From: an uncultured Verrucomicrobiota bacterium
GTDB taxonomy: Bacteria > Verrucomicrobiota > Kiritimatiellia > CAIVKH01
Length of the DNA: 64,000 bases
Assembly: GCA_964388845.1 (NCBI GenBank)
Contig: CAYMCD010000004.1
Location: forward strand, 452 to 64,451
Direction of reading: 5' to 3'
Under the pieces are notes generated by a model. That model ran no database searches. It saw only the letters and a list, made by a program, of their open reading frames with translations, and was not told the origin of the DNA. Positions 1 to 64,000 of this stretch are shown here, piece after piece (positions within the stretch are counted from its first letter, which is position 1; every line of letters begins with the position of its first letter). Both the position numbers and the translations under genes were made by a program.

Positions 1-101
1 CCATTTTCTACAGTCGGGGTGAGTGGCAAGGTGCAATCGGTATCCGCGGGCGTGAGCTTGTCCGCGCGGAGGGGTGGGTGCGTCGTTGTGAGTGGGGGTT
101 T

Positions 102-150
102 TTACAGACGTTGGAACTCATGACGCGGTGTTATTACAGACGTTGGAAGT
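102..150 (+). repeat. Two direct copies of a conserved AT-rich ~20-bp element (core TTACAGACGTTGGAA at 102-116 and 135-149, 33-bp register) overlapping the 5' end of the giant gene
   Basis: Read directly: tttttACAGACGTTGGAAct (98-119) and atTACAGACGTTGGAAgttc (133-153). The same extended 18-20-mers recur three times at 24504-24566. The element is about 40% GC in a ~68% GC background. Copy 2 lies inside the predicted signal-peptide codons (YYRRWKF) if ATG-120 is the start. Confidence 0.75.
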
Positions 151-3100
151 TCTGCGCGGCGGCTGCCGCTCTCTGGTCGTACCTCTGGGTGACGGATGGG
201 CGAGCGGATGTCTACCTCGGGAAGGATGGCGGTCTCGAGGGCATCGCGACGGTGGACGACAGCACCACCTTCTCCACGGGCCAGTCGAACAAGTGGACCA
301 AGGACAACGCGACGATCACGATTTCGCAGGAAACCGTCAACATCCGGAGCGGCGCGAATGCGCTTCGTGTCCTCAATGCCAGCACGACGGGTCGCCGCAT
401 CCGTTCGCCCTTCAATTCGTTCGGATCCAAGACCACGGGGATCACGATCCAGTATTACCGGATGATCACCAACGTTTCGAATTCCGCCTCCAACCAGGAG
501 GGCGTCGTGCGGAGCTCCACGGAATCGCTCCAGGGCACCTACGACCGGCCTGCGAGCGCCAACAGTTGGGATAAGCAGACCTATTCCCCCGCGAGCGCCA
601 CGTTCACCAGTATCGTCGGAGTGATCCTGTCGCGCGGGCCCACGGCGTCGGGCGGGAACATCTACATTGACGACATGTGCATTTATGACGGTTCCGTTGA
701 CACGACGGCGCCGAACGCGCCGGGGTCCGTCGTGGTGGAGAACGCAACGACCACCTCGCTCGACATACGATGGGGCGCGGCCAGCGGAGGGGTGGACAGC
801 GGCGGTTACTTGGTCGTCCGATACACCGCGAGTCCCGCGGCCAGTGACGATCCGAACGCCAACGGCATTTATGCCAGCAACAACACGTTCACGGTGACGC
901 TGACCGGCACGGTCAGGTATCAGGGGACCGGCACCAACTTCACGGACACGGGTCTCGCGTCCAGCCAGGCCTACTATTACAAGGTCTACACCTACGACAA
1001 GGCCTACAACTATTCGTCCGAATCGTCGGGCAACGGCACGACCTTGTCGTCCTGCACCCCCGTCGGCGCGGTGACCTTTGTCCAGCAGACCAATTACTAC
1101 ACGAAGTACTCAAGCGGCGGCGATATTTTCAACGTGGATGCGGCTCGGATGGGCATGTGGGCCAATTCCGGGAGTGAGCAGGCGGTTGCGTGGCGCGCCT
1201 TCCGCACGGACGGCAGCGGGGGTGGAGAACTGCGCGAATTGCAGCCGGGCGACCGGTTCCGCGTAACGATCAACGGGCCCAACCCGAGCGGTCTGGTGGG
1301 CGTCTCCATCAACGACGGCGCGGCGACGGGATCCTGGGACAATCGAACCAACAATACGCGCGGGTTTATCCAGGTGCAGGGCGGCGGCGCGAACGATTAT
1401 TTCGTCACACACGGCGGCGGAACCCCGGCCTGGTCCGGGGTCAGGCCGAACAGCACGGATCAAACCCTGGTGTTCGACATCCTCTCCAGCGCCGAGTTCA
1501 CGGCGAATATCGAGGGCCAGACGGCCAAATATGACCTGTCCATGCTGAACGGTCCGGGCGACGGCGATCGAGTTGACGGTTTCTCGCTGTTCTTGAACAA
1601 CGACGCCGGGGATATCCACTGGAAGCAGACCACGATGGTCACCAACCTCGGCTACGTCGAGTTGGGCGCGGACAACGGCACGCGCAGCATCGCCGGCAAG
1701 ATCACCGACAGCACGGATCCGGCCTGCACGAACACGGCCGCGCCGAATCTGCTCCGGAAGACCGGAACCGGGACCGTCACCCTGCAGAATACGGCGAACA
1801 CCTACACGATGGGCACGCGGGTCGAGGCGGGCACGCTGGCCGTGTTCAACGACGGCAGCCTCGGCGCGGCGCCCGGCGGCGCGGTGGCGACGAACCTCAA
1901 TATCTGGAGCAGCGGGACCCTGCGGGCGACGAACAGTTTTACGATCAGCGCCAATCGCGGTATCGCCCTCGGCGACGTGAGCGGCCCGGGCATCGAGGTG
2001 GATTCCGGCAAGACGCTGACCTATGCCGGCGCGCTGGGCGGCAACGCGGAATGGAACAAGAAGGGCACGGGCACGCTGGCGCTGACCGGCACGTCGAGCA
2101 CCAACAACGGCAAGGTCGTCATCCAGGGCGGCACGTTGCAGCTCGCGGGCGACGGCAGCCTCGGCGCGGTCCCCGGCGCGGCGTCGGAGAAGATCAACAT
2201 CTGGAGTACGGGCACGCTGGAGGCCAACGCGACGTTCACGCTGAACGCGAACCGACGCATCGAACTCGGCGCCGTGGCCGGACCGAAGATCTCCGTGGCC
2301 GGCGGATATACGCTGACCTACGGCGGACAGATCAGCGGGTCGGCCAATTGGAGCAAGGAGAGCGCGGGCACGCTGGCGCTGACCGGGGCGGTCGGATCCG
2401 CCAGCGGCACGCTGGTGCTCAATGCCGGCACGGTGGCGTTCGACGGCACCAACACCTCGCAGGCCGTGGGCGTGACGGCGTCCGGTTTCCTCTACGGCAA
2501 CGGATCTATCGGCGCGCTGACGATCACCGGCCAGGTCAGCGCGGGCGGCGCGTCGAACACCGTGGGCAATCTCCGGACCACCAGTCTCAATCTCCAGGAC
2601 AACGGCCGGTTGCAGGTGAACTTTTCGGCGATGACCGGCACGGCGGGCACGGATTGGGATGTGATCACCGTCGGCGGCGGATCGGGCACCTACACGGTCA
2701 ACGCGGCTGACGGCTCGGACTTCGTCCTGGCGCTGAAAGGCAACCCGACGTTCAACAACGCGCTGGGCTACACCAACATCATCGCGGACGCCGGCACGGC
2801 GTCCGGCTTCGTCTCCAATAAATTCACCGTCAGCACCGACGAATTCACGCCCGGCCTCGGCGGCGGCGCCTTTGTCGTGGACGCGGCCGGCGGCGACCTG
2901 CGCTTGATCTTCATCCCGTCCGTGGTGGCCGAACCGGACATGGGCGTGCTGGGGACCAACGGCGCGGCCATTTCCAACGGCGATGTCGCGCCCTCGGCGG
3001 CGGACGGAACGGATTTCGGCCAGGTATATGTGTTGGGCGCACGGGCCGTCACAAACGTGTTTGCCATCACCAACGCCGGGACGGCGAATCTGACGCTGTC

Positions 3101-6100
3101 GTCCGTCAGCACCAGCAGCGCGATGGGCGCGGCCGCGGACTTCGCCGTCCTGTCCTGGCCGTCCACGATTTCGCCCGGCGCGAAATCGAACCTCGTCATC
3201 GCGTTCGACCCGTCGGACGTCGGCGTGCGCACGGCCCTCGTCAGCATCGCCAACAACGATACGAACAACAATCCCTACACCTTCGTCCTCGCGGGGGAGG
3301 GCACGGGCGCATATTCGGCCATCACGCTCCAGGGGTTCGAGGGGTCCGCCGCGGACACCTGGACCTACACCCGCGCCGCCGGCGCCGGGGATATCTATGT
3401 GGACGGCGACACAAACGCGGGCGGCGCGTATGCGCTGACCTTCCGCGGCTCGGCGAGCTCAAACTCCGATCCCTATCTCGAGTTCGACACGATTGATCTC
3501 TCCGGATACGGGTCGGTCACGCTGCGCGTGGCCTTCGCGGTCGCCGGCGCGGACAACGGTGACGACCTGGAGCTCGACCTGTCCTATGACGGCGGGACCA
3601 CCTGGAACGGGCCCGGCAGCACGACGCTGGTTTATGGGGCATCGAACACCAATCTCGGGTTTACGGGGACGGGCGCGTCCACCGTGCCGGCCAATCCGTG
3701 GACGGTCGCCCTGCCGTCCACCGCCCAGCAGGTCCGGGTCCGGATCCGCTTCGACGAATCGGCCAACGACAACACCTTCGATCGCTTCTTCGTGGACGAC
3801 ATCGAATTGTCGGGCATGGGCGCAGCGCCGACGGTGGCGCTGGGCGATGTGCTGTACAGCACGTCCGAAACCGACGCGACGGTCACCGTCCCCGTCAGCA
3901 TTTCCGCTTCCTTCTCCGCGACGGTGCAGGTGGCGCTGGCCGGTACGGCGACGGGCGGGGGAACGGACTATTCCGCCAACACCACGAACGTGATTTTCTC
4001 GGCGGGCGGGGCCACCACGTCGAACCTCGTGTTCACGCTCAACAATGACGGCGCCGCGGAGGGGCCGGAGGAAATCGGCGTCACGCTGGTCGCCGCGCGG
4101 GGCGCCAGGGTGGGCGGGCCGGCCGCCGCGACGGTCGTGATCCAGGATGACGACGCCATCACGATCATGTCCGCCAATCTCACGAGCGGAACGAACCTGG
4201 TGGACGGCACCTATTGGTACACCGAGACCAGCCAGCGCATCTTCAAACGCCTCCGGCCCGATGTGGTGGCGATCCAGGAATGGAAGTTCACGAATGCCGG
4301 CGCGCGCGCCTTCGTGGATGCCGTGTTCGGCACGAATTACTATTACTACATCGAGCCGGAGTCCGACCCGAATCCGATCCCCAACGGCGTGATCAGCCGG
4401 TGGCCCATCACGGCGTCGAACGAATGGACCGACACCTATGTCGGGGCGCGCGATCATGCGCAGGTGACGATTGATATCCCCGGGAACCGGGATCTCCACG
4501 TGGTCTCCACGCACTTCAAGGCCGGGCCGGGCGATGCCGCCACGCGCGAAAGCCAGGCCCGGGAACTGACTAACTACATCGCCGGCGCGGCATTTCCGAC
4601 CAATGATTACGTGGTGGTCGCGGGCGACCTGAACCTGACCAACCGGACGGAGACCACTTTCGTCGTGGTCACCAGCGTCGTCACCGACGCGCACCAACCG
4701 GCGGACCGGGACGGCGATCTGAACACGAACCTCGGCCGCTCGGCCCCGTACGACTTTGTGCTGCCCAACCATGTGCTGGACGCCGACCATCTGGCCGTCG
4801 CGGTGGCCGGCGTCTCGTTTGCGAACGGCGTGGTGTTCGATTCGCGCCAGTATAAAGATCATCTCACGCCCATCCTGGTCGAGGACTCCTACGAGGCGAA
4901 CCGCACGCACATGGCGGTCGTCAAGGTCTTCACGATTTCCACGTCGGCCGCGCCGCCGACCGTGACCACGACGATCGCCTCGGCGACCAACCAGACCACG
5001 GCCACGGCGGGCGGCAATGTCACGGACGACGGCGGCGCAAGCGTGACGAATCGCGGCGTGGTGTGGGCGCTGGATCCGGCGACGCCGACCGTGCCCGGCG
5101 CGCAGACGACGAACGGGACGGGCACGGGCAGCTACTCCTCGACGCTGACGAACCTGACGCCCGGCGCGACCTACAACTACCGCGCCTTCGCGCAGAATTC
5201 CGCGGGGACCGGCTACGGCGCGACCAACAGCCTGACGACGCCATGCTTCTCCGGAATCGTTACGGGGCTCGTCGCGAGCGCGACGAACGAGACCGACTTT
5301 ACCGCCGCGTGGAGCAATTTCGCCGGCGCGACGGGGTATTCGCTGGACGTGAGTACGAATGCCACCTTTGGCGGCGCGGGTAGCCCGGATCTGTTCTTCT
5401 CCGAATACGTCGAAGGGAGCAGCAACAACAAGTTCCTTGAAATCTACAACGGCACCGGCGCTTCGGTTGATCTGTCCAATTATAAGGTTCTGCATTTCAA
5501 CAACGGCGCCTCCACGCCGACCTACTCCCTGACCTTGAGCGGGACGCTGTCCGCCGGCGCGGTGTATGTGATCGAAAACAGCTCCGAGTCCCTGGGCGTG
5601 ACCGCGGATTTGTCCACTTCGTCGTCCGTCATGAACTTCAACGGCGACGACGCCATCGCCTTGACCAATACGCTGGCCGGCGGCTATGCGGATGTTATCG
5701 GCCAGATCGGAACCGATCCCGGAACCGAATGGGGGACGGGCAGTGCATCAACGGCGGACAACACCATCCGCCGCATGTCGTCGGTGACCGGCGGTGATAC
5801 CAACGGGGCGAACAGCTTCGATCCCGCGACGGAGTGGGACGGGTATGCCACGGATACTGTTTCCGGGCTGGGATCGCACACCGGGGGTGCATCACCCTCC
5901 TACGTACCCGGCTATTCCAATCGCACCGTTTCCGTGTCCGGCGCGTCCGTGACCGGATTGACCGGCGGCGCGACGTATTACTTCCGGGTGCGCGCGACGA
6001 ACGACTACTGCGCGACGGACAACTCGGCAACGCAGTCGGTGACGACGATTTCGTACGTCCCCGACGTCGCGGCGCTCGGGACGAACCTGGCGGCGATCGT

Positions 6101-9100
6101 CATCAGCAACACGGCGCCGGCGATCGCCAACGGCACGGACTTCGGCTCGATCGGGGTGAATCTGTCCAACCGGATGCACACCTTCACCATCACCAACAGC
6201 GGGACGGCCGCGCTGGGCGTGGGCACGGTGACGACCACCGGCACGCACGCGGCGGACTTCATCGTGGTCAGCCAGCCGGCGGCCTCCATCGCGGCGGGCG
6301 GCAGTTCAACTTTCCAGGTGCAGTTCGACCCAGGCGCGGCGGGGCAACGGGACGCAACGCTGACGTTCACGAACACGGTTTCCGGCAAGACGCCGTATCC
6401 GTTCGCGGCCCGCGGCACGGGTGTTCTGGCCGGAATCGGGTATGGCCCGGCCGCAACGAGCGTCACCGTGATGGTCGGCACGACGCCTTCCGCGGCGGCC
6501 TTCGGCGTGACGAACGTGGGACGCGGGCGCCTGGACTATGCGACATCCACGAACGCGGCCTGGCTGTCGGTGTCGCCGGTGTCGGCGAATCTCAATGAGG
6601 GCGGCGCCCAGGCCCACACGATCAGTTTCAACGTGACCGGTTTGAGCGCCGGGACGAGCAATGCGACGGTGACGATCACGGATGCCGGCGCCTCGAACAG
6701 CCCGCAGACGGTGGCGGTCACATTGATCCTGACGAATATCCCCAATCCGACGGCGGTGTCCGCGTGGGCGCACGGCCGCGAGTTGATCCGGCTCGGCTGG
6801 ACGCGTCCGACCGGGCTCGACGTGATGATCGTGTACCGCGAGACCAACGCGCCCAGCGTGCCCGCGCAGGGGCAGGGCTACAGCATCGGCGATACCTACG
6901 GCGGCGACGGGTCGCGCGTGATCTACAAGGGCAGCGCGGCCCAGTTGGAGCACGTCGTGTTGCCGGGCCGGACCAACCACTACGCGCTCCACGCCATCAA
7001 CAACGACCACTACTCGCCCGGCGTGGCGACGAATATCGCGACGACCGCGTACCCCGCGTCCGAGATCGTCGAGCCGTTCGCCTACACGAATACGGGCACG
7101 CTCGCGACGGGCGGGCACGGCGGCGGCGGGAACGGGTGGACCAACAGCTGGCAGTACGATACCGGAAACTTCAACATCAGCAGCGGCAATTTCGCGAACA
7201 TCTCGGTCTATCCCACGAATGCGGCGAACCGGGTCCGGATCAACAGCGCGGACATTGACGGCACGTCCAAGGCCGCGCGCCGCCACTTCGCGGCCTATAC
7301 GACGGGCAAGGTCTACGCCGCCTACATGCTCAATTACGCCTACAACGGGGCGAACAAATTCGCCGGCCTGTCGTTCATGGACGGCACGAACGAAATGATG
7401 TACTACGGCGAGGATTACAACAGCGACCAGAAGCTGGCCGTCGGCTCCTCCTCCACCGCGACCAACATCTACGCCGGCGTCGGCAACGACTACCTCATTG
7501 TCGGCCTGTACGACTTCACCGCCGACACGGGGTATGGGCTGGTGTACAAGATCGGCACGGACTCGGTTCCCGCGAGCGAGCCGTCCGTGTGGCACGGCTC
7601 GCATTCCAACAACGCGATCGCGCGGATTGACGGCATCCGCATCGCGGCGGGCGCGGGGGGCGGGTCCGGCACGCCGGGCGACACCTATTTCGACGAAATC
7701 CGCGTGGCGACGAGCTGGGAACTGCTGCTGGCCAATTACGCGCAGCCGGAAATAGCGGCGCTCGGCACGAACCTCGCCGTCCTCACGACGGCCAACACGC
7801 CGGATTACGCGAACGGGTCCGATTTCGGGGCGACCGCGGTGACGGGCGGCCAGGTGGACCGCACGTTGTTCATCACGAATTCGGACGCGGGCGCGCTGAA
7901 TGTGTCCGGCCTCTCGACGTCCGGCGCGCAGGCGGCCGACTTCATCGTCGTGTCCTGGCCGGCAAAGGTTTCGCCCGGCGCGGTGTCGAATCTCGTGTTG
8001 CGGTTCGATCCTTTCGCGTCGGGTGTCCGCACCGGCGCGATCACAATTGCCAGCGACGACGCCGACGAGGGCAGCTATGTCTTCCACGTCCGCGGCACGG
8101 GGCAGGTCCCGCCGACCGTCGCCACGACAATCGCCTCCGCGACGAACCAGACCTCCGCGACCGCGGGCGGCAACGTGACCGACGACGGCTACGCGCCGGT
8201 GACGAACCGCGGTGTCGTCTGGAGCGCATCGGCCGGCCCAACCGTGCCGGGCGCGCAGACGACGAACGGGACGGGCACGGGCAGCTACTCCTCGACGCTG
8301 ACGAACCTGACGCCCGGCGCGCCGTACTATTACCGCGCCTTCGCCCAGAACTCCGCGGGCACCGGCTATGGGACGGAATACACATTGACCACCCTCTGCT
8401 TCAGCGGCCTGGTCACCGGCCACTACGTCAGCGCGACCAATGACGTGAACTTCACGGTCGTGTGGAGCAACTTTGCCGACGCCTCGGGCTATGCCCTCGA
8501 CGTATCCAGCAACGCGGGCTTTGCGGTCAACAGCGGCGGCTCCGTCTATACGAACACCTGGGAGGGCGCGTCCAAAGGCGCCTACGCCTCCGGCACGGTC
8601 GTGATCGCCGGGATCACCTGGTGGATGGACGACGCGCTGATCGGCACCAGCGCCAGCGACCGCAAGAACGGGTCCAACGCGGCGCGTGTCCAGAATTCCG
8701 GCGTCATCGGGATGCAGACATCCACCAACATGGGCTTGAGCTCCATCACCCTCCTCCATGGCGTGTATGGATCGGACGGCAACTCCGATGGGCGCGTGGA
8801 GTATTCGACGGATGGCTGGGCCACCTGGTCCACCGCGGGCACGTTCACGGCGACGTCCACCTCCCTGACCGCGTTTGAGGCGACGAACCTGAACGTCAGC
8901 GGCAGCGTGGCGGTGCGCATCGTCAAGACCTCGGGCGGCGGCGACCGCTACAACCTGGACGACATCCTGCTCCATCCGTACAGCCAGGCGCCCTCGTTCG
9001 TGCCCGGCTATTCCAACCGCGCGGTATCCGGAACGAGCGCCTCGGTGACGGGATTGGTGTCCGGCGCGACCTACTACTACCGCATCCGCGCCACGAACGC

Positions 9101-12100
9101 CTATTGCGCGACCGAGAATTCCACGACGGGCTCGGTCACGACTGTCGTTCTGGCCGCCTCGATTGATATCCTGGGCAACGGGGCGCTGATTGTGGATGGC
9201 GACGCGACGCCGTCGCCGACCGACCACACGGACTTCGGCGGGGTGGGGCTGGTGAATTCGAACCTTGTGCGGACCTTCACGATCACGAACGCCGGGCCGG
9301 GCGCGCTCTCCGTATACGGGGTCAGCACCAGTGGCGCGGCGGCAGCCGATTTCATCGTGATTGCGCCGCCCGGCACGCCGGTGAGCGCGGACGCGACCAC
9401 CACGTTCCAGGTCCGTTTCAACCCGACCGCGCTCGGCACGCGCACGGCGACGCTGGCCGTGTCGAACAATGTGACGGGCAAGACGCTGTATGACTTCGTG
9501 GTCCAGGGCACGGGCGTCGCGGCCTCGCTGGTCGTCGCCCCGTCCAGCCTCTCGGTGACCTCGGTGCTGGGCTCGGCGCCGGCCGGCCTCGGGTTCGGTG
9601 TGACGAACAGCGGGCGCGGGGACCTGGTGTACGGCGTGGCCACCAACGTCAACTGGCTCTCCGTCAGCCCGAATGCGGCGACCAACGCCGAGACGGAAGG
9701 GCGCCAGCACACGTTGACCTTCACCGCGCCCGGTTTGCACGCCGGGGTGTCGAATGCGACCATTACGGTCACCGACACGAACGCCGTGGGCAGCCCGCAG
9801 GTGGTGGCCGTTGAATGGACCCTGACGGCCATACCGCCCGTCCTGTCGGCCGGCGTGACGAACGACGGCAACGAACTGGTTCGGATCGGCTGGACGAAGG
9901 ACTCCGGCTACGACGTGATGATCGTGCACAATCGCACCAACCCGCCCTCCGCGCCGGCGAACGGCACGTCCTACAGCGTGGGCGGGGCCGTGGGTTCCGA
10001 CGGTTCGCGCGTGATTTACAGCGGCGGAGGCGCGGAGCTGCAGCACGTCGTGGCGCCCGGCAGCGACAACTACTACGCCTTCTATTCGGTGAACAACAAT
10101 CACTACTCGACGCCTTTGTCCACCAACACGACGACGGGCGCCTATGCCGCCGGCGAAATCGTCGAGCCGTTTGCCTACACCAGCGGCGTGACCATGATCT
10201 CGCGCCAGGGCGGAAACGGCTGGGGGGCCAACTTCTGGACCGGCGACACCAACGCCTTCTCCGTCAGCAATTTGAGCTTCGCCGCGCAGACGAACTATCC
10301 GACCCCGCGCGCGAACAAGCTCGCGGTCACGCCCCAGGATGGCGGCAGCAACACGATCCGTCGCCAGTTCACCAACACCTATGCGAGCGGGCGGCTTTAC
10401 GTCGGGTATATCGTCAACTTCCAGTACAGCGGCGCCGACAAGTACGCCGGACTGTCCCTGATGTCCAACACCACCGAGCGCCTGTTCGTGGGCGAGGTTT
10501 CCACCGCCGACCTGCGGCTCGGCCTCGACGGCAGCTCGTCGAATCGCGTCCTCAACAACGGGGCGGGCAACGATTACATCGTGGTGATGCGCTACGACTG
10601 GAGTTCCGGCCTCGCGGCGGCCAGCGCGTACAAGGTCGGCACGGATGCCGTGCCCGACAGCGAGCCGACCGCGTGGGACATGATGTTGAGCAAGGCGAGC
10701 AATGCCGTCGGGCGGATCAACGGGCTCCGGCTCGTGGCGGGCACGACGGGGTCCGGCACGCCGGGGACGACGTATTTCGACGAGATCCGCGTGGCGACCA
10801 ACTGGAGCGAGTTGATCCAGATGCTGCCCAGCCGGGTCATCTATGACGGCTTCGCATCCTCCAGCGGCGCGCTTTCCGGGGGCGGCGGCGGGACGGGCTG
10901 GTCCGACACGTGGGCGATCGGCGGCGATCCCTTTGCGGACTACACAGCCACCTCGTTCGGGATCGAGAAGTCCAGCTATTACCAGCCGACCGGGAACAAG
11001 ATCGTCCTGTATGGCGATGTGAACGGGCGCTGGATCACGGCCAGCCGGACCTTCCTGGAGCCGTTCACAAACGGCGCCGTCTATTTCTCCTGGATGATGA
11101 ACTACGAGTTCAACGGCACGGACAAATACGCGGGGCTCAAGCTGCTCGATGGCGGTTCCGAGAAGGCCTTCGTCGGCAAGGTGTCGGGCGCGGACAAGGC
11201 CCTCGGCATTGATTCCAGTTCGAGCAACCAGACCTCCACCAACGACATCGAAAACGCTTCGGGCAACGATTACGTCGTCGTCGCGAAATACGACTTCGCG
11301 ACCCGCGTGCTCAGCGCGACGACGTACCGCACGATAACCAACGCGGTCGCGGAGGAACCCAACGGCTACTGGCTGGTCACCACGACGCAGGGCGTCGGGC
11401 ACATCACCAGCTTGACGGGCGTCCGCCTCTCCATCGGCGCCGGCGCGAGCGTGCAGGTGGGCGATGTTTATTACGACGAAGTCCGCGTGGGCACCAACTG
11501 GTTCGAGGTCACCCGCAAGGACGGCGAGGCCCAGGCCCCGGCGATGGCGAACGGACCGACGCCGCGCCTGCTGTACGTCGGCACGAACTACAATCCGGCG
11601 CTCAACCCGCAGGGCATCCTGAACGACATCACCGTCACGGACGCGGACCTGATCAACACCGCCGATCCGCTGGATATCGCGATCCTGTGGAGCAACTCGT
11701 ACGGCGTGTTCATGACCAACGCGAGCCCGGCGATCAAGAACATCAGCTCCCGCCTGGGCCGCGTGACGCCGAACTACGATCCGGTCGTGCTGACCGGGAG
11801 TCAATTCCAGTCCACCGGCGCGGACGCCTCGTTCACCAATTTCGCGGGCAACAACGGCTCAACGGTGGTGACGACCTACCAGCACCGGGCGTTCAACATC
11901 ACCAACTCCACGTACGACGACGCGTACTACATCACCGTCAGCGCGGAGAACAACAACCTGGGCGGCGGGACGTTTGCCGCGCCGAACGCGGGCGACGCGA
12001 TCCCGTACTGGCGCGCGCTCACCGTGAACACCGCGCTGCAGTTCTACGTCCAGGACGACGACATCAGCTATCCGGAATTGCTCGAATTCACGATAGACGG

Positions 12101-15100
12101 GGTGGGCGGCTCGGGCGTCTCGAACCTGTCCGCCGGCGGGATCGCGGTCATCGGCGTGAACGGCACCGCGACGGGCGATCTGGAGCGGTTCTCCTTTGTC
12201 GTGCTGGCGCCGTTCCCCGCCGGCACCGTGATTGAGTTCACGGACTGCGGCTGGGATCCGACCGACCTGAGCGGCACGGGCGACTGGCACCGGGTCACGG
12301 AATTTCACACGAACAAATGGGTCGCCACCGGCAATATTGACGTCGGACGCGTGATCGAGCTGACCCTGAACGACATCAACAACGGCGGCGACCAGGTGAC
12401 GATTTTCCAATATTACGGGGCCACCACGGCGTCGAACGATTCCGAAAACGTGAATTTCGTCTACGCCGTGAACCTGGGTCCGCGCTGGTACGATCCGCCG
12501 GGCGATCCCATCCCCGACGACAACCAAAGCTCCGCCCTCTACCGCGGGTTGACCAACGGCACGACGGCCGTCAGCGTGCCGCTGGACTACGGCGTGGCCA
12601 ACGCCCGCTACATCGGCCCAATGACCGGCACCGCCTCCTACCTGCTGCTCCAGATCAGCGACTCGAACAACTGGGAATCGCTCGCGACCGGCTACCACGA
12701 CATCACGAATTACAGCTTCGAGGTGACCGGCGCGGGCGCCTTCGATTGGAACACGCCGGAGCTGTCCGACGCGCAGGTGCTGGCGGGCGGCTTCATGGTG
12801 ACCAACATCCTGCGCGACCTCGACAGCGGCGTGCTGGCCTCCAACACCTCGTTCGGGCACGCCCCGTATTTCATGCTGTTCAACACAAACGACCAGGTCG
12901 TGGTCTCGAACCTCTTCGTCGTGAGTTTCACGAACGGGACGAGGACGGTCATCACCAACGCGAACAACACCTTCTCCGGACAGTACGATCGCATCACGAT
13001 CGGGATGGGCGAGGCCCTGGTCGCCTGGTCCGACGCGGACGGCGATCGTTCCCTGGACACCTTGATGACAACGAGCCGCGTGCCCGTGCTCATCTTCGAC
13101 GACGACCCGGACGAACCCGTCGCCGGGGCCATGACCCTGTTGAACGGGTCGAACACCGTCACTGAGCAGGCGGGACCGGTCCAGCTGCTTGCGGCGTGGA
13201 ATTTCAACGCCAGCAACACCACGGCCACGTCCGGTTCCGGCACGTGGAGCGACAACCTGCTGACCGCGCCGACCTACGGAAATGCGGGAACCACCATCAA
13301 CGCCGTCTCCGGCGATACGGCGGGCGCCGACATCACGATCACCGCCGGAAGCGGACTGCAGAACAACGGCCGCTACATCCAGTTCCTGCTCAACATGTCC
13401 GGCAGCGAAGGCCTCGTGATGACGTACTCCGCGCGCCGGTCCGGGACCGGCTTCACCACCAACCTGGTCGCCTATTCGACCGACGGGGTGTCGTTCACGC
13501 CGTTCGCGACGAATACGCCGACCCAGGACAGCCACGCCCTGCGTTCCAACGACTTCGGCGCTGTGACCGCGCTGGACGACCAGGGCGCGGTATACATCCG
13601 CATCACGCTGGACGGCGCCACCGCCACCGCGGGCAACAACCGGTTCGACAATTTCCAGTTCAACGCGTTGCGACGGGTCTTCACCCTCACGGACGGCGCG
13701 CTCGCCCTCGTGGCCTCCACCAATCCGCTCTCGTTCAGCTTCAGCGTCTACGACGAGACCAGCGGCGTGGCGCGCGGAACGTCGTCCGACGGGACCAACA
13801 TGAATGTTTCAATTCCCGGCATGGCGACAAACAACACCACGAATTATGCCGCGTCCGCCAGCAGCGCCGGTACGCTCGCGCCCTCGTCCACCAGCCTGTG
13901 GCAGTTCACCTCCTTCACGTACGCGCAGATCGGCGATCTCTATGGAGGCGGGACGAACCTGATCCCCGTCACGGCGAATATCAGCGATCTCGACAACGAT
14001 CGCCTGGACGATCGCCTGCAGCTCACGAACCGTTCGTACGGCACCTTCTTTGTGACCGATGACGACACCAACACGCCGGTTGTCGCGAATGTAAACCTGT
14101 CCGGCGCGTCCGCCGCGCCGTTCGTGGTCGCCACGAACGGCGTCGCGCCGACGAATCTGATCCGCAATTTCATCGCGCGGCGGACCGGCTCGGGAACGGA
14201 CACCCTGACGACCGTCACGGACCAGGAGCTGGCCGATGCGACCAACATCCAGTTCCAGTTCGTCTTCGGCGTCCGCGACGCCCATTCCGGCGTTTCCCGC
14301 GGGGTCTCGGGGACGACCAACGAGGTGATGAGCTTCAGTCTGGGCACCAATATCACGGGCAATTTCACGGACTACAGCGCCGCGCTCTCCACGCCGCAGG
14401 CCACGACCAATCTCCTCCTCACGAACTACTGGACCTTCGGCAATTTCGACAGCGCCGCGATCAATGCCCTGATGGCCTCCACCGGAAATCCCGTACACAT
14501 CACCATGCCCGACCTCGACGACGACCGTCCGTCCGACCGGGCCACCGACTACAGCCGCCTGGTCGGCTACGTGCGCGTCGTGGACGACGACATCCGCGGG
14601 CCGATCATCAATTCGGCGGATATCGCGGGCGCCTACGGAACAAATGTGACGATGTATTCCAGTTTCGAGACCAACCAGAACTGGCCCGCGTCCTCGCTCG
14701 GCAGCGGGACGCCGTGGACCAACGATGCCACGACGGGCCGGTGGATCGCGGATGGGGCGACGTTTGGCGCGCTGGACCCCAAGATCTCCGGCACGCGTCG
14801 CATCGGCCTGCTCACCAATTCGCTCGCGGAGCCGCGTTGGATCCAGCTTCCGCCCATCGCCGATCCCGGCACGCTCGTGCTGTTCGCGGGCCGGTTCAGC
14901 GGAAACGATGTCACCCTGCGGGTCGAACGCGCGGACGGCGCCAGCTGGATCAGCGTCGGCAGCCGGGTCGTCACCAACCTGAATCCGGAATTCGAGCTGT
15001 TCTCCTGGGATATCAACGTCACCGGCGTGACGACGCTCCGCGTCGTGCACGCGGGGACCGGTCCGCAGGTCTACATGGACGATATCAGCGTCTACCCGCA

Positions 15101-16910
15101 GGCCATCTGGATCAGCACGAATTCGCTTACCATGAGCTGGGAGGAGGCGCTGGACGACTTCTCCACGGTCGCCGAATACCGGGTCGTGGCGCCGGCCCAG
15201 TCCGCGGCGCAGCCCGCGACGACCAACGACGGGACGGGGTTGTCCGCCTCGGTGCGGACGAACTCCTTCAATATCACGGGGCAGCAGGGCGTGTTGACGG
15301 GGTATCTCTTCGCCGTGGACAACGACGCGGACCGGGGCCACGACCAGGCCATCGGGAATTTGCAGAAACTCGTGGTCCGCGTGGACACCAATCCGCCGCC
15401 GGTTCCCACCGCGCTGCGCGCGACGGATGCCGCGGCCGGGTATCTCTTCGGCAGCATTGACGAATCGTCCGAGATCCTCGTCCAGTGGACTCCGCCGGGG
15501 ACGAACGCGTCGCAGTCGGCCGGGTGGCGGCAGTCGGACAGCGAGGCGCTGTCGCCGTGGGAGACCTACATCATCACGTATTATGAGGTGGTGGACACCA
15601 ACGGCACGCCGGCCGCGAACGCGGTCACGCAGGTCCTCACGCGGGCGACCGCAGGCTGGTCGAACGCATTGTCCAGCTACGCATTCACCAACCTGTTGCT
15701 CTCCAACCTGACGTTCGATTCCTACTACAAGATCACCGTCCAGGGCCGGGACGAGGCCGGGAATATCGGCCTGTCCACCAGTGTCGTGGGCAACACGGAT
15801 CGCTTTGTGGTCACACAGGGGCTCGCCCGGGCGAACATGGGCCTTTCCGTCCGGTGGACCGGCCCCACGAACGAGACGACCTATCGCGATTACGATGTCA
15901 TTTTCGTGGACAGTTCGGTCGGCTTCCACGCCTCGCTGACGAACAGCTGGGACTGGCTGACCTACACCAACCGGCCGCGGCTGGAGGACTACGGGGGAAC
16001 CAACCGCGTCGCGCCGGGTTGGCTGACGGGCACAACGTACCGGATGTACCGCGTGGCGCGGGAGGATCGCTGGCGGACCAACCAATCGCCGCGCCTGGCC
16101 AGCGTCGAAATCTACGCGGCCAAGGCCCTGCGCCTGCATCCGGGCGAGAACTGGTATTCACTGTTCTCCTGGCCCGACCCCGCGACGACCAATGAGCAGG
16201 AAAGCACCGTCGCCTACGTGTTCGGCACCAACACGCTGCACGCGAGCAACACCTATGCGCAGTCCACGCGCATTTCCTGGTTCGGCGCCACCACCGGCGC
16301 GACCAATATCGGGACGGTGGCCACCTCGATCGTCTGGCTGTCTTCGTCGGCGGGCTGGCAATACGCGCTCGGGGGATCCGGCGCGGCGAATGAGAAGCGC
16401 GTGCCGCTGGGGCAGGGGTTCATGATCGAGGTGCCGACCAATGCCGCGGCGACCAACCTGGTGCTGATCGGGCGGCTGCCGACGCAGTCGCTGTCGCGCG
16501 TGATCTCAGCGCCGGTTTCCACCAACATCCCGGAGTTCCATGTGCTGAGCCACCAGATGCCGGAACGCATCACGGTGTCGAACTTCGTCAGCCAGTTCAG
16601 CGGCTTCGGCGCCGGGCCGTTCGCGAACTACGCGGACGAGATTCGCATACTCGACAACAGCCAGACCAATGGCGTAGCGATGGGTTCGCTGCGCTCGCCG
16701 CGGATGCGCATCTGGTACAGTTCGATCGCCGCGCATTCGAACGCCCCGTGGCGGCGCGCGACAACAGGATCGCCGGCAAATAATCCGTCGGCGATGGGCG
16801 AGATTATCGAGCCGGACGACGCCATCATCATCGTCCGCCGCAAGTCGGGAACCGTGACGTTCGTCAACACGCCCACGTATCCGCCGCCGACCCGGAACAT
16901 CACGCCATGA
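120..16910 (+). CDS. Giant secreted multidomain protein (about 5600 aa): PATR repeats, MAM-like modules, Calx-beta, EEP domain, LTD, FN3/Ig-like modules
   Basis: ORF 78-16910 is uninterrupted. ATG-120 gives a textbook signal peptide (MTRCYYRRWKF-CAAAAALWSYLWV-TDGRA); GTG-189 is an alternative start. Domains recognised by eye: FN3-like (~700-1020); PATR repeats GTGTLALTG/GTLxAxxxFT (~1750-2800); MAM-like modules (FEG..W..SYDGGTTW..FFVDDIELS; ~3300-3820 and ~8520-8990); Calx-beta-like ending ATVVIQDDDAITI (~3840-4150); EEP domain (~4150-4935; VVAIQEW, SRWPI, HVVSTHF, VVAGDLN, YDFVLPN); LTD (~5388-5690; LFFSEYVEGSSNNKFLEIYNGTG...DDAIAL); and three ~225-aa tandem modules ending YFDEIRVAT(S/N)W. 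No PEP-CTERM, LPXTG or TM anchor at the C-terminus. Confidence 0.9.
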   Translation: MTRCYYRRWKFCAAAAALWSYLWVTDGRADVYLGKDGGLEGIATVDDSTTFSTGQSNKWTKDNATITISQETVNIRSGANALRVLNASTTGRRIRSPFNSFGSKTTGITIQYYRMITNVSNSASNQEGVVRSSTESLQGTYDRPASANSWDKQTYSPASATFTSIVGVILSRGPTASGGNIYIDDMCIYDGSVDTTAPNAPGSVVVENATTTSLDIRWGAASGGVDSGGYLVVRYTASPAASDDPNANGIYASNNTFTVTLTGTVRYQGTGTNFTDTGLASSQAYYYKVYTYDKAYNYSSESSGNGTTLSSCTPVGAVTFVQQTNYYTKYSSGGDIFNVDAARMGMWANSGSEQAVAWRAFRTDGSGGGELRELQPGDRFRVTINGPNPSGLVGVSINDGAATGSWDNRTNNTRGFIQVQGGGANDYFVTHGGGTPAWSGVRPNSTDQTLVFDILSSAEFTANIEGQTAKYDLSMLNGPGDGDRVDGFSLFLNNDAGDIHWKQTTMVTNLGYVELGADNGTRSIAGKITDSTDPACTNTAAPNLLRKTGTGTVTLQNTANTYTMGTRVEAGTLAVFNDGSLGAAPGGAVATNLNIWSSGTLRATNSFTISANRGIALGDVSGPGIEVDSGKTLTYAGALGGNAEWNKKGTGTLALTGTSSTNNGKVVIQGGTLQLAGDGSLGAVPGAASEKINIWSTGTLEANATFTLNANRRIELGAVAGPKISVAGGYTLTYGGQISGSANWSKESAGTLALTGAVGSASGTLVLNAGTVAFDGTNTSQAVGVTASGFLYGNGSIGALTITGQVSAGGASNTVGNLRTTSLNLQDNGRLQVNFSAMTGTAGTDWDVITVGGGSGTYTVNAADGSDFVLALKGNPTFNNALGYTNIIADAGTASGFVSNKFTVSTDEFTPGLGGGAFVVDAAGGDLRLIFIPSVVAEPDMGVLGTNGAAISNGDVAPSAADGTDFGQVYVLGARAVTNVFAITNAGTANLTLSSVSTSSAMGAAADFAVLSWPSTISPGAKSNLVIAFDPSDVGVRTALVSIANNDTNNNPYTFVLAGEGTGAYSAITLQGFEGSAADTWTYTRAAGAGDIYVDGDTNAGGAYALTFRGSASSNSDPYLEFDTIDLSGYGSVTLRVAFAVAGADNGDDLELDLSYDGGTTWNGPGSTTLVYGASNTNLGFTGTGASTVPANPWTVALPSTAQQVRVRIRFDESANDNTFDRFFVDDIELSGMGAAPTVALGDVLYSTSETDATVTVPVSISASFSATVQVALAGTATGGGTDYSANTTNVIFSAGGATTSNLVFTLNNDGAAEGPEEIGVTLVAARGARVGGPAAATVVIQDDDAITIMSANLTSGTNLVDGTYWYTETSQRIFKRLRPDVVAIQEWKFTNAGARAFVDAVFGTNYYYYIEPESDPNPIPNGVISRWPITASNEWTDTYVGARDHAQVTIDIPGNRDLHVVSTHFKAGPGDAATRESQARELTNYIAGAAFPTNDYVVVAGDLNLTNRTETTFVVVTSVVTDAHQPADRDGDLNTNLGRSAPYDFVLPNHVLDADHLAVAVAGVSFANGVVFDSRQYKDHLTPILVEDSYEANRTHMAVVKVFTISTSAAPPTVTTTIASATNQTTATAGGNVTDDGGASVTNRGVVWALDPATPTVPGAQTTNGTGTGSYSSTLTNLTPGATYNYRAFAQNSAGTGYGATNSLTTPCFSGIVTGLVASATNETDFTAAWSNFAGATGYSLDVSTNATFGGAGSPDLFFSEYVEGSSNNKFLEIYNGTGASVDLSNYKVLHFNNGASTPTYSLTLSGTLSAGAVYVIENSSESLGVTADLSTSSSVMNFNGDDAIALTNTLAGGYADVIGQIGTDPGTEWGTGSASTADNTIRRMSSVTGGDTNGANSFDPATEWDGYATDTVSGLGSHTGGASPSYVPGYSNRTVSVSGASVTGLTGGATYYFRVRATNDYCATDNSATQSVTTISYVPDVAALGTNLAAIVISNTAPAIANGTDFGSIGVNLSNRMHTFTITNSGTAALGVGTVTTTGTHAADFIVVSQPAASIAAGGSSTFQVQFDPGAAGQRDATLTFTNTVSGKTPYPFAARGTGVLAGIGYGPAATSVTVMVGTTPSAAAFGVTNVGRGRLDYATSTNAAWLSVSPVSANLNEGGAQAHTISFNVTGLSAGTSNATVTITDAGASNSPQTVAVTLILTNIPNPTAVSAWAHGRELIRLGWTRPTGLDVMIVYRETNAPSVPAQGQGYSIGDTYGGDGSRVIYKGSAAQLEHVVLPGRTNHYALHAINNDHYSPGVATNIATTAYPASEIVEPFAYTNTGTLATGGHGGGGNGWTNSWQYDTGNFNISSGNFANISVYPTNAANRVRINSADIDGTSKAARRHFAAYTTGKVYAAYMLNYAYNGANKFAGLSFMDGTNEMMYYGEDYNSDQKLAVGSSSTATNIYAGVGNDYLIVGLYDFTADTGYGLVYKIGTDSVPASEPSVWHGSHSNNAIARIDGIRIAAGAGGGSGTPGDTYFDEIRVATSWELLLANYAQPEIAALGTNLAVLTTANTPDYANGSDFGATAVTGGQVDRTLFITNSDAGALNVSGLSTSGAQAADFIVVSWPAKVSPGAVSNLVLRFDPFASGVRTGAITIASDDADEGSYVFHVRGTGQVPPTVATTIASATNQTSATAGGNVTDDGYAPVTNRGVVWSASAGPTVPGAQTTNGTGTGSYSSTLTNLTPGAPYYYRAFAQNSAGTGYGTEYTLTTLCFSGLVTGHYVSATNDVNFTVVWSNFADASGYALDVSSNAGFAVNSGGSVYTNTWEGASKGAYASGTVVIAGITWWMDDALIGTSASDRKNGSNAARVQNSGVIGMQTSTNMGLSSITLLHGVYGSDGNSDGRVEYSTDGWATWSTAGTFTATSTSLTAFEATNLNVSGSVAVRIVKTSGGGDRYNLDDILLHPYSQAPSFVPGYSNRAVSGTSASVTGLVSGATYYYRIRATNAYCATENSTTGSVTTVVLAASIDILGNGALIVDGDATPSPTDHTDFGGVGLVNSNLVRTFTITNAGPGALSVYGVSTSGAAAADFIVIAPPGTPVSADATTTFQVRFNPTALGTRTATLAVSNNVTGKTLYDFVVQGTGVAASLVVAPSSLSVTSVLGSAPAGLGFGVTNSGRGDLVYGVATNVNWLSVSPNAATNAETEGRQHTLTFTAPGLHAGVSNATITVTDTNAVGSPQVVAVEWTLTAIPPVLSAGVTNDGNELVRIGWTKDSGYDVMIVHNRTNPPSAPANGTSYSVGGAVGSDGSRVIYSGGGAELQHVVAPGSDNYYAFYSVNNNHYSTPLSTNTTTGAYAAGEIVEPFAYTSGVTMISRQGGNGWGANFWTGDTNAFSVSNLSFAAQTNYPTPRANKLAVTPQDGGSNTIRRQFTNTYASGRLYVGYIVNFQYSGADKYAGLSLMSNTTERLFVGEVSTADLRLGLDGSSSNRVLNNGAGNDYIVVMRYDWSSGLAAASAYKVGTDAVPDSEPTAWDMMLSKASNAVGRINGLRLVAGTTGSGTPGTTYFDEIRVATNWSELIQMLPSRVIYDGFASSSGALSGGGGGTGWSDTWAIGGDPFADYTATSFGIEKSSYYQPTGNKIVLYGDVNGRWITASRTFLEPFTNGAVYFSWMMNYEFNGTDKYAGLKLLDGGSEKAFVGKVSGADKALGIDSSSSNQTSTNDIENASGNDYVVVAKYDFATRVLSATTYRTITNAVAEEPNGYWLVTTTQGVGHITSLTGVRLSIGAGASVQVGDVYYDEVRVGTNWFEVTRKDGEAQAPAMANGPTPRLLYVGTNYNPALNPQGILNDITVTDADLINTADPLDIAILWSNSYGVFMTNASPAIKNISSRLGRVTPNYDPVVLTGSQFQSTGADASFTNFAGNNGSTVVTTYQHRAFNITNSTYDDAYYITVSAENNNLGGGTFAAPNAGDAIPYWRALTVNTALQFYVQDDDISYPELLEFTIDGVGGSGVSNLSAGGIAVIGVNGTATGDLERFSFVVLAPFPAGTVIEFTDCGWDPTDLSGTGDWHRVTEFHTNKWVATGNIDVGRVIELTLNDINNGGDQVTIFQYYGATTASNDSENVNFVYAVNLGPRWYDPPGDPIPDDNQSSALYRGLTNGTTAVSVPLDYGVANARYIGPMTGTASYLLLQISDSNNWESLATGYHDITNYSFEVTGAGAFDWNTPELSDAQVLAGGFMVTNILRDLDSGVLASNTSFGHAPYFMLFNTNDQVVVSNLFVVSFTNGTRTVITNANNTFSGQYDRITIGMGEALVAWSDADGDRSLDTLMTTSRVPVLIFDDDPDEPVAGAMTLLNGSNTVTEQAGPVQLLAAWNFNASNTTATSGSGTWSDNLLTAPTYGNAGTTINAVSGDTAGADITITAGSGLQNNGRYIQFLLNMSGSEGLVMTYSARRSGTGFTTNLVAYSTDGVSFTPFATNTPTQDSHALRSNDFGAVTALDDQGAVYIRITLDGATATAGNNRFDNFQFNALRRVFTLTDGALALVASTNPLSFSFSVYDETSGVARGTSSDGTNMNVSIPGMATNNTTNYAASASSAGTLAPSSTSLWQFTSFTYAQIGDLYGGGTNLIPVTANISDLDNDRLDDRLQLTNRSYGTFFVTDDDTNTPVVANVNLSGASAAPFVVATNGVAPTNLIRNFIARRTGSGTDTLTTVTDQELADATNIQFQFVFGVRDAHSGVSRGVSGTTNEVMSFSLGTNITGNFTDYSAALSTPQATTNLLLTNYWTFGNFDSAAINALMASTGNPVHITMPDLDDDRPSDRATDYSRLVGYVRVVDDDIRGPIINSADIAGAYGTNVTMYSSFETNQNWPASSLGSGTPWTNDATTGRWIADGATFGALDPKISGTRRIGLLTNSLAEPRWIQLPPIADPGTLVLFAGRFSGNDVTLRVERADGASWISVGSRVVTNLNPEFELFSWDINVTGVTTLRVVHAGTGPQVYMDDISVYPQAIWISTNSLTMSWEEALDDFSTVAEYRVVAPAQSAAQPATTNDGTGLSASVRTNSFNITGQQGVLTGYLFAVDNDADRGHDQAIGNLQKLVVRVDTNPPPVPTALRATDAAAGYLFGSIDESSEILVQWTPPGTNASQSAGWRQSDSEALSPWETYIITYYEVVDTNGTPAANAVTQVLTRATAGWSNALSSYAFTNLLLSNLTFDSYYKITVQGRDEAGNIGLSTSVVGNTDRFVVTQGLARANMGLSVRWTGPTNETTYRDYDVIFVDSSVGFHASLTNSWDWLTYTNRPRLEDYGGTNRVAPGWLTGTTYRMYRVAREDRWRTNQSPRLASVEIYAAKALRLHPGENWYSLFSWPDPATTNEQESTVAYVFGTNTLHASNTYAQSTRISWFGATTGATNIGTVATSIVWLSSSAGWQYALGGSGAANEKRVPLGQGFMIEVPTNAAATNLVLIGRLPTQSLSRVISAPVSTNIPEFHVLSHQMPERITVSNFVSQFSGFGAGPFANYADEIRILDNSQTNGVAMGSLRSPRMRIWYSSIAAHSNAPWRRATTGSPANNPSAMGEIIEPDDAIIIVRRKSGTVTFVNTPTYPPPTRNITP
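4930..10815 (+). repeat. Intragenic segmental duplication: unit A ~4930-7740 is repeated as unit B ~8100-10815, offset ~3.1-3.2 kb
   Basis: Protein level: PPTVTTTIASATNQTTATAGGNVTDDG...AFAQNSAGTGYG (4930-5350) versus PPTVATTIASATNQTSATAGGNVTDDG...AFAQNSAGTGYG (8100-8520); PSYVPGYSNRTVSVSGASVTGL... (5880-) versus PSFVPGYSNRAVSGTSASVTGL... (8995-); EIVEPFAYTNTG... (7060-7735) versus EIVEPFAYTSGV... (10156-10820). A stretch of more than 60 nt is identical at 5102-5170 and 8258-8326 (cgcagacgacgaacgggacgggcacgggcagctactcctcgacgctgacgaacctgacgcccggcgcg). Unit A carries the LTD (5388-5690); unit B has a MAM-like insert at that position (8520-8990). Confidence 0.85.
10156..11510 (+). repeat. Tandem pair of ~675-nt modules (10156-10820 and 10836-11510), homologous to 7060-7735; each encodes a ~225-aa domain starting NGW and ending YFDE(I/V)RV(A/G)T(N/S)W
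   Basis: Three aligned protein segments read from the ORF: GGHGGGGNGWTNSWQYDTGNFNISSGNF...; QGGNGWGANFWTGDTNAFSVSNLSF...; GGGGTGWSDTWAIGGDPFADYTATSFGI.... All share the internal motif NG(A/T)(N/D)K(F/Y)AGL(S/K)(F/L)(M/L)D. Confidence 0.8.
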
Positions 16911-17776
16911 AAACGATCCGACAGCACACCCCCGGGATGCGGATGGCCGCCATCGCCGCGCTGGCGGCGGGCGCGTGGGCCCTGTCGGCGCGCGCCCAGC
17001 ACGCCCCGCTCGCCTACGAAAACAGCGCGCCGGTCGTCAATGAATTCGGCCAGCCCCTGTCCGGGACGGCCGCCGGCGGCGCGCGGGTCGAAATACTTTC
17101 GGCCCCGATCGGCGTGTACGCCCCGGCGATGGACGGCCAGCCGCACCCGAGCAATACGGTGCTCGCGGTTGCGCACATCGGCGCGGGGGCGGACCCCGGC
17201 CCGGGGGCATCAGGCCTCGTCTCCGGCGCCATCCTGCTGGACCGCACAAAGGCCACGAAGCTGTTCGCGCGCGTCTTTAATCGCGAGACGCGGGAGCTCT
17301 CGTCGTTCTACGGCGATAGCGCGGTCTACACCAATCCGACCGCGGTGTACGGCGTGTTCTCCTTCGAGGTCTCGGCCGCCCAGCAGCCGCTCGATCCGGG
17401 CGATGGCGACGCGGACGGGTTGAATAATTCGTGGGAAAAGAGCCTCGGTTCCAATCCGAACCTCGACGATACGGATGAGGACGGTGTATCCGACGGACAC
17501 GAGTTTCGCGCGGGCACGGAACTCCTGGACGACCAGTCCTTCCTCGCCATGATCCGCGTGCTCCCCTCCGCGGGGGGACACCTCCGCGTCGAGTGGGACA
17601 GCGTGGCCGGCAAGTCCTACCAGTTGCAGTACGCGCCCTCTGAAATGCTGGACGACAGCCTGGTCTTCAGCAACGTGAACGCCGCCGTCACGGCCGCGGA
17701 TGCCTCCGCGCATACGATCGTCACCAACGGCGCAAGCCTGCCGGCGGGCGTGTTTCGGGTACACCTGGTCGAATAA
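16907..17776 (+). CDS. Secreted protein (289 aa) with acidic thrombospondin-type-3-like Ca-binding repeats and a conserved C-terminal beta module
   Basis: ATGA start/stop overlap with the giant gene (16907-16910). Signal peptide MKTIRQHTPGMRMAAIAALAAGAWALSARAQ. Repeats DPGDGDADGLNNSWE...NPNLDDTDEDGVSDGHEF. The C-terminal ~80 aa (..GGHLRVEWDSVAGKSYQLQYAPS...GVFRVHLVE) align with the C-terminus of the second giant protein (62160-62495). Confidence 0.75.
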   Translation: MKTIRQHTPGMRMAAIAALAAGAWALSARAQHAPLAYENSAPVVNEFGQPLSGTAAGGARVEILSAPIGVYAPAMDGQPHPSNTVLAVAHIGAGADPGPGASGLVSGAILLDRTKATKLFARVFNRETRELSSFYGDSAVYTNPTAVYGVFSFEVSAAQQPLDPGDGDADGLNNSWEKSLGSNPNLDDTDEDGVSDGHEFRAGTELLDDQSFLAMIRVLPSAGGHLRVEWDSVAGKSYQLQYAPSEMLDDSLVFSNVNAAVTAADASAHTIVTNGASLPAGVFRVHLVE

Positions 17777-17998
17777 CCCGCCCTGTGGAGGACCGATAAT
17801 TCTTCGCGGCTTGACGCCTCCGCGCCGCCGGTCCACCGTTCTGCCGTGACTGCGGCGAGCGTAGCGTGTTCAATCCTGGCCCGCGTGGTGCGCGCTCCGC
17901 GTGCAACATGCGCCCGAAGGGCCCAAGCAGATGCGCCTTGCGCCACGCCGCGGGGTCGCCCCGAACCGACATTCCGCCTCATATGCGGACTGGTTCTC

Positions 17999-18748
17999 AT
18001 GGCCGCCGGCGCCCCGGCGGCGTCGGATTTCGACGATTTCATGCTGCGCAACCCGGGGCCCTGCGTCCGCGCCGGCGAACCCCTCATGCTCCGCTGGGAG
18101 GCGGGGCAACGCGCGTTTGCGGGCGGCGCATACACCGAGGCAACAAGCGCTTTTCTCGCGGTCGCTGAGGGCTGTCCAGCCGATGCGTCCGCCCGGCACA
18201 TGGCGGCGCTCTCCGCGCTGGCGTCGGGCGAGCCGGCCCAGGCGATCCGATTGTTTGTCCGTGCCGAACGCCTACCCGGCGCGGACGCGCGCGTCGCGTT
18301 CGCGCTCGCCGCCGCCCACACCAATGCAACGGATGAAGCCAGCGCCATCGGATGGCTCAAGCGCGGTCTCGCGCGGGCGGCCCCCGCCGAACGGCCCTTC
18401 TGGGTTACCCGCCCTGCCTTTGCCCGGCTCTGGAACAACCGGGCGCCGGCCTTCCTGGCGCTGTTGGAGGAATTCGACCTCCCGACCGACGCAACCGAGG
18501 CCGCCTTCAGGTCCAAGGCGCCCCCGCCCGACAGCCCTCCGGCCGGGCCGCCGCCCGAAGCGAGTGGGCTCCGCCTGCAACTGTCGTATTTCGATCCCGC
18601 GGCAGCCGCCATGGACAAAATCATCTATATGAAGCGGCAGATTGAAATAAACATGATCAAGCGCATCCGGGTGGATGAGGCGGATGTCGAAGAACCGTGG
18701 GCGTTCCCCGAGGGAGAGGAAATGCTTGAAAAGCCACAAGAGCCTTGA
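17999..18748 (+). CDS. Hypothetical TPR-like helical-repeat protein; start uncertain (ORF opens at 17846)
   Basis: ORF 17846-18748. Ala/Leu-rich helical repeats (..AQAIRLFVRAERLPGADARVAFALAAAHTNATDEASAIGWLKRGLARAAP..) and a Pro-rich linker. The C-terminal tail (18600-18748, KIIYMKRQIEINMIKRIRVDEADVEE) is at a clearly lower GC than its surroundings. ATG-17999 was chosen as the first ATG; no clear RBS was found. Confidence 0.4.
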   Translation: MAAGAPAASDFDDFMLRNPGPCVRAGEPLMLRWEAGQRAFAGGAYTEATSAFLAVAEGCPADASARHMAALSALASGEPAQAIRLFVRAERLPGADARVAFALAAAHTNATDEASAIGWLKRGLARAAPAERPFWVTRPAFARLWNNRAPAFLALLEEFDLPTDATEAAFRSKAPPPDSPPAGPPPEASGLRLQLSYFDPAAAAMDKIIYMKRQIEINMIKRIRVDEADVEEPWAFPEGEEMLEKPQEP

Positions 18749-18921
18749 CCCGAGTGCCTTCGCCGATGAAACTATGCCCGGGTAAATTCACGGACGCATT
18801 GTCCCGGTCCGCGGCGATTCTGGCGGAGTGGCCAGGGTGGCTCATTTGACCCGATCCGGCGATCCCTGAAGTCGTCCCGGAACCGGTACCGGGCGCGGCG
18901 TTCGCGGAGTGCTCGCAAGCC

Positions 18922-20856
18922 ATGTCAAACTCCTCGTCGCGATTGATCGTCCGGGATTCGGTGCTGGTCGGCCTGTCGTTCCTTGCGCTGGCGGCCTTCG
19001 GTTTCCGGACGATATCCAACGCCGACTTCTGGATTCATCTGGCGACGGGCCGGGCGTTGATGCAATCGGGATGGCTCCGCGCGGATCCGTTTTCGTTCGC
19101 GGCGACGCAGGATCAGTGGGTCAACACCTCGTGGCTGTATGACGCCCTGTTGCACCTGGTATGGCGGGCCGGCGCCGCTCCCCTGGTGATCCTCGCGGGC
19201 ATCGCTTTGGTCCTCGGGGCCTTCGTCGTCCTGCGGCCGCTGGCTTGCCGCAGATCGTCTCCCATGGCCGGCGCGGCGGCGCTCTTGCTCGTCGCCTGGC
19301 TGGTGGCCCCCGCCTTCGCCCCATCGCCTCATCTGCTGGCGGCTTTCTGCGCGGCCGTTTTCATACGTCTCCTGTCGGAGGCGTCGCTCCGGTTGTGTCT
19401 CATCCTGCTCATACCGCTGCAGATTTTCTGGACCAACCTGCATCCCTCCTTCCTGCTCGGGCCGCTGCTGGCCCTGCTCGGCCATTTCGACAGCCGGCGA
19501 TCGGGCGATTCCCGGCTCGCCCCCTGGCTGCCGGTCGTCCTCCTGCTCGCCACCCTGGCTAATCCATATGGAATTTCGCTGCACCGCATCGCCGTGCGGA
19601 GCGTCGTCAACCCGGAGAGCTCAGTGCTGCTGGAGTGGATTTCGCCCATGGCCGGCGAATTCGCGCCGGTCTCGGTTCGCCACGTCAGCACGCTGATCCT
19701 TGTGTTGATCGCCAGCGGATTTGTGACGATTACGGGGCGTCTGCCCCTCACCGTCACCTCGCTCGGCGTGGCAGGGGCGTTCATGATGGTGCTCTCGCCC
19801 CGTTTTCACATGTTCGGCGCAATCGCGATCTTCCCCTTCCTTTCCTGTTGCATCAAGGGGTTGGGCGACTGGGCGCGCGCGCGCAATGTGCCCGATGTGT
19901 CCCTCCTCGGGCGGGTCTTCGTCCTGGCGGCATCCGTCCTGGCCCTGTCCGCGATGCTGTCGGGGTACTACCTGAATCGCACCGGCAGCGCCTCCGCGGT
20001 CGGCCTGGGCGTGGCCGAAGACATCTTCCCCGAGGAGGCCTGCGGGCAGATCCTGTCGCGCCCGGACTTCCCCGCATCCGTTCTGAACCTCGCGCATGAC
20101 GGGGGCTATCTGGCCTGGCGCCTGCCCGACCGCAAGGTTTTCACGGACACGCGCGTTTCCCTTTATGGCGCCGGCTTTTACCAGAAGCTGGCGCGCGGCC
20201 TGCTGGGACAGGAAGAGGTCTGGAAAGAATTGCTCGAACAACACAAGCCGGAGGCCTTGATCCTCAACGGATCCTGGCTCGGCGCCGGGCCGGCAACGCG
20301 GCGCCTGGTGGATGGCGGGGAGTGGGCGCTGGCCTACTTCGACGGGTTGACCGCGATCCTGGTCCGGAATACGCAGGGCAACGCGGCCCTGCTGCATGAT
20401 ATGGCGCTCCAACAGGCCGGCGTCAAACACCTGCACGAATCCCGCGCGCGATACGCCGCCGATGCGAACGGATGGCGGCCGGCACGCAACAATGCCCGGA
20501 TTATGGGGGCCGGGCAGACCTTGTTTTCGCTGTGGCGATTCCGCGAAGCGCAGGACTATCTCGCGCTCGCCGCGCGCGGTTCGCCCACCTTCGGCCTCGC
20601 CTGGCAGAACCTCGGCATCAGCGCCCTGCAATCGGGCCAGTTTCAACCCGCCATTCATGCGCTGGACCGCGCGACCGGCCTGCGCAGGGATCCGGCGCTC
20701 GCCTGGCTGTGGCTCGCCAAGGCCCATGAACTGAGCGGCGACCCGCCGCGCGCCGCGGCGGCCAAACGCAAGGCGCAGAAGATCAATTCCGCGCTCGCGG
20801 ATTCCTTCGACAGCAGCTTCGGTTCAACGAATCCGGCGTCGCCGCCCGCGCCGTGA
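18922..20856 (+). CDS. Polytopic membrane protein with C-terminal TPR repeats (possible PMT/ArnT-like glycosyltransferase fold; function unknown)
   Basis: 644-aa ORF with about 10 hydrophobic segments in the first ~330 aa. The C-terminus has TPR-like repeats (WQNLGISALQSGQFQPAIHALDRATGLRRDPALAWLWLAKAHELSGDPPRAAAAKRKAQ). ATG at 18922. Confidence 0.6.
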   Translation: MSNSSSRLIVRDSVLVGLSFLALAAFGFRTISNADFWIHLATGRALMQSGWLRADPFSFAATQDQWVNTSWLYDALLHLVWRAGAAPLVILAGIALVLGAFVVLRPLACRRSSPMAGAAALLLVAWLVAPAFAPSPHLLAAFCAAVFIRLLSEASLRLCLILLIPLQIFWTNLHPSFLLGPLLALLGHFDSRRSGDSRLAPWLPVVLLLATLANPYGISLHRIAVRSVVNPESSVLLEWISPMAGEFAPVSVRHVSTLILVLIASGFVTITGRLPLTVTSLGVAGAFMMVLSPRFHMFGAIAIFPFLSCCIKGLGDWARARNVPDVSLLGRVFVLAASVLALSAMLSGYYLNRTGSASAVGLGVAEDIFPEEACGQILSRPDFPASVLNLAHDGGYLAWRLPDRKVFTDTRVSLYGAGFYQKLARGLLGQEEVWKELLEQHKPEALILNGSWLGAGPATRRLVDGGEWALAYFDGLTAILVRNTQGNAALLHDMALQQAGVKHLHESRARYAADANGWRPARNNARIMGAGQTLFSLWRFREAQDYLALAARGSPTFGLAWQNLGISALQSGQFQPAIHALDRATGLRRDPALAWLWLAKAHELSGDPPRAAAAKRKAQKINSALADSFDSSFGSTNPASPPAP

Positions 20857-20938
20857 CGCGCCGCGCGGCGTCCAATCCGGCCCGGGGGCCGTTTGCTCTT
20901 GCGCGCGTGCGGGACGGCGCATACCCTTCGCGCCTGAC

Positions 20939-22079
<1,141 letters not shown>

Positions 22080-22099
<20 letters not shown>

Positions 22100-22955
22100 A
22101 CAGACGCGCGTACTCGTCCAGGGCATCACGGGCCGCGATGGCTCCTTCCATGCCAGGGGCATGCTCGAATACGGGACCCAGGTCGTCGCCGGCGTGACCC
22201 CGGGCAAGGGCGGCGAATCCGTGCACGGCGTGCCGGTCTTCAACAGCGTGAAGGAAGCGGTCGGCGCCACGCGCGCCGACGCGAGCGTGATTTATGTCCC
22301 GGCTCGCTTCGCGTCGGCCGCCGTCCGGGAGGCGATGGAAGCCGGGCTGTCCCTCGTCATCGTGATTACCGAGGGCGTTCCCACCCTGGACATGATGGAC
22401 CTCTACCACGAGGCGCGCGCGCGCGGCATCCGCCTGATCGGACCCAACTGCCCCGGCGTGATCACCCCCGGCGAATGCAAAATCGGCATCATGCCCGGCT
22501 CCATCCACAAACCGGGACGCATCGGCGTCATCTCCCGCAGCGGGACGCTGACCTATGAAATCGTCTACGCGCTGACCGCCCTGGGGATCGGCCAGTCCAC
22601 CTGCATCGGGATCGGCGGCGACCCGATTGTCGGATCCGGCCCCATGGACCTGCTGCCGCTGTTCGACCGCGATCCCGGCACCGACGCGATCGTGCTGGTC
22701 GGCGAGATCGGCGGCGACGAGGAGGAGCGGACCGCCGCCTTTATCCGGCAGCACATCAAGAAGCCGGTGTTCGCCTTCATCGTCGGCCACACCGCGCCCG
22801 AAGGGAAACGCATGGGCCATGCCGGCGCCATCGTGTCCGGCGGCGCCGGCACCGCGGCGTCGAAGTTGAAAGCCTTCACGCAGGCCGGCGTCCCGGTTGC
22901 CAACACGATTGACGAGCTCGCCGAGATCGTCGCCGCCGCCATGCGCCGCGCGTAG
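22080..22955 (+). CDS. sucD: Succinyl-CoA synthetase alpha subunit
   Basis: [45 protein letters not shown]..; the CoA-binding and His-loop region [10 protein letters not shown] is near the C-terminus. ATG at 22080 is inside the longer ORF 22047-22955. Confidence 0.93.
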
Positions 22956-22974
22956 CCGCCCGGTCCGCGGGCGG
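22956..22974 (+). terminator. GC-rich hairpin just after the sucD stop (7-bp stem CCGCCCG / CGGGCGG, 5-nt loop); no U-tract
   Basis: Read from sequence at 22956-22974, directly after the TAG at 22953. It lacks a T-run, so if functional it is a weak or Rho-assisted terminator. Confidence 0.25.
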
Positions 22975-23024
22975 GCCTTCCACGGCGTTGCGGCGCGGTG
23001 TATGCTCTTCGCGGAGGAGACCGC

Positions 23025-24449
23025 ATGAACGACCGCCGCCCGCTCTTCCTCGCCAACCGCCCCGTCGCGCCCAACCACGACCTCGAGGTGCGCGACAAGT
23101 TCACGGGGGCGCGCATCGCTTCCGTCGCCCAGGCCGATGCCGCGCTCATCGAACAGGCGTTTGCGCGCGCGTCGGCCGCCGCGGAGGCCCTGCGGGCCTG
23201 GCCCGCGCACCGGCGCCAAGCCGTGCTGGATCATCTGGTCGGGCGCGTGCGGGAGCGCCAGGAGGAATTGGCCGCGCTGCTGTGCGCGGAGGCGGGCAAG
23301 CCGATCCGGGACGGCCGGGGCGAGGTGACGCGGCTGGCGGATACGCTCCGCATTTCCACCGAAGAGTCCGTCCGGCTCACCGGCGAGGTCATGCCGCTGG
23401 ACATCTCCCCACGCACCGCGGGTTATGCGGGCATGTGGAAGCGCGTGCCGATCGGGGTTTGTTCGTTCATCTCACCCTTCAATTTCCCGCTCAACCTTGT
23501 CGCCCACAAAATCGGACCCGCCCTCGCCGCCGGATGTCCCTTCGTGCTCAAGCCCGCAAGCCTGACGCCGCTGGGCGCGCTCGTGCTGGGGGAGATCCTG
23601 GCCGAGACGGATTTGCCTGAAGGCGCCTTCTCCATTCTCCCGTGCCCGCGCGACGGGGCGGATCGCTTCGCGACGGACCCGCGCATCAAACTGCTCTCGT
23701 TCACCGGCTCACCCGACGTCGGCTGGGCGCTCAAGGCGAAGGCGGGCAAGGCGAGGGTGACGCTGGAACTCGGCGGAAACGCGGCGGCGATCATCGAGGC
23801 CGATGCCGACCTCGGCGACGCCGTGAGGCGCATCCTTGCCGGCGCGTTCTATCAGTCGGGGCAGAGTTGCATCAGCGTGCAGCGGATCATCGCGAACGAG
23901 TCGGTGTACGCGGAGGTGCGCGAGCGTCTTGTGGAGGAGACGCGGAAATTGAAGAGCGGCGACCCGCGCGAGGAAGACACCTTCATCGGCCCGATCATTT
24001 CCGCGAAGGAAGCGGACCGGATCGAGCGGTGGATCGCGTCGGCCGTCGCGCGCGGCGCGCGCCTGCTGTGCGGCGGCGGGCGCCTCGGAAACGTGATCGA
24101 GGCGACGCTGTTGGAGCGCGTGCCCGCGGACGAAAAGGCGTATGCGGAGGAGATCTTCGGGCCCGTCGCGATTCTCGAATCCGTCCCGGATTTCGACGCC
24201 GCGCTGGCCCGCGTGAATGCCGGCCGCTACGGCCTCCAGGCCGGCGTCTTTACGCGCGACATCCGGAAGGCGTGGCGCGCCTGGGATGAGTTGCAGGTCG
24301 GCGGCGTCCTGGTCAACGAATCCCCCGCCTGGCGCGTGGACCACATGCCCTATGGCGGGACCAAGGACAGCGGACTCGGGCGGGAGGGCGTCCGCTTCGC
24401 GATGGAGGACATGACCGAGCTCCGCATGTTCGTCCTGCGCCGCGCCTGA
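23025..24449 (+). CDS. NAD(P)+-dependent aldehyde dehydrogenase family protein
   Basis: GGAGGAG RBS at 23013-23019 and ATG at 23025. ALDH hallmarks are present: ..FNFPLNLVAHKIGPALAAGCPFVLKPAS.., ELGGNAA, and a catalytic Cys region GQSCISVQR. Confidence 0.9.
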   Translation: MNDRRPLFLANRPVAPNHDLEVRDKFTGARIASVAQADAALIEQAFARASAAAEALRAWPAHRRQAVLDHLVGRVRERQEELAALLCAEAGKPIRDGRGEVTRLADTLRISTEESVRLTGEVMPLDISPRTAGYAGMWKRVPIGVCSFISPFNFPLNLVAHKIGPALAAGCPFVLKPASLTPLGALVLGEILAETDLPEGAFSILPCPRDGADRFATDPRIKLLSFTGSPDVGWALKAKAGKARVTLELGGNAAAIIEADADLGDAVRRILAGAFYQSGQSCISVQRIIANESVYAEVRERLVEETRKLKSGDPREEDTFIGPIISAKEADRIERWIASAVARGARLLCGGGRLGNVIEATLLERVPADEKAYAEEIFGPVAILESVPDFDAALARVNAGRYGLQAGVFTRDIRKAWRAWDELQVGGVLVNESPAWRVDHMPYGGTKDSGLGREGVRFAMEDMTELRMFVLRRA

Positions 24450-24503
24450 ACTTGCCGGCGCCTGTCCCGCCGGGCGCGGGCCCATCCGCGGGGGGGGCGA
24501 AAG

Positions 24504-24566
24504 TTCCAACGTCTGTAAAAACAGTTCGCGCGCACTTCCAACGTCTGTAATTTACAGACGTTGGAA
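24504..24566. repeat. Three copies of the same AT-rich element as at 102-150: 24504-24518 and 24536-24550 (reverse orientation, 32-bp register) and 24552-24566 (forward); the last two form a 31-bp perfect palindrome TTCCAACGTCTGTAA-T-TTACAGACGTTGGAA
   Basis: Read directly. On the minus strand this locus reads ATTACAGACGTTGGAAGT..13 nt..TTTTTACAGACGTTGGAACT, the same two extended variants as at 98-153 but in swapped order. It sits between the convergent 3' ends of the aldehyde dehydrogenase gene (end 24449) and the minus-strand gene ending at 24585. Confidence 0.75.
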
Positions 24567-24584
24567 AAATGGAAGGTGGCCGTT

Positions 24585-26960
24585 CTATTCCCCAACGGTA
24601 TGAGCGGTCCACCGGGCCTGACTGGGGTCGGCGGCGCGCACCCAGAGCCGGCGCGCGGCCGGCGTGTCCGCGGGATCCCAGACGTCGCCCTCCGCCAGCG
24701 AAAGGGCCAGCCGGTTGACGGTCATCGGCGACCGGCCGCTCATCAGCCCGATCGGCCCCCCCAGCTGCATGCGGTCGGTGCGGGCGACGCATTCGCCGTC
24801 CACCCATGCGGAAAGGCCGTCCTGTTCGCGCCGGACGGCGATCTCGCGGGGTTGCGCGGTCGGTTGCGGCGCGCCGCGCGTGGCGATGCGGGTGAGGCGG
24901 CCGTCCTCGACCCGGCCGAGGATCCAACCGCTTTCCTTCCAGTGCCAGCCGAAGCAGTCGTAGGTGCGCGCGCTCCGCATGTTGAAGACCAATCCGCCGA
25001 GCTGCTCGCCCGTGTCCTCGCGCGTGGTTTCAATCGTCAGCGCCGCGGCAAATTCCGCGCGCGCGTCGGCGGAGGCGCCGTCGAGGGGGATTGCGGCGTC
25101 GCCGTCCGGGTGGGAGAGGGTCCATCCGTCCGCGCCGAGCCGGATGCCGGGATCGGGCCGCGGCCGGGCGAGCAGGTCCTCGAACCATGTGATCGCCGGA
25201 GGGTCCCCATCCGGATCGTCCGCCGTCGCGCGCAGGCGCGCGGGATGTTCGCTGTCCGGCGCCACTCGGGGGGCGGATGGCGGCGCATTGTGCCGGTGGA
25301 TCGTGATCGGGACCGGCGTGCTGCGGACCGGCGCCCCGTCGGGAAACAGGGCGGAGAGGCGGAGCGGGACCGGCCCCGGCCCGATGCGGGCGGCGGCGAC
25401 GGCGATGCGCTGTTCCTGCGTCGCGGCGGGTCCGTTCCAGACGGGCCGCTCGTGCGCGGTGAGGACGAGGCCGGTGGCGCCGGCGGTCGCCTGGACGATC
25501 AACTCGATGGTCTGGTGCAGGGCGGCCGGCGCATGGGGCTCCGCGGCGGGGCGAAGCATCGCGGCGCGGCCCAGATTGTCCACCGCGAAGCCCGCGCGCG
25601 CGTGGCCCTGGCGGCGGATGGGGCCGGGCGAGTAGAGGACGGCGTGGAGTTCGTGGTAGCCGTCGGCCAGCTCCCGGGTGTCGAACCGGAGCCCCGTGGC
25701 GCGGCCGCCCGCCGGGAGCGAGCGCCCGTCGAGCAACATCAGGTAGGTGGCGCCGGGGACCGGAACGATGGGCGACGCGACGAAGGCGGCCTCGCCGCGC
25801 AGCGGTATTTTCGCGTCGTCCATGCTGACGAGCGCCATCGGCGCGGGGCGATCCCAGGGTTTGCACAGCGGGTCGCCGACGAGCAGCAGTTGCAGCGGGC
25901 TGCGGACGGCCTGCAGATAGCTTTCGAGCAAGGTGCATCCGCTGGCGTAGTGGAAAAAGAGGCGCGCGTGGGGAAACTTGGTCCAGATCGCGAGCGGCTC
26001 GGTGACGGTTCCCGCGCTGCCGGCGGCCCCCAGGGCGAGCCAATAGCCCAGTTTGGTCTGCTCGTGCGCGTAAAAGTAGCCCGCCAGGCTGGTGAGGTTG
26101 TCGGCGACCGACCCCGGCTGCAGGCGGCCCCACGGTTTGTCCGTGAAGGCCGTGCCGAGCATCAGGCCTGAGAGCGGGGCCGCGGCGGCCGGCGGATTCG
26201 AGGAGACCGTTGCGGCGAGGCCGAGGCCCTTCAGCTCGCGCGCGGCCGGCCCAAACTGCCAGCTCCGGCATCGGACGCGTACATCGTCGCTGAGGTGGAA
26301 GTGGACCGGGTCGCTCGGCGCGGCGCCGTCCGCCGCGGCCGCTCGCCGGAGTCCGGCAATGACCGTATCCGCCGACAATCCCCGTGCGCCGGTGTGGCCC
26401 AGCAGCATGGCGGGAAGCGGCATATCCTCCTTCAGCGCCATGGCGAATTCCTGGAGGGAGCCCGGCGGCGCGCCTTCGTTTCCGGGCCGGTCCGGCCCGC
26501 GGAAGAACGGCGACCGGAAGACGCCCTTGTCCACCTGTTCGCGCGGCGGGAAGACTCCTCTCGTGAACGTGGCGCCGGTCAGGGACATGGGCGAGGGTGT
26601 GGTGACGCGGAAGGGAAAATCCGCCGAATAGATCCATGCGAGGATGTGGTCGCCGATCCCGCGCGCCTCGATTTCGCGGCGGACGGGTTCGACGATCCAT
26701 CGGTTGAAATCCTCCAGGGACGCCTCCGCGCGGATGTCCCATGCGGTGTCGGGCAGGTCGAGGTAGATGATGTTGGCGGAGGGGATGCGGCGCAGATGGG
26801 CGTAGTGATGGGCGATTTCGAGGGAGTCGCGCGAGCGCGCGTTGACGATGAGTGCGATTTCGTGCGGGCCCTGGGCGGGCGCGGGCGACACGGCGAGCGC
26901 GCAATGGATGAGAACACAGCGAATGACGAATGACGAATGGCGCATGGCGGAGCGAGTCAT
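24585..26960 (-). CDS. Secreted hypothetical protein (791 aa) with a C-terminal concanavalin/LamG-like region; last gene of the exosortase-EpsI-WbaP operon
   Basis: Signal peptide MTRSAMRHSSFVIRCVLIHCALAVSPAPAQG. The start lies 3 nt downstream of the wbaP-like stop. C-terminal motifs (..GWHWKESGWILGRVEDG..AWVDGECVARTD..) resemble a lectin-type jelly-roll. There is no PEP-CTERM tail. Confidence 0.7.
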   Translation of the reverse strand: MTRSAMRHSSFVIRCVLIHCALAVSPAPAQGPHEIALIVNARSRDSLEIAHHYAHLRRIPSANIIYLDLPDTAWDIRAEASLEDFNRWIVEPVRREIEARGIGDHILAWIYSADFPFRVTTPSPMSLTGATFTRGVFPPREQVDKGVFRSPFFRGPDRPGNEGAPPGSLQEFAMALKEDMPLPAMLLGHTGARGLSADTVIAGLRRAAAADGAAPSDPVHFHLSDDVRVRCRSWQFGPAARELKGLGLAATVSSNPPAAAAPLSGLMLGTAFTDKPWGRLQPGSVADNLTSLAGYFYAHEQTKLGYWLALGAAGSAGTVTEPLAIWTKFPHARLFFHYASGCTLLESYLQAVRSPLQLLLVGDPLCKPWDRPAPMALVSMDDAKIPLRGEAAFVASPIVPVPGATYLMLLDGRSLPAGGRATGLRFDTRELADGYHELHAVLYSPGPIRRQGHARAGFAVDNLGRAAMLRPAAEPHAPAALHQTIELIVQATAGATGLVLTAHERPVWNGPAATQEQRIAVAAARIGPGPVPLRLSALFPDGAPVRSTPVPITIHRHNAPPSAPRVAPDSEHPARLRATADDPDGDPPAITWFEDLLARPRPDPGIRLGADGWTLSHPDGDAAIPLDGASADARAEFAAALTIETTREDTGEQLGGLVFNMRSARTYDCFGWHWKESGWILGRVEDGRLTRIATRGAPQPTAQPREIAVRREQDGLSAWVDGECVARTDRMQLGGPIGLMSGRSPMTVNRLALSLAEGDVWDPADTPAARRLWVRAADPSQARWTAHTVGE

Positions 26961-26963
26961 TTC

Positions 26964-28373
26964 TCAGAAGGCGCCGTGGCCGGATGTCACCGCGCGGACG
27001 GTGCGGACCAGGATGACGATGTCCAGCCAGATGGACCAGTTGCGGACGTAATAGGTGTCCCATCGCGGCATGGCGGCGTGTCCGGCCTCGCTGCGGCCGG
27101 AAACCTGCCAGAGGCCGGTGATGCCGGGCCGGACGCGGTCGCGGAGCTGGCGGACGCGCTCCGGCAATTCCCTGTAGTGGTAGTGGGGCAGTGGCCGCGG
27201 TCCCACGAGCGACATATCGCCGCGGAAGACATTCACGAACTGGGGCAATTCGTCTAGCGAGGTGGCCCGCAGGAAGCGTCCGATCCTGGTGATGCGCGGA
27301 TCGTCGCGGAGTTTATAGTGCGTTTCCCACTCCGTGCGGAGCATCGCGTCCTCGGCGAGCCGCCGCTGCAGCAGGCGCTCGGCGTCCGGGTGCATCGTGC
27401 GGAATTTCAAGGCGTGGAACACGCGGCCCCGGTGGCCCATGCGTTCCTGTTTGAAAATGGGATGCGCGTGGTCCTCCAGCCAAACGAGCAGGCCCATCAA
27501 GAGGCAAAGGGGAATCCACAGGGGGGCGAGCCCGATGGCGACCGACAAATCCATGCCGCGTTTGACGAAGCGCGCCAGCGGATCCAGCAGGTTTCCGGGG
27601 ATTTCGATCCCGAGCAGTCCCATCAGGTCGCGCGGTTTGACCCAGAGCGTGGGCGATTCGGCGATGTCCGGGATCACGACCACGCGCCGGTAGTGAGCCA
27701 GGGGTCCGTCGAGCAGATCGCTGACGCCCTGGGGTGAAATGCCGGCCGTGGCGAGGAGGGCGACCGGGGCGGCGGCGGTCCGGTCCTGCGTGGTCCCCAG
27801 GACCGGGAGTCCGGCGGTTTCCGGAGCGGAGGCGTCCTGTTCGTCCAGGAAGACCCCGTGCGGCAGATATCCGAATCCCTTTTCCTCGCGCAACGCGTTG
27901 ACGACTCGGACCGCCGCGTGCTGTCGTCCGTAGACGACCGCCGGCACGCCCCATCGGCCCAGGCTCAACAGGATGCGTTTGATCTCGAGTCGGATGGCGG
28001 GGACCAGCGCGATGCTGAGGAGGAAGCCGAACGTCAGCGTGAAGCGGCTGGTGGCTTCGGCCTGTTTGCCCCAGAACAGCATCGCCGTGGTGCCGGCGAA
28101 AACCGCGGCGAGCAGCAGGATGGTGCGGCGCAGCTCCTCCACCGGACCGAGTCCCCAGCCCGGCAGCAGGCGCGCGACGTAGGCGCCGACGAGCCACGCC
28201 CCGAGCAGGTACCACATCCAGCTGGCCAGCATCGGCTCGCCTTTCCACGCGAGGCGGACGAAGCCGCCGAGCATCAGCGCAAACAAGAGGGCGGCGGCCT
28301 CCGCAACACCCAGCGCAACGGCGTTGCCGATGGCCCGTTTGGCGAAGGGATACGTATCGTCGTTTGTGTTCAA
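26964..28373 (-). CDS. Undecaprenyl-phosphate hexose-1-phosphate transferase (bacterial sugar transferase family, WbaP/EpsB-like priming enzyme)
   Basis: The C-terminal catalytic domain is present: ..FRTMHPDAE..ATSLDELPQFVNVFRGDMSLVGPRPL..GITGLWQVSGRS... It is preceded by TM helices. Confidence 0.9.
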   Translation of the reverse strand: MNTNDDTYPFAKRAIGNAVALGVAEAAALLFALMLGGFVRLAWKGEPMLASWMWYLLGAWLVGAYVARLLPGWGLGPVEELRRTILLLAAVFAGTTAMLFWGKQAEATSRFTLTFGFLLSIALVPAIRLEIKRILLSLGRWGVPAVVYGRQHAAVRVVNALREEKGFGYLPHGVFLDEQDASAPETAGLPVLGTTQDRTAAAPVALLATAGISPQGVSDLLDGPLAHYRRVVVIPDIAESPTLWVKPRDLMGLLGIEIPGNLLDPLARFVKRGMDLSVAIGLAPLWIPLCLLMGLLVWLEDHAHPIFKQERMGHRGRVFHALKFRTMHPDAERLLQRRLAEDAMLRTEWETHYKLRDDPRITRIGRFLRATSLDELPQFVNVFRGDMSLVGPRPLPHYHYRELPERVRQLRDRVRPGITGLWQVSGRSEAGHAAMPRWDTYYVRNWSIWLDIVILVRTVRAVTSGHGAF

Positions 28374-28385
28374 CGGGATTTGCGG

Positions 28386-29150
28386 CTAGCTGCGATCTGC
28401 ATCCTGCACTGCGATCAGAGGATACAGTTCCCTCACGAAGGCGTCGAGCCTGTCCAGCGGCGCGTCGCCGGGCTGGTCGTAGAGACCGACGACCGAAATG
28501 TAGGCCCACGGATACGCCCGGTTGTGGAGGATCCGATCCCAGGCCATCCAGAACATGCGCGCGGGATGCGAGGGGGTTTCACGTCCGCGCCCCGCGAACC
28601 AATAGGCGAAGAACATGCGGCCTGCGACGGCGCGGCCATCGGGGAGGCGGCGGGTTTGCTGGACGTCCAGCAGGGTGACGTCCAGCGGGGGAAACCCGGG
28701 CCGCTCGATCCGGCGCGTGCGGCTGGCGACAATCTCCGATCCCTCCGCCAGCAGGCAGACCTCGGGCCGGTGGATGCTCGATCGGTGTCGCCCGCTGAAC
28801 ACGATGGCTGCCTGCAGGGGCGTGCGATAGCCGTCGCGGCTGTACTGGCGTTTGTCCGCCACGGTGTCGCCCGGCAGCACCAATCGTTCAAAGGTGGTCA
28901 AGGCCTCCAGCGGCGCCCCGCAGTCGGGACACGCCTCGCCCGATCCGGGATCGGCGGCGAGAACGAGCCGTCCGTGTTCGGGATTCTGGCAGTAGAGCAC
29001 CCGCTTGCCCGTCCACGGCCCGATCCGATCCGGCAGGGTCCGGGAGACCGACGGGCGGTCAATGAAGGTGATGCGCGTGATGTCCGGCATCACGGACGCG
29101 AGCCCCAGCATCAACGCCGCGGAGAGGAAGAGGGCATGCGCCGGTTTCAT
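28386..29150 (-). CDS. EpsI-family exosortase-associated protein (copy 1)
   Basis: Signal peptide MKPAHALFLSAALMLGLASVMP; the EpsI signature ..SIHRPEVCL..; and a conserved C-terminal ..FFAYWFAGRGRETPSHPARMFWMAWDRILHNRAYPWAYISV... It is a paralogue of 49116-49868. Its start forms an ATGA overlap with the upstream exosortase stop (29147-29150). Confidence 0.8.
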   Translation of the reverse strand: MKPAHALFLSAALMLGLASVMPDITRITFIDRPSVSRTLPDRIGPWTGKRVLYCQNPEHGRLVLAADPGSGEACPDCGAPLEALTTFERLVLPGDTVADKRQYSRDGYRTPLQAAIVFSGRHRSSIHRPEVCLLAEGSEIVASRTRRIERPGFPPLDVTLLDVQQTRRLPDGRAVAGRMFFAYWFAGRGRETPSHPARMFWMAWDRILHNRAYPWAYISVVGLYDQPGDAPLDRLDAFVRELYPLIAVQDADRS

Positions 29151-30127
29151 GGCAGCCCCTCCCGGTCGCGCGACGGGTTCGCTTCGCCCGTCGGTTCCAT
29201 GAGCGAGCGCAGGCGCGCGCGAAAATCCACGGCATTCAGGCGGGCCAGCCGGACGGCCATCCACAGGAAGAGAAGGAATCCCGGGAGCAACACCAGGGCG
29301 GGAACTTGTTCGTCAATGCGCGCGGCGGAACCGGGCGAGGCGAATTCCGACCACAGGCAAAGCGCGACGCCGCGCGCGACCGTGGCGAGCAGGAACGCGA
29401 GCGGCGACAGGGCCACGACCAGCAGCCGGCGCGCCGGCTTGAGCCGCGAGAGTTCGGCCACGAACACGGCGAGCAGCATGCACGCGAAAAGGGCGTACAC
29501 GCTGCTGGTCGGGTCGGCGAGGTCAACCGCCCAGGCGCGGGTTTCGCTCTCCATCAGCACGGAGCCGACGGCCTGCACGCCGAGTCCCACGCCGGACGCA
29601 AGGACCGCCGCCGCGCGCGCGGCGGCGATGCGCATCGGGTTCAGCAATTGGTCAAAGAAGTTCAGGGGCATGGAAAGCAGCAGCACCAGCGTCGGATAGG
29701 CGAGTGCGCGCAGGAGCGCTCCTCCCCAGGCGAACGCCGGGATCGCCCACCACAACAGGAACAGGGCGAGCAGGCTCAACCGGGTTTGCTGCGCCTTCGC
29801 GCCGAACACGTGGAGGGCGAGTGCGGCGAGGACGATCGCGAGGGCGGGCCAGCAGACGCGCGACGGCGCGTGCGCCCAGGCCCCGCGCCTGCGCCACGCG
29901 AGCCAGGCTGCCAGGGGGACGGCCAGGAAGTTCAGGGAGTAGCTCGTCTGGTGCCAGTCCACCAGCCAGCGCCCGTACAGCCAGCGGAACGCGGAGGGGT
30001 TCTGCTTGTGCGCCAGATAGCCGATATCCGTGACGCCGTGGAACGCAAACAGGAACCACCACGCCGCCAGCGCAGACGCGGCGGCCAGCGCGGTGGGCCA
30101 TCGGCCGGATGGGAGAAGACCTCGCAT
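29147..30127 (-). CDS. Exosortase-family membrane protein (copy 1) with non-canonical residues at the catalytic positions (DPTSS and TVAR in place of DPCSG and NIAR)
   Basis: 326-aa polytopic protein sharing LGAKAQQTRLSL(L/F)..L(L/I)(W/I)WA(I/V)P and overall colinearity with the canonical exosortase at 48181-49146. Aligning the two by eye, ..FDVADPCSGIRSL../..AIVGNIARIVVV.. in copy 2 corresponds to ..AVDLADPTSSVYAL../..LLATVARGVAL.. in copy 1. Confidence 0.75.
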   Translation of the reverse strand: MRGLLPSGRWPTALAAASALAAWWFLFAFHGVTDIGYLAHKQNPSAFRWLYGRWLVDWHQTSYSLNFLAVPLAAWLAWRRRGAWAHAPSRVCWPALAIVLAALALHVFGAKAQQTRLSLLALFLLWWAIPAFAWGGALLRALAYPTLVLLLSMPLNFFDQLLNPMRIAAARAAAVLASGVGLGVQAVGSVLMESETRAWAVDLADPTSSVYALFACMLLAVFVAELSRLKPARRLLVVALSPLAFLLATVARGVALCLWSEFASPGSAARIDEQVPALVLLPGFLLFLWMAVRLARLNAVDFRARLRSLMEPTGEANPSRDREGLP

Positions 30128-30146
30128 GAGGGAGGCGGCCGACAGG

Positions 30147-31157
30147 CTATTTCACCAGACGCGCCCAGGAGGGCGGCAGGTTGCGGGGGACTTCGATCCC
30201 CTCGAAGGGTTTGCCCGAGCGGGCGCCGGTCTCTTTGACCCAGGCGGCCATTCGCGCGAGTCCCTCGTCCAGGGGGACGTTCCGGCAGAGGCCACCGAAA
30301 TGCCGCCGGACCTTCTCGTGTGACGAAAAAGCGTGGACGACCTCATTCCGGGCCGGCAGGTGCCGGACCTGTGGTTTCACGCCCATGGCTTTCGCCACGG
30401 ATTCGGCGAGCGTCAGGACGGAATAGGGCGTGTCCGCGCCGACGTTGAAGACCTCGTTGAGCGCCTCCGGTCGTTCGATCGCTTGCGCGATGACGGGCGC
30501 CACGTCATCTATGTAGCTGAACGCGCGCGTCTGGTTCCCGTCGCCAAAGACGGTCATGGGCAATCCCTGGAGGATCTGGTTCATGAAGATGCCGATGACG
30601 TTCCGGTAGGGATCGCCGATATTCTGCGATTCCCCGTAGACATTGTGCGGGCGGAAGACGATGTAGGGCAGGCCGAACATCTCGTGGGCCTCCTTGAGAT
30701 CCAGCTCCACCGCGAATTTTGCGATGCCGTAGGGATCCTCGGGCATCGGCGTGGCGTCCTCCGTCATCGGGGCCTGGTTTCGTCCGTAGACCGCGATGGA
30801 GGAGGTGAAGACGAAGCACTTGACCGTGCCGGTGTTGACGGACGCGTTGATGAGATTGACGCTGCCGATCAGGTTGTTCGAATAGTTGAACCGCTTGATG
30901 AAATGGCTCAGCCCCTCGGCCGCATAGGCGGCGAGATGAAACACGTACTCAAACCGGTGTTCGGCGAACAGGCGATCCACGAGCGCGTGGTCGAGGATGG
31001 AGCCCTGGACAAAGGAGGCGCCCCGGGGGACATTTTCGGTGAAACCGCCCGAGAGATCGTCCATCGCCACGACGCGATGGCCCCGTTCGAGCAGGCGCCG
31101 GGCGACATGCGATCCGATGAAGCCGGCCGCGCCGGTGACGAGGGTGGAGGGTTTCAT
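30147..31157 (-). CDS. NAD-dependent epimerase/dehydratase (UDP-sugar 4-epimerase-like SDR)
   Basis: Starts MKPSTLVTGAAGFIGSHVARRLLERGHRVVAMDDLSGG (Rossmann GxxGxxG). Has the catalytic YGIAK. The ORF-track N-terminal extension to 31847 is Arg/Pro-rich junk overlapping the next gene. Confidence 0.85.
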   Translation of the reverse strand: MKPSTLVTGAAGFIGSHVARRLLERGHRVVAMDDLSGGFTENVPRGASFVQGSILDHALVDRLFAEHRFEYVFHLAAYAAEGLSHFIKRFNYSNNLIGSVNLINASVNTGTVKCFVFTSSIAVYGRNQAPMTEDATPMPEDPYGIAKFAVELDLKEAHEMFGLPYIVFRPHNVYGESQNIGDPYRNVIGIFMNQILQGLPMTVFGDGNQTRAFSYIDDVAPVIAQAIERPEALNEVFNVGADTPYSVLTLAESVAKAMGVKPQVRHLPARNEVVHAFSSHEKVRRHFGGLCRNVPLDEGLARMAAWVKETGARSGKPFEGIEVPRNLPPSWARLVK

Positions 31158-31213
31158 GGGGATTCCTTGTTCAACGGCGGCATTAAACGCCGGGGCGGAC
31201 GAGCGAGGCAACG

Positions 31214-32797
31214 TCATTCTTGCGGTTGAGGCGCCCACAGGCGGTAGTGGCGGGACTCGGCGACCGGCGTGTAATGCTGCGCCAGCCAGGGGCCGTAACA
31301 GCGCATGAAGGGGATCCGGTGGCTGTCTCCCTGGGCCATCAGGACCCAGGGGCGGTCCTGGAACACAAATTCGGGCGGCGGGTGGTGGGCCTCGCTGAAG
31401 TTGAATCCGGGATACCAGAACGCCGCGCCGCCCCGGGGCGGCGGCCGTTGCAGGCCGAAGGAAAAGGCGTCGCTGTAGTCGAGTCCCTGGATGCGGGCCC
31501 CGGCGGGCGCGTGCGCGCGGACCAGCGCGAGGCCATCGTTGATCTGGTCCGCGACGGATTTCCGTTTCGCCGAAAGGCGGAAATCGGCCAGGGCGTGCGC
31601 CGCGAAAGCGGTTCCGGGCGGCGGCGGCCTGCGCGCCGATCCCCAGCTGCTCGCGAGCGACGCGGCATCGCCAAGAAACTGCGGCGCCCAGAGGATGGCC
31701 AGCAGGACCGCCGCCCACCTCTTTTCCGGACGGCGTCCGGCGACCCGCCGGTGAATGGCCATGAGGACGCCCAAGGCGACGGCGACGGCGAAGGCATAGT
31801 GCTGCCGTTGCTGGCTCGCGAAGGCGATGAGGACGGAGAGTCCCCACAATCCGAACAGCGCGAGGGCGACCCGCGCGCCCTGGGCGCGCGTGAGCGCGGT
31901 CCGCAGCAGCGCCCAGAGCCCCGCGAACACCAGCAGCGCGGGTGCGCCTTTGGCCGCGCTGCCCAGCAGGCGTCGCAGTTGCGAGTCTTCATAGCCGAGT
32001 CGAAAGGGGGCCGTGATGTCGCGGAGCCAGTCGCCGGCGTTCAGGCCGAGCAGGGCATGGAGCGCGGCGGCCGTCAGCGCGGCCCCGAGTGCCAGCGGCA
32101 ACAGACTGCGCGGACGCAGGCCGGACAGCAGCGCGAACCCCATCACGACACCCGCCGCCAATCCGTAGCTGAATTTCGTCAGCGCGAGCAGGGTGAGCAA
32201 CGCCCCGGCCGCCCCATGATCGAGGGCGGGTTCGGCCCCGCGTGCGTTCCGCGGCGGGACCAGCAGGATCCAGGCGAACACCGACAGCAGCCCCTCCGCA
32301 ATGCGGTTGTAGAGGAAGGCGTGGCTCCGGACATCGTAGGCTTCGCCGGCCTGGCGGGTGGCCATCACGAGGGCCGCGCAAAACAGCGCGGCGGCCAGGG
32401 CGAGCCCGGGCGTGGTCCGGCGCCGCAGCATGAAAAAGGAAGCCGCCGCGAGCAGCGCGCCGAGCACGGCCTGGCCGGCGGCGATGCCGCCCACGCAAGG
32501 GCCCTTGAGCTTCATGCCCAGCGCGGTCAGGTAGGCGAGAAACGTGCCCGTCGTGAGGGAAAAATCGGTGTGTGGGACCTGGCCGTGCAGGATGCGCCAC
32601 CCGCTGTTCAGCCAGAAACAGGTGTCCCAGACCGATAGATTCTGTTCTCCGCTTCCCGCCGTCCACAACGACGCGAAGGCCAGCGCGGCGGCCAGGAGCA
32701 GCGCCAGGGCCGCCGCGCGCCAGGAGACGAGCGGGGCTTGCTGGCGGTTATCGCCGTCTGCTACAACGTCCGTCTCTTCCTGGGAATCGAACAGCAT
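31214..32797 (-). CDS. Polytopic membrane protein of unknown function (about 10-12 TM segments); start uncertain
   Basis: ORF 31214-32842 is hydrophobic throughout (..ALLLAAALAFASLWTAG.., ..LLTLLALTKFSYGLAAGVVMGFALLSGL..). Any ATG start (32842, 32809 or 32797) overlaps or abuts the divergent GT1 start at 32796, so the true start may be an internal GTG or TTG. Confidence 0.5.
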   Translation of the reverse strand: MLFDSQEETDVVADGDNRQQAPLVSWRAAALALLLAAALAFASLWTAGSGEQNLSVWDTCFWLNSGWRILHGQVPHTDFSLTTGTFLAYLTALGMKLKGPCVGGIAAGQAVLGALLAAASFFMLRRRTTPGLALAAALFCAALVMATRQAGEAYDVRSHAFLYNRIAEGLLSVFAWILLVPPRNARGAEPALDHGAAGALLTLLALTKFSYGLAAGVVMGFALLSGLRPRSLLPLALGAALTAAALHALLGLNAGDWLRDITAPFRLGYEDSQLRRLLGSAAKGAPALLVFAGLWALLRTALTRAQGARVALALFGLWGLSVLIAFASQQRQHYAFAVAVALGVLMAIHRRVAGRRPEKRWAAVLLAILWAPQFLGDAASLASSWGSARRPPPPGTAFAAHALADFRLSAKRKSVADQINDGLALVRAHAPAGARIQGLDYSDAFSFGLQRPPPRGGAAFWYPGFNFSEAHHPPPEFVFQDRPWVLMAQGDSHRIPFMRCYGPWLAQHYTPVAESRHYRLWAPQPQE

Positions 32798-33938
32798 GGG
32801 TTTACGCATCGCAATCGCGGGGATTCGCGGCCTGCCGTCCACCTACAGCGGGTACGAAACCTTCATAGCCGAACTGGCGCCGCGCCTCGTCCGGCGCGGG
32901 CATCAGGTCACCGTGTACTGCCGGCGCGCCCTTTTTGCCGAACGCCCCGCCGAGTTTCAAGGCATGAAAATGGTGTATCTGCCGAGCCTGGAACACAAGG
33001 CTTTCAGCACGCTGTCGCACTCGCTCCTGGCGGTCGCGCACGCGACGATTTCCCGGCATGACCTGGTGTTTGTGGTGAATGCCGCCAACGGAATGTTCGG
33101 GATCATCCCCCGCATGGCGCGGAAACCCTCCGTGTTGAACGTGGACGGAATGGAATGGCTGCGGCCGAAGTGGAACCGGCTCGCCAAATGGGTGTTCCAC
33201 ACGTCCGCCAAACTCGGCGCCCGATTCTACGACGAAATCGTGACCGATGCCGACGAAATGCACCGGCTCTACGCGAAGGAATTCGGGATTGATTCGGAAT
33301 ACATCGCGTACGGCGCCAATATCGAAACCTCCACGACCCCGGCGATCCTCGAGACCTACGGGCTCTCGCCGCGCGAATACTACCTGATCGCGAGCCGGCT
33401 GATCCCGGACAACAACGCCGACCTGATCGTCGAGGCCTTCGTGAAATCGGGCGCCCGGCGCATCCTCGCCATCGCGGGCGGCGCGGACTACAAGGGCAAC
33501 ACGGTGGAGAAAACCTTCATAGACAAACTTAAGGCGCTCGGCGGCGACAGGGTGAAATTCCTGGGCCATGTCAATTCCACCGGCCATGTGAAGGAGTTGC
33601 ACTGCAACTGCTATGCCTACGTGCATGGGCATCAGTTCGGCGGGATCAATCCGTCCCTGCTCAAGGCGCTGGGATTCGGAAACATGATCCTGGCGCTGAA
33701 CACGCCGTTCAACGCGGAGGTGCTCGACGGCGGCCGCTACGGGATTCTGTACGAAAAGACCGTGGATGACCTGGCCGAAAAGATGGCTGCGATTGACCGC
33801 GACGAGGCGCGGGCGGAGGAATTCCGCGGGCGCGCGCCGGACCGCATCCGCGAACGGTTCACCTGGGACCAGATCACGGACCAGTACGAGCGCCTGTTCC
33901 AGTCTGTCGCGGACCGCCGGAAACGGTCAGCCCAGTAA
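32796..33938 (+). CDS. Glycosyltransferase family 1 (GT4-type)
   Basis: MGLRIAIAGIRGLPSTYSGYETFIAELAPRLVRRGHQVTVYCR.. with the C-terminal GT1 core ..ASRLIPDNNADLIVEAF..FGGINPSLLKALGFGNMILALNTPFNAEVL... The ORF-track start at 32544 includes a non-coding-looking leader. Confidence 0.85.
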   Translation: MGLRIAIAGIRGLPSTYSGYETFIAELAPRLVRRGHQVTVYCRRALFAERPAEFQGMKMVYLPSLEHKAFSTLSHSLLAVAHATISRHDLVFVVNAANGMFGIIPRMARKPSVLNVDGMEWLRPKWNRLAKWVFHTSAKLGARFYDEIVTDADEMHRLYAKEFGIDSEYIAYGANIETSTTPAILETYGLSPREYYLIASRLIPDNNADLIVEAFVKSGARRILAIAGGADYKGNTVEKTFIDKLKALGGDRVKFLGHVNSTGHVKELHCNCYAYVHGHQFGGINPSLLKALGFGNMILALNTPFNAEVLDGGRYGILYEKTVDDLAEKMAAIDRDEARAEEFRGRAPDRIRERFTWDQITDQYERLFQSVADRRKRSAQ

Positions 33939-35033
33939 TTCATGGAGGGCCGTCCGGATGCCGGGGCGGAGGTCCGCGTCATGGCAGATCCATCGTTCCT
34001 GCAGGCACCGGCCCATGCAGGGCGCCAGCGGGCAGGTGGTGCTCGCGACGGAGCGGCAGCGATCGCCATACGGCCCGAACCACTGGGGTTTGCTCGCGAG
34101 GAAGACCGCTACGACCGATTTCCCGAGCGCGGCCGCGATGTGGCTCACGCTGGTGTCGTTGCAGAGCACGCCGTCGGCCGCCCCGGTCAGGGCCATCAAC
34201 TGCTCCAGCGAATCGGGTTGGAATAGGGGGAACTCCCCGCGCCACGAGGAGGGCCACGTCTTTTCCGGGGCATTGACGAGGATGCACAGCGCGCCGCGCG
34301 CCGCGAGCTCCTCGCGCGCCACCGCGCCGAACTGGAGCAGGGACCAGCGCTGCGCGGGGACCCGCGCGCCGGGATGGACGAGCCAGATCGGCCTGCCCGC
34401 CGCCCGCGCCGCAGCGATGCGTTCCGCCAGGTCGGCGGGCAGCGGGATCGCCGGGGGCGTGAACCACGGCGCGGATGCATCCCATGCGAGATCGAGCGCG
34501 GCGGCGATTTGCCGCCAGTTGTCAACGTGATGCTGGTCCTCGCGGTCGCGGTTCAATGCCGTGGTCAGGATCGGTTCGCGCATGATCGTGCGCCCCGCGC
34601 GGTCCAGGATCCGTCCGATGAGCAGCTGGCGGCGGCGCCAGGGCAGGTGGGGGGCGTAATAGTTGGTCCCCGACATGGAAAATCCGACGCGCCGGGGGAC
34701 GCGGGCGAGGGCCATCAGGCCGTGGACCCGCGTGTCCGCCCAGACGGACACCGCCACGTCCGCCCGCACGTCGCGCAGATTGCGGATCAACGTTTTCCAG
34801 CCCGCGCGGAACCACGACGGCCGGGTCTGCAGCGTGCCGGGCTCCAGCCAGGGCGGCTGCCAGGCGAGGATGCGCTCCGCCGGCAGGGCGAGGCGGAAAA
34901 TCCGCGCCACGCCCGGCGCGCACACGACATGCACCTCGTAGCGGGCGGCCGCGGCCCGGATGAACGGGAGGCTCATGACCGCGTCGCCGAGCATGCGCTG
35001 TTCGAACACCAGAAGTCGCGTGGGACCGTTCAT
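33927..35033 (-). CDS. Glycosyltransferase family 9 (heptosyltransferase-like)
   Basis: MNGPTRLLVFEQRMLGDAVMSLPFIRAAAARYEVHVVCAP.. and a C-terminal ..GAADGVLCNDTSVSHIAAALGKSVVAVF.., typical GT9 motifs. ATGA overlap with the upstream gene stop (35030-35033). Its 3' end overlaps the convergent GT1 gene by 12 nt. Confidence 0.75.
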   Translation of the reverse strand: MNGPTRLLVFEQRMLGDAVMSLPFIRAAAARYEVHVVCAPGVARIFRLALPAERILAWQPPWLEPGTLQTRPSWFRAGWKTLIRNLRDVRADVAVSVWADTRVHGLMALARVPRRVGFSMSGTNYYAPHLPWRRRQLLIGRILDRAGRTIMREPILTTALNRDREDQHHVDNWRQIAAALDLAWDASAPWFTPPAIPLPADLAERIAAARAAGRPIWLVHPGARVPAQRWSLLQFGAVAREELAARGALCILVNAPEKTWPSSWRGEFPLFQPDSLEQLMALTGAADGVLCNDTSVSHIAAALGKSVVAVFLASKPQWFGPYGDRCRSVASTTCPLAPCMGRCLQERWICHDADLRPGIRTALHELLG

Positions 35034-36550
35034 CGAATGACCCTCCGTGGCGAGCCGACCGGGTGCGCCTCCGGTCCCGGCGCGGCCGGCGGCTCGGCGC
35101 GCTTTTCCGCGTCGCGATACGCGGCAAAAGCGATGCCGGCCCACATCAATTCGACCCCCGGGAAAGAGCCGCTGATGGGACTGAACAGCAGATAAAGAGC
35201 GGCATGCACGAAGGCGATGAAATAGATGACGGACGCATCGTCCCGCAGTTTGTGGCGGAAAAGGGTTCGGATGGGATCCCCGAGCAGGCGCAGGAAAACG
35301 GATAGATACAGCCAGCCGCCGACCACGCCGGTGGTCGCCAGAATGGTCCAGAGCGCCCGTTCATAGCGGGCGGTCTGCGCGGCGTTCTGGATGCCCAGGT
35401 AGAAGTCGTAGCGGAAGCCGTGCATATCCGGATCGAACGGATGGATCCGGTTGCCGATGAAAAAAGATCGCCACGAATCGAGCCAGCGCTCCCGTCCCGC
35501 GCGGAACAGCTCGCGGTGCCATAGATTGCTGCCCTCGAGCTGGGCCTGGATATCCAGCCGCTGCTCGAAAATCAGGATGGTCAGGGCCCGCCGGGGCCCC
35601 TCGGGGAGCTCGTAAAGGATTTCGGGTTTTGCGTTCACAAACAGGACGACCGCGATTGCGAAGATGCCGAACAGCGTGAGCAGGATGAGCCGGCGCTGGA
35701 CGAGCATCCACAGGACCGGGATCACCCCCAGCATGGCCACGGTGACGCGCCCGCTGCCGAGCAGGAGAAACCAGACCGAGAATATGGCGATGAGAAGGTG
35801 CACGAACTTGATCCCGGCGCCGCGGGAGGCGGAAAAGAGCGCCAGCGCGAGAATCAGCAGGCGGCGCGGCGCGTCGCGCAATTCCATCGCCCCGTATTCG
35901 GAGAACAGGAAAAATGCGTTGACGCCCCGGAAGAAGAGGAATCCCGGAAAGAAGTAGCTGTAGATGCCGATGGCCACGCGGAAAACAAGCCCGACATAAA
36001 CGAGAATGAGCAGCAGCCGGATCCAGCGGGATGCCCCGAAATGGAAAACGAAGGGAACGAATATCAGCGGCCACAGCGCCATCGTGTAGGTGCGCACGAT
36101 GTTGCCCATGCCGATCCCATGCGCGTAGCGGTTGATCAGCAGGCTGCCGAACAGATGGATGGTGATATAGACGAGCAGGGCATAGACCGTCCACGGGAGC
36201 CGCCCCCGGTGTTGCTCCATGGTCTTGGGGTTGATCGCCACCGCCGGGACCAGGGCGAGCAGGGCCATCAGCAGGGCGATTTCGTGCGAATAGATGCGGA
36301 AGCCCACCCAGATCAGTCCGCCGATGGACGTGGCGATCGGAAGGGGCAACCACCACACCCGGCGGCCGCCGACGACCCAGATGACTCCGCCGATCAGGAT
36401 CGCGGCGGTGATCAGCGCATAGGTCCCGCCGCGCATGGTCTGGACCACTACGTACAAGGCCAGGCCGGTCAGCAGCAGGCCGACGAGCAGCAGATTCAAC
36501 CGCGCCACGTCAACGGGGGGCGGGGCGCGCTGTTCGAGTCCGGGTTTCAC
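35030..36550 (-). CDS. O-antigen ligase / polymerase-like (Wzy_C family) polytopic membrane protein
   Basis: About 12 TM segments with a large hydrophilic loop (..NAKPEILYELPEGPRRALTILIFEQRLDIQAQLEGSNLWHRELFRAG..). GTG start at 36550 forms a GTGA overlap with the upstream GT1 stop. The long ORF-track N-terminus (to 37186) is Arg/Pro-rich junk. Confidence 0.55.
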   Translation of the reverse strand: MKPGLEQRAPPPVDVARLNLLLVGLLLTGLALYVVVQTMRGGTYALITAAILIGGVIWVVGGRRVWWLPLPIATSIGGLIWVGFRIYSHEIALLMALLALVPAVAINPKTMEQHRGRLPWTVYALLVYITIHLFGSLLINRYAHGIGMGNIVRTYTMALWPLIFVPFVFHFGASRWIRLLLILVYVGLVFRVAIGIYSYFFPGFLFFRGVNAFFLFSEYGAMELRDAPRRLLILALALFSASRGAGIKFVHLLIAIFSVWFLLLGSGRVTVAMLGVIPVLWMLVQRRLILLTLFGIFAIAVVLFVNAKPEILYELPEGPRRALTILIFEQRLDIQAQLEGSNLWHRELFRAGRERWLDSWRSFFIGNRIHPFDPDMHGFRYDFYLGIQNAAQTARYERALWTILATTGVVGGWLYLSVFLRLLGDPIRTLFRHKLRDDASVIYFIAFVHAALYLLFSPISGSFPGVELMWAGIAFAAYRDAEKRAEPPAAPGPEAHPVGSPRRVIR

Positions 36551-37713
36551 GTTGGGGTTCGCCGGGGCGCGGTGCGCCGGCCCTGCTGGTAAAGCGCCAG
36601 TATAGTTTCCGCCACGATCTTTGCATTCTTTTCCCACGTGAAAAGGGCTGCACGATCGCGGCCGGCGCCCGCCATCGTCTCGCGCCGGGCCGGGTCGTTC
36701 CACAAAAGCGTCAAAACGCCCTCGATTTCGCGGGGATTGAGGGCATCGAAGAGCAGGGCCGCGCCACCCGCGGTCTCTGGCAGGCTGGTGCTGTTGGAAC
36801 AGGCCACGGGCAGGCCCCGCCGCATGGCCTCCAGCACCGGCATGCCGAACCCCTCCGCGCGGGAGGGTTGCAGATAGGCGAGGGCGTTGGCGTAGGCCCA
36901 ATGGAGCTCGTTCTCGGGCACAAAACCGGGCGCGCGGACCGCGTCCGGGCGGGGCAGGGCCCGGATGCGCGGCGCGATGATTTCGTCGCGGTATGCCGGC
37001 GGACACGGCCCGAGAAGGGCCAGCGCCGGGGCATCGGCGTGGCGCTGTTGGAACAAGCGCCATGCCTCCAGCAGGGTGCGCTGGTTCTTGTTGTCGGAGA
37101 AGGACCCGACATAAAGGAAGAACGGTTGAGCGGGCGCCCACGCGGGCGGCTGGGCCGGAATCGGGCCGGGCGGGGTGACCCCGCAAGGCGTGACGATGAA
37201 TTTGTGGGCGTGGCGGGGGAACAGGCCGGCCATGCGGCGGCGGCCGTAATCCGAGAGGATGAAAAGCGCCCTGGAGCGGCGGACGCTGTGCCGCAGCAGG
37301 GCGCCCGTCAGCAGGTGACGGCCTGCGTTCCGCCGCCGGTGCCAGTCGTCCACATCCTCATAATAATTGGCGTCAAAATAGTTCGCCACCACCGGGGGCC
37401 CCGAAACCGGCGCAAAGAAGGCCGTCGAGAATCCGAGGGAGCACCCCGCGCGCCGCCAGATGCGGCCCAGTTCAAACGACGTGTAAACCGAAAACCTGCG
37501 GCTGCGGGCGACAATCGGATGGCATCGCGCGGCGATGTCGGCCAGCGGATTGTCCGCTCGCGTGAGCACGGGAACCCAGTCCCACGGAACGTCCATGTGC
37601 AGCAGCGCGCGCGCCTGCTCCTCAACGAGCCGCGCCGTGCCGGGCGCGCGCGCGCGCATCGCGGCGGGCGCCAGGTCAATGCCGACCTTCGGTCTGTTGC
37701 TCGGGCTGTCCAT
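36547..37713 (-). CDS. Glycosyltransferase family 1
   Basis: MDSPSNRPKVGIDLAPAAMRARAPGTARLVEEQARALL.. has the N-terminal pattern of GT4 enzymes. C-terminal ..EGFGMPVLEAMRRGLPVACSNSTSLPETAGGAALLFD.. carries the E-x7-E-like motif. A TTG at 37731 is an alternative start. Confidence 0.85.
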   Translation of the reverse strand: MDSPSNRPKVGIDLAPAAMRARAPGTARLVEEQARALLHMDVPWDWVPVLTRADNPLADIAARCHPIVARSRRFSVYTSFELGRIWRRAGCSLGFSTAFFAPVSGPPVVANYFDANYYEDVDDWHRRRNAGRHLLTGALLRHSVRRSRALFILSDYGRRRMAGLFPRHAHKFIVTPCGVTPPGPIPAQPPAWAPAQPFFLYVGSFSDNKNQRTLLEAWRLFQQRHADAPALALLGPCPPAYRDEIIAPRIRALPRPDAVRAPGFVPENELHWAYANALAYLQPSRAEGFGMPVLEAMRRGLPVACSNSTSLPETAGGAALLFDALNPREIEGVLTLLWNDPARRETMAGAGRDRAALFTWEKNAKIVAETILALYQQGRRTAPRRTPT

Positions 37714-37727
37714 GGCAGGCGGTGCGA

Positions 37728-38858
37728 TCAAAGCAGAAGCGATTCGAGATGTCGAAGGTATCGCAGGATCGCGGTGCGTTCGTCGTGACAGGCCGCGTCG
37801 AAGGAGGGGTTCAGGGGGAGGCCCTGGCGCGCGGCCGCGACCAAACGCTCCACCAGGGGGTCGAGCGAGCCGGTTGAGAAGCGATGCGATTCATCGCGCG
37901 CCACCTCGCGCAGGCTGGAGTTGTCGGCGACCAGCGCGGGACATCCGCACCCCATCGCCTCCAGCGGGGGTAGCCCGTAGCCCTCCATCAAAGAGGGGAA
38001 GACGAACAACTCCGCCCCCGCGTAGAGCGCGGGCAAATCCGCCTCGGCGATGAAGCCGGGCGCGAGGAGCGCCGCCGTGTCGAGCCCCGTTTTGCGCCGC
38101 GCCCCGGCGACGTCGCACAGGGTGGGGGCGCGTTTCGCCGGAATCCGTCCGGCCAGCACGAGCGGCGGACACGGCGCCTGCCGGCGCGCCCCGGCGTAGG
38201 CGCGGATAAGGAACTCCACGTTCTTGCGGATGTCGTAGCCGCCGAGATAGAGCCAGTACCGATCCGGGAGTTTGTAGCGCGCGCGTATCTCCGCGATGCG
38301 CGGGCGGGCGGCGGCCGGCGAAAAGCCGGGCGGCAGCCAGGCGGGGATGACCGAGATGCGTTCCGGCGCGAGACCGGTTTGCTCGGCGATGTCGGCTCGG
38401 GCGTGCTCGGACTCCGTGAAGATGACGCGCGCACGCCGGAGATATCGCTCGGCCTGACGCGCCATCCAGCGCCGGATGCCGAGCCGTCCGAGATACACCG
38501 GGAAGTGCCGATAGATGCAGTCGTGGTAGGTGATGGCCATGCGTTCGGGCGCGCGCGATCCCCAGAGGGGTCCCGGACTGAAGAAAACGGTATTGCCTTG
38601 GCAAAGTCGGCGATCCGACAAGAGGCGATGATTCCATGTCAGCACATCGAGAACGGCATGGTTTCGATGTCTGAACGCAAGCGGTTCCATGCCCAACGGG
38701 GGCGCGCCCGCCGTACGAGTCGCCGGCGCCAGCACGGTCACGTGATGCCGGCTCGAATCGAGATGCCGCCCCAGGCCCTCGAGGAGCCGGTTCGCGTAGG
38801 CCCCTTGGCCCACGGCGCCCATGCCGGCGTGCCAGCCGTTTATTATGATGTGGATCAT
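37728..38858 (-). CDS. Glycosyltransferase family 1
   Basis: MIHIIINGWHAGMGAVGQGAYANRLLEGL.. ..FPSLMEGYGLPPLEAMGCGCPALVADNSSLREV... ATGA overlap with the upstream GT2 stop (38855-38858). The ORF-track extension to 39485 was rejected. Confidence 0.85.
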   Translation of the reverse strand: MIHIIINGWHAGMGAVGQGAYANRLLEGLGRHLDSSRHHVTVLAPATRTAGAPPLGMEPLAFRHRNHAVLDVLTWNHRLLSDRRLCQGNTVFFSPGPLWGSRAPERMAITYHDCIYRHFPVYLGRLGIRRWMARQAERYLRRARVIFTESEHARADIAEQTGLAPERISVIPAWLPPGFSPAAARPRIAEIRARYKLPDRYWLYLGGYDIRKNVEFLIRAYAGARRQAPCPPLVLAGRIPAKRAPTLCDVAGARRKTGLDTAALLAPGFIAEADLPALYAGAELFVFPSLMEGYGLPPLEAMGCGCPALVADNSSLREVARDESHRFSTGSLDPLVERLVAAARQGLPLNPSFDAACHDERTAILRYLRHLESLLL

Positions 38859-39793
38859 GGCGCGCGCGGGCATGGCGCGCGCAGCCCTTCCGCCATGCCG
38901 GTTATCAGTGCGGATGTTTTCCCCCATCGGCCCAGCAGAAGGGTGACCGCGAACGTGCGCAGCCACCGCGGGATCGCGCGCGCGATGGCCGTGGCCCGGT
39001 GGCCCCATGTGTCGCCATGCCGGCGAATGATCCACAGATGGTTGCGGGTTGTAAGGTAAATAAAGCGCGGCGAATAGCGCCCGCCCGACGCGCCGAGGGT
39101 GTTTCGGGTCATGGCGGCGGAGACCTTGTGCACGAGGCGCGCGGCGGGGTCGTAATACAGGCGCACGCCGAGCCGCGCGGCGCGCCGGCACCAATCGGCG
39201 TCCTCCATGTAGATGAAGAACTCGTCGGGGAACAGCCCGACCTTTTCGAGCGCCTCGCGTCTGAAGAGCATGCAGCAGCCGGACAGAAATGCCGTTTCGC
39301 ACGGCGCATCGTATTGGCCGCGATCCGGTTCCATCTGGCCGCGGTGTCCGGCCTGCATGCTGCGGGGATTCCATGTTCCGCCCGCGTACCAGATACGGTC
39401 CGGCGGATTGGCGTAGAGGATTTTCGCTGAAATCGCCCCGATCGCCGGGTCGCGTCCGAGCGCGGTGAGCAGGCGTTCCAGGCAATCGGGCGCAACCTCC
39501 GTGTCGTTGTTCAACACCCAGATGAACTCGGCGTCGGCTTCCAGCAGGCGGCGGATGCCGAGGTTGTTACCGGGCGCGAAGCCGATATTGGCCGGGTTTC
39601 GGACGAGGTCCGCGTCCGGGTGCAGGCGGGCGATCCGGTCGGGCGAGTCATCCGTGGAGGCGTTGTCCACCACCACGATGCGCCAGGGTTTCACCGTGCC
39701 GCGCTTCAGCGAGTCCATGCAGGGCAGGGTGTCCTCGCCGCCGTTCCAATTGAGCAGGACCACGCCTGTTTTGGGGGCCGTCATCATTTCCAT
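38855..39793 (-). CDS. Glycosyltransferase family 2
   Basis: MEMMTAPKTGVVLLNWNGGEDTLPCMDSLKRGTVKPWRIVVVDNASTDDS..NIGFAPGNNLGIRRLL..VLNNDTEV is a GT2-A fold with a DxD region. It overlaps the end of the upstream flippase gene by 10 nt. The ORF-track extension to 41359 was rejected. Confidence 0.85.
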   Translation of the reverse strand: MEMMTAPKTGVVLLNWNGGEDTLPCMDSLKRGTVKPWRIVVVDNASTDDSPDRIARLHPDADLVRNPANIGFAPGNNLGIRRLLEADAEFIWVLNNDTEVAPDCLERLLTALGRDPAIGAISAKILYANPPDRIWYAGGTWNPRSMQAGHRGQMEPDRGQYDAPCETAFLSGCCMLFRREALEKVGLFPDEFFIYMEDADWCRRAARLGVRLYYDPAARLVHKVSAAMTRNTLGASGGRYSPRFIYLTTRNHLWIIRRHGDTWGHRATAIARAIPRWLRTFAVTLLLGRWGKTSALITGMAEGLRAPCPRAP

Positions 39794-41166
39794 GAGCCGA
39801 GCAGAATGCGCAGGTAGCGGACAACGGACAAATCCATTCCGCGGATGCCGCGCCAGACAACCCACCAGTTGTTGAAGAGCGCCTGGACGATGCCCGGCGC
39901 GGCGATCAGACCGGCGGGGCCCAGGGTCCGCGTCAGCGCGATGCTGAGGAATACCGAGGCGACGCCCGAGCAGAGTCCGGGCCGCACGAAGGGATTGCGG
40001 TTTTCGGTGAGCACGAGCGCGGCGTAGAGGCTGTGGTGGGCCTCGAGGAAGACGACCAGCAGCAGCGCGCCGAACAGGAGATGCGGCAGGAGCGGCGTTC
40101 GGGAGCCCGCCCAGTCGAGCGCGCGGGCGCCGAACGCGAGCAGCGCGGCGGCCCCCAGCGCGAAGGTCGCGGCGAAGAACAGAATCCGGCGCGCGAACAG
40201 GCGCGCCACCGCCGCGTTCCCGTCCGCGATCCGGAGTTGCGCGAACACCGGGATCTTCACCTGGACCCAGATGGCGCTGACCGCCGCGAGGGTCCCGGCG
40301 AGCTGCATGCTCAACCCATACGTCGCCGTCGCGCGCAGGTCGAGAAAGGCGCTGCAGATCAGGGTGTTCGCCTGGGCGATCAGGAATACGCTGAGCCCGC
40401 CAACGCCGCTGCGCCACGCCATGGGCCACAGGGTCCGGATCAGCGCGCGGTCGAAGGGCTGCCCCCGAAGAGGCAGCCCGGGCACGGCAGCGAGGAATCG
40501 GCGCCGGACGAGCGTCCAGGTGAGCCAGCCCGTGAGCGCCTGGCCCGAAACCAGCGCCCAGAGATTCCAATCGAGCAGGAGACCCGCCGCGGTTATCGTC
40601 AGACCGGCCAGGGCGGCGATCATCTGGGATTGTTGCGCCGCGCGGATACGGTTGATCCCGCCGAGCAGGGCGGCCCAGACCCCGCCGGAAAAATTGACGG
40701 CGAAGGCCAGCGCGTAGGCCATCCAGGCCAGCCGCAACGAGAACCGGTCCTCGAACGATTGCGTTTGGTGGATGATCCACGCCGTGCCCGCCGTCCACAG
40801 CAACGCGAGGATGGCCAGCGCGACGATCCGGTAGAAGCGCGTGAAGGTGGCGACCAGGGACGCCATGCGGATCGGACGGGGCATCGGGTTCGCGGGCAAG
40901 TCGGGCAGCCCCATCGGCTTCAGTTCCGCCGCGCCGGCCCAGAGAAACGAGGCGTTCATCGAAACGGCGTTGCGAAAGCCCATCTCGAGCAGGGCGGACA
41001 GCGTCCCCATCGCGAGAAAGACGTACCAGAGCCCGAGTTCCGCGCGGGGAATGATCCGGGCGGCAAGCGGGATCACGACGACGGCCGACCCGACACGCAG
41101 CAGCGTGTTGAGCCAACTCCACAACACCGCCGAATTCCATGAGCGCTGGATGAGGGCCTTGGGCAT
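39784..41166 (-). CDS. Polysaccharide biosynthesis protein / Wzx-type oligosaccharide flippase (MOP superfamily)
   Basis: MPKALIQRSWNSAVLWSWLNTLLRVGSAVVVIPLAARIIPRAELGLWYVF.. with about 12-14 TM helices, a typical Wzx architecture. The start shares 1 nt with the upstream methyltransferase stop (TGATG). Confidence 0.65.
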   Translation of the reverse strand: MPKALIQRSWNSAVLWSWLNTLLRVGSAVVVIPLAARIIPRAELGLWYVFLAMGTLSALLEMGFRNAVSMNASFLWAGAAELKPMGLPDLPANPMPRPIRMASLVATFTRFYRIVALAILALLWTAGTAWIIHQTQSFEDRFSLRLAWMAYALAFAVNFSGGVWAALLGGINRIRAAQQSQMIAALAGLTITAAGLLLDWNLWALVSGQALTGWLTWTLVRRRFLAAVPGLPLRGQPFDRALIRTLWPMAWRSGVGGLSVFLIAQANTLICSAFLDLRATATYGLSMQLAGTLAAVSAIWVQVKIPVFAQLRIADGNAAVARLFARRILFFAATFALGAAALLAFGARALDWAGSRTPLLPHLLFGALLLVVFLEAHHSLYAALVLTENRNPFVRPGLCSGVASVFLSIALTRTLGPAGLIAAPGIVQALFNNWWVVWRGIRGMDLSVVRYLRILLGSWK

Positions 41167-41846
41167 CACCGGGGTCGCGCGGGGCGCGCAACAAAGACCA
41201 TTTGTTCGCCGAAAAACCGCCCGAGCGGGGGGAGCACGCGGCTGATGCGCCGGCGCAAGGCGGAGCCGAACCCGTAGGTGAAATCGGCGACCCGCATTCC
41301 GTGTTCCGCGAACAGGCGGGTGATCGAACGGCGCGTGAACCACCGGAGGTGCGTCGCATCCATGAGGCCGGACGGCCGATAGCGCCATTCGTTGTGGGCG
41401 ATCAAGTCCCAGAGCACGCCGCCGTAGTTAGTGTTCGGGATCGAAACCACCATCGCGCCGTCCGCCTTGAGGAGCGGTTGCAAACGCGCGATCGTCGCGG
41501 CGGGCTGGTTCAGGTGCTCGAGCACGTCGGCAAAAACGATGTAGTCCAGCGAGCTCGGCGGCAGGTCGGGCAGGATGCGCTCCGCATCGCCCTCCCACAC
41601 GCGATCGAGCTTGTTTCGCGCCGCGGCCGCCGCTTCCGGATAGCCCTCGATGCCGTATCCCTTCGCGAGCCGGCCCTCTTCGCGGACGATTTCGAGCAAG
41701 CGCCCCCCGGCGCATCCGACGTCGAGGATGCACAGGTTCTCGCCGCGGAGTCGCCAGAGGACGAGCGTGTTGGCGCCGTCGTAGTAGCCGCCGGGTTTGT
41801 CGGAATAGGTCTCGCCGCGCGGAGCATTGTTCGGAGGCGCATGCAT
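41166..41846 (-). CDS. Class I SAM-dependent methyltransferase
   Basis: ..LCILDVGCAGGRLLEIVREEG.. (motif I) and ..YIVFADVLEHLNQPAATIARLQPLLKADGAMVVSIPN.. (motifs II/III). ATG at 41846. Confidence 0.8.
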   Translation of the reverse strand: MHAPPNNAPRGETYSDKPGGYYDGANTLVLWRLRGENLCILDVGCAGGRLLEIVREEGRLAKGYGIEGYPEAAAAARNKLDRVWEGDAERILPDLPPSSLDYIVFADVLEHLNQPAATIARLQPLLKADGAMVVSIPNTNYGGVLWDLIAHNEWRYRPSGLMDATHLRWFTRRSITRLFAEHGMRVADFTYGFGSALRRRISRVLPPLGRFFGEQMVFVARPARPR

Positions 41847-41848
41847 GG

Positions 41849-42616
41849 TCAGCCGGCCTTTGCTGCGAGCCAGAGATCGGGATTGACGCGCCCGTTCCGC
41901 ACGCGATAACCGCGGGCTGCGAGCAGTTTTTTCAATACGTCGGGCGATTTGTCGCGCCGCGCGTGGATTTCCATCAGGATGTTTGTCGCGGCGGCCCACA
42001 GGCCATTCGGCAGGGTCTCCAGAATTTCGTACTCATCGCCCTCGCAATCTATTTTCAACAGGTCGAGCGCCGGGCGGCCCTCTTCCTCCCACACGGACGC
42101 GATATTTCGCAGCGGCAATTGTGTGGGAATCCCGGACGCAGCGTGCCGGCTGGTCTGGCCGTAGGAATCGAACGGCACAAAGGCGGCGACGGATTGGTCG
42201 CGGTCGGCGAGGCCGTACGGGCGGGTTTCCCATGGCTGGTCGTTCCACTCCGCCTGATTCTTCGCGAGCACGGCGAATGTCTCCGCGCAGGGCTCGAACG
42301 AGGTGATGTGCGTTCCGGGATGGCGGCGCAGCAGCCAGATCGCGAAGCACCCGATGTTGCCGCCGATATCCCAGACCCGCCGCGGCGGCGAGGCGGGGAA
42401 CAACTCGCCATAACTTTCCGCGACGAACAGTTCGCCCATCGCGACGGTGTCAAATTTGGGGCGAACCCAGAGCGCGCGTCCGCCGCGCATGCGCAGGCGC
42501 TTGGCGTCGGGGCGTTCTCGTCCGGTGTAGCGCATCAGGGCCGCGGTTCTCCAATCTATGAACACGCGCCGATACTTCATCAGCGAGCCGAGTTTCCTTA
42601 GCGGGGAAGCGTTCAT
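41849..42616 (-). CDS. FkbM-family methyltransferase
   Basis: ..RVWDIGGNIGCFAIWLLRRHPGTHITSFEPCAETFAVLAKN..LLKIDCEGDEYEILE.. matches the FkbM signature (DIGANxG ... KIDxEGxE). ATGA overlap with the upstream gene stop (42613-42616). Confidence 0.8.
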   Translation of the reverse strand: MNASPLRKLGSLMKYRRVFIDWRTAALMRYTGRERPDAKRLRMRGGRALWVRPKFDTVAMGELFVAESYGELFPASPPRRVWDIGGNIGCFAIWLLRRHPGTHITSFEPCAETFAVLAKNQAEWNDQPWETRPYGLADRDQSVAAFVPFDSYGQTSRHAASGIPTQLPLRNIASVWEEEGRPALDLLKIDCEGDEYEILETLPNGLWAAATNILMEIHARRDKSPDVLKKLLAARGYRVRNGRVNPDLWLAAKAG

Positions 42617-44877
42617 GGGGTTGGCGGCGGTATGCTGAGCCCGAGACGGTTGCGCAGCAAGTCGAACCAAAGGGGGCCGGTGCTGTCCGGCGAATAGCTC
42701 GCCGCGCGCTGCCGGCCGTTGCGGCCCATCTCGGCGCGCAGTTCCGGGTGCTTCAACAAGTGGACCAGCCGCGCCGCCAGCTCGGTTGGATTGTCCGGTG
42801 GGACGAGATGGCCATCCTGTCCGTCGCGTATGACATCCATCAAGCCATCCACGCGCGATGCGACTATGGGGACGCCGGCCGCGCATCCTTCGACGGCCAC
42901 ATAGCCGAAACTTTCGTACATGCTGGTGATGACCAGCACGTCGGCCGCCGCCATATAGGCCCGGCTGTCCGTCTGGTAGCCGAGAAAACGACAGGTTGAC
43001 TCGATCCCCAACCGGTTCGACAGCGATTGAAGCGATGTTCGTTCCGGGCCGTCGCCGACAATCCAAAGTCGCGCCGCGGGATGTTGCGCGATTACGGAGG
43101 GCCAGGCGGCAAGCAACTGGTCAATGCATTTCTGGTCGCTGAGCCGGGCCACGGCGACCACGTGTTGGTGTTGGTCCGACCATCCATGGCGCAAGCGCAC
43201 CGCGGCGACCTCGTCCGGCGTGGGACTCGATTCCGGCGGAATGGTCGGCGGGATGCAGACGATTTTTTCAGCGGGCGCCAGGTGGCGGAGAACGTACTGG
43301 TGGCGTGAACTGTCGGTGAACGTCACCACGGCGTCCGCGAGGCGGCAGGGCAGCCATTCGCACAAACGGTTGCGGATGATGCGAAACCAATCCCAGTCCG
43401 TGTAAAATGCCGGCCATTGCGCGACGTACACGATGTGGCGCACACCCGCCAGACGACCCGCGAGGGCGCCGATGGGGCCGGCGGGCTGTCCGTGGACCAC
43501 GAGAACATCCGGACGCAACGCGCGGATGCGCCGCCAGAGCGCCGGACCGGCTCGGATCCATGCCCGGGGATGAATGGGCCGCATCTCCCGATAGGGGATG
43601 CCGTGCCGTTCGCAATACGTTGCGACAAGTCCGCGCGACCCGCCAATGGCGCTTTGTCGGCACCAGGGGACAAATTTACGAATCAGGCCGACAATGATCG
43701 GCGGCCCGCCACCGGGGCCGTCGTGGTGAACGAAATGGGTCATCAGCGGGCGGGTCTCGGGCAGGAGCGCGTTCAGCAGGACCGGCGCGATGCGCTCCGG
43801 TTGATAGGCCTCCGCCGTCTGGTGTCCGGCCTCGCCCATGCGGGCTCGTTCGGCGGGATCGTTGATCAGGCGCAGGAGGGCCTGCGCGAAGGCCTCCGTA
43901 TCGCCGGGCGGAAGGAGCAGGCCGTCGCGGCCGTTTGTAATGATGCTGCGCGGACCATCCACCTCGGTGGCGACGACGGGTTTGCGCGCGGCGAACGCTT
44001 CCAGCACCACATTTCCGAAGGTTTCGAAGAGGGCCGCATGGGCGAGGATGTCGCCGGCGGCGATGTATTCCGCGCCGGTGTACTGATCGTCGTTGATCCA
44101 CGTGACATGCGATTCGACGCCCAGCGCCCGGGCCAGCTCAACGAGCTGCGCCTTGAGATCGCCCTGGCCGACCATCCACAGATGGGCGTCGGGTCGCCGC
44201 TCGATCACGCGCTTCCAACCGGCCAGTAGCCAATCGCCTCGCTTCTGCCGCTCCATGCGGCCCACGCTGATGACGTTGCAAGCATGCCGGTCGAATTGAT
44301 GCGACTCCCGCAGGCGCCGCACGCGTTCGGGATCGGCCTGCGCGGACGCCGCGATCGCGTTGGGCACGACCCGCAGGCGCCCGGGCGGGGCCAGGCCGCG
44401 GATCAGGAACTGATAGCGGGTGCTTTCCGTGAGGCATATGACCCGGTGACTTAGCGCGCACGCCACGCGCTCCGCCGCGTGATTGCGCAGGCTGCGGACG
44501 AGGTCCCAGTTGGCGTAGAAAGCGGGCCACCGGGCAATGTAGACGCGCAGCGGAACGCGCGCCAACCACGCGGCCGCCGCGCCTACGGGCCCGGCCCACT
44601 GCCCGTGAAGCACAACCGTATCGGGCCGCGCCCGGCGCAAATGCCGCCAGCACTGCCACCAACCGCGCGGGAGCGCGCGTTGCCGGTCGAGCGCCACGCG
44701 GCGATGCGGAATCCCCGCGCGATCGCAATAGTCGGCTACGCGCCCGGCGCCGCCGTGCAGCACGGACTGATCGTAGTGCGCGGCCAGCGTCTCCAGTTGT
44801 GTGATGAGCGACTGGGGGCCCCCGCCGGGGCCGTCCAGATGGAGAATGTGGACCAGGGCGGGCCGCGATGCCGTCAT
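42613..44877 (-). CDS. Didomain glycosyltransferase: two tandem GT1 (GT4-type) modules in one 754-aa polypeptide
   Basis: Module 1 is MTASRPALVHILHLDGPGGGPQSLITQL...ETFGNVVLEAFAARKPVVATEVDGPRS... Module 2 is ..THFVHHDGPGGGPPIIVGLIRKF...ESFGYVAVEGCAAGVPIVASRVDGLMD... The modules are mutually homologous and there is no stop between them. ATGA overlap at 44874-44877. The ORF-track extension to 45969 was rejected. Confidence 0.8.
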   Translation of the reverse strand: MTASRPALVHILHLDGPGGGPQSLITQLETLAAHYDQSVLHGGAGRVADYCDRAGIPHRRVALDRQRALPRGWWQCWRHLRRARPDTVVLHGQWAGPVGAAAAWLARVPLRVYIARWPAFYANWDLVRSLRNHAAERVACALSHRVICLTESTRYQFLIRGLAPPGRLRVVPNAIAASAQADPERVRRLRESHQFDRHACNVISVGRMERQKRGDWLLAGWKRVIERRPDAHLWMVGQGDLKAQLVELARALGVESHVTWINDDQYTGAEYIAAGDILAHAALFETFGNVVLEAFAARKPVVATEVDGPRSIITNGRDGLLLPPGDTEAFAQALLRLINDPAERARMGEAGHQTAEAYQPERIAPVLLNALLPETRPLMTHFVHHDGPGGGPPIIVGLIRKFVPWCRQSAIGGSRGLVATYCERHGIPYREMRPIHPRAWIRAGPALWRRIRALRPDVLVVHGQPAGPIGALAGRLAGVRHIVYVAQWPAFYTDWDWFRIIRNRLCEWLPCRLADAVVTFTDSSRHQYVLRHLAPAEKIVCIPPTIPPESSPTPDEVAAVRLRHGWSDQHQHVVAVARLSDQKCIDQLLAAWPSVIAQHPAARLWIVGDGPERTSLQSLSNRLGIESTCRFLGYQTDSRAYMAAADVLVITSMYESFGYVAVEGCAAGVPIVASRVDGLMDVIRDGQDGHLVPPDNPTELAARLVHLLKHPELRAEMGRNGRQRAASYSPDSTGPLWFDLLRNRLGLSIPPPTP

Positions 44878-46061
44878 GCGGCGGCTCCCTTCGTGTGGAG
44901 GGCGAGCACAGTCAGGGCGCGCGCGCGAAACGCCGCCCCGCCGAATTGTTCGACGCGCCGGCGGCCCGCCGCGCCCATCAGCGCGCGGCGATCCGGCTGC
45001 GCGATCAGCGTGTCCAGCGCGTCGGCAAAGGCCTGGGTGTCTCCGGCGGGGGACTGGAGCCCTTCCACGCCGTGCGAAAAATTCATCCGCACGCCGTCCG
45101 CCTCCATGGCGACGAGCGGGCGGCCGGCGCCCATGGCCCAAAGCGACAGCCGGCTGTGCATTTCGTACAGGCTCGTCATGGCGACGATGTCCGCCGCGGC
45201 GGCGTAGTGCGCGAGCGGGCGCGTCGGCTGGAGAAGGGAGCAGCGCGAGAGGCCCAGGCGGCCCGCCCGCGCCCGGAGGGCCCGCTCCTCCGGGCCGATC
45301 CCCGCGATCGCGAGCCGGGCGGGGCAGCCGCGCTCCTCCACCAGCGCCCAGCCTTGCAGCAGCCAGTCGAGCCTCGCACGGGCGGCCAGATCGCCCGCGT
45401 ACACCACCAGCGTATCGCCCGGGCGGATACCGAGATCGCCGCGGATGGCGGCGCGCGCGGACTCGTCCGGCAACTCCTCTGCCGCGAAAGGTTTCGGCAA
45501 CAGGATGAACGTTTCCTCGGGCGCCCAGTCGCGCAGCAGGTACTGGTAGCGCGTGCCGTACGCGGGCACGATCACGTCGCGCGCGCCGGTCACAATCGCG
45601 TGTTGCCGCAGGAAGACGCGGGCGACATTCCACAGGGAGGTGTCCTGGTAGAGGTCGTCCGACAGGGCGACGTACGTCGTGTTGGAGAAGCCCGCCGCGC
45701 GCGCCGACGCCAGGCCGTGTCGCGCGGCCCGTGAGCCGATGAAGATCAACCAGTCGGGGCGCGCGTCGCGCAGGGCCCGGATCGCGCGACCGCGCGACGA
45801 CCGCGCGAAGGGCGCGCGGTCGTCGCATCGGACGCCGGCGAGGCGTTCGCGGTTTTCCGCGCGCTCGGCGGGCTCGATCCTGACGAGCGCGTCGGCGCGC
45901 GTCCCCCATGCGGCGCAGAGGTCCGCGGCATAGCGCGCGAATTCGCCCGAGGGATCGGATTCGACCCACAGTTCCACGCGCGGCGCAAGGGCGCGATGCG
46001 CGGCGTCAGACCGGGGCGGGATGGGCTGGGTGGAGTCGTGCACGTGCGTTATCCGGCCCAT
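44874..46061 (-). CDS. Glycosyltransferase family 1
   Basis: MGRITHVHDSTQPIPPRSDAAHRALAPRVELWVE.. and the GT1 core ..TSLYEMHSRLSLWAMGAGRPLVAMEADGVRM... ATG at 46061. The 250-aa ORF-track extension was rejected. Confidence 0.8.
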   Translation of the reverse strand: MGRITHVHDSTQPIPPRSDAAHRALAPRVELWVESDPSGEFARYAADLCAAWGTRADALVRIEPAERAENRERLAGVRCDDRAPFARSSRGRAIRALRDARPDWLIFIGSRAARHGLASARAAGFSNTTYVALSDDLYQDTSLWNVARVFLRQHAIVTGARDVIVPAYGTRYQYLLRDWAPEETFILLPKPFAAEELPDESARAAIRGDLGIRPGDTLVVYAGDLAARARLDWLLQGWALVEERGCPARLAIAGIGPEERALRARAGRLGLSRCSLLQPTRPLAHYAAAADIVAMTSLYEMHSRLSLWAMGAGRPLVAMEADGVRMNFSHGVEGLQSPAGDTQAFADALDTLIAQPDRRALMGAAGRRRVEQFGGAAFRARALTVLALHTKGAAA

Positions 46062-47476
46062 TCGCCTGCGATCCGGGCCCAACCCGGCGCGGGGCGAAAC
46101 GCAAGCGGGGCGCGTCCGGCGGCCGGCGCGAGGGGCGCGAGCAACAGGGGGCGCGAGCCCGATCGCCTGGCCTGCGCGACGATCGGGATGCGATCCGGAT
46201 TCAGGCCCATCAGGCGGGTCGCGCAGTCGTCGAGCGCCACGGGATTCAGGGAAGCCAGCAGCAGGCCTGTCCGGACGGGCATGGGGCGCAGGGGGCCGTC
46301 GCCGTCGCCGGCCACCACCCCGTCCAGCACATGCAGCGTCGCGCGCCGCGGCGCATCGTGCAGCCGGCCTTCGGCGTCCGCGTACAACAGCGCCCGGTTC
46401 AGATCGAGACAGGTTCGCCAGATGGTGTCGTTCCCGTGCCATCCGCCTTCGACATCCGTGGGATAGCTGCGAATCCGGTCGAGAAAGAGCAACTTGTACG
46501 CCAGCACACAGAAGCGCTGGTATATCCGGGGTTTGCCCAGCAGATGCATGTTCGCGAAGTCCAGCAGGGCCTCGAGAAGGGTCTTGGGAAGCGTGGCCAC
46601 TTCGTAGTTGTCCCCGCCCCGGTTGGCCGCGCCCTTGCGGTGGTGCGGCAGGTAATCCTTGTTGCCGTTGATGCCGACGAGGTTTTTCAACGCCAGCGTG
46701 ACGCCCGCCTTCTTGTGGGTCTTCATCTTCGGCGCGTTGATGACCAGGTCGGCCTCCAGGATGTCGCGGGCGACCAGGTAGCGATGCACGCCGGGCCGGT
46801 GGTTGCTCCACATCAGACGGGGGTCGTACATCGTGACGCGAAAGCGCCGCGCGTCACCCGAGAGGGCCTCCAGTTCGCTTTCCGCGCCTAGGTCGAGCAG
46901 CACGTAGTCCTCGACCGGGCGCAGTTCGCGGGCGAGGTCGGCCCGGTCTCGGCCCCGCCGCATCACCGTGCGCCGGAAATCCACGATTGCCAGCGGGCAT
47001 CCCCGTTTCTTCAGATCCGCCGCCACGCGGTCGAATCCCAGCGCCAGCAGGGCGTCGAAATCGCAAAGTTGCAGCGGCGCGTCGCCGACGACGATGCGGG
47101 CGGGCCGCGCCTTCCATGCGTAGTCAATCAGCGCCCGGAGCACGGATGCATGGGTGATCAGCTCGTCGGTCCCGCCGGCGCCCTCGTTGTGGTCCATCAC
47201 CCAATTGGGCTTGATGACGATACGTCCGCCGGGCGGCACGAGCGCGCCGATCGGGTTCCAGCCCGGTGTGTTGAACCGGTCGCGGTCGAGCCCGAGCGAG
47301 GCCAGCGCATTTCGCACAGCGGCATAGACCGGGTTCGGCGCCTGCCCGACCGGCCCGTCGTATTCGGGATAGGCCGTGCCGGGGTGATAGGGCGCCGCCT
47401 CCGGCGGCGGATATTCCGCGGGGGTCCGTTCAACGGCGACGGCCGTCATCGTTCGAATGTCCACTGGCGGCGGCAT
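46049..47476 (-). CDS. DUF362-like hypothetical protein (first gene of the minus-strand glycan operon)
   Basis: ..RIVIKPNWVMDHNEGAGGTDELITH..ADLVINAPKMKTHKKAGVTLALKNLVGINGNKDYLPHHR.. resembles DUF362 from memory. Start taken at ATG 47476 (MPPPVDIRT..); 47449 is an alternative. Upstream sequence overlaps the divergent gmhB-like gene. Confidence 0.45.
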   Translation of the reverse strand: MPPPVDIRTMTAVAVERTPAEYPPPEAAPYHPGTAYPEYDGPVGQAPNPVYAAVRNALASLGLDRDRFNTPGWNPIGALVPPGGRIVIKPNWVMDHNEGAGGTDELITHASVLRALIDYAWKARPARIVVGDAPLQLCDFDALLALGFDRVAADLKKRGCPLAIVDFRRTVMRRGRDRADLARELRPVEDYVLLDLGAESELEALSGDARRFRVTMYDPRLMWSNHRPGVHRYLVARDILEADLVINAPKMKTHKKAGVTLALKNLVGINGNKDYLPHHRKGAANRGGDNYEVATLPKTLLEALLDFANMHLLGKPRIYQRFCVLAYKLLFLDRIRSYPTDVEGGWHGNDTIWRTCLDLNRALLYADAEGRLHDAPRRATLHVLDGVVAGDGDGPLRPMPVRTGLLLASLNPVALDDCATRLMGLNPDRIPIVAQARRSGSRPLLLAPLAPAAGRAPLAFRPAPGWARIAGEWAG

Positions 47477-47587
47477 AGTGAGAGGCCTTCGGGGGAGTAA
47501 AGCATGGCCGGTGTATGGCATGAAGCGCAGAGTTGAGGCCCACCCGGGGGTTGCGTCCGTCCGCGAGGCCGTTATCCTGTGACCGCG

Positions 47588-48145
47588 ATGAAAGAGAAGG
47601 CCCGGACCCCCTGCGTGTTTTTCGACCGCGACGGGATCGTCAACCACCCGCCGGACGACGTGCGGCGCTACGTGCTGCACGAGGACGAATTCGAATTGCT
47701 CCCCGGCTTCGTCGAGTCGCTGCGGATCGTAATCGAGCGCGGCTACAAGGCCGTGATCGTGACCAACCAGGCGGGTGTGTCGCGGGGCCGCATGACGCAG
47801 GCCGATCTCGACCGGATTCATGAGAAATTGCGGCGGCTGTTGCGCGAGCGGGGGCTGGCGCTCCACGACATCCTCGTATGCACGTCGTTCGACGATGCCC
47901 ACCCCAACCGGAAGCCGAACCCCGGCATGTTGCTTGAAGCCGCCGCCCTGCATCGCCTCGATCTGTCGCGGTCGTGGATGATTGGCGACAACGAAAAAGA
48001 CGTGACAGCCGGGGTGCGCGCCGGCGTCCACAAGACGGTCAAGGTGAAGCGGTTGCCGACCCAGACCCACGCCGATTTTCGCGTGGATACCATGGCCCAG
48101 TTGCCGGACCTTCTGCACAGGCATCTGCCGGCCGTGGCGCATTGA
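47588..48145 (+). CDS. gmhB: D-glycero-D-manno-heptose-1,7-bisphosphate phosphatase-like HAD-IIIA hydrolase
   Basis: MKEKARTPCVFFDRDGIVNHPPDD.. (DxDG motif I); ..VIVTNQAGVSRG.. (motif II); ..KPNPGMLLEA..; ..IGDNEKDVTAGVRAGV.. (motif IV). A GTG at 47579 is an alternative start. Confidence 0.75.
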   Translation: MKEKARTPCVFFDRDGIVNHPPDDVRRYVLHEDEFELLPGFVESLRIVIERGYKAVIVTNQAGVSRGRMTQADLDRIHEKLRRLLRERGLALHDILVCTSFDDAHPNRKPNPGMLLEAAALHRLDLSRSWMIGDNEKDVTAGVRAGVHKTVKVKRLPTQTHADFRVDTMAQLPDLLHRHLPAVAH

Positions 48146-48180
48146 CCCCCACCGGCGCCGGTGTATTATATCCGCTGGAC

Positions 48181-49146
48181 ATGGACACGCGCATTTGGAG
48201 CGAGCGCTGGCGGCTGGCCGCCCTGACGCGGGACGATCTGATCCGGATCGGCCTGGTGTCGGCCATGCTGGCCCTGATTTTCATTCTGTTCCATTTCCAG
48301 GGAAATACGACCGACGTGCGGGCGTTCGGGCGCTCGGCCCTTGCGTGGATGATCGAGCGGTGGGATGACGACGACGGCACGGGCGACTACTCCCACGGCT
48401 GGCTGATTCCGATTGTCAGCGGATTCATCGTCTGGATCAAGCGCAGGGAATTGGCGGCCGCGCCGAAATCGGTCAGCGGCGCGGGGCTCGCCCTGTTGGT
48501 GACGGCCCTGTTCCTCCACTGGTTGGGCGCCAAGGCCCAGCAGACGAGGTTGTCCCTCTTCGGCCTGGTGCTGCTGATCTGGGCGGTTCCGTTCTATCTG
48601 CACGGCTGGCGGACGGCCAAAATGCTCATCTTCCCGTGCACCTATCTCATCTTCTGCATCCCGTTGAACTTCCTGGATTCCCTGACGTTCCCGCTGCGCA
48701 TTTTTGCCACGATCATCTCCACGTCCATGTTGAACGGCCTGGGCATCGCGGCGGAACGCTCCGGGTCGGCCATCTATTCCATGGCGGCGGGCGGTTTCAG
48801 TTTTGACGTGGCCGATCCGTGCAGCGGCATCCGCTCCCTGCTGGCGCTGACGGCCCTGACCGCGGTGTACGCCTATTTCACGCAGAAGACGCTGCTGCGC
48901 AAATGGCTCCTGTTCCTGTCGGCGATTCCCCTGGCGATCGTCGGCAACATCGCCCGCATCGTGGTCGTGGCCATTGTGGCCGAGGCGTTCGGGGAGCAAC
49001 TGGCGCTCGGCCTGTTCCACGATTATTCCGGCTACGTCGTCTTTTCAGTCGCGATCGGTCTCATGCTCGGGGTCGGCGCGATGCTCAGCACCGATTTCAG
49101 GGAGGCGCGCGAACGGTGGAAGCACGCACTGTTAAACCCCACCTGA
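48181..49146 (+). CDS. Exosortase (canonical; copy 2)
   Basis: Eight TM segments; ..LGAKAQQTRLSLFGLVLLIWAVP..; catalytic-region motifs ..FDVADPCSGIRSLLALT.. and ..LAIVGNIARIVVVAIVAEAF... Confidence 0.9.
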   Translation: MDTRIWSERWRLAALTRDDLIRIGLVSAMLALIFILFHFQGNTTDVRAFGRSALAWMIERWDDDDGTGDYSHGWLIPIVSGFIVWIKRRELAAAPKSVSGAGLALLVTALFLHWLGAKAQQTRLSLFGLVLLIWAVPFYLHGWRTAKMLIFPCTYLIFCIPLNFLDSLTFPLRIFATIISTSMLNGLGIAAERSGSAIYSMAAGGFSFDVADPCSGIRSLLALTALTAVYAYFTQKTLLRKWLLFLSAIPLAIVGNIARIVVVAIVAEAFGEQLALGLFHDYSGYVVFSVAIGLMLGVGAMLSTDFREARERWKHALLNPT

Positions 49147-49868
49147 TCGTCCTGGGTCTTCTGGCGCTGACCTCCCTCGCGCTGGCCTTCACCGTGGACG
49201 TCGGGGCCAGCGATGAGGCGGGGATCAAGGTTTTCCTGCCCGACCAGGTGGGCGAGTGGAAGGGCGACGAGCTGCGCTTTTGCCAGGCGCCGGCCTGCCA
49301 GGCCTCGATCTTCTTGAGCGACGTCAAGGAGGGCGGGCTTTGTCCGAAATGCGACGGTCCGCTGGCCACAATGTCCAAGGCCGAAAAGGATTTGTTGCCG
49401 TCGGACACCGAGGTCCTGAAGAAGGAATACCGGGACGCGCGCGGCCGGCGGATGTTTGCCTCGATCGTAATGAGCGGGCGCGAACGCGCGAGCATCCACC
49501 GCCCGCAGGTCTGCCTGGTGGGGCAGGGCAACGAGATCGTGCGGTCATCCGTGATCCAGGTCCCGCTGGATGGACGGGAGGATTTAGGCGTCATGCTGCT
49601 CGACATGCTCCGCCGCTGGCGCGCCCCGGATGGCCGGCAGAACGAATACAACACGTACTATGCGTATTGGTTCGTCGGCAAGGGACGGGAAACCCCGTAC
49701 CACTCGCTCCGCATGTTCTGGATGGCCTCCGACCGCGTCCTGCACAACCGCTCCCACCGGTGGGCCTATATCTCCGTTTCCGGGGACCGCGCCGCCGACG
49801 AGGAGGACTATCGCGGCGAGGTCACCGCCTTCATCCGCGAGCTGTACCCCGAGATGGTCATGCAGTAG
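49116..49868 (+). CDS. EpsI-family exosortase-associated protein (copy 2)
   Basis: GTG start at 49116 is in frame with ORF 48819-49868 and overlaps the exosortase end by 31 nt. Signal/anchor [25 protein letters not shown]; ..SIHRPQVCL..; ..[41 protein letters not shown]... Contains a Cys-rich insert (RFCQAPACQ...CPKCDGP). Confidence 0.8.
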
Positions 49869-49927
49869 GCGCGCGGCGGGCGCGCCCGCTTGACTTTGGC
49901 CCGCGCAACGCATAGACCATCCGCCAT

Positions 49928-50899
49928 ATGACGCCGATCTCCCCGCCTGAAAAACCCGTCTCCGTTGTCACCGGCGGCGCCGGATTCCTGGGTTCGCACC
50001 TGACCGACCTGCTGCTCGCGCGCGGGCACCGGGTCATCTGCCTCGACAACCTCATCACGGGCAACCTCGACAACATCGCGCACCTGCGCAGCAACCCGGA
50101 CTACGAATTCATCGAGCACAACGTCACGGAGTACATCCATGTCCCCGGCGCGGTCCATTACATCTGGCATTTCGCCTCGCCCGCCAGCCCGATTGACTAC
50201 CTCGAACTCCCGATCCAGACCCTGAAGGTCGGCGCGATGGGCACGCACAAGGGCCTGGGCCTCGCCCGCTCCAAACGCGCGCGGTTCATCCTCGCCTCCA
50301 CCTCCGAGTGCTACGGCGATCCGCTCGTGCACCCGCAGCCCGAAAGCTACTGGGGCAACGTCAATCCCATCGGTCCCCGCGGCGTCTATGACGAGGCCAA
50401 GCGATTCGCCGAGGCGATGACGATGGCCTACCACCGCTACCACGGGGTGGAAACGCGGATCGTCCGGATTTTCAACACCTACGGCCCCCGGATGCGGCCC
50501 AAGGACGGGCGGGTCGTGCCGGCCTTCATCACCGAGGCCCTCAAGGGCGAACCCATCACGGTGTTCGGCGACGGCAAACAGACCCGCAGCTTCTGCTACG
50601 TCTCCGACCTGATCGAGGGTATCCACCGGCTGATGATGAGCGATTTTGCCGAGCCGGTGAACATCGGCAACCCCAGCGAGATGACCGTCCTGCAGTTCGC
50701 GCACGAGATCAAGCGCCTCTGCGGCAGCGCTTCGCCGATCGTGCATAAACCGTTGCCGGTTGACGACCCGAAGATCCGCCAGCCCAATATCGCCCGCGCG
50801 CGGGACCTCCTGAAGTGGGAGCCGCGCGTGGACCTGGCCGACGGCCTGGGTCGCGCGATCGCCTATTTCCGGGAACTGATCCAACGCGGAAAGTTGTAG
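49928..50899 (+). CDS. UDP-glucuronate decarboxylase (UDP-xylose synthase)-like SDR
   Basis: ..[33 protein letters not shown]..; ..YDEAKRFAE.. (YxxxK); ..[13 protein letters not shown]..; ..[18 protein letters not shown]... These are strong UXS-family signatures. Confidence 0.85.
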
Positions 50900-50961
50900 C
50901 CGCCGTCGGATGGCGGTTGCGCCCGCCCGCCGCCGGGCCTACAATCGGCAGGCAAAGGCCC

Positions 50962-51495
50962 ATGCGACTACGCTACAGCAAGCAGGACGGCACCCAGATG
51001 GAATTCCAGCTGGGCGACCAGCCCATCACCGTCGGACGCAGCGCGGATGCCGACGTCGTGCTGTTCGACGAGCGCGTCTCCCGCGTCCATTGCGGCGTGC
51101 GGCTATGGGATGGCGATTTCTACATCAAGGACCTGAAGTCCCGGAACGGCACCTGGGTCAACGGCGAGAAGATTGATGTCGCCAAGTTGAAAGCCGGCGA
51201 CGCCATCCGGGTCGGCTCCACGACGTTTCACTTCGAGCAGGACCCGGCGATGGGCGCCGACACCGCGATCCATGAGATCGAGGGCAAGATGGGCATGGGC
51301 AAGGGCTATACCACCATCCTGCGCGAAATCGTGGACGATTCCGGAGGCCGCCATGCGGCGCCCCCCGCTCCGGCCGAACCGGCGCCGGAACCGCCCCGCC
51401 TCCCTGTCGCGCCGCCCCCGTCGGACGCTCCGGGTACATCGAAGATGCCCAAGCGAAAGTCCGTGGTCATCAAGATCAAGCGCCCGCCGGCCTGA
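50962..51495 (+). CDS. FHA-domain protein with a Pro-rich C-terminal tail
   Basis: ..ITVGRSADADVVLFDERVSRVHCGVRLWDGDFYIKDLKSRNGTWVNGEKI.. is the FHA core (GR...VSR.H, S.NGT.VNG). ATG at 50962 is inside ORF 50815-51495. Confidence 0.8.
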   Translation: MRLRYSKQDGTQMEFQLGDQPITVGRSADADVVLFDERVSRVHCGVRLWDGDFYIKDLKSRNGTWVNGEKIDVAKLKAGDAIRVGSTTFHFEQDPAMGADTAIHEIEGKMGMGKGYTTILREIVDDSGGRHAAPPAPAEPAPEPPRLPVAPPPSDAPGTSKMPKRKSVVIKIKRPPA

Positions 51496-51575
51496 ACGGA
51501 ACGCGCCGATCCCCCGCGCGCCGGGGCGCGATTGCGGATTCCTGGAATGTTTTCCCCGCGGGCCGGCTTCTGTTC

Positions 51576-54056
<2,481 letters not shown>

Positions 54057-54185
54057 AGGGGGAGGGGAGTTGGGAGAAAGGAACTATACTACTGAGCAAT
54101 GATGAGTTGACCGATTCTCATGGCGGCTTGGTGTAAGGAATCGGGAAGGGGGAGCCGGTCCTCTATTCCAACTCCTGTCACCCCG

Positions 54186-56717
<2,532 letters not shown>

Positions 56718-56902
56718 TCAAAAAACGCGCCCGGAACGCAATGGTTCGATTTGGGAAAATTGCATCATTTTCGGAATCCAAGGGGCGTGGAAAAGGGGGG
56801 GGCGGATTGCCCTGTCGGGTTCATGCGAAGACCCCGGCATCGCCGGTGCAAGGCCGGTGGGGAAAAACGAATGTCGCGGGCGCAGCCTCGCGCTTCGGGC
56901 GA

Positions 56903-56931
56903 TTGCTGGGTGGAGGCAGATGCGATATAAT
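56903..56931 (+). promoter_or_regulatory. Sigma70-like promoter for the second giant gene: TTGCTG (56903-56908), 17-bp spacer, perfect TATAAT (56926-56931)
   Basis: Read from sequence (..gaTTGCTGggtggaggcagatgcgaTATAATcataccctg). It lies in the relatively AT-rich 255-bp divergent region between gyrB (minus) and 56940 (plus). GGAG at 56969-56972 precedes GTG-56976. Confidence 0.45.
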
Positions 56932-56939
56932 CATACCCT

Positions 56940-59900
56940 GTGCCTGACTATGGGGAATTCAATCCATGTGGAGTTGTGAGCGTTAGGCGGCAGTTCCGCG
57001 TCCTGGGACGCGCCCTGCTGATAGCTGTTGCCGCGACGACGCTCGCCCGGGCGCAGGCCCTGAACCAGGATTTTTCCGCCACGAATTTCCCCCCCGCGGG
57101 TTGGACGGTGTCCGGTTCCGCGCCCGACCTGTGGCGGCGAAACGCGGCCTCCGGTTTCGGAATCGGGTCCGGCTCGGCCCAGGCCTATTTCTGGGGTATC
57201 AGCTCGGGAACGGGATTATTGGCGTCGCCCGTGTTCGATGCGACCACGCCGGGCGATGCGCTGTTGTTCGACTACGCCTACGCCGCGTACTACGACGTCG
57301 TGGACCGGTTGGAAATCCTGTACTCCACCAATGCGGGCGCTTCGTATGCGACGCTCCTGGTCATGCCGGGCGGTCCGACGGGGAGTCTCACCACGGTCGA
57401 ATCGCGCACCAGCGCATTCGTGCCGACGGCCGAGGAGTGGAACAGCATCGCCGTACCGCTTCCCGAGGGCGCAAACCGCGTGCAATTCGCCGCCGTCACG
57501 GCCTACGGAAACAACCTGTATGTGGACAACCTCCGCGTGCTGGATTATTCCGGGGCCGCCGATCTCGCGGTGTCGCTGTCCGATGCGCCGGATCCCGTGG
57601 CGGTGGGCAGCAACCTGACGTATTCCCTGACGGTTTCCAACGCGGGCCCGGCGGCGGCCGATGCGGTGGTGCTGACGAATCAATGGTCCGCCCCGGCCGC
57701 GCTGATTTCCGCGACGACCAGCCGCGGCGCGTGGTCCACCAACGCCAACGCCGTGATCGTTGACGTGGGCTCGCTCGCCTCCGGCGAATCCGCCGCAATC
57801 TCCATCGTGATCCAGCCGCAAACCACCGGCCTGTTGACGAATGTGGCCGAAGCGGCCACGACCACCCTCGAACTCGTCCCCGGAAACAACCGGCGAACGG
57901 TCAGCACTCGGGTGGATACCCACGGCGGCGATTTGTTTTTCAGCCCCGCATCGTATGCCGTGGATGAAGGCCGTGGATTCGTTGTCCTCACCGTCCGGCG
58001 GACGAACGGGAGCGCCGGCGCGGTCTCCTTTGATTGCGCGTTCGCCGACGGTTCGGCCCTGACGGGGAGCGACTACAGCGCACCGGGTGGAACGATGACC
58101 CTTGCCAACGGGCAGACTTCCGTCAGTTGGGCCGTGACCATTTTGAATGATGCGCTCCTGGAGGACATCGAGTCTTTTTCTGTCCGTTTGAGCAACCCGG
58201 CGGGCGGCGCGCGCCTGGTCGCGCCCAGCAACGCAACGGTGACGATCCGCGACGACGACGGCGTCGCGGCGATGCCCCTCGCGGACGATTTCGAATCCGG
58301 CGTATTCTCGAATTACTGGTCCACCTATTCGACGGCATCGCTCGGGCCGCTGATTACGGTCTCCGACGGACCGTACAGCGGGTCCCGGCATGTCAACCTG
58401 AACGGCGATTTCCTGGTCTCTTCCCTCAACGAGTTGATCTTGACCGCAAACCTGGCCGGGCAGGAGGGTGTGCGCCTGCGCTTCTGGCACAAGCGCTTCC
58501 GCTATGAGACCGACAACACCATGAGCGACTCGTTCGTCGGCCATGCCTACGCGGATGGCGTGGCAATCAGCGTGGATGGGACCACCTGGCACAAGGTCCA
58601 CGGCCTTACGGCGGCCGAAACAGGAACCAACGAATACCGCCAGTTCGACGTGGCTCTCGATCCCATCCTGGCCGCGCGTGGGCTGGCCTTCACCGACCGC
58701 GTTCGCATCAAGTTCCAGATGTATGGCTACTATTATCCGCCCTCTTACGGTCGGTTTATTGACGACATCGCCCTCTATACGCAGAGCGGCGACCTGCGTT
58801 TCCCCGGGCCGTCCATGGAGGTCGTGGAGGGGGCGGGCGCCCTCACGGTCACCGTCGAACGCGTGCAGGGCGATTCGGGCGAGGTGAGCGTGGCGTTCGC
58901 AACGAGCAACGAGACGGCGCTGGCGGAGAGCGATTATACATCCGCAACCGGCGTGCTGGTGTTCAGCAATGGGCAGCGCCGCGCGGACCTTGTTGTGCCG
59001 ATTCTTCAGGACAGCGCGGACGAGACGTCCGAAATCTTCAGCATCAACCTGTTCAATCCGCAGGGCGGGGCGGGTCTCGCGTCACCGTCCCGCATGGAGG
59101 TGACGATTGCCGACGACGACGGGCCGGGCGAGCTCGTTTTCAGCGCGGCAAATTATGTGCAGTTGGAGTCCGGTGGTCTGGCGAGCATCACCGTGATCCG
59201 GCGCTTCGGGACCAACGGCGCGGTGACCGTCAACTATCGGACCGCCGCAGGCACGGCGGCCAGCGGGGTTGATTACGAGGAAACCGCCGGCACGCTCGTA
59301 TTCCCGGATGGCGTCGCGCAGCGGATTATTGAAATCCCGTTGCTCGACGACAACCTCGTCGAGGGCGCGGAAACCGTTCTGCTGTTCCTCGAACAGCCGG
59401 CCGGCGGCGCGACCCTCGGGCCGCAAACCAACGCCACGCTGACGCTGCTCGACGACGAGGCGCCCCGCGCGCCGTTTCCATTTTATGAAGGGTTCGAAAG
59501 CGGGATCTTGTCCAACTACTGGTCCGTTCGCTCCACCGGCGCGGGCCGGGGCCAGATCGCCGGATCCAACGCCTACGAAGCCGCGCGGTGCCTTGCCCTG
59601 GATTCGACCTCCGGCTTCGCCCTCAACGAGGCCGTGCTCACGGTGGACCTCGCCGGCCAGACCAGCGTGATCCTGCGCTGCTGGGCGCGCGATTTTGGCG
59701 ACACGCCGGATCCCCTGCCGGACACGTTCCCCGGCTCGACCAATGCCGACGGCATCGCCGTGAGCGCCGACGGCCTGACCTGGCATCGCCTCCTCGACTG
59801 GGGCGGGACCGGTGCTGCGGCGTCCTATACGGGCCGGGTCGTAGATCTGGCCGGCGAGGCGGCCGCCCGGGGGATCCCGTTGACTCCGACCTTCCAGATC

Positions 59901-62495
59901 AAATTCCAGCACTATGGTGATGCCGCGCTGACATCGGGCGGCAGGGCGTTCGATCACATCAGTCTTACCCCTGCGCCGCCCGCCACTTCCACGGTCATCC
60001 GCTTCCAGGGGTTCGAGGGGCATCCCGACGATACGTGGGATTATAGCATCGTGCCGAAATCCGGCGCACTGGCGCTCGCGACGGCCCGACGAAACAGCGG
60101 TACACGTTCCGCGCGACTGACCGGCTCATTCCAGTTGAACGCGGATCCGTATCTGGAATTCAACAACGTGTCCATCGGCGCTTACAACAATGTACAGCTT
60201 TCCGTCGCGTTCAGCGCGTCCGGGCCGGATACGGACGACGACCTGTACCTCGATATTTCCTACGACAACGGCGCCACGTGGAACGGCGCCGGGTCGGCCA
60301 AGCTGGTGGACGGCTACAGCAATGCCGAGGTGCCCTTTGGAGGCACGAATCCGGCCAATCCCGCCACGGTGACGAACAATCCCTGGCTCGTGAACATTCC
60401 CGCGGGCCGCTCGCAGGTCAAGGCACGGCTGCGTTTTGACGAGCGCTCCGGGAGCTACAACAATTCGATAGACCACTACTTCGTGGACGACATCCGGTTG
60501 AGCTACCAGCCGTTCGGCCAGCCGCCCCGCCTTGTTCCGATCGGCGACCGGACAGCGCTGGTGAGCAACACGCTGGAGTTCATCGTCTCCGCCGACGATA
60601 TTGACCATGAGGTCATCACCCTCGCCGCCGACGACCTGCCGCCCGGCGCGGTATTTGAACCGCTGGCCGGCGCAGGTCCCGTGAGCAATGTCTTCCGATT
60701 CACGCCGGACGAGAGCCAGGCCGATGCCGTCTATCCGGTTGTTTTCCACGCCACGGATGGCGACGGCCGCCATTCGGAAACGGTGGCAATCCGTGTGCTC
60801 GACAAGGTCGTCACATTTTCCACAAACCATATGTTCATCGAAGAGGCATCCGGTGGCGTTGTTGTCGGGATCCGCCTGTCGCGCTCCGCCGATGTCACCG
60901 TGCCGCTTGCAATCACCGGCCTGGCGACGCTCGGCGCCGACTATGCCCTGTCGGCCACCGCGTTGACCTTCACGGTGGACGGACCCAATGAGCAGAACAT
61001 CATGCTGACACCCGTGGACGACGGTTTGCCTGAAGGCCCTGAAAACCTGCGGATGGCCGTGGCCGAAACCCCCGATGCGCGGGCCGGTGACGACGGCTGC
61101 GAGGTGATTCTCCGCGACGACGACAGCGTCACGATTGCCGACGCGAACCTGACGAGCGGCGGCGGGGGCTACTATCGGGGCCCCGGCGAACGCATCCTGC
61201 AAGCCCTGCGGGCGGACATCGTGGCCATCCAGGAGTTCCGGGTCACCAACGCCGCCGGCCCCCGCGCGTTCGTGGATCAGCATTTCGGCACGAATTTCCA
61301 TTACTATGTCGAACCCGCCACGCTGCCGAACGGGGTCATCAGCCGCTGGCCGATCCTGGCCGCCGGCCAGTGGGACGACCCGCTGCTCTCCGACCGCGAA
61401 TTCGTCTGGGCCACCATAGATGTGCCCGGCGGCCGCCCGCTCCACGTCGTCAGTGTGCACTTCTACTATTCCGGCGGCGCCTCCGCGCGCGAGTCCGAGG
61501 CGCGCTTGCTGACCAACTACCTCGCGAACGCGGGCTTCCACCCCTCGGACCTCGTGGTCGTCTGCGGCGACTTGAACACCCAGCATCGGGAAGAGGCTGC
61601 GTTGAACGTGTTGACGGGCGTCCTGCGGGACGACCGGCGGCCCGCCGATCTGTTCGGCGATACCGATACCAACCAGAACCGCGACAAGCCGTATGACTTC
61701 GTGCTGCCGTTGCCCTATTTGAATGCGCGCCACCAGCCCGTGCATCTCGGCGGCCTGGTGTTTCCGGAGGGGCTGGTGTTCGACACCCGGCATTGGAACC
61801 CGCCGCCCGCGCCCGCCCTTTGGAATGACTCCGGCGAACAGATGATGCAACACATGGCGGTGATGAAACGCTTCGAATTGGACCGGTTTGTGACGCTCCT
61901 GGCGCGGACCAATGGCCCCGGGACCATAGCCCCGGCCCACGCCGAGGTCGGCCTCGGTTCCAACCAGGCCTTCACGCTGACCGCCGCGCCGTATCACCAC
62001 ATCCGCCGCATCCGCGCGAATGAGGAAAGTTGGGAGCCGCCCGGGACGGCTTCTGAAATCGTGTGGGTCTGGACCAACACACAAGCCAACGGTTGGCTTG
62101 AGGTGACGTTCGACGAGACGCTCGCCACCAATCGCGTGCCGCATTTCTGGCTGGCCGCTTACGGATTAACCAACGAGACCTGGGACGCCGAGGCCCTGAA
62201 GGACGCCGACGAAGACGGCATGGCGGCGTGGGAGGAATATCTGGCCGATACCAATCCGACCAATTCCCAGTCGGTCTTTGAGGTGCTGGCCCTCCAGGGC
62301 GGTGCGGGCCGCGCCATCACCTTTTTCTCCTCCACCGCGCGCGTCTACACCGTGGACTTCACGACGAACGCACAACCCGGCGGCGCGTGGCAGCCGCTCG
62401 CCGCCGAGCAACCCGGCGGGTATGGGCAGACGACGCTCGTCGATACGAACCCCGCGCCGATCCGCATCTACCGGGTCCGGGTGCGTGCCCCGTAG
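56940..62495 (+). CDS. Giant secreted multidomain protein 2 (about 1840-1850 aa): MAM-like, DUF11/CARDB-like and Calx-beta modules plus an EEP domain, paralogous to parts of giant protein 1
   Basis: ORF opens with GTG 56940. A more likely start is GTG 56976 (RBS GGAG 56969-72), giving a signal peptide VSVRRQFRVLGRALLIAVAATTLARAQA. Domains by eye: CARDB/DUF11-like (..AADLAVSLSDAPDPVAVGSNLTYSLTVSNAGPAAADAVVLTNQW..); MAM-like modules (FESGVFSNYWS...W...FIDDIALY; FQGFEGHPDDTWDY...YFVDDIRLSY); Calx-beta-like ends (..ATVTIRDDDG, ..MEVTIADDDG, ..ATLTLLDDE, ..CEVILRDDDSVTI); EEP domain (~61128-61875; DIVAIQEF, SRWPI, HVVSVHF, VVCGDLN, YDFVLPL). C-terminal ~80 aa are homologous to the C-terminus of the 16907-17776 protein. 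Confidence 0.9.
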   Translation: MPDYGEFNPCGVVSVRRQFRVLGRALLIAVAATTLARAQALNQDFSATNFPPAGWTVSGSAPDLWRRNAASGFGIGSGSAQAYFWGISSGTGLLASPVFDATTPGDALLFDYAYAAYYDVVDRLEILYSTNAGASYATLLVMPGGPTGSLTTVESRTSAFVPTAEEWNSIAVPLPEGANRVQFAAVTAYGNNLYVDNLRVLDYSGAADLAVSLSDAPDPVAVGSNLTYSLTVSNAGPAAADAVVLTNQWSAPAALISATTSRGAWSTNANAVIVDVGSLASGESAAISIVIQPQTTGLLTNVAEAATTTLELVPGNNRRTVSTRVDTHGGDLFFSPASYAVDEGRGFVVLTVRRTNGSAGAVSFDCAFADGSALTGSDYSAPGGTMTLANGQTSVSWAVTILNDALLEDIESFSVRLSNPAGGARLVAPSNATVTIRDDDGVAAMPLADDFESGVFSNYWSTYSTASLGPLITVSDGPYSGSRHVNLNGDFLVSSLNELILTANLAGQEGVRLRFWHKRFRYETDNTMSDSFVGHAYADGVAISVDGTTWHKVHGLTAAETGTNEYRQFDVALDPILAARGLAFTDRVRIKFQMYGYYYPPSYGRFIDDIALYTQSGDLRFPGPSMEVVEGAGALTVTVERVQGDSGEVSVAFATSNETALAESDYTSATGVLVFSNGQRRADLVVPILQDSADETSEIFSINLFNPQGGAGLASPSRMEVTIADDDGPGELVFSAANYVQLESGGLASITVIRRFGTNGAVTVNYRTAAGTAASGVDYEETAGTLVFPDGVAQRIIEIPLLDDNLVEGAETVLLFLEQPAGGATLGPQTNATLTLLDDEAPRAPFPFYEGFESGILSNYWSVRSTGAGRGQIAGSNAYEAARCLALDSTSGFALNEAVLTVDLAGQTSVILRCWARDFGDTPDPLPDTFPGSTNADGIAVSADGLTWHRLLDWGGTGAAASYTGRVVDLAGEAAARGIPLTPTFQIKFQHYGDAALTSGGRAFDHISLTPAPPATSTVIRFQGFEGHPDDTWDYSIVPKSGALALATARRNSGTRSARLTGSFQLNADPYLEFNNVSIGAYNNVQLSVAFSASGPDTDDDLYLDISYDNGATWNGAGSAKLVDGYSNAEVPFGGTNPANPATVTNNPWLVNIPAGRSQVKARLRFDERSGSYNNSIDHYFVDDIRLSYQPFGQPPRLVPIGDRTALVSNTLEFIVSADDIDHEVITLAADDLPPGAVFEPLAGAGPVSNVFRFTPDESQADAVYPVVFHATDGDGRHSETVAIRVLDKVVTFSTNHMFIEEASGGVVVGIRLSRSADVTVPLAITGLATLGADYALSATALTFTVDGPNEQNIMLTPVDDGLPEGPENLRMAVAETPDARAGDDGCEVILRDDDSVTIADANLTSGGGGYYRGPGERILQALRADIVAIQEFRVTNAAGPRAFVDQHFGTNFHYYVEPATLPNGVISRWPILAAGQWDDPLLSDREFVWATIDVPGGRPLHVVSVHFYYSGGASARESEARLLTNYLANAGFHPSDLVVVCGDLNTQHREEAALNVLTGVLRDDRRPADLFGDTDTNQNRDKPYDFVLPLPYLNARHQPVHLGGLVFPEGLVFDTRHWNPPPAPALWNDSGEQMMQHMAVMKRFELDRFVTLLARTNGPGTIAPAHAEVGLGSNQAFTLTAAPYHHIRRIRANEESWEPPGTASEIVWVWTNTQANGWLEVTFDETLATNRVPHFWLAAYGLTNETWDAEALKDADEDGMAAWEEYLADTNPTNSQSVFEVLALQGGAGRAITFFSSTARVYTVDFTTNAQPGGAWQPLAAEQPGGYGQTTLVDTNPAPIRIYRVRVRAP

Positions 62496-62707
62496 CGCGG
62501 CGAATCGCGAAGTGCCCCTGCTTCATTCGGCCGGCAGCCGGAGCTCCACTCGTGGCCGTGCGGCTGGGTTGTTCATCATGGCGGCCTTCTCCTGGTGTTG
62601 GGGCGCAGGGAAGAAAAGGCCGGAGGCGCGGGAAAAACGGCTTGTCATCGGTGCGGCGGCTCGGTATTGCTACGCCCCTTTCGGTCCAATGGAAAGAGGG
62701 TACACCT

Positions 62708-63277
62708 ATGTCGCTTAGTACATCCGATCTTCGCAAGGGGCTCAAAATCCTGTGGGAAGGCCAGCCGTACGAGATCACCGAGTTCCAGTTTGTGAAGCCC
62801 GGCAAGGGCATGGCGATGTACAAGTGCCGCATCCGGCACATGCTGCAGGGGAACACGATTGAAAAAACCTTCCGCGAAGTGGACAGCTTCGAGAAACCCG
62901 ACTTGGAGAGCCGCGAACTGACGTACTCCTACGCCAACGGCGATCAATATGTTTTCAGCGACCCCGATACCTACGAGGAATTCCTCGTGGATGGCGAGGT
63001 CCTCGGCCGCAACAAGCTGCTGCTGGCCGACAACATGCACGTGGACGTGCTCTTCTACAACGGCAAGGCCGTCGAGGTGACGCTCCCGATTTTCGTCGAG
63101 AAGGTCATCGTCGAAACAGAGCCCGGCTTCAAGGGCAACACCGCCACCAACACCTATAAGCCCGCGAAGGTCGAGGGCGGCTACGAAATCCAGGTCCCGC
63201 TCTTCATCAACCAGGGCGACAACGTCCGCATTGACACCCGCACCGGCGAATACGCGGATCGGGTGGCGAAGAAATAG
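62708..63277 (+). CDS. efp: Elongation factor P
   Basis: MSLSTSDLRKGLKILWEGQPYEITEFQFVKPGKGMAMYKCRIRHMLQGNTIEKTF.. over 189 aa. RBS gaaagaGGGtacacct precedes ATG-62708. The conserved loop ..KPGKG.. carries the modifiable Lys. Confidence 0.95.
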   Translation: MSLSTSDLRKGLKILWEGQPYEITEFQFVKPGKGMAMYKCRIRHMLQGNTIEKTFREVDSFEKPDLESRELTYSYANGDQYVFSDPDTYEEFLVDGEVLGRNKLLLADNMHVDVLFYNGKAVEVTLPIFVEKVIVETEPGFKGNTATNTYKPAKVEGGYEIQVPLFINQGDNVRIDTRTGEYADRVAKK

Positions 63278-63305
63278 TAATGTGGAGCGATGGAGTGATG
63301 GAGTA

Positions 63306-64000
63306 ATGGACAACCCACCACTCCAGCACTCCAATACTCCGGCTTCCGCTCTCCACCTCCGCTCCCGCCTCCTCCACGCCACGCGCTCCTTCTTCCACGA
63401 TCGAGGATTCACCGAAGTCGAAACCCCGGTCCGCCTGAGGACCCCCGCGCTGGAGGCGCATATTGACGCCGAACCCGCGGGCGACCACTGGTTGCGCACC
63501 TCGCCCGAGCTGCACATGAAACGCCTGCTCGCCGCGGGCTTCGAAAAAATCTTCCAGCTCGGGCCCTGCTTCCGCATGGGCGAGCGCGGCGACCGGCACC
63601 ACCCCGAATACACCATGCTGGAGTGGTACCGCGCCCATGCCGATTACACCGATATCCTCGCCGACACCAAGGCCCTCATTGCGCATCTGGCCGGGTCACT
63701 TGCGGAGGGTGGGGCGACGCCTCCGGGCGCGTTGCTTCAGCCGGCGGGTCCGGAGGCCCCGCCCTGCCAGATGGCCTACCAACATCAAACCATAGATCTA
63801 TTACCCCGATGGGAACGCATCACTGTCCGCGAGGCGTTTGTCCGGTGGGCCGGATGGGACCCGGTCGCCGCGTGGGATGAGGACCGGTTCAATCTCGATC
63901 TTGTTGAGAAGGTGGAGCCCGCGCTGCCGCGCGATGTGCCCGTTGTGCTGACCGACTATCCCGCGCCCGCGGCCGCGTTGGCGCGACGCAAGCCCTCGGA
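63306..64000 (+). CDS. epmA: EF-P-(R)-beta-lysine ligase EpmA (PoxA/GenX, class II lysyl-tRNA-synthetase-like), 3' end truncated by the window edge
   Basis: MDNPPLQHSNTPASALHLRSRLLHATRSFFHDRGFTEVETPVRL..LRTSPELHMKRLLAAGFEKIFQLGPCFRMGERGDRHHPEYTMLEWY.. are class II aaRS motifs 1 and 2 in the EpmA arrangement, directly downstream of efp. No stop within the window. Confidence 0.8.
   Translation, partial: MDNPPLQHSNTPASALHLRSRLLHATRSFFHDRGFTEVETPVRLRTPALEAHIDAEPAGDHWLRTSPELHMKRLLAAGFEKIFQLGPCFRMGERGDRHHPEYTMLEWYRAHADYTDILADTKALIAHLAGSLAEGGATPPGALLQPAGPEAPPCQMAYQHQTIDLLPRWERITVREAFVRWAGWDPVAAWDEDRFNLDLVEKVEPALPRDVPVVLTDYPAPAAALARRKPS

Follow-up and report, generated by a model that had tools for sequence, protein, structure and literature searches.

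The 64-kb window (the whole stretch of 64,000 nucleotides analysed here) begins on a giant gene whose start codon lies between two near-identical AT-rich elements, which raises the question of whether this pair is a switch belonging to that gene or a local copy of something wider. The 15-mer TTACAGACGTTGGAA has five exact matches in the window, at 102-116(+), 134-148(+), 24504-24518(-), 24536-24550(-) and 24552-24566(+), against 0.04 expected by chance, and none of 100 shuffles gave five. This supports the initial annotation, in which an element pair on the start codon was regarded as non-random. Its figure of about 40% GC for the element also agrees with our count for the 15-mer (40%), but the GC content of the window is 66% and not 68%; similarly, the elements do occur in pairs, but in a 32-bp register at both window loci instead of 33 bp, and with three copies instead of two at the second locus (24504-24566).

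Two Loci in the Window

At the first locus, the two copies form a direct pair on the start of the gene for a PATR/fn3 giant secreted protein, with ATG-120 in between. Site 1 (102-116, plus strand, exact 15-mer) covers positions -18 to -4 relative to the A of ATG-120 and includes a possible Shine-Dalgarno sequence (GGAA). It is followed by a 17-nt spacer, CTCATGACGCGGTGTTA (117-133, plus strand), which harbors the start codon at 120-122 and fits the spacer consensus of the family (G..CG...GAAC..TTT) poorly, and then by site 2 (134-148, plus strand, exact 15-mer), located in the coding sequence over codons 5-10 (YYRRWK), in the n-region of the signal peptide. A full 47-bp unit was matched at 99-151 by the nhmmer unit model (46.4 bits).

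The reading frame of the giant gene is open from window base 3; since GC3 is low upstream of position 120 and the product of ATG-120 carries a plausible Sec signal peptide, this codon is likely to be the start. Syntenic orthologs of the gene encode 4142-4947 aa; searches for homologs with the first 700 aa and the last 800 aa of the giant protein did not return them, but domain matches or fragments only. The suggestion that the element may constrain the signal-peptide n-region (YRRWK) holds: in three other proteins, the pair is translated into peptides unrelated to this one, which indicates that the element dictates the signal-peptide codons and not the reverse.

The second locus lies in a convergent intergenic region, between two 3' ends, where an exosortase/EpsH and sugar-transferase operon terminates. 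Here, three exact 15-mers were found: a distal site (24504-24518, minus strand), a middle site (24536-24550, minus strand), and an abutting inverted site (24552-24566, plus strand) that makes a perfect 31-bp palindrome with the middle one (24536-24566). The distal and middle sites are separated by a 17-nt spacer of the family type, GTGCGCGCGAACTGTTT on the minus strand (24519-24535). Elsewhere in the window, a degenerate single site, TGACAGGAGTTGGAA, may be present in the gyrB-gyrA spacer, 5 nt past the gyrB stop (54166-54180, minus strand); with one mismatch to the dyad pattern, and 0.41 matches of this type expected by chance, its membership of the family is uncertain.

Anatomy of the Element

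The 15-mer is an imperfect dyad, TTMCAR-N3-YTGKAA (i.e., TT[A/C]CA[G/A]-N3-[C/T]TG[G/T]AA), with a 6-3-6 layout. Dyad positions 1, 2, 4 and 5 and their mirror positions are invariant, which fits a protein dimer, and the variation within and between orthologous sites falls at the mirror positions 3/13 and 6/10; the half-site combinations TTACAG..TTGGAA, TTCCAA..TTGGAA and TTACAG..CTGTAA are all present. The dyad centre is uniform within each genome (ACG here; AGC, AGT or AGG in L154/L155). The symmetry of the element is incomplete, because the T-rich flanks to its left and right belong to one strand. Each site carries roughly 24 bits of information (a rough estimate). Within a single 15-mer, no more than 4-5 positions of the two arms can pair, so hairpins are limited to places where a second, inverted site adjoins the first.

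A typical unit of 46-47 bp consists of a site, a spacer of 16-17 nt and a second site in direct repeat, with a centre-to-centre spacing of 31 or 32 bp in 20 units; an abutting third site, at 16 bp, was observed at four independent loci. Two spacer subfamilies, a 17-nt G.CG..GAAC..TTT type and a 16-nt A-tract type, occur within the same genomes. Inside one genome, spacers vary widely and the 15-mers are near-exact, which argues against recent copying of whole elements, and spacers of unrelated loci from different genomes have up to 12 of 17 bases in common (counted on the unit alignment).

Distribution and Neighboring Genes

Complete 47-bp units came from Kiritimatiellia DNA alone, with full-length matches to the 55-column nhmmer unit model scoring 27-56 bits; every one of the control loci gave a half match only, of at most 21 bits. 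Among 150 fetched loci, further matches to the dyad pattern were confined to Kiritimatiellota, and a pair scan of metagenomes yielded one Kiritimatiellia-like locus (L109) among 42. Apparent additional sites in Pontiellaceae are partly coding coincidences (for example, the PanB motif IPTIGIG encodes TTCCAACCATTGGAA) and were left out of the counts. Among the 108 stretches listed in a scan of genome contigs, two MAGs, neither of them the source genome, contained at least six and at least five unit loci, respectively, relatives fetched without using the motif contained about one unit per 24 kb (five units and one single site in 120 kb), and the window holds two loci in 64 kb. We estimate about 10^2 copies per genome across Kiritimatiellia.

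Units are mostly intergenic and occupy divergent, tandem and convergent regions in either orientation; in four cases, they lie in frame inside coding sequence, where nadE, an FGE-sulfatase gene and a GT4 gene carry such copies within permissive linkers. Their placement varies from about 300 nt ahead of a start codon (L155, first unit) to mid-gene (nadE residues 284-299). By our own tally, approximately 12 units are co-directional with transcription and 8 antisense. Of the six loci retrieved independently of the motif, three are located between convergent genes (L156, the second unit of L155 and the single site of L151).

Adjoining genes are unrelated to one another and comprise acs, arsR/arsC, an LMW-PTP gene, metX, kpsF, an aldo-keto reductase gene, nadE, GT4, sucC, tsaE and MauE, a thr-type leader plus hom, an FGE-sulfatase gene and the giant adhesin gene. 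The association with surface-protein or EPS genes that had been put up for checking was not borne out: the neighbors are unrelated housekeeping genes, units occur in both orientations, and several of them are placed between convergent 3' ends and so have no promoter at hand that they could control.

Conservation, Turnover and Lineage Variants

At three loci, the unit is kept at orthologous positions across genera while the flanks diverge. Window locus 2 and its ortholog L156, which retains the distal site, share 42 of 45 bases in the sites and 9 of 17 in the spacer, with unalignable flanks. The units of L054 and L071 are identical at 44 of 47 positions, with flanks at 82-85%, and in L093 and L054b the pair sits at the same codons of an orthologous FGE-sulfatase lipoprotein, in different variants. 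We take these comparisons as signs of selection. Turnover is fast, with some orthologous units missing from closer relatives; in particular, the cluster of locus 2 is absent at 89% and 83% ALDH identity and present at 79%. The lineages also differ in their sequence variants, or dialects (ACAGACGTTGG, ACAGAGCATGG and CCAANNNTTGG), and at conserved loci the consensus is lineage-specific (L093 versus L054b; window locus 2 versus L156).

A Family of Phased Putative Protein-Binding Sites

Starting from what was observed, namely how the element is built and distributed, that its position is conserved and that its variants are specific to lineages, we propose, with a probability of about one half, that the paired elements at the giant gene are one copy of a genome-wide and Kiritimatiellia-wide family of phased putative sites for a single sequence-specific DNA-binding protein. 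The family resembles REP/BIME repeats in its distribution and an operator in its anatomy. Each 15-bp dyad would be occupied by one protein dimer, and two sites 31-32 bp apart are separated by three helical turns and face the same side of the DNA, so that two dimers could bind cooperatively. The units would act at the DNA level, whatever the surrounding transcription unit. On the giant gene, protein bound over -18 to +29 would lie downstream of the promoter and could be a roadblock; the pair would then exemplify a feature of the genome at large, whether architectural, insulating or global-regulatory, instead of a switch dedicated to this gene. Protein binding, cooperativity and any effect on expression are what we infer.

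With regard to the repressor/operator pair suggested in the initial annotation, dyad symmetry and three-turn spacing do fit a protein-binding pair at the DNA level, but the specific link to the giant gene does not stand. It had also been conceded there that a dispersed repeat at unrelated sites would make such a link unlikely. This is largely what we found, since the unit recurs, dispersed, at many loci that are unrelated to one another; its structure, however, is not REP- or MITE-like, which leaves room for a weak or indirect regulatory effect at the giant gene.

Several observations weigh against the proposed family of protein-binding sites. The near-exact conservation of the 15-mer across many sites, centre included, is unusual for a transcription factor regulon; the uniform centre of each genome looks like the concerted evolution or copying seen in REP families; and the convergent placement of half of the motif-independent loci does not fit a promoter-proximal regulator. 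The fast turnover of the units and the asymmetry given by the T-rich flanks count against it as well.

Alternative Explanations

The leading alternative, which we consider rather unlikely, is a REP/BIME-like or other mobile repeat, in which the 46-47-bp unit or the single 15-mer would be copied and kept uniform by a transposase-like enzyme, any host function being secondary. The REP and BIME elements of enterobacteria and pseudomonads are likewise short repeats dispersed mainly outside genes, often between the genes of an operon or at convergent 3' ends; they are presumed docking places of host proteins, and enterobacterial palindromic units are reported to have a lineage-specific consensus at conserved loci. 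The family studied here is dispersed and, at the loci sampled, mostly extragenic, and its estimated copy number would be in keeping with such repeats. It also has the frequent convergent 3' ends, composite units with two spacer subclasses coexisting per genome as BIME classes do, the resemblance between spacers of unrelated loci, a consensus that differs by lineage at partly conserved loci, units gained and lost between close relatives, and in-frame copies in permissive linkers.

In contrast to the GC-rich, hairpin-forming palindromes of REP (20-40 bp, in inverted pairs), however, the 15-bp dyads are AT-rich and paired as direct repeats in helical phase, some of them in frame in genes although 47 bp is not a multiple of 3. 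A unit does not give the stable fold of a REP stem-loop, the single site being without a stable hairpin (z = 0.09 at locus 1), spacers within a genome are far more diverged than sites, and neither target-site duplications nor defined termini were seen. No cognate RAYT was found in the loci examined: the only Y1 (RAYT-like) transposase encountered (L154, 15410-16426) is flanked by a different repeat, TATAGGGGTCAGTCCGCACATAGTTGCA, and the window contains no transposase. BLAST gave no match in plasmids and only a 23-nt match at chance level in phages (E = 0.7), and a viral scan returned phage 11-bp iterons only. Cross-genus positional conservation also speaks against mobility. A MITE does not fit either, as the 20 aligned units show direct repeats and a variable spacer instead of terminal inverted repeats, target-site duplication and a conserved interior.

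An operator dedicated to the giant surface protein and to EPS genes, bound by a repressor or activator, appears improbable. It would account for a unit on the start of a giant secreted protein, for another at the end of the exosortase/EpsH operon, and for further units near kpsF, GT4, GT9 and LMW-PTP genes and several secreted proteins, and dyad symmetry and helical phasing are in keeping with it. Envelope and secreted genes are common in these genomes, though, so that this apparent enrichment does not rise demonstrably above background; many units adjoin acs, metX, nadE, arsC, hom, aldo-keto reductase, sucC or tsaE, locus 2, like its ortholog, is bordered by 3' ends on both sides, and window scans found no site at the second large gene (56940-62495) or at other EPS genes.

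Cooperative sites three helical turns apart are known from NtrC at glnAp2, from tandem NrdR boxes and from Lrp in pap. Such operator and enhancer pairs share with the element dyads of 15-17 bp in a 6-3-6 arrangement, 31-32 bp from centre to centre, which would place dimers on one helix face. They are, however, promoter-linked and belong to defined regulons, whereas the element comes with no sigma-54 promoter, no coherent set of targets and no consistent position relative to promoter or start, and its sites are far less degenerate.

The PEP-CTERM cis-regulatory motif is comparable as a repeated upstream TTTACA motif that accompanies exosortase/EPS systems, the sort of connection envisaged in the initial annotation. 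It is restricted to Proteobacteria, 17 nt long, ends in TTTACA, precedes a sigma-54 promoter by 32-92 nt and never occurs in coding sequence (Haft et al. 2006, PMC1569441). None of these features (length, TTTACA end, sigma-54 promoter, limitation to Proteobacteria and avoidance of coding sequence) applies to the element.

More improbable still is an element acting in RNA, either as a target of an sRNA or CsrA-like protein at the ribosome-binding site or as a stabilising or terminating hairpin at 3' ends. Copy 1 at the giant gene does overlap the likely Shine-Dalgarno sequence and copy 2 the early codons, both with GGA, and the abutting inverted sites of locus 2 give a 14-bp hairpin, with z = -4.0 on one strand and -5.5 on the other, at two convergent operon ends. 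That hairpin is nonetheless an automatic result of two near-dyads lying side by side; it has no U-tract and the terminator scan was empty. The sRNA or RNA-binding-protein target considered in the initial annotation is unlikely because units run both with and against transcription and RNA folding gives nothing unusual for the giant mRNA at its 5' region (z = 0.09). CsrA-type targets are strand-specific and structured at the ribosome-binding site, unlike the element, which also has no Rfam family match.

The least probable reading, an alternative-sigma core promoter (ECF-type GGAAC/CGT) or an NtrC-like upstream activator sequence of a sigma-54 enhancer, can draw on the -35-like TTTACA and TTGGAA and the GGAAC within the unit, on unit ends 2-70 nt ahead of several start codons, and on the 32-bp dyad spacing typical of NtrC enhancers, but the internal distances misfit sigma-70 (17 bp) and ECF (16-17 bp), 18 units lack a -24/-12 element bar one isolated match near L059 on the strand opposite to the unit, a canonical TTGACA-N17-TACTAt stands separately downstream of the units in L093 and L054b (L097 having only a weaker TTGTGC-N16-TACTAT candidate), and units occur in both orientations, in convergent regions and in coding sequence.

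Spacing and scans led us to reject sigma-70, ECF, sigma-54 and Bacteroidetes-type promoters. Half-site order or spacing, compared with their general descriptions, likewise spoke against parS, LexA, IHF, Fis, IclR/AllR, LacI-family, BlaI/CopY and MetJ sites, iterons, attI, res and mini-CRISPR arrays. DNA uptake sequences, present at about one copy per kb on both strands genome-wide, are similar in their dialects, their permissive coding positions and their occasional inverted pairs at gene ends (Neisseria DUS, Pasteurellaceae USS). The element, however, is about 20-fold less dense, with no evident competence context, and we know of no direct 32-bp pairing in DUS or USS.

Implications for Kiritimatiellota

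The phased sites for one putative DNA-binding protein allow a further, more tentative interpretation, which we regard as possible: an undescribed system of genome punctuation, in which one dedicated protein would recognize about a hundred helically phased, high-affinity dyad arrays per genome that mark gene boundaries, convergent 3' ends included. The arrays would be kept at orthologous sites across genera and tolerated in frame inside genes, they could serve as roadblocks, insulators or supercoil-domain anchors, and the lineage dialects would follow from their co-evolution with the protein.

Little molecular work has been done on Kiritimatiellota; to our knowledge, no cis-element or global DNA-binding protein has been described for them, and we found no description of this element in the searchable literature. 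For annotation, the pair on the start of the giant gene should not be read as a gene-specific switch, and where unrelated proteins contain short peptides such as YRRWK, FPTSV and DFQxLE, it is the DNA element that imposes them. A sharply defined, high-information array with fixed phasing, conserved loci and sequence variants is a ready bait for the binding protein, and may offer a handle on how Kiritimatiellota genomes organise or insulate their transcription units.

Copies of a 15-mer at Two Loci of the Window

Exact matches to the 15-mer TTACAGACGTTGGAA were found at five positions in the window, 102 (+), 134 (+), 24504 (−), 24536 (−) and 24552 (+), against 0.04 expected by chance, and no shuffle reached five; its 11-nt core retrieved the same five places and no further match in the window. 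The near-identical pair that the initial annotation had described at the start of the giant gene was recovered as exact copies. Its proposed 33-bp register was measured as 32 bp for the direct pairs of both loci, and at 24504–24566 there are three sites instead of the two reported, with 24536–24550 and 24552–24566 adjoining each other in inverted orientation.

At the first locus (102–148), ATG-120 of the giant gene, which encodes a PATR/fn3 protein, lies inside the 17-nt spacer, with site 1 at −18 to −4 relative to this codon and site 2 on codons 5–10 (YYRRWK). The frame is open upstream as far as base 3, with a GC3 of about 0.6 before ATG-120 compared to 0.88 within the gene, and the N-terminus of the ATG-120 product is a plausible signal peptide, MTRCYYRRWKFCAAAAALWSYLWVTDGRA. 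The second locus is located within a 135-nt spacer and has no promoter to regulate, because it is flanked by two operon 3′ ends: sucC-sucD-aldehyde dehydrogenase (ALDH) on the plus strand and, on the minus strand, exosortase (EpsH), a sugar transferase and a 791-aa protein (GC3, Pfam). Neither a sigma-70-like promoter nor an intrinsic terminator was predicted at either locus, and no Rfam family matched.

Elsewhere, the window harbors glycosyltransferases, an epimerase and gyrB-gyrA but lacks a transposase. In the gyrB-gyrA spacer, 5 nt past the gyrB stop, the degenerate single dyad TGACAGGAGTTGGAA (54166–54180) could represent a weak third member of the family, or chance alone (0.41 such matches expected). 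A gene pair located between the giant gene and sucC (about 17.8–20.9 kb), for a TPR protein and a 264-aa protein, is on the plus strand, while it is on the minus strand in 6/6 relatives (L151–L160), which suggests a local inversion.

Architecture of the Unit

Alignment of 20 units, each of two sites and a spacer, yielded t-TTACAGACGTTGGAA-spacer-TTACAGACGTTGGAA-nTT. Sites varied mostly at the mirror-image position pairs 3/13 and 6/10, and all half-site combinations were found (TTACAG..TTGGAA, TTCCAA..TTGGAA and TTACAG..CTGTAA), which makes each site an imperfect dyad (TTMCAR-N3-YTGKAA). Spacers of 17 nt, G(T/C)CG..(C/G)GAAC..TTT, and of 16 nt with an A-tract were present together in the same genomes. 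The second window locus and four fetched loci (L156, L154, L019 and L109) have an additional, third site that abuts the pair at 16 bp, and L034 has the abutting pair alone, without the distal site.

Distribution, Context and Turnover

A scan for the 15-mer in one genome per species matched at least 108 stretches, so that per-genome counts are lower bounds. Most of the matches listed were lone chance matches within genes of unrelated taxa. Among them, Kiritimatiellia MAGs contributed at least six (CALKUH01), five (DAOLDD01) and two (JAMLJG01) stretches, nearly all with a second, slightly degenerate copy 31–32 bp away. In the fetched loci, extra matches to the dyad pattern were confined to Kiritimatiellota, and an nhmmer model of the unit gave full-length matches (27–56 bits) in Kiritimatiellia/Kiritimatiellota loci only, controls giving half matches of at most 21 bits. 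A motif-independent sample of 120 kb, fetched through ALDH homologs (L151, L152, L154, L155, L156 and L160), contained five units plus a single site, about 1 per 24 kb. Extrapolated from this one shared syntenic neighbourhood, copy number would roughly be 10^2 per genome; every copy number here is a lower bound or an extrapolation.

Within this sample, positions were convergent intergenic (L156, the second unit of L155, the single site of L151), divergent (the first unit of L155, L160) or tandem (L154). Many unrelated genes adjoin units in the loci found via the 15-mer: acs with a divergent secreted protein, arsR/arsC, LMW-PTP, metX, kpsF (unit directly 3′ of an intrinsic terminator and 15 nt upstream of the start), aldo-keto reductase, a Thr/Ile-rich leader peptide with a terminator upstream of hom, and a ketosynthase. 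Orientation relative to transcription was mixed. The hom upstream region (L097, 60–190), where a short ORF, MKRVVAIITITTTGGS, and an intrinsic terminator precede homoserine dehydrogenase and a unit lies just upstream, resembles a classical attenuator of the Thr/Ile leader-peptide type, here in a PVC-group bacterium.

Coding sequence contains four units, all in frame: in the giant-gene signal peptide, in an FGE-sulfatase lipoprotein of two genera (L093, L054b; residues 21–36, between signal peptide and domain), in the nadE inter-domain linker (residues ~284–299) and in a GT4 glycosyltransferase (residues ~217–233). Two unrelated proteins contain FPTSV...DFQxLx encoded by the same DNA, and the peptide is therefore dictated by the DNA element and not the reverse. 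In two genera, a conserved leader containing GATGCGAGTG (L093, 6540–6620; L054, 3070–3150) separates a small membrane-protein gene from a TTGACA-N17-TACTAc promoter, whose TTGACA overlaps the GTG that starts the divergent FGE-sulfatase gene on the opposite strand.

L156 (79% ALDH identity) keeps the second window locus at the orthologous convergent spacer, with 42/45 site and 9/17 spacer positions identical and unalignable flanks. The cluster is absent from the closer relatives L151 (89%; 25-nt spacer) and L152 (83%; 213-nt spacer). Inside GT4, the units of L054 and L071 are identical at 44/47 positions, spacer included, with flanks at 82–85%. The pair occupies the same codons in L093 and L054b in differing variants, TT(G/A)CAGACGTTGGAA in one and TTCCAACC(C/G)TTGGAA in the other; L154 and L155 share TTACAGAG(C/G/T)ATGGAA, and L160 has TTCCAAGGATTGGAA. 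Sites are thus maintained, with a lineage-specific consensus, and units are gained and lost. The L071 contig (JBDHVC010000048.1, labelled Sandaracinaceae), with 82–85% DNA identity to the Kiritimatiellia contig L054 across GT4 and the same unit, is probably mis-binned.

What the Units May Be

We consider the units a family of putative binding sites for a single DNA-binding protein (probability about 0.5). One dimeric protein would bind them at the DNA level, as argued from the dyad logic, from phasing by three helical turns and from the strong conservation of sites relative to spacers.

A mobile REP-like repeat is a less probable reading, to which the REP/BIME-like distribution, spacer subfamilies, lineage variants and turnover point; the structure is nonetheless unlike REP/MITE elements, with direct repeats, single sites lacking a hairpin and target duplication absent. 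A RAYT cognate to the units was not seen either, the single RAYT-like gene found carrying a different repeat. Located at the end of a contig (L154, 15100–16436), this 338-aa Y1_Tnp (IS200/RAYT-like) gene has TATAGGGGTCAGTCCGCACATAGTTGCA on either side in inverted orientation and looks like a genuine REP/RAYT system of a Kiritimatiellia relative, unrelated to the 15-mer.

Other repeats were noted. In metagenome matches L110–L150 (GC 0.32–0.53), a core, (T)ACAGACGTTGCA, is common to at least ten tandem/hairpin repeat families of low-GC organisms, often as 15–16-bp tandem arrays terminated by an inverted copy, TGCAACGTCTCT; its near identity to the Kiritimatiellia variant TTACAGACGTTGCAA may be coincidence or a shared recognition motif. 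Viral contigs L157–L159 carry 11-bp phage tandem iterons, GAACAGACGTT/GAACGGACGCT, unrelated to the units.

The closest published idea to the initial proposal is the proteobacterial PEP-CTERM site, a 17-nt motif with TTTACA at its end, followed by a sigma-54 promoter and never in coding sequence (Haft et al. 2006, PMC1569441). The Kiritimatiellia units do not share its defining features; in a search around 18 units, the only sigma-54 element was an isolated match on the opposite strand near L059. No description of the element was found in the searchable literature.

Mixed orientation, convergent locations, copies in coding sequence and unrelated neighbours argue against a core promoter and against the gene-specific operator and the RNA target initially suggested, the latter also countered by a fold z-score of 0.09 at the first locus. 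With these rivals rated lower, a binding-site family and a REP-like repeat are the two leading readings, and they are compatible with each other.

Follow-up and report, generated by a model that had tools for sequence, protein, structure and literature searches.

A candidate phosphodiesterase and lamin-tail cassette within a giant beta-rich protein of a PVC-group bacterium

Introduction

The secreted nucleases ExeM and Xds share the architecture SP-LTD-OB fold-large EEP (~370 aa)-GlyGly-CTERM, in which the lamin-tail domain (LTD) is dispensable for nuclease activity and the OB-fold is essential (PMC6085458, PMC6746945). The EEP protein Rv0888 of M. tuberculosis has both nuclease and sphingomyelinase activity (PMC4733049). 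Very large surface proteins of at least 5,000 aa are frequent in Verrucomicrobiota, Planctomycetota and Omnitrophota, where a role in adhesion or in attacking other cells has been proposed for them (bioRxiv 10.1101/2023.11.21.568195). We analysed a 64-kb stretch of DNA, called the window throughout, which encodes a giant protein carrying an EEP domain and an LTD. On balance we favour the reading that these belong to a catalytic cassette within a giant, predicted secreted, beta-rich protein of the PVC group (Verrucomicrobiota/Kiritimatiellia-like), consisting of a metal-dependent EEP phosphodiesterase, two FN3-like spacers and an LTD, with DNA or RNA as the leading candidate substrate.

Results

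Overall architecture of the giant protein

Positions 78-16910 of the window form a single intact ORF of the size that the first-pass annotation had assigned to this protein (about 5.6 thousand residues). The ORF and its scaffold domains are as follows.

78..16910, + strand: giant ORF, 5,610 codons, intact, GC3 0.88 over its entire length
1752..1844, + strand: PATR / autotransporter-associated beta-strand repeat, aa 559-589 (PF12951, TIGR02601), followed by a second repeat
3009..3281, + strand: choice-of-anchor-D / HYDIN-type Ig-like domain, aa 978-1068 (NF012200, 142.7 bits; PF22544)
3306..3827, + strand: jelly-roll domain, aa ~1077-1250 (sub-threshold Reelin_subrepeat-B match only, 16-20 bits against 27)
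3828..4151, + strand: Calx-beta domain, aa 1251-1358 (PF03160, 38-39 bits against 27)

Translation probably starts at the ATG at nt 120, and the segment after it, MTRCYYRRWKFCAAAAALWSYLWVTDGRA, resembles a signal peptide when read by eye. Orthologues of the ORF occur in three related loci (L001, L002 and L003), with 58-70% identity over aa 949-1773, and the choice-of-anchor-D domain marks the start of this conserved block. Both PATR repeats score above cut-off (PF12951, 32-35 bits against 27; TIGR02601, 34 bits against 19.85). The Calx-beta domain, which lies directly upstream of the EEP domain, was missed when Pfam and NCBIfam were searched with 3,000-aa queries and was found when the searches were repeated on 640-aa pieces. 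Self-comparison of the giant protein by BLAST gave the identity match only, and the internal repeats were recovered by comparing segment with segment. Of the PATR/Calx-beta/MAM scaffold proposed earlier, the first two elements thus hold and the third falls: MAM (PF00629), the candidate identity of the jelly-roll, gave no match at E<=1 when that domain was searched as an isolated piece. The jelly-roll also had no match among PDB sequences, and Rfam returned no matches over the whole window.

It had also been suggested that the protein, encoded next to an EPS locus, is a matrix-remodelling enzyme tethered to the cell surface. Pfam and NCBIfam searches of the C-terminal 2,200 aa revealed no recognisable anchor or sorting signal (PEP-CTERM, LPXTG, T9SS CTD or autotransporter barrel), and no transmembrane-like segment was found. 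Additionally, its C-terminus reads ...TFVNTPTYPPPTRNITP, with no GlyGly-CTERM, and a hydropathy scan (Kyte-Doolittle, 19-residue window, mean >1.6) found no hydrophobic segment. EPS/exosortase genes do lie in the window, but they begin ~8 kb downstream of the giant ORF, on the opposite strand and beyond sucCD and a gene for an aldehyde dehydrogenase, and none was found in the conserved block of the relatives within the stretches examined. Nothing links the giant gene to the EPS genes, and a tethered matrix-remodelling enzyme is speculation.

The EEP domain and its predicted catalytic residues

The EEP domain was placed as follows, close to the span (4150-4935) given in the first-pass annotation, whose quoted motifs were each found once and in the expected place.

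4155..4934, + strand: EEP domain, aa 1360-1619 (PF03372 and structure model)
4176-4178, + strand: N1367 codon
4278-4280, + strand: E1401 codon
4512-4514, + strand: H1479 codon
4626-4628, + strand: D1517 codon
4632-4634, + strand: N1519 codon
4752-4754, + strand: D1559 codon
4905-4907, + strand: T1610 codon, at the canonical Asp position
4908-4910, + strand: H1611 codon

PF03372 matches the domain with 35-37 bits against a gathering cut-off of 24.5 (E 3.5e-9; profile positions 24-159 of 225 aligned), and the structure model adopts a four-layer alpha/beta sandwich with a DNase I-like fold. The catalytic residues were mapped by aligning the family and matching equivalent motifs. Of the eight canonical residues seven are present, namely N1367, E1401, H1479, D1517, N1519, D1559 and H1611, and these are conserved in 81-82 of the 82 family sequences. 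Four arginines, R1441, R1458, R1554 and R1590, are invariant in the family. The eighth, an Asp just ahead of the last His, is Thr in the giant protein (T1610); the family has Gln here in 68 of 82 members and Asp in 2 of 82, and its giant-protein clade has Ala or Thr. The conserved terminal His is H1611, within RTHMAVV, and not the His of YDFVLPNH that had been put forward. The domain is 73% identical to its L001 orthologue, compared with 68% for the surrounding block, which indicates that it is not decaying.

The subfamily is large, with 634 clusters at E<=1e-30 and about 630-930 clusters at 50% identity. In Myxococcota and PVC bacteria it is represented by small secreted enzymes, and in PVC giant proteins by an embedded module; our literature search found no characterised member. 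Together, profile and model identify the EEP domain as real, and its residue pattern makes it probably catalytic. By analogy with the superfamily, E1401 together with N1367 would hold Mg2+ or Ca2+; H1611, oriented by D1559, would activate the attacking water; and H1479, D1517 and N1519 would bind and stabilise the scissile phosphate. The metal-site Asp that is usual ahead of the last His is Thr here, and Gln in most of the family.

The window encodes another protein of this kind.

56940..62495, + strand: second EEP protein, 1,851 aa, with a jelly-roll, Calx-beta and EEP cassette (Pfam: DUF11, four Calx-beta, Exo_endo_phos)

Its EEP domain (aa ~1381-1650) carries the family-typical QH motif and is accompanied by no LTD. 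It is 43-45% identical to aa 1080-1620 of the giant protein and 49% over the EEP domain alone, and its aa 1018-1203 are 43% identical to the giant jelly-roll. By these identities, the two cassettes are paralogous.

The FN3-like spacers and the lamin-tail unit

Downstream of the EEP domain, the cassette continues with three further elements.

4950..5372, + strand: two FN3-like spacer domains, aa ~1625-1765 (fn3, 26 bits, tested as a piece)
5382..5705, + strand: LTD core, aa 1769-1876 (PF00932 and structure model)
5706..5957, + strand: conserved C-terminal extension of the bacterial LTD unit, aa 1877-1960 (NF033680 match together with the core)

The FN3-like pair, located between EEP and LTD, is duplicated at aa 2701-2815 with 76% identity as an internal repeat of the scaffold, in which a different beta domain occupies the LTD slot. 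Such a substitution fits the LTD being an exchangeable binding module. The LTD itself, annotated beforehand at 5388-5690, is borne out by PF00932 above its gathering cut-off and by a model with a lamin-tail-like, Ig-like beta-sandwich. Its extension contains the motifs GQIGTDPGTEWG, TADNTIRR and FDPATEW, is conserved in 88 stand-alone LTD homologues, and is modelled with confidence to ~aa 1935. Core and extension together match the N-terminal part of ExeM, at positions 11-200 of the NF033680 profile, with 101.8 bits. When PDB sequences were searched with a profile built on the LTD unit, nothing matched at E<=1, and no established LTD ligand was found by literature search.

The bacterial lamin-tail unit would most likely act as a binding or targeting module. 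Since the LTD is dispensable in ExeM and Xds, it does not identify the substrate. Moreover, the LTD is strongly acidic, with a pI of 4.05, which would be unusual for a direct DNA binder.

Recurrence of the cassette among relatives

The combination of EEP and LTD, pointed out in the first-pass annotation, is recurrent and not accidental. Specifically, at least four further giant proteins (L022, L008, L025 and L024) carry a collinear EEP-FN3x2-LTD cassette, and a compact 675-aa protein of the myxobacterium Hyalangium likewise combines EEP and LTD. A Pfam scan covering the 640 aa after each EEP placed an LTD downstream of this type of EEP in 10 of 75 relatives, more often than any other specific domain. 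Home-made HMMs gave 19 of 80 loci (iterated, with extension) or 6 of 80 (narrow core), and the narrow-core model missed the Pfam-positive Hyalangium LTD; given this inconsistency, the Pfam scan was preferred. In L022, a subtilase lies beside the cassette. No consistent functional clue emerged from the genes around small homologues in Archangium, Hyalangium, an Akkermansia-labelled MAG and a Verrucomicrobia MAG. Hyalangium versicolor H56D21 is a cultured relative with a homologue.

Substrate and alternative readings

In the reading that we favour, the EEP domain would be the metal-dependent phosphodiesterase part of the cassette, and its most likely substrate would be an extracellular phosphodiester polymer. 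DNA or RNA leads among the candidates because this type of EEP recurs in fusion with the LTD unit that stands at the head of the ExeM/Xds nucleases.

Several observations count against this explanation. The closest orthologues, in L001-L003, have no LTD; the nearest relatives of the LTD are stand-alone and enzyme-free; and the LTD is acidic. The catalytic His is not preceded by the canonical Asp, and the OB-fold that is essential in ExeM and Xds is absent here.

We consider it unlikely that the EEP domain hydrolyses lipids, as a sphingomyelinase or phospholipase-C-like phosphodiesterase or as an Rv0888-like dual nuclease/sphingomyelinase, and that the giant protein presents it against the membranes of prey, competitors or host. 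Among solved structures, the closest by sequence are indeed the sphingomyelinase C enzymes of B. cereus, Listeria and Streptomyces and the S. aureus beta-toxin (E 1.6e-4 with the single sequence, 3e-8 with a profile), but the similarity is confined to the central His and GDxN motifs common to the entire superfamily. TIGR03395 (sphingomyelin phosphodiesterase), the only enzyme-specific NCBIfam match, reaches 19.8-22 bits against a cut-off of 248 and covers the central motif only. The dual activity of Rv0888 (PMC4733049), the abundance of the EEP family in predatory Myxococcota, and the PF04185 phosphoesterase (phospholipase C/acid phosphatase) gene adjoining an Archangium homologue all favour a lipid substrate, against which the repeated fusion to an ExeM-type LTD points towards nucleic acid.

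A bolder proposal, which we regard as rather doubtful, treats EEP-FN3x2-LTD as a self-contained, horizontally shuffled 'warhead' built on a (Q/T/A)-His EEP clade. PVC bacteria would mount it on fibres of several thousand residues, sometimes beside a subtilase, and predatory myxobacteria would secrete it in a small form, in both cases attacking or processing the surfaces of other cells. The substrate would then perhaps not be DNA but a phospholipid or sphingolipid of membranes, or surface glycans with phosphodiester links, and the conserved acidic LTD would recognise a universal ligand.

Distinctly improbable is a phosphatase or phosphodiesterase with a different kind of substrate, such as phosphomonoesters for phosphate scavenging or phosphodiester-linked matrix glycans, the latter being the matrix-remodelling idea of the first-pass annotation. 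The carbohydrate-binding-like neighbouring domains (Calx-beta, BACON and jelly-rolls) and the exosortase/EPS locus in the same window are compatible with such a role, but the domain has no specific similarity to any phosphatase clade, and the distance, opposite strand and intervening metabolic genes of the EPS locus, together with its absence from the conserved block of relatives in the stretches examined, argue against it.

That the EEP domain is a catalytically dead binding module, its Asp-His dyad reading Thr-His, is very improbable. The Thr at 1610, the Ala or Thr of the giant-protein clade and the rarity of Asp across the family are what such a pseudoenzyme would have in its favour. The other seven catalytic positions, kept nearly without exception in a family of more than 600 clusters, form the pattern of an active enzyme. 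In addition, an alanine scan of nine conserved residues in Rv0888 is reported to assign catalytic roles to H353, D387 and D438 only, and D472/H473 were not among them (PMC4733049).

Finally, true orthology to or membership of the ExeM/Xds/NucH family, suggested by the presence of LTD and EEP within one secreted protein and by the NF033680 match to the LTD unit, is refuted: the full model scores 101.8 bits against a cut-off of 1300 and covers positions 11-200 of 884, that is the LTD unit, with no match to the EEP part, the domain order is reversed, GlyGly-CTERM is missing, and Pfam matched no OB-fold family in 640-aa pieces. Of the ExeM/NucH type suggested earlier, the resemblance of the LTD unit to the ExeM N-terminus is what remains.

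Discussion

Should the cassette prove active as a nuclease or phosphodiesterase, it would mean that PVC bacteria present degradative enzymes on giant scaffolds outside the cell instead of releasing small soluble ones. This would bear on the turnover of extracellular DNA and phosphorus and on cell-cell interactions in the poorly cultured Verrucomicrobiota/Kiritimatiellia. Our analysis also draws attention to two uncharacterised elements, namely an EEP subfamily comprising over 600 clusters, whose terminal motif departs from the canonical one, and a strongly conserved bacterial LTD unit that is uncharacterised even in ExeM and Xds. Furthermore, the label 'predicted extracellular nuclease' is widespread among stand-alone LTD proteins although these contain no nuclease domain, and an LTD is therefore no evidence for nuclease function.

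The giant protein can be compared with several described groups. ExeM of Shewanella oneidensis, Xds of Vibrio cholerae and NucH (COG2374, NF033680) likewise combine an LTD with an EEP fold in a secreted protein, but here the order is reversed, with EEP (~260 aa)-FN3-FN3-LTD lying midway along a protein of 5,610 aa. The LTD unit is most closely related to stand-alone bacterial LTD proteins of 200-350 aa from many phyla, some with PEP-CTERM, which are 47-72% identical to it and lack an enzyme domain, whereas the LTD unit of the giant protein lies downstream of an EEP domain. Sphingomyelinase C and beta-toxin (PDB 2ddr, 7cne, 1zwx, 3i5v) align to the EEP domain over ~90 central residues; however, they are single-domain toxins ending in DH, whereas the giant EEP is a module of a much larger protein and its family ends in (Q/T)H. 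Rv0888, compared at the superfamily level alongside the actinobacterial EEP 4ruw, retains D472-H473 as a pair and differs in its N-terminal domain. The PVC surface proteins of at least 5,000 aa resemble the giant protein in size, beta-rich repeats and an embedded hydrolase domain; in the survey describing them, nuclease, exonuclease and lamin-tail domains and the EEP-FN3x2-LTD cassette go unmentioned (bioRxiv 10.1101/2023.11.21.568195).

Architecture of the giant protein

The giant gene is a single uninterrupted open reading frame of 5,610 codons at window 78–16910 (+), and its GC3 of 0.88 over the full length matches the expectation for a real gene in surrounding DNA of about 66% GC. Translation likely starts at the ATG at nt 120, which is followed by a basic and then a hydrophobic segment, a predicted Sec signal peptide as judged by eye. 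The product is an acidic protein (pI 4.5) with a high content of Thr, Gly, Ala, Ser and Asn. Giant surface proteins are a known phenomenon in PVC bacteria (bioRxiv 10.1101/2023.11.21.568195).

Domains of the giant protein (residue numbering of the product of window 78–16910, +)
aa 214–312: fn3 (Pfam/NCBIfam)
from aa 559: PATR/TIGR02601 repeats (Pfam/NCBIfam)
aa 978–1068: choice-of-anchor-D Ig domain (Pfam/NCBIfam)
about aa 1077–1250: jelly-roll (sub-threshold Reelin_subrepeat-B match)
aa 1251–1358: Calx-beta (Pfam)
aa 1387–1522: Exo_endo_phos (Pfam)
between Exo_endo_phos and LTD: two FN3-like domains
aa 1769–1876: lamin-tail domain, LTD (Pfam)
C-terminal to LTD: additional Ig, BACON and FN3 modules

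The first-pass annotation had proposed a PATR/Calx-beta/MAM scaffold, of which PATR and Calx-beta were matched, while MAM was not and the jelly-roll reached only the sub-threshold match listed. [quoted passage not shown] The C-terminal ~2,200 residues (aa ~3440–5610, window 10400–16907) gave zero matches in either database; parts of them are conserved in L001, one of the three closest orthologues (27–37% identity), and this region may contain secretion or anchoring determinants. Calx-beta was missed by hmmscan with a 3,000-aa query (window 78–9077) and scored 38.9 bits (E 1e-9) once the same residues were run as a 284-aa or 640-aa piece, and the Pfam EEP match was likewise missing at the 1e-4 reporting threshold from the long ORFs of the relatives L006, L016 and L072; domain censuses of giant proteins need tiling.

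The scaffold is internally repetitive. The FN3 pair ahead of the LTD has a second copy at aa 2701–2815 (76% identity), and the ~620 residues past the LTD have another at aa 2966–3580; the slot between these segments holds the LTD in copy 1 and an unrelated beta-rich segment in copy 2. Read from the alignments, this swap is how an interchangeable binding module carried by a scaffold of repeats behaves. The ~620-aa supermodule, Ig (choice-of-anchor D)–BACON–LamG-like, occurs in two copies of 45–50% identity. Its LamG-like part has a third, partial copy, repeats are also found at aa 3404–3581 and 3631–3813, and the end motif YFDEIRVATxW recurs in the LamG-like copies.

Supermodule copies
window 5880–7730: aa 1934–2551
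window 8976–10820: aa 2966–3580

The EEP domain and its possible substrates

The EEP assignment is borne out by a Pfam match of 35–37 bits (cut-off 24.5), and a homology search with aa 1339–1648 returned 85 proteins, the top ones at 47–50% identity with E down to 6e-76. Across 82 sequences (the query, the in-window paralogue and 80 genomic relatives), the equivalents of the catalytic set are essentially invariant, and the giant EEP carries all seven: N1367, E1401, H1479, D1517, N1519, D1559 and H1611. Among the motifs proposed earlier, VVAIQEW, HVVSTHF and VVAGDLN hold the right residues, while YDFVLPNH contributes the conserved Asp only, the catalytic His lying in RTHMAVV. Additionally, identity to the closest orthologue is 73% over the EEP versus 68% over the surrounding 825-residue block, so the EEP is constrained at least as strongly as its neighbours. 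The domain is real and looks catalytic. In classical EEP enzymes an Asp precedes the last His, as in D472-H473 of Rv0888 (PMC4733049), whereas the giant EEP has Thr; Gln occupies this position in 68/82 sequences and Asp in only two, and members of the giant-protein clade have Ala or Thr.

When 1.84 billion representatives were searched with a profile, 634 clusters passed E<=1e-30 and 929 passed E<=1e-10, and a one-genome-per-species scan gave 532 relatives, the best 80 of which come overwhelmingly from Verrucomicrobiota, Kiritimatiellia and Lentisphaerae MAGs together with Myxococcota (Archangium, Hyalangium, Sorangium, Pyxidicoccus). Many members are small enzymes (250–550 aa) of a secreted or lipoprotein-like kind; in PVC genomes the EEP often lies within very large ORFs (L001 >5,012 aa, L004 >5,902 aa, L014 >5,438 aa). 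No source names a member more specifically than 'endonuclease/exonuclease/phosphatase family protein', and NCBIfam holds no model specific to the subfamily, which by these comparisons is uncharacterised and has a non-canonical terminal motif.

We consider nucleic acid a possible substrate, at somewhat below an even chance; the LTD is weak evidence for DNA, because its role is unknown even in characterised nucleases. A lipid phosphodiester is unlikely. By sequence, bacterial sphingomyelinase C and S. aureus beta-toxin come closest among solved structures (E 1.6e-4 with the single sequence, 3e-8 with the family profile), with only ~90 central residues aligning. Rv0888, an EEP enzyme, has both nuclease and sphingomyelinase activity (PMC4733049), so promiscuity is possible in this superfamily region. 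In Archangium minus, a small homologue (EEP + PPC domain; L079:7047–8420, -) lies ~1.4 kb from a divergent PF04185 phosphoesterase gene of the phospholipase C/acid phosphatase family (L079:9782–11473, +), which hints weakly at a role related to phosphate or lipid; this neighbour was not seen in the other EEP-homologue neighbourhoods checked. Another phosphoester is more doubtful still, and the remaining probability falls to an inactive EEP or to none of these substrates.

A second large secreted protein of 1,851 aa (window 56940–62495, +) contains DUF11/CARDB, four Calx-beta domains, several jelly-rolls and another EEP from this subfamily, with 49% identity to the giant EEP and the family-typical QH motif. 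Its jelly-roll, Calx-beta and EEP cassette and giant aa 1080–1620 are paralogues. This protein (window 62000–62492), the small product of the gene just after the giant one (16907–17776) and many small EEP homologues end alike: a TSP3-like acidic repeat (D-x-D-x-D-G...) leads into a ~90-aa beta-domain that terminates in ...YRV/FRV, as at the C-termini of P0013, P0018, P0024, P0038 and P0055. This shared end matches the Amuc_1099 pilus-like family weakly and below threshold (22.5 bits versus 50), and could serve PVC bacteria as a sorting or attachment domain that has gone unrecognised.

The lamin-tail domain and its pairing with EEP

The LTD, also called in the first pass, is confirmed as real by its Pfam score of 56–62 bits (cut-off 34.3); by profile scores, both domain calls are correct far beyond chance. 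The conserved unit outsizes the Pfam domain, spanning ~180 residues with its C-terminal extension (GQIGTDPGTEWG...TADNTIRR...FDPATEW), and shares 47–72% identity with 88 homologues from many phyla. Such strong conservation over distant phyla suggests a universal ligand. The core is strongly acidic (pI 4.05; Lys+Arg 2/108 residues). The top 120 sequence relatives of the unit are small stand-alone LTD proteins, some with PEP-CTERM or Big_5, and none (0/120) has an EEP domain. For the homologues of window 5346–5957 (P0233–P0352), Pfam records nothing but LTD, apart from an occasional PEP-CTERM or Big_5, and the named examples are from Anaerolineae, Gaiellaceae, Paenibacillus, Patescibacteria and Pyrinomonadaceae. 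Many stand-alone LTD proteins carry the label 'predicted extracellular nuclease' from one source, probably by transfer from COG2374/ExeM.

The EEP–LTD pairing is judged meaningful on four grounds. Specifically, giant aa 1339–1960 (EEP, two FN3-like domains, LTD unit) forms a single collinear BLAST alignment with four further proteins, all from different MAGs (L022 45%, L008 44%, L025 39%, L024 35% identity); Pfam placed an LTD within the 640 residues C-terminal to EEP in 10 of 75 relatives, which makes LTD the commonest domain there behind generic fn3; the cultured myxobacterium Hyalangium versicolor has a compact EEP+LTD protein of 675 aa; and LTD exceeds the Pfam cut-off in L022, L006, L016 and L072. 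The pairing is non-obligatory. The closest orthologues, L001–L003, have the Ig–jelly-roll–Calx-beta–EEP–FN3x2 block in common with the giant protein (58–70% identity) but lack the LTD, and similarity ends exactly at the LTD start; the second EEP protein lacks it too. The 2,442-aa Verrucomicrobiota protein at L022:6578–13903 (+) combines a subtilase (Peptidase_S8, 151 bits), PPC, the cassette and MBG, and would unite protease and phosphodiesterase domains in one giant secreted protein.

Genomic context and localisation

The gene at window 16907–17776, encoding a bacterial TSP3-repeat protein, overlaps the giant stop codon in ATGA and is followed by a TPR membrane protein, sucCD and aldehyde dehydrogenase. 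Only beyond these, from ~24.5 kb and on the opposite strand, begins an exosortase-type EPS locus (window 24585–46000, -).

EPS-locus features
26964–28373 (-): Bac_transf priming transferase
28386–29264 (-): EpsI-like DUF3485 protein
29147–30127 (-): exosortase EpsH
33927–35144 (-): GT9 enzyme
within the locus (-): GT4 enzymes
42613–45969 (-): 1,118-aa protein, two tandem GT4 modules
24585–26960, 31214–32842, 35030–37186, 39784–41388: large ORFs without Pfam match

The proposed connection to this locus is unsupported: no functional link between the giant gene and the EPS genes was found. Tethering to the cell surface, also proposed, found no backing: Pfam, NCBIfam and hydropathy scans revealed no PEP-CTERM or other recognisable anchor, no transmembrane-like segment past the signal peptide, and no indication that the protein stays on the surface. 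The ordinary housekeeping genes gyrA (51576–54056) and gyrB (54186–56684) sit side by side at window 51576–56684 (-), past the EPS locus and ahead of the second EEP protein, and could serve for phylogenetic placement of the organism.

Comparison with ExeM, Xds and NucH

ExeM comprises a signal peptide, LTD (aa 28–128), a YhcR-like OB region, EEP (aa 464–830) and GlyGly-CTERM, and its DNase activity requires the OB and EEP parts but not the LTD (PMC6085458). Xds is laid out identically and needs its LTD neither for activity nor for membrane association (PMC6746945). In the giant protein the order is reversed, EEP preceding LTD; no OB-fold was detected by Pfam, and no GlyGly-CTERM was found at the C-terminus. 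The ExeM model NF033680 aligns with the LTD unit alone (model positions 11–200; 101.8 bits against a cut-off of 1300). Membership in the ExeM/Xds/NucH group was therefore rejected, and the earlier label 'ExeM/NucH-type' fits the LTD unit but is wrong where the enzyme is concerned. By analogy, the giant protein could plausibly work like an extracellular LTD-associated phosphodiesterase, and its best-supported description is a conserved EEP–FN3x2–LTD predicted phosphodiesterase cassette on a giant secreted PVC protein.

Follow-up and report, generated by a model that had tools for sequence, protein, structure and literature searches.

A C-terminal TSP3 and FN3-like module on diverse secreted proteins of Kiritimatiellia and related bacteria, with a possible role in docking

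Two secreted proteins encoded in the 64-kb window (the whole stretch of DNA analysed, 64,000 nucleotides) end in similar tails, and the question is what such a shared C-terminus is for. A first-pass annotation had proposed a sorting or anchoring domain. How the many giant adhesins and secreted enzymes are retained at the surface of Kiritimatiellia, Verrucomicrobiota, and their relatives is poorly understood. The shared tail is a module composed of one or two TSP3 repeats (DxDxDGxxxxxE[FY]xAGT[DN]P) fused to an FN3-like beta-sandwich of ~75 aa. The module is widespread on secreted proteins of Kiritimatiellia, Verrucomicrobiota, and Lentisphaerota-type bacteria.

The first carrier is a small secreted protein of 289 aa, encoded on the plus strand at 16907..17776 and ending ..PAGVFRVHLVE. 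The start of its gene overlaps the stop codon of giant protein 1 (ATG and TGA as ATGA, 16907-16910), and the GC3 of its coding frame is 0.86 in a window of ~66% GC. Antisense ORFs across 17210-18624 failed a codon-position GC test and were set aside as spurious. The protein begins with a predicted Sec signal peptide, MKTIRQHTPGMRMAAIAALAAGAWALSARA (16907..16996, plus strand), with the putative cleavage site placed before QH from a reading of the sequence; the same reading finds no lipobox Cys. This is followed by an N-terminal beta-sandwich domain (aa 35-153; 17009..17365, plus strand), delimited by the strands in the model. Next come TSP3-type calcium-binding repeat 1, DPGDGDADGLNNSWEKSLGSNPN (17393..17461, plus strand), and repeat 2, LDDTDEDGVSDGHEFRAGTELLDDQ (17462..17536, plus strand), which abuts the beta domain directly. 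The C-terminal FN3-like beta domain (aa 211-289; 17537..17773, plus strand) was delimited with a leave-out HMM, described below, and DSSP on the model. The interval originally flagged, 17380-17776, is thus the 3' third of the small ORF and holds the two TSP3 repeats and the beta domain. The AlphaFold model of the whole protein has a pLDDT of 92.2 and a pTM of 0.82, and its helix at residues 10-23 lies within the predicted signal peptide.

An exact-sequence look-up of the small protein returned no record, and 118 full-length homologs of 265-330 aa were collected. Members of this family share a conserved three-domain layout, of which the module is a constant component, and several paralogs are found per MAG. 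The N-terminal beta-sandwich is family-specific; it has no Pfam or NCBIfam match, and its Foldseek search of the PDB was empty at E<=1e-3, as was that of the whole protein. Invariant or near-invariant residues of repeat 1 are D166, D168, D170, G171, W176, and E177, and those conserved in repeat 2 are D188, D190, D192, G193, E199, and T204. In the closest relatives (L001-L009 and L041), the small gene comes directly after that of a giant PATR/BACON_2 protein and overlaps it by the same 4 nt. That the small gene always follows a giant protein was rejected as a rule for the whole family, being true of the closest relatives only. At 13 more distant loci, the neighbour is a protein of ~205-340 aa that ends in ..NFVVIPEP, a hydrophobic helix, and Lys/Arg, a PEP-CTERM-like ending that scores below the TIGR02595 cut-off.

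The second carrier is giant protein 2, of 1851 aa, encoded on the plus strand at 56940..62495 and ending ..APIRIYRVRVRAP. It is made up of a signal peptide, a choice-of-anchor J domain, DUF11, four Calx-beta domains, Exo_endo_phos, and then the module. As read from the sequence, both the small protein and giant protein 2 start with a Sec-type signal that has no lipobox. The choice-of-anchor J assignment (NCBIfam NF038128, residues 41-200) scores 33.7 bits, above the cut-off of 30; this family is named for the varied C-terminal anchors that accompany it. The module region opens with the motif HFWLAAYGL.. and continues with a single TSP3-like repeat, KDADEDGMAAWEEYLADTNPTNSQ (62142..62270, plus strand, aligned to the TSP3 columns of the module). 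The C-terminal FN3-like beta domain (aa 1778-1851; 62271..62492, plus strand) ends ..IRIYRVRVRAP. The AlphaFold model of the 101-aa tail has a pLDDT of 94.8, and the TSP3 repeat and beta domain form one confident unit.

Giant protein 1 (5610 aa; 78..16910, plus strand) lies upstream of the small gene and is translationally coupled to it. Its homologs carry PATR, BACON_2, and fn3 matches. Giants 1 and 2 share a core of ~530 aa that is 43-45% identical and includes the Exo_endo_phos (EEP) domain. Giant protein 1 has no module of its own, but its C-terminus is conserved, and proteins of this type end with ..IIEPDDAIIIVRR..FTN.PTY.PPTRNxxP.

Direct comparison of the two tails gives a modest signal. 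BLASTP of tail against tail aligns 38 residues at E 2e-4. Between the full-length proteins E is 0.011 and nothing outside the tails aligns, so the small protein and giant protein 2 are otherwise unrelated. With pairwise values this weak, a chance or GC-rich compositional likeness had to be considered. An HMM built from the tails of the 118 small-protein homologs matches the giant-2 tail at E 2.7e-9, colinear to the final residue. A seed of six tails retrieved 487 further proteins. A second, beta-only HMM was made from 109 of the retrieved metagenomic sequences and left both window sequences out, with the caveat that both tails had been in the seed alignment used for the retrieval. Among 743 six-frame pieces of the window, this leave-out HMM matches only the two tails, at 45.2 bits for giant protein 2 (E 3e-14) and 45.5 bits for the small protein (E 1.4e-13), against E 0.78 for the next-best piece. 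Both matches run end to end, over profile positions 1-74 of 75. A narrower beta-only profile, made from 12 giant-2-like tails, recovers the small protein (E 1.4e-3) along with 70 of the 118 members of its family (E<1e-3). Because beta-only profiles match both tails, their homology does not depend on the acidic repeat alone. Hundreds of intermediate sequences exist, and both models have the same fold. Chance resemblance is refuted by the homolog-tail HMM, the leave-out HMM, and the 12-sequence profile, and its probability is negligible. On these profile comparisons, the two tails are homologous.

The first-pass annotation had described a colinear C-terminal module on two otherwise unrelated secreted proteins, and this is borne out, with both tails as it quoted them and the family HMM at the E-value given above. 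Its list of shared columns is also colinear, except that only the T of its GT column is conserved and giant protein 2 has ADT. It was right that both tails carry the acidic repeat; the small protein has two copies, but giant protein 2 has a single one that comes after the W-containing motif.

The profile match identifies the acidic repeat as PF18884 (TSP3_bac), the calcium-binding TSP3 repeat of bacteria. The small protein scores 28.5 bits over two stretches, and its tail alone 31.2, above the cut-off of 25. The giant-2 tail stays below the Pfam threshold, with no PF18884 match at E<=1, and its repeat KDADEDGMAAWEEY fits the same TSP3 columns in the module alignment. The acidic loop positions are conserved, and calcium binding by the DxDxDG..D/E loop is predicted. 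Bacterial TSP3 repeats have the same acidic DxDxDGxxDxxE pattern, and many of the module-bearing matches carry PF18884. Here, in contrast to a long TSP3 array, a single repeat is fused in fixed register to strand A of the beta domain (..AGT[DN]PxxxxS-strand A). The giant-2 tail also gives a weak match to positions 108-153 of the 321 in NF042425, the Amuc_1099 family of a pilus-like system. At 23.7 bits against a cut-off of 50, giant protein 2 falls outside this family, and the small protein has no match to it.

The beta domain of either tail has no Pfam or NCBIfam match. Pfam fn3 detects 0 of 82 representative beta domains at E<=1. A profile of these 82 sequences, searched against the PDB, matches 3mpc_A, an "Fn3-like protein" of Clostridium thermocellum (E 4.4e-5), and 5g56 (E 6.5e-4). 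Given the profile match to 3mpc and the confident models, the beta domain is a divergent FN3 with an FN3-type beta-sandwich fold. Foldseek agrees with FN3 as the fold class but returns nothing significant. The domain shares with FN3 (3mpc, PF00041) the A-F sandwich, the Trp of strand B, the Tyr of strand C, and the Tyr-x-Val signature of strand F. Both are extracellular and both occur in tandem arrays. The conserved positions (the strand-B Trp, the strand-C Tyr, and the Tyr and Val of strand F) are those that normally make up an FN3 core, and there is no obvious binding site.

The domain differs from FN3 at its end. Aligned to 3mpc (residues 13-74 of 103), the query runs through strands A to F only and then stops. 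In both models, DSSP assigns strands A, B, C, E, and F and two short bridges, short of the seven strands of FN3. The small protein has its strand A at 215-221, B at 225-231, C at 237-244, E at 267-272, and F at 281-288; a G strand is absent, and the chain stops 4 residues past FRV. Across the carriers, only 3-5 residues remain beyond the F-strand motif [FY]YR[VI], with the consensus [FY]YR[VI]x[LV]x[PEQ]-end and a final Pro in about half of the proteins. The Arg in the last strand is near-invariant. From the alignment and the models, the domain appears to be an FN3-like sandwich without the usual G strand. The truncated form may also be no more than a minor structural variant of FN3, a possibility that was counted against a docking role.

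Where the module stands in its carriers was examined in several samples. A word-index search with the giant-2 tail alone matched one protein, and retrieval with the seed profile yielded only proteins of <=224 aa, apparently fragments, which are uninformative on full architectures. Among TSP3-linked single modules, 112 of 120 end <=10 aa from the C-terminus. An HMM search run exhaustively over 1.84 billion cluster representatives (50% identity) gave 57,857 clusters at E<=1e-3, of which 6,945 reach E<=1e-10, numbers that are inflated by ordinary FN3, since the beta profile also detects ordinary seven-strand FN3 arrays in very large proteins. The best 150 matches were examined; being the highest-scoring, multi-copy proteins, they are a biased sample. 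Among them, 76 proteins have copies <=10 aa apart, joined by Pro-rich linkers with no space for a G strand (median length 557 aa, median copy number 3.5). The last copy lies <=6 aa from the C-terminus in 73 of these 76 (96%), and a hydrophobic C-terminal segment follows the array in 0/76. A further ~45 of the best 150 are very large proteins with ~17-23 extra residues per copy, equal to a G strand, and their arrays are mostly internal. A few others repeat the whole TSP3 and beta unit and end with it.

A sample not chosen by copy number gives a similar picture. In 865 kb of related loci, 7 carriers were found outside the small-protein family; 6 of the 7 end with the domain, and all 7, including one with an internal copy, have a TSP3-like motif directly before it. 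Internal copies are seen in L010 and as the first copies in P0331, P0335, and P0369. TSP3 is rare in one large set of copies, accompanying 31 of 956. Calcium dependence therefore cannot be general, as TSP3 is missing from most copies. The first-pass annotation had held that no further matches, or matches at internal positions only, would reduce the tail to an ordinary shared domain. Instead, there are thousands more matches, and the truncated form is overwhelmingly terminal in the three samples above. Extrapolating roughly from 2 carriers in the 64-kb window and 7 outside the small-protein family in 865 kb, each genome probably encodes tens of carriers.

These numbers bear on whether the domain is an ordinary structural FN3-type domain that acts as a spacer, solubility cap, or stabiliser and has no targeting or binding role. 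On this account, the C-terminal bias would come from the way the domain spreads, since a fusion is made most easily by adding to a gene at its 3' end. Its sequence and fold fall in the FN3 superfamily, the same profile detects canonical FN3 arrays within very large proteins, and tandem arrays with Pro-rich linkers are known from other extracellular stalks. Conservation mostly at core residues and the lack of associated machinery within the window are also what such a domain would give. However, a spacer at the C-terminus spaces nothing, and the short-linker arrays are nearly always terminal. None of them leads into a hydrophobic segment, so the domain is not a spacer before a membrane anchor. 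The module is nearly exclusively terminal, whereas ordinary FN3 domains occur anywhere, and its array linkers measure 4-10 aa, where canonical arrays have ~17-23 additional residues. Generic FN3 spacers do not typically combine an apparently lost G strand with a near-invariant Arg in the last strand. The structural account is rather doubtful overall, though it keeps a real share of the probability.

The cargo of the module is diverse. Carriers include Calx-beta proteins with an EEP nuclease/phosphatase, GSDH with cytochrome c, 3-keto-disaccharide hydrolases, and YD/RHS proteins. Others are PKD, Ig, and cadherin arrays, NosD-like beta-helix proteins, and proteins with a proprotein-convertase P-domain. 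Source labels of the carriers are Kiritimatiellia/-ae, Pontiellaceae, Verrucomicrobiota, and Lentisphaerota MAGs.

The anchor-slot idea was tested by comparing protein ends within one enzyme family. A metagenome scan with the EEP core of giants 1 and 2 found 80 loci, and in 64 of their ORFs the stop codon lies within the contig. The truncated FN3-like domain ends 48 of the 64 by HMM and 4 more at a relaxed threshold (52/64 in total). Another 4/64 end in (I/V)PE(P/A), a hydrophobic helix, and an Arg tail; these score below the TIGR02595 cut-off and hence are called PEP-CTERM-like only. The stop codon comes straight after the enzyme domain, with no tail, in 5/64, and 3/64 have other endings. The DxDxD[GN] motif stands just upstream of the domain in only 6 of the 48 EEP-core carriers, which makes the beta domain the constant part and TSP3 optional. 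Diverse cargo, together with a PEP-CTERM-like tail at the same position, fits an anchor or sorting slot. The predominance of the module as last domain in this enzyme family, with a TM-type tail at that place in others, also stands against a purely structural role.

The surroundings of the two carriers were also taken in favour of a docking role. They flank an exosortase and glycosyltransferase EPS (polysaccharide) locus, with exosortase genes between them at 29147-30127 on the minus strand and 47974-49146 on the plus strand. This locus also encodes EpsI, a sugar transferase, epimerases, and many glycosyltransferases. By motif, model, and hydropathy, the two tails are not PEP-CTERM. TIGR02595 does not match them, they lack a PEP motif, a hydrophobic helix, and a basic cluster, and their maximum 17-residue hydropathy is 1.0 and 0.05. 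The first-pass annotation had likewise judged that the tail does not match PEP-CTERM. A regex scan of the window found no PEP-CTERM-like ORF. Likeness to the PEP-CTERM/exosortase system is thus found around the module: in the exosortases between the carriers, in the PEP-CTERM-like tails that occupy the same slot, and in the PEP-CTERM-like neighbours at the 13 loci.

A true C-terminal sorting signal, read by a dedicated system for outer membrane translocation or covalent attachment in the manner of the T9SS CTD, would account for the extreme C-terminal position and the very diverse cargo. The substitution by PEP-CTERM-like tails in some homologs, the choice-of-anchor J domain of giant protein 2, and the probable tens of carriers per genome (a rough extrapolation) are also in its favour. 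The T9SS CTD (TIGR04183/PF18962) is itself a small C-terminal beta-sandwich of about the same size, found on diverse secreted cargo with N-terminal Sec signals. However, T9SS CTD models have no match at E<=1 to either tail (Pfam, NCBIfam) or to the 82 domains (Pfam), and the CTD is not among the top structural matches of the module. The module occurs in PVC-type lineages, not Bacteroidota, and no T9SS genes were seen in the 64-kb window. No other known sorting-domain model matched at E<=1 in Pfam or NCBIfam. Unlike the single-copy CTD, the truncated domain forms tandem arrays of 2-12 copies and is occasionally internal; we know of no cleaved sorting tag found in either arrangement. In the small-protein family, the module is fixed within a three-domain protein. 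No candidate machinery is present in the 64-kb window; the only sorting enzymes nearby are the exosortases, which need a PEP-CTERM signal absent from these tails. A dedicated sorting signal is therefore unlikely. The earlier proposal of a sorting or anchoring domain fits as far as diverse cargo and an anchor slot are concerned. Its description of the tail as the hallmark of a dedicated sorting system is not supported, given the FN3 fold, the arrays, and the lack of machinery or a model match.

The reading favoured here, as a tentative one with somewhat less than an even chance, is that the module serves, at the end of the chain, for non-covalent retention or docking. It takes as given the homology of the tails, the fold class, the terminal position, the diverse Sec-exported cargo, the absence of a hydrophobic or PEP-CTERM tail, and the replacement of the domain by TM-type tails in some homologs. 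The reading itself draws on the terminal position, the diverse cargo, the anchor slot, and the exosortase/EPS and PATR context. A stalk-like element that terminates the chain, with nothing beyond it, suggests from architecture that the module may be the functional end of its carriers. After Sec export, the module would hold the protein on a ligand of the cell surface or matrix, and candidates for this ligand are the cell's own polysaccharide or a receptor protein. Where TSP3 is present, calcium would stabilise or stiffen the module. The small protein would be a separately encoded adaptor, with its N-terminal beta-sandwich, two TSP3 repeats, and module, that is co-translated with the giant adhesin-like protein 1, itself module-free.

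Dockerins (PF00404) offer an analogy, and only an analogy, for this docking model. They also place a calcium-binding DxDxDG-type loop at the C-terminus of diverse secreted enzymes, and they serve non-covalent docking to a surface scaffold, as the working model supposes here. A dockerin is a duplicated F-hand helical module, whereas the present module is TSP3 and a beta-sandwich. The tails have no Pfam dockerin match at E<=1, and no cohesin-like partner was identified.

Several observations were counted against the docking model. The conserved residues are those of the FN3 core, internal copies exist, and TSP3 is mostly absent. The PEP-CTERM-like tails on which the anchor-slot argument draws are under the TIGR02595 cut-off.

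A bolder possibility, which is quite improbable, is that the domain is a PVC-specific surface-display tag whose missing G strand is supplied in trans, defining a new sorting or assembly system. The donor of the G strand could be a surface receptor, the next subunit, or the C-terminus of a giant-1-type partner. Such an arrangement would resemble donor-strand complementation in chaperone-usher pili. As a display tag, the domain would do the work of a PEP-CTERM or T9SS-CTD tag, with the 289-aa protein as an adaptor that acts in trans.

Neither part of the module is new in kind: one is a TSP3 repeat and the other falls in the FN3 superfamily. What is new is an apparently G-less, terminal-only FN3 variant, its fixed fusion to TSP3 in this lineage, and a scale that catalogues do not cover. 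Literature searches on TSP3 in Kiritimatiellia/Verrucomicrobia, PF18884, and Amuc_1099 found no description of the module. One preprint mentions TSP3 repeats for giant proteins of Omnitrophota.

The module is abundant, yet it is missing from Pfam and NCBIfam. Interest would be high only if a partner or dedicated machinery is found. Should the module be only a structural FN3 variant, recognising it would still help to annotate thousands of C-termini now labelled "hypothetical". A role in retention or docking would warrant a domain family entry of its own, and the module could then be used as a tag in display engineering and to predict the surface proteome of these bacteria, which degrade polysaccharides.

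The exonuclease-endonuclease-phosphatase (EEP) core is a region of ~530 aa that includes an Exo_endo_phos domain and is shared by the two giant proteins of the window. It spans ~3390-4937 in giant 1 and ~59990-61880 in giant 2, with 43-45% identity between the two (E 2e-77 and 9e-36). Giant 1 and giant 2 are partial paralogs. Despite the shared core, the module (TSP3 repeat plus truncated FN3-like domain) is carried by giant 2 and not by giant 1. Among complete EEP-core homolog ORFs from metagenome loci (L058-L137), 52 of 64 have the truncated FN3-like domain as their C-terminal end, and a PEP-CTERM-like tail takes its place in four of the 64. The TSP3 repeat is missing from most of the homologs that end in the truncated domain. 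The association of EEP-core homologs with this domain is striking.

The truncated FN3-like domain also occurs in short-linker arrays, found in an exhaustive profile search (proteins P0241-P0389). These arrays contain up to ~12 copies separated by PxxPP-type linkers, and every copy is closed by RFYRVxLxP. Such arrays make up the C-termini of proteins with Ig, cadherin, or protease domains. C-terminal confinement is observed for the G-less form only.

The giant-2 tail (62142-62270) weakly matches part of NCBIfam NF042425, at 23.7 bits over positions 108-153 of 321. This model describes the Amuc_1099 family, which belongs to the pilus-like gene cluster of Akkermansia, and the match suggests that the WL..YG plus TSP3 motif is common to the giant-2 tail and that family.

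A third DxDxDG match in the window is located at 55124 on the minus strand, in sequence that we take to be the GyrB TOPRIM motif. Two minus-strand ORFs of ~830 aa, at 54186-56684 and 51576-54056, are probably gyrB and gyrA, respectively. Neither this match nor the two ORFs are related to the shared module.

A polysaccharide and exosortase locus (24585-51495) is located between the two module-bearing genes. Exosortase EpsH is encoded twice in it, on the minus strand at 29147-30127 and on the plus strand at 47974-49146. EpsI/DUF3485 is at 28386-29264 and Bac_transf at 26964-28373, and the locus also carries epimerases and five or more glycosyltransferase genes. A regex scan of the window found no PEP-CTERM-like ORF. 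In 13 related loci (L010, L011, L013, L014, L018, L020-L022, L029, L035, L039, L040, and L045), the small-protein homolog gene adjoins one encoding a protein of ~205-340 aa that ends in ..NFVVIPEP, a hydrophobic helix, and a Lys/Arg cluster. By motif, these tails are classed as PEP-CTERM-like; the two scanned were below the NCBIfam cut-off (best 13.9 vs 16 bits).

Directly downstream of the small-protein gene is a plus-strand ORF of 300 aa (17846-18748) that may be spurious: it has no Pfam match and does not pass the filter on codon-position GC. Upstream, the giant 1 stop codon contains the start of the small-protein gene in an ATGA overlap (16907-16910). The closest relatives (L001-L009, L041) have the same 4-nt overlap with a PATR/BACON_2 protein of 2,700-5,600 aa; more distant family members lack it. 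The C-terminal ~110 aa of giant 1 (~16580-16907) are strongly conserved and common to the giant-1-type proteins of the window, L001, L003, L007, L008, and L041, and they end in ..IIEPDDAIIIVRR..(T/V)(F/W)TN.PTY.PPTRNxxP. This C-terminus is dissimilar to the FN3-like module and could be a candidate contact for the small protein.

Follow-up and report, generated by a model that had tools for sequence, protein, structure and literature searches.

The best-described relative of the locus analysed here is the XrtA/PEP-CTERM system (Haft et al. 2006, PMC1569441; TIGR03109, TIGR02595), in which an exosortase gene in an EPS-type locus is followed by epsI, a polyprenyl-phosphate sugar transferase is encoded close by, and the PEP-CTERM substrates are dispersed across the genome. 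The founding pair, epsH-epsI of the methanolan locus of Methylobacillus sp. 12S (PMC1569441), consists of separate, adjacent exosortase and EpsI genes within a polysaccharide cluster. The catalytic triad of the exosortases is Cys/Arg/His (Haft preprint 10.1101/2023.06.07.544157), and the experimental basis for the Cys/Arg assignment is provided by a member of the same protein family, ArtA of Haloferax volcanii, for which C173, R214 and R253 are cited as essential in PMC9263693. ArtA differs from the proteins considered here in being archaeal, in recognising PGF-CTERM, in having no EpsI partner and in serving the lipid anchoring of S-layer proteins.

The locus under study lies in a 64-kb stretch of DNA, referred to as the window, and shares with the XrtA system and the methanolan locus the gene arrangement described above and, probably, the dispersed substrates. 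It belongs to a lineage, the Kiritimatiellia, for which our literature search found no report of an XrtA-type system. XrtA is the top-scoring subfamily model for both exosortase-family proteins of the window, yet both stay under its cut-off of 208 (169.5 bits for the protein termed Xrt2, 60.1 bits for Xrt1), and none of the XrtA-system markers sought in the window (the PrsK, PrsR and PrsT regulators, Wza/Wzc export genes and others) was detected at threshold. In contrast to Methylobacillus, the exosortase-EpsI pair is duplicated, and one copy is without the catalytic Cys and His.

An earlier note, made from the letters of the window, had placed two exosortase/EpsI pairs around a glycan-synthesis region, and a codon-usage gene call combined with Pfam and NCBIfam scans of the 64-kb window reproduced this layout at the same coordinates: the pairs, at 30127-28386 on the minus strand and 48181-49868 on the plus strand, lie on either side of a Wzx-type glycan island. 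The glycan-assembly block itself (31214-47449, mixed strands; assigned by Pfam, NCBIfam and TM counts) varies in gene content among relatives, while the flanking modules are retained. On its minus strand, it encodes a 7-TM protein without a family match (31214-32842), a GT9 (33927-35144), an 11-TM protein, likewise without a family match, that is a Wzy/ligase-like candidate (35030-36508), a GT2 (38855-39793), a Wzx-like flippase (39784-41388), two methyltransferases (41166-41999 and 41849-42580), a didomain GT4 (42613-44877) and a DUF362 protein (46049-47449). Of the gene content listed in the earlier note, these GT2, GT9, didomain, flippase, methyltransferase and DUF362 genes stood, as did an epimerase and a GmhB-like gene flanking the block, and the single-domain GT1 (GT4, Glycos_transf_1) genes number four, not five (32796-33938 on the plus strand; 36547-37731, 37728-38540 and 44874-45977 on the minus strand). 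Taken as a whole, the region is probably best explained as a Wzx/Wzy-type surface-polysaccharide gene island of an uncultured Kiritimatiellia bacterium, flanked by two unequal, conserved exosortase-family modules.

The plus-strand module is built around Xrt2 (48181-49146; P0001, 321 aa), a canonical exosortase (PF09721, 190 bits; TIGR02602, 171.5 bits against a cut-off of 105.55) in which the Cys, Arg and His are all present, in the motifs DVADPCSGIR and HDYSG. Its upstream neighbour is a HAD-family, GmhB-like phosphatase (47579-48145; PF13242, PF00702, PF08645), and it is followed by its partner EpsI2 (49116-49868; PF11984, 55.4 bits; TIGR02914, 30.1 bits, below the cut-off of 42.8), with a single TM helix at the N-terminus, and then by an epimerase/dehydratase (PF01370, PF16363) and an FHA-domain protein (PF00498), together at 49928-51495 and preceding gyrA/gyrB. 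Among the 8000 candidates scored, 889 are homologues of Xrt2 at E<=1e-3, and of the best 120, at least 113 carry DVADPCSG[IL][RK] and 118 carry HDYSG. Homologues occur in 38 GTDB genomes at 51-91% identity, with titles that mostly name Kiritimatiellia, Pontiellaceae or Verrucomicrobiota and a few odd MAG labels. The surroundings are conserved as well: the HAD phosphatase also adjoins Xrt2 in L001-L012, EpsI2 comes after Xrt2 in nearly all related loci with sequence reaching beyond it, the order Xrt2-EpsI2-epimerase-FHA recurs in about 18 loci (L001-L016, L029, L040), and gyrA is next after the FHA gene in L001-L005 and L007-L010. The Xrt2 family is class-wide in Kiritimatiellia and vertically inherited, in synteny with HAD, epimerase, FHA and gyrAB.

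The minus-strand module is a tight operon in the order epimerase, Xrt1, EpsI1, phosphoglycosyl transferase and TIGR03790 protein. It begins with an NAD-dependent sugar epimerase/dehydratase (30147-31157; PF01370, 190.6 bits) and continues with Xrt1 (29147-30127; PF09721, 73.9 bits), for which TIGR04178 is the sole NCBIfam model above cut-off (25.2 against 23), TIGR02602 reaching 48.4 against 105.55. The Xrt1 stop and the start of EpsI1 (28386-29150; PF11984, 50.4 bits; TIGR02914, 32.9 bits, below 42.8) overlap by 4 nt; the 254-aa EpsI1 product, an exact match to the NCBI-sourced P0131, is an EpsI/DUF3485 paralogue anchored in the membrane by a single N-terminal TM helix, and is about 40-44% identical (tblastn) to the Xrt2-linked EpsI proteins of related loci. 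Next comes the initiating phosphoglycosyl transferase, a WbaP-type polyprenyl-phosphate hexose-1-phosphate transferase (26964-28373; PF02397, 200 bits; TIGR03025, 336.8 bits above the cut-off of 295.55; TIGR03022, 388 bits, slightly below 403). The cassette is retained in L043, L045, L046 and L056, even with different neighbouring glycan genes, and in all four the gene immediately preceding the Xrt1 orthologue is the epimerase (82-91% identity). Its final gene, at 24585-26960, encodes a 791-aa secreted protein of the TIGR03790 family (82.3 bits, cut-off 67) with a signal-like helix at the N-terminus, no TM helix at the C-terminus and no match in the Pfam scan; orthologues come after the phosphoglycosyl transferase in L043, L045, L057 and L013.

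That no PEP-CTERM tail is encoded in the window, as had been concluded from its large secreted proteins, also applies beyond these proteins: a six-frame scan of all ORF ends for a hydrophobic helix with a basic tail gave nothing convincing, and an HMM of Kiritimatiellia PEP-CTERM tails, which scores true members at 39-55 bits and noise below 10 bits, gave no score above 4.9 bits anywhere in the window. This absence is unremarkable and as chance predicts, because such tails are few and scattered in the class. In 660 kb of non-redundant sequence, two tails turned up untargeted, or about one per 330 kb, and the number expected in 64 kb is about 0.15-0.4, whether taken from this density (about 0.2, resting on two events) or from the published median of eight PEP-CTERM proteins per genome (PMC1569441). 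Genuine tails are encoded in related Kiritimatiellia MAGs that have an Xrt2 orthologue. One alignment (A1), of 17 proteins, shows P-E-P without exception, together with a TM helix and a basic tail, and represents a conserved secreted family of about 255 aa that ends in AAVPEP, a TM helix and RR; for members other than P0129, the contig taxonomy was inferred from a shared two-gene module and a sulfatase-rich context. The P0129 tail itself falls slightly short of the curated thresholds (Pfam, 14-17 where 20.7 is required; TIGR02595, 14.4 where 16 is). A protein unrelated to this family, L050:1237-2196, exceeds the Pfam PEP-CTERM cut-off (22.1 against 20.7 bits). The PEP-CTERM genes of relatives lie mostly in housekeeping surroundings unrelated to the exosortase locus. 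The existence of such tails in relatives indirectly supports the suggestion of the earlier note that the substrates, here those of Xrt2, are encoded elsewhere in the genome, with their number and their presence in the source organism extrapolated from relatives.

It could be argued that the system has very few or no protein substrates here and that Xrt2-EpsI2 plays a mainly polysaccharide-related role in Kiritimatiellia, given that a single PEP-CTERM tail turned up around the Xrt loci of about 40 genomes (562 kb of non-redundant sequence), that Xrt2 sits among housekeeping genes with a conservation unusually high for an exosortase, and that our literature search found no paper mentioning Kiritimatiellia together with PEP-CTERM. 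This appears doubtful, as the strict retention of the catalytic residues argues for a protease/transpeptidase role, the A1 family is physically linked to an Xrt2 orthologue (the P0129 gene lies 5 kb from it in L040), and L050 supplies the second, unrelated PEP-CTERM protein. Far less probable is the other proposal of the earlier note, a different C-terminal signal in the form of a TSP3/beta-sandwich module shared by two large secreted proteins of the window. The products of 16907-17776 and 56940-62495, encoded on either side of the exosortase locus, do each carry a signal peptide, and both finish with a TSP3 repeat and, after it, about 80 residues whose strand patterns are loosely alike; their pairwise similarity, however, is weak (24.6 bits) and confined to the calcium-binding TSP3 repeat. 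Exosortase-family enzymes are membrane-embedded and their target motif abuts a TM helix (Haft preprint 10.1101/2023.06.07.544157), whereas the four large secreted proteins of the window all end without a hydrophobic helix or basic cluster; having neither TM helix nor basic tail, the module does not show the three-part organisation common to all known sortase-type signals. A canonical Xrt2 and ordinary PEP-CTERM tails encoded in its class likewise speak against it, and the module was rejected as a sorting signal.

The two exosortase-family proteins differ at the catalytic positions. At the position of DVADPCSGIRSL in Xrt2, Xrt1 has DLADPTSSVYAL, with the nucleophile Cys replaced by Thr and the adjoining Arg by Tyr or Phe, leaving no equivalent of ArtA Cys173; P0124, of the same family, contains no cysteine at all. 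That Xrt1 is active, with a Thr/Ser nucleophile and its own unrecognised substrate class or sorting signal, would fit an intact, well-conserved gene that shares its operon with an EpsI gene of its own, the Thr found in 8/8 close sequences including L056 (Thr207 being invariant in 7/7 family members), S, T, T and S at the Cys position of the four nearest 50%-identity clusters, and the one conserved Arg still kept (R252). We nevertheless consider it unlikely. The His column is lost with no conserved replacement base (E, Q, D, D, A, A, A), and among the best 150 representatives for the Xrt1 profile, Cys and His are both present in 93, both missing in 30 and His present without Cys in one, so that His went with Cys in 30/31. 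The nine closest non-self matches of the profile have S, T, T, R, S, A, P, A and F at the Cys position, and somewhat more distant relatives that also neighbour phosphoglycosyl transferase and TIGR03790 genes carry Arg, Ala, Pro or Phe there; fused Xrt-EpsI forms without the Cys occur in L057, with Arg at this position and beside these same two genes, and in P0151. In six loci, the 10 kb around Xrt1 on either side yielded no candidate substrate with a TM-plus-basic tail. The Xrt1 proteins of the window and L043 are 68% identical, against 91% for Xrt2, 91% for the epimerase and 87% for WbaP. Xrt1 belongs to a rare paralogue family and, judged by these identities, is under relaxed constraint and evolves faster than its neighbours.

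Most likely, as far as sequence can indicate, Xrt1 is a non-catalytic exosortase, or pseudo-exosortase, tied to glycan initiation. An analogy may be drawn with the iRhoms, pseudo-enzyme paralogues of intramembrane proteases in which the polytopic fold is selected for after loss of the nucleophile and general base. Xrt1 would similarly retain a membrane protease fold without nucleophile and base in a conserved gene context, although fold and kingdom are unrelated. Our literature search found no paper on a Cys-less exosortase-family protein of this kind, and the loss of the catalytic Cys in one of the two exosortases was missed in the earlier note. Since Xrt1 lacks the nucleophile, the expectation of two substrate sets falls away. 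Xrt2 would cleave PEP-CTERM proteins and anchor them anew, and Xrt1 would be a duplicate that no longer cleaves proteins and more likely either assists glycan initiation or assembly as a membrane partner without catalytic activity, or binds helices of the PEP-CTERM type.

With a G+C content of about 66%, the window abounds in shadow ORFs, and genes were therefore called by a codon-usage score and their products searched against Pfam and NCBIfam, which reproduced, coordinate for coordinate, the layout of two exosortase/EpsI pairs described in the earlier note. On the minus strand, a tight operon opens with an epimerase gene (30147-31157), followed by Xrt1 (29147-30127), EpsI1 (28386-29150), which overlaps Xrt1 by 4 nt, a WbaP-type phosphoglycosyl transferase gene (26964-28373) and, as the last gene, one encoding a 791-residue secreted protein of the NCBIfam family TIGR03790 (24585-26960). 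On the plus strand, Xrt2 (48181-49146) is positioned between a HAD/GmhB-like phosphatase gene (47579-48145) directly ahead of it and EpsI2 (49116-49868), after which come genes for an epimerase/dehydratase and an FHA protein and, downstream of the module and on the minus strand, gyrA and gyrB. The region between the two modules encodes four single-domain GT4 proteins, a didomain GT4, a GT2, a GT9, a Wzx-like flippase, two methyltransferases, a DUF362 protein and two polytopic membrane proteins; the count of five GT1 genes given previously is thus lowered to four single-domain GT4 genes, while the didomain gene listed with them was recovered. The polytopic proteins (31214-32842 and 35030-36508) match no Pfam or NCBIfam family, permissive thresholds included, and the label "Wzy/ligase-like" is putative, being drawn only from topology and context.

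The glycosyltransferase block (31214-47449) is swapped wholesale among relatives, as seen against the related loci L001/L008, L043 and L045, with L001 carrying a sulfatase gene and unknown genes where the window has GT2, Wzx and methyltransferase genes. The arrangement, with its conserved flanks, is like that of an O-antigen or capsule locus, and the block is likely a hotspot for surface-glycan diversification. As a whole, the island is a surface-glycan locus of the Wzx/Wzy type, conserved at both ends and variable in between.

Xrt2 scores above the cut-offs of PF09721 (190.2; cut-off 25.7), TIGR02602 (171.5; 105.55) and TIGR04178 (78; 23), and its putative catalytic motifs DVADPCSGIR, NIAR and HDYSG are kept in at least 113 (as DVADPCSG[IL][RK]), 110 and 118, respectively, of its best 120 homologues. 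Its exact product, like that of Xrt1, occurs in the protein collection on a single NCBI contig of 64,941 bp, so that the window spans nearly all of a MAG contig. Among 8000 candidates scored, 889 were homologues at E<=1e-3, the named ones all belonging to Kiritimatiellia or Verrucomicrobiota MAGs, and a scan of GTDB species representatives returned 38 loci with 51-87% identity, mostly titled Kiritimatiellia, Kiritimatiellales, Pontiellaceae or Verrucomicrobiota, along with a few odd MAG labels. Close relatives keep the order DUF362-HAD-Xrt2-EpsI2-epimerase-FHA-gyrA-gyrB-efp, upstream of which the glycosyltransferase block changes. In much of the class (loci L001-L016, L029 and L040), the next gene after Xrt2-EpsI2-epimerase encodes the FHA-domain protein (50962-51495, plus strand), a hint that the module may be regulated through phospho-threonine; the window itself showed no kinase gene.

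Both Xrt proteins are polytopic, as is the exosortase/archaeosortase family with its about 8 TM helices, a crude hydropathy scan that probably undercounts the weaker helices having found 6-7 in each. EpsI1 and EpsI2 score 50.4 and 55.4 with PF11984 (cut-off 26.1) and 32.9 and 30.1, below the cut-off of 42.8, with TIGR02914, and the gene of each overlaps or abuts the preceding Xrt gene. The two window paralogues have in common an HRPxVCL motif and, in the periplasmic domain, the cysteine pattern C-x19-C-P-x-C (YCQNPEHG...ACPDCGAPL and FCQAPACQ...LCPKCDGPL), which could be a zinc-ribbon-like or disulfide element.

Xrt1 is 34% identical to Xrt2 and scores above the cut-offs of PF09721 (73.9) and TIGR04178 (25.2) and below that of TIGR02602 (48.4). 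The proposed catalytic residues of the exosortase family are a Cys, an Arg and a His (Haft preprint, 10.1101/2023.06.07.544157), and the equivalent Cys and Arg are essential in the archaeosortase ArtA (PMC9263693). All three are present in Xrt2 and the set is broken in Xrt1, where the nucleophile segment changes from FDVADPCSGIRSL in Xrt2 to VDLADPTSSVYAL. Thr207 takes the place of the Cys and does not vary among the seven database members of the Xrt1 family or in the related locus L056, and in the same sequences the Arg following the Cys is replaced by Tyr or Phe; at the His column the residues are E, Q, D, D, A, A and A, one member of the family is cysteine-free, and the second Arg (R252) is the only proposed catalytic residue kept.

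This family is small: only seven homologues of Xrt1 turned up in a word-based search of 5.8 billion proteins, and scanning metagenomes with the aligned family picked out just two loci. When 1.84 billion cluster representatives were searched exhaustively with a profile, there were 3058 matches of the exosortase family; of the best 150, which were aligned, 93 representatives keep both Cys and His, 26 keep only the Cys, one keeps only the His and 30 have neither. The nine best non-self matches to the Xrt1 profile all lack the Cys, with S, T, T, R, S, A, P, A and F in its place. Most Cys-less sequences have another Cys-less sequence as nearest neighbour, and the Cys-bearing proteins closest to them are of the Xrt2 type, from Kiritimatiellia. 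Two Cys-less proteins are in NCBI under the bare name [quoted passage not shown].

The constant hydroxyl at the nucleophile position of the immediate Xrt1 clade, which is always Thr or Ser, would fit an enzyme that remains active with one of these residues in place of Cys. That reading is unlikely, however, given that outside the immediate clade the position varies freely and that the Cys and His have been lost together, which is the pattern of a pseudo-enzyme. A decaying pseudogene was rejected as well, since the ORF is intact in at least eight genomes, with about 90 invariant columns and host-like codon usage. The reading preferred here is that Xrt1-EpsI1 would be a duplicate pair, disabled in catalysis and tied to the transferase that initiates the glycan, with Xrt1 playing a non-catalytic part, either helping to initiate or assemble the glycan or binding helices of the PEP-CTERM type. 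No description of a Cys/His-less or otherwise catalytically inactive exosortase paralogue was found in the literature searched.

The tie to the transferase is seen in a recurrent cassette, epimerase-Xrt1-EpsI1-phosphoglycosyl transferase-TIGR03790, at the loci L043, L045, L046 and L056. L043 is the closest relative, and its 113-kb contig holds an Xrt2 orthologue too; in L045 and L046 the glycan neighbours are quite different (heparinase II/III-like, GDSL, CapK-like, AlgX and WecG). L057 encodes a fused, Cys-less Xrt-EpsI protein of 568 residues that has Arg in place of the Cys and whose gene neighbours include the phosphoglycosyl transferase and TIGR03790 genes of the cassette. In L013, these two genes are located immediately 5' of a canonical Xrt2-type gene, and this gene order points to an ancestral state with one exosortase, the Xrt1 module having perhaps arisen from it by duplication. 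Xrt1 has diverged faster between the window and L043 than any other gene of its operon (68% identity; WbaP and the epimerase 87-91%), and Xrt2 is 91% identical. The secreted protein of the cassette (24585-26960) matches TIGR03790 in two stretches of its N-terminal ~350 residues (82.3 bits; cut-off 67), a family of which no mention was found in the literature searched; it has no Pfam match at E<=5 and no match among PDB sequences at E<=1 in a profile search, and its single-sequence AlphaFold2 model (pLDDT 34.7) is unusable. A 466-residue DUF362 protein with a weak match to the Npun_F2552 family (46049-47449, minus strand) is encoded beside both Xrt2-type and Xrt1-type modules in differing glycan contexts, with counterparts at L045:3266-4627 and L057:~3814-5043.

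The earlier note had seen no PEP-CTERM substrate in the window, and this holds when the check is widened from the four large secreted proteins, whose C-termini have neither a TM helix nor a basic tail, to every frame: no ORF of at least 60 codons has P-E-P abutting a TM helix with a C-terminal basic cluster, and a scan of all ORF ends in the window for a hydrophobic helix with a basic cluster behind it gave shadow-frame noise only. An HMM built from genuine Kiritimatiellia PEP-CTERM tails reaches at most 4.9 bits in the window, as compared with 39-55 bits for real members, and within 10 kb of Xrt1 in six loci there is no TM-plus-basic tail of any kind.

The different C-terminal signal that had been proposed as one option, a shared C-terminal module, did not stand up. 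The secreted proteins at 16907-17776 and 56940-62495 share a TSP3 calcium-binding repeat and, after it, a beta-rich tail of loose similarity, and their pairwise score is 24.6 bits for the TSP3 part only. Known signals of membrane-embedded sorting enzymes place the motif directly against a TM helix (Haft preprint, 10.1101/2023.06.07.544157), and the TSP3/beta-sandwich C-terminus was dropped as a candidate because it has no such helix, in addition to having no basic cluster. As to the large proteins themselves, the giant ORF at 3-16910 (plus strand; more than 5,600 residues, GC3 0.88) runs off the left edge of the window and is followed by the small TSP3-repeat secreted protein, the stop and start codons overlapping. 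Its last 1,636 residues hold no significant Pfam domain, its last 636 no NCBIfam match, and no C-terminal anchor was recognised in it. The 1,851-residue secreted protein at 56940-62495 (plus strand) has DUF11/CARDB, four Calx-beta and an endonuclease/exonuclease/phosphatase domain, and at its C-terminal end the TSP3 repeat with a weak match to the pilus-like Amuc_1099 (21 bits against 50); its gene lies between gyrB and efp, a gap that measures at most about 2 kb in the close relatives L001, L005 and L007-L009.

Exosortase genes are normally found in EPS loci, with a few to dozens of PEP-CTERM clients scattered. A tail scan of ~562 kb of non-redundant sequence around the Xrt genes of relatives returned one PEP-CTERM-type protein, P0129 (L040:7204-8145), which has a signal peptide and the C-terminal end AIPEPAVSMLIVLGGGLLLCARFTRRS. 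Its gene is 5 kb from Xrt2-EpsI2-epimerase-FHA, on the downstream side, in a MAG of Kiritimatiellae, so that within the class a PEP-CTERM protein and an Xrt2 orthologue occur on one contig. The P0129 tail aligns end to end with PEP-CTERM models, yet itself remains just below threshold at 14-17 bits. A metagenome scan with P0129 found no relatives, and a homologue search found 16. In the resulting 17-protein alignment (A1) P-E-P is invariant in 17/17, with a short TM helix and then an R/K tail behind it, and two of the proteins, P0143 and P0147, have a precomputed PF07589 match. A second PEP-CTERM protein, unrelated to this family, is encoded at L050:1237-2196 and scores 22.1 bits with Pfam (cut-off 20.7); it and the A1 family combine P-E-P, TM helix, basic tail, N-terminal signal peptide and HMM score.

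Genes of the A1 family are always followed by one for a prepilin-type N-methylation protein, which is 53% identical among L040, L047 and L050. This two-gene module (L040:6438-8145, minus strand; L047:10001-11495; L050:10001-11460; equivalents in L051, L054 and L058) thus recurrently pairs a sorting-signal protein with a pseudopilin-like one, the former a secreted PEP-CTERM protein of ~255 residues with the N-terminal motif LNYWGTG...WNDGK...LAWGFRWDG, the latter a protein of ~250 residues with, by eye in its alignment (A3), an apparent H-X9-DG-like motif (HFRH.GKA.V.FA.G). The shared module ties the other A1 contigs to the same lineage as L040, and the housekeeping surroundings in which it lies are unrelated from genome to genome (an RND pump with PlsX/FabH, MetH, an ATP synthase operon and sulfatases). 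Untargeted finds of PEP-CTERM proteins, two per ~660 kb, translate to roughly 10-15 per genome, in agreement with the published median of eight, from a study which also found epsH "nearly always" among EPS genes (PMC1569441). From the density in relatives and that median, about 0.15-0.4 tails are expected per 64 kb, so that none in the window is the likely outcome and the missing-substrate puzzle is ordinary. The literature searched yielded nothing linking Kiritimatiellia with PEP-CTERM and nothing relevant on exosortase there.

The system in the window would work in the manner of the XrtA/PEP-CTERM EPS systems, but it is not the XrtA equivalog, because both proteins fall below the TIGR03109 cut-off of 208 (Xrt2 169.5, Xrt1 60.1) and no PrsK, PrsR or PrsT regulator, nor any EPS marker of XrtA systems, was detected at threshold in the window. 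TIGR03013 reaches 147.8 there against a cut-off of 393, and the genes at 17846-18748 and 18922-20856 were rejected as XrtA-system regulators, their PrsT matches being generic TPR ones (21-24 bits against 312). The combined explanation, which we hold to be moderately probable, is that Xrt2-EpsI2 is the working exosortase of the class, with PEP-CTERM clients that are few and encoded elsewhere, as extrapolated from the genomes of relatives, and that Xrt1 is disabled and tied to glycan initiation. What is new here is an exosortase paralogue lacking both the Cys and the His, which has an EpsI of its own and shares a conserved cassette with a phosphoglycosyl transferase. A wider and more tentative possibility, to which we give rather less credence, is that catalytically dead paralogues of exosortase have diversified in Kiritimatiellia (at least 30 clusters at 50% identity), every one paired with or fused to its own EpsI and at least one lineage locked into the phosphoglycosyl transferase and TIGR03790 cassette, the fold being re-used non-proteolytically in surface-glycan assembly. 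Such a fold might hold a lipid-linked acceptor or a PEP-CTERM helix, or might gate the phosphoglycosyl transferase.

Kiritimatiellia are abundant, barely cultured polysaccharide degraders in which a highly conserved exosortase/EpsI pair is nearly universal and at least one family of PEP-CTERM clients is conserved; the literature searched yielded no report of this. Annotation pipelines name both genes "exosortase/archaeosortase family protein", and exosortase counts therefore over-predict the number of sorting signals in this lineage. Pseudo-enzymes often expose the non-catalytic half of a mechanism, and the re-use of the fold, if true, would hint at the job of the acceptor-binding half in true exosortases. 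A dead paralogue hard-wired to a phosphoglycosyl transferase provides a testable lead, namely that the acceptor for exosortase clients may be a lipid-linked glycan.
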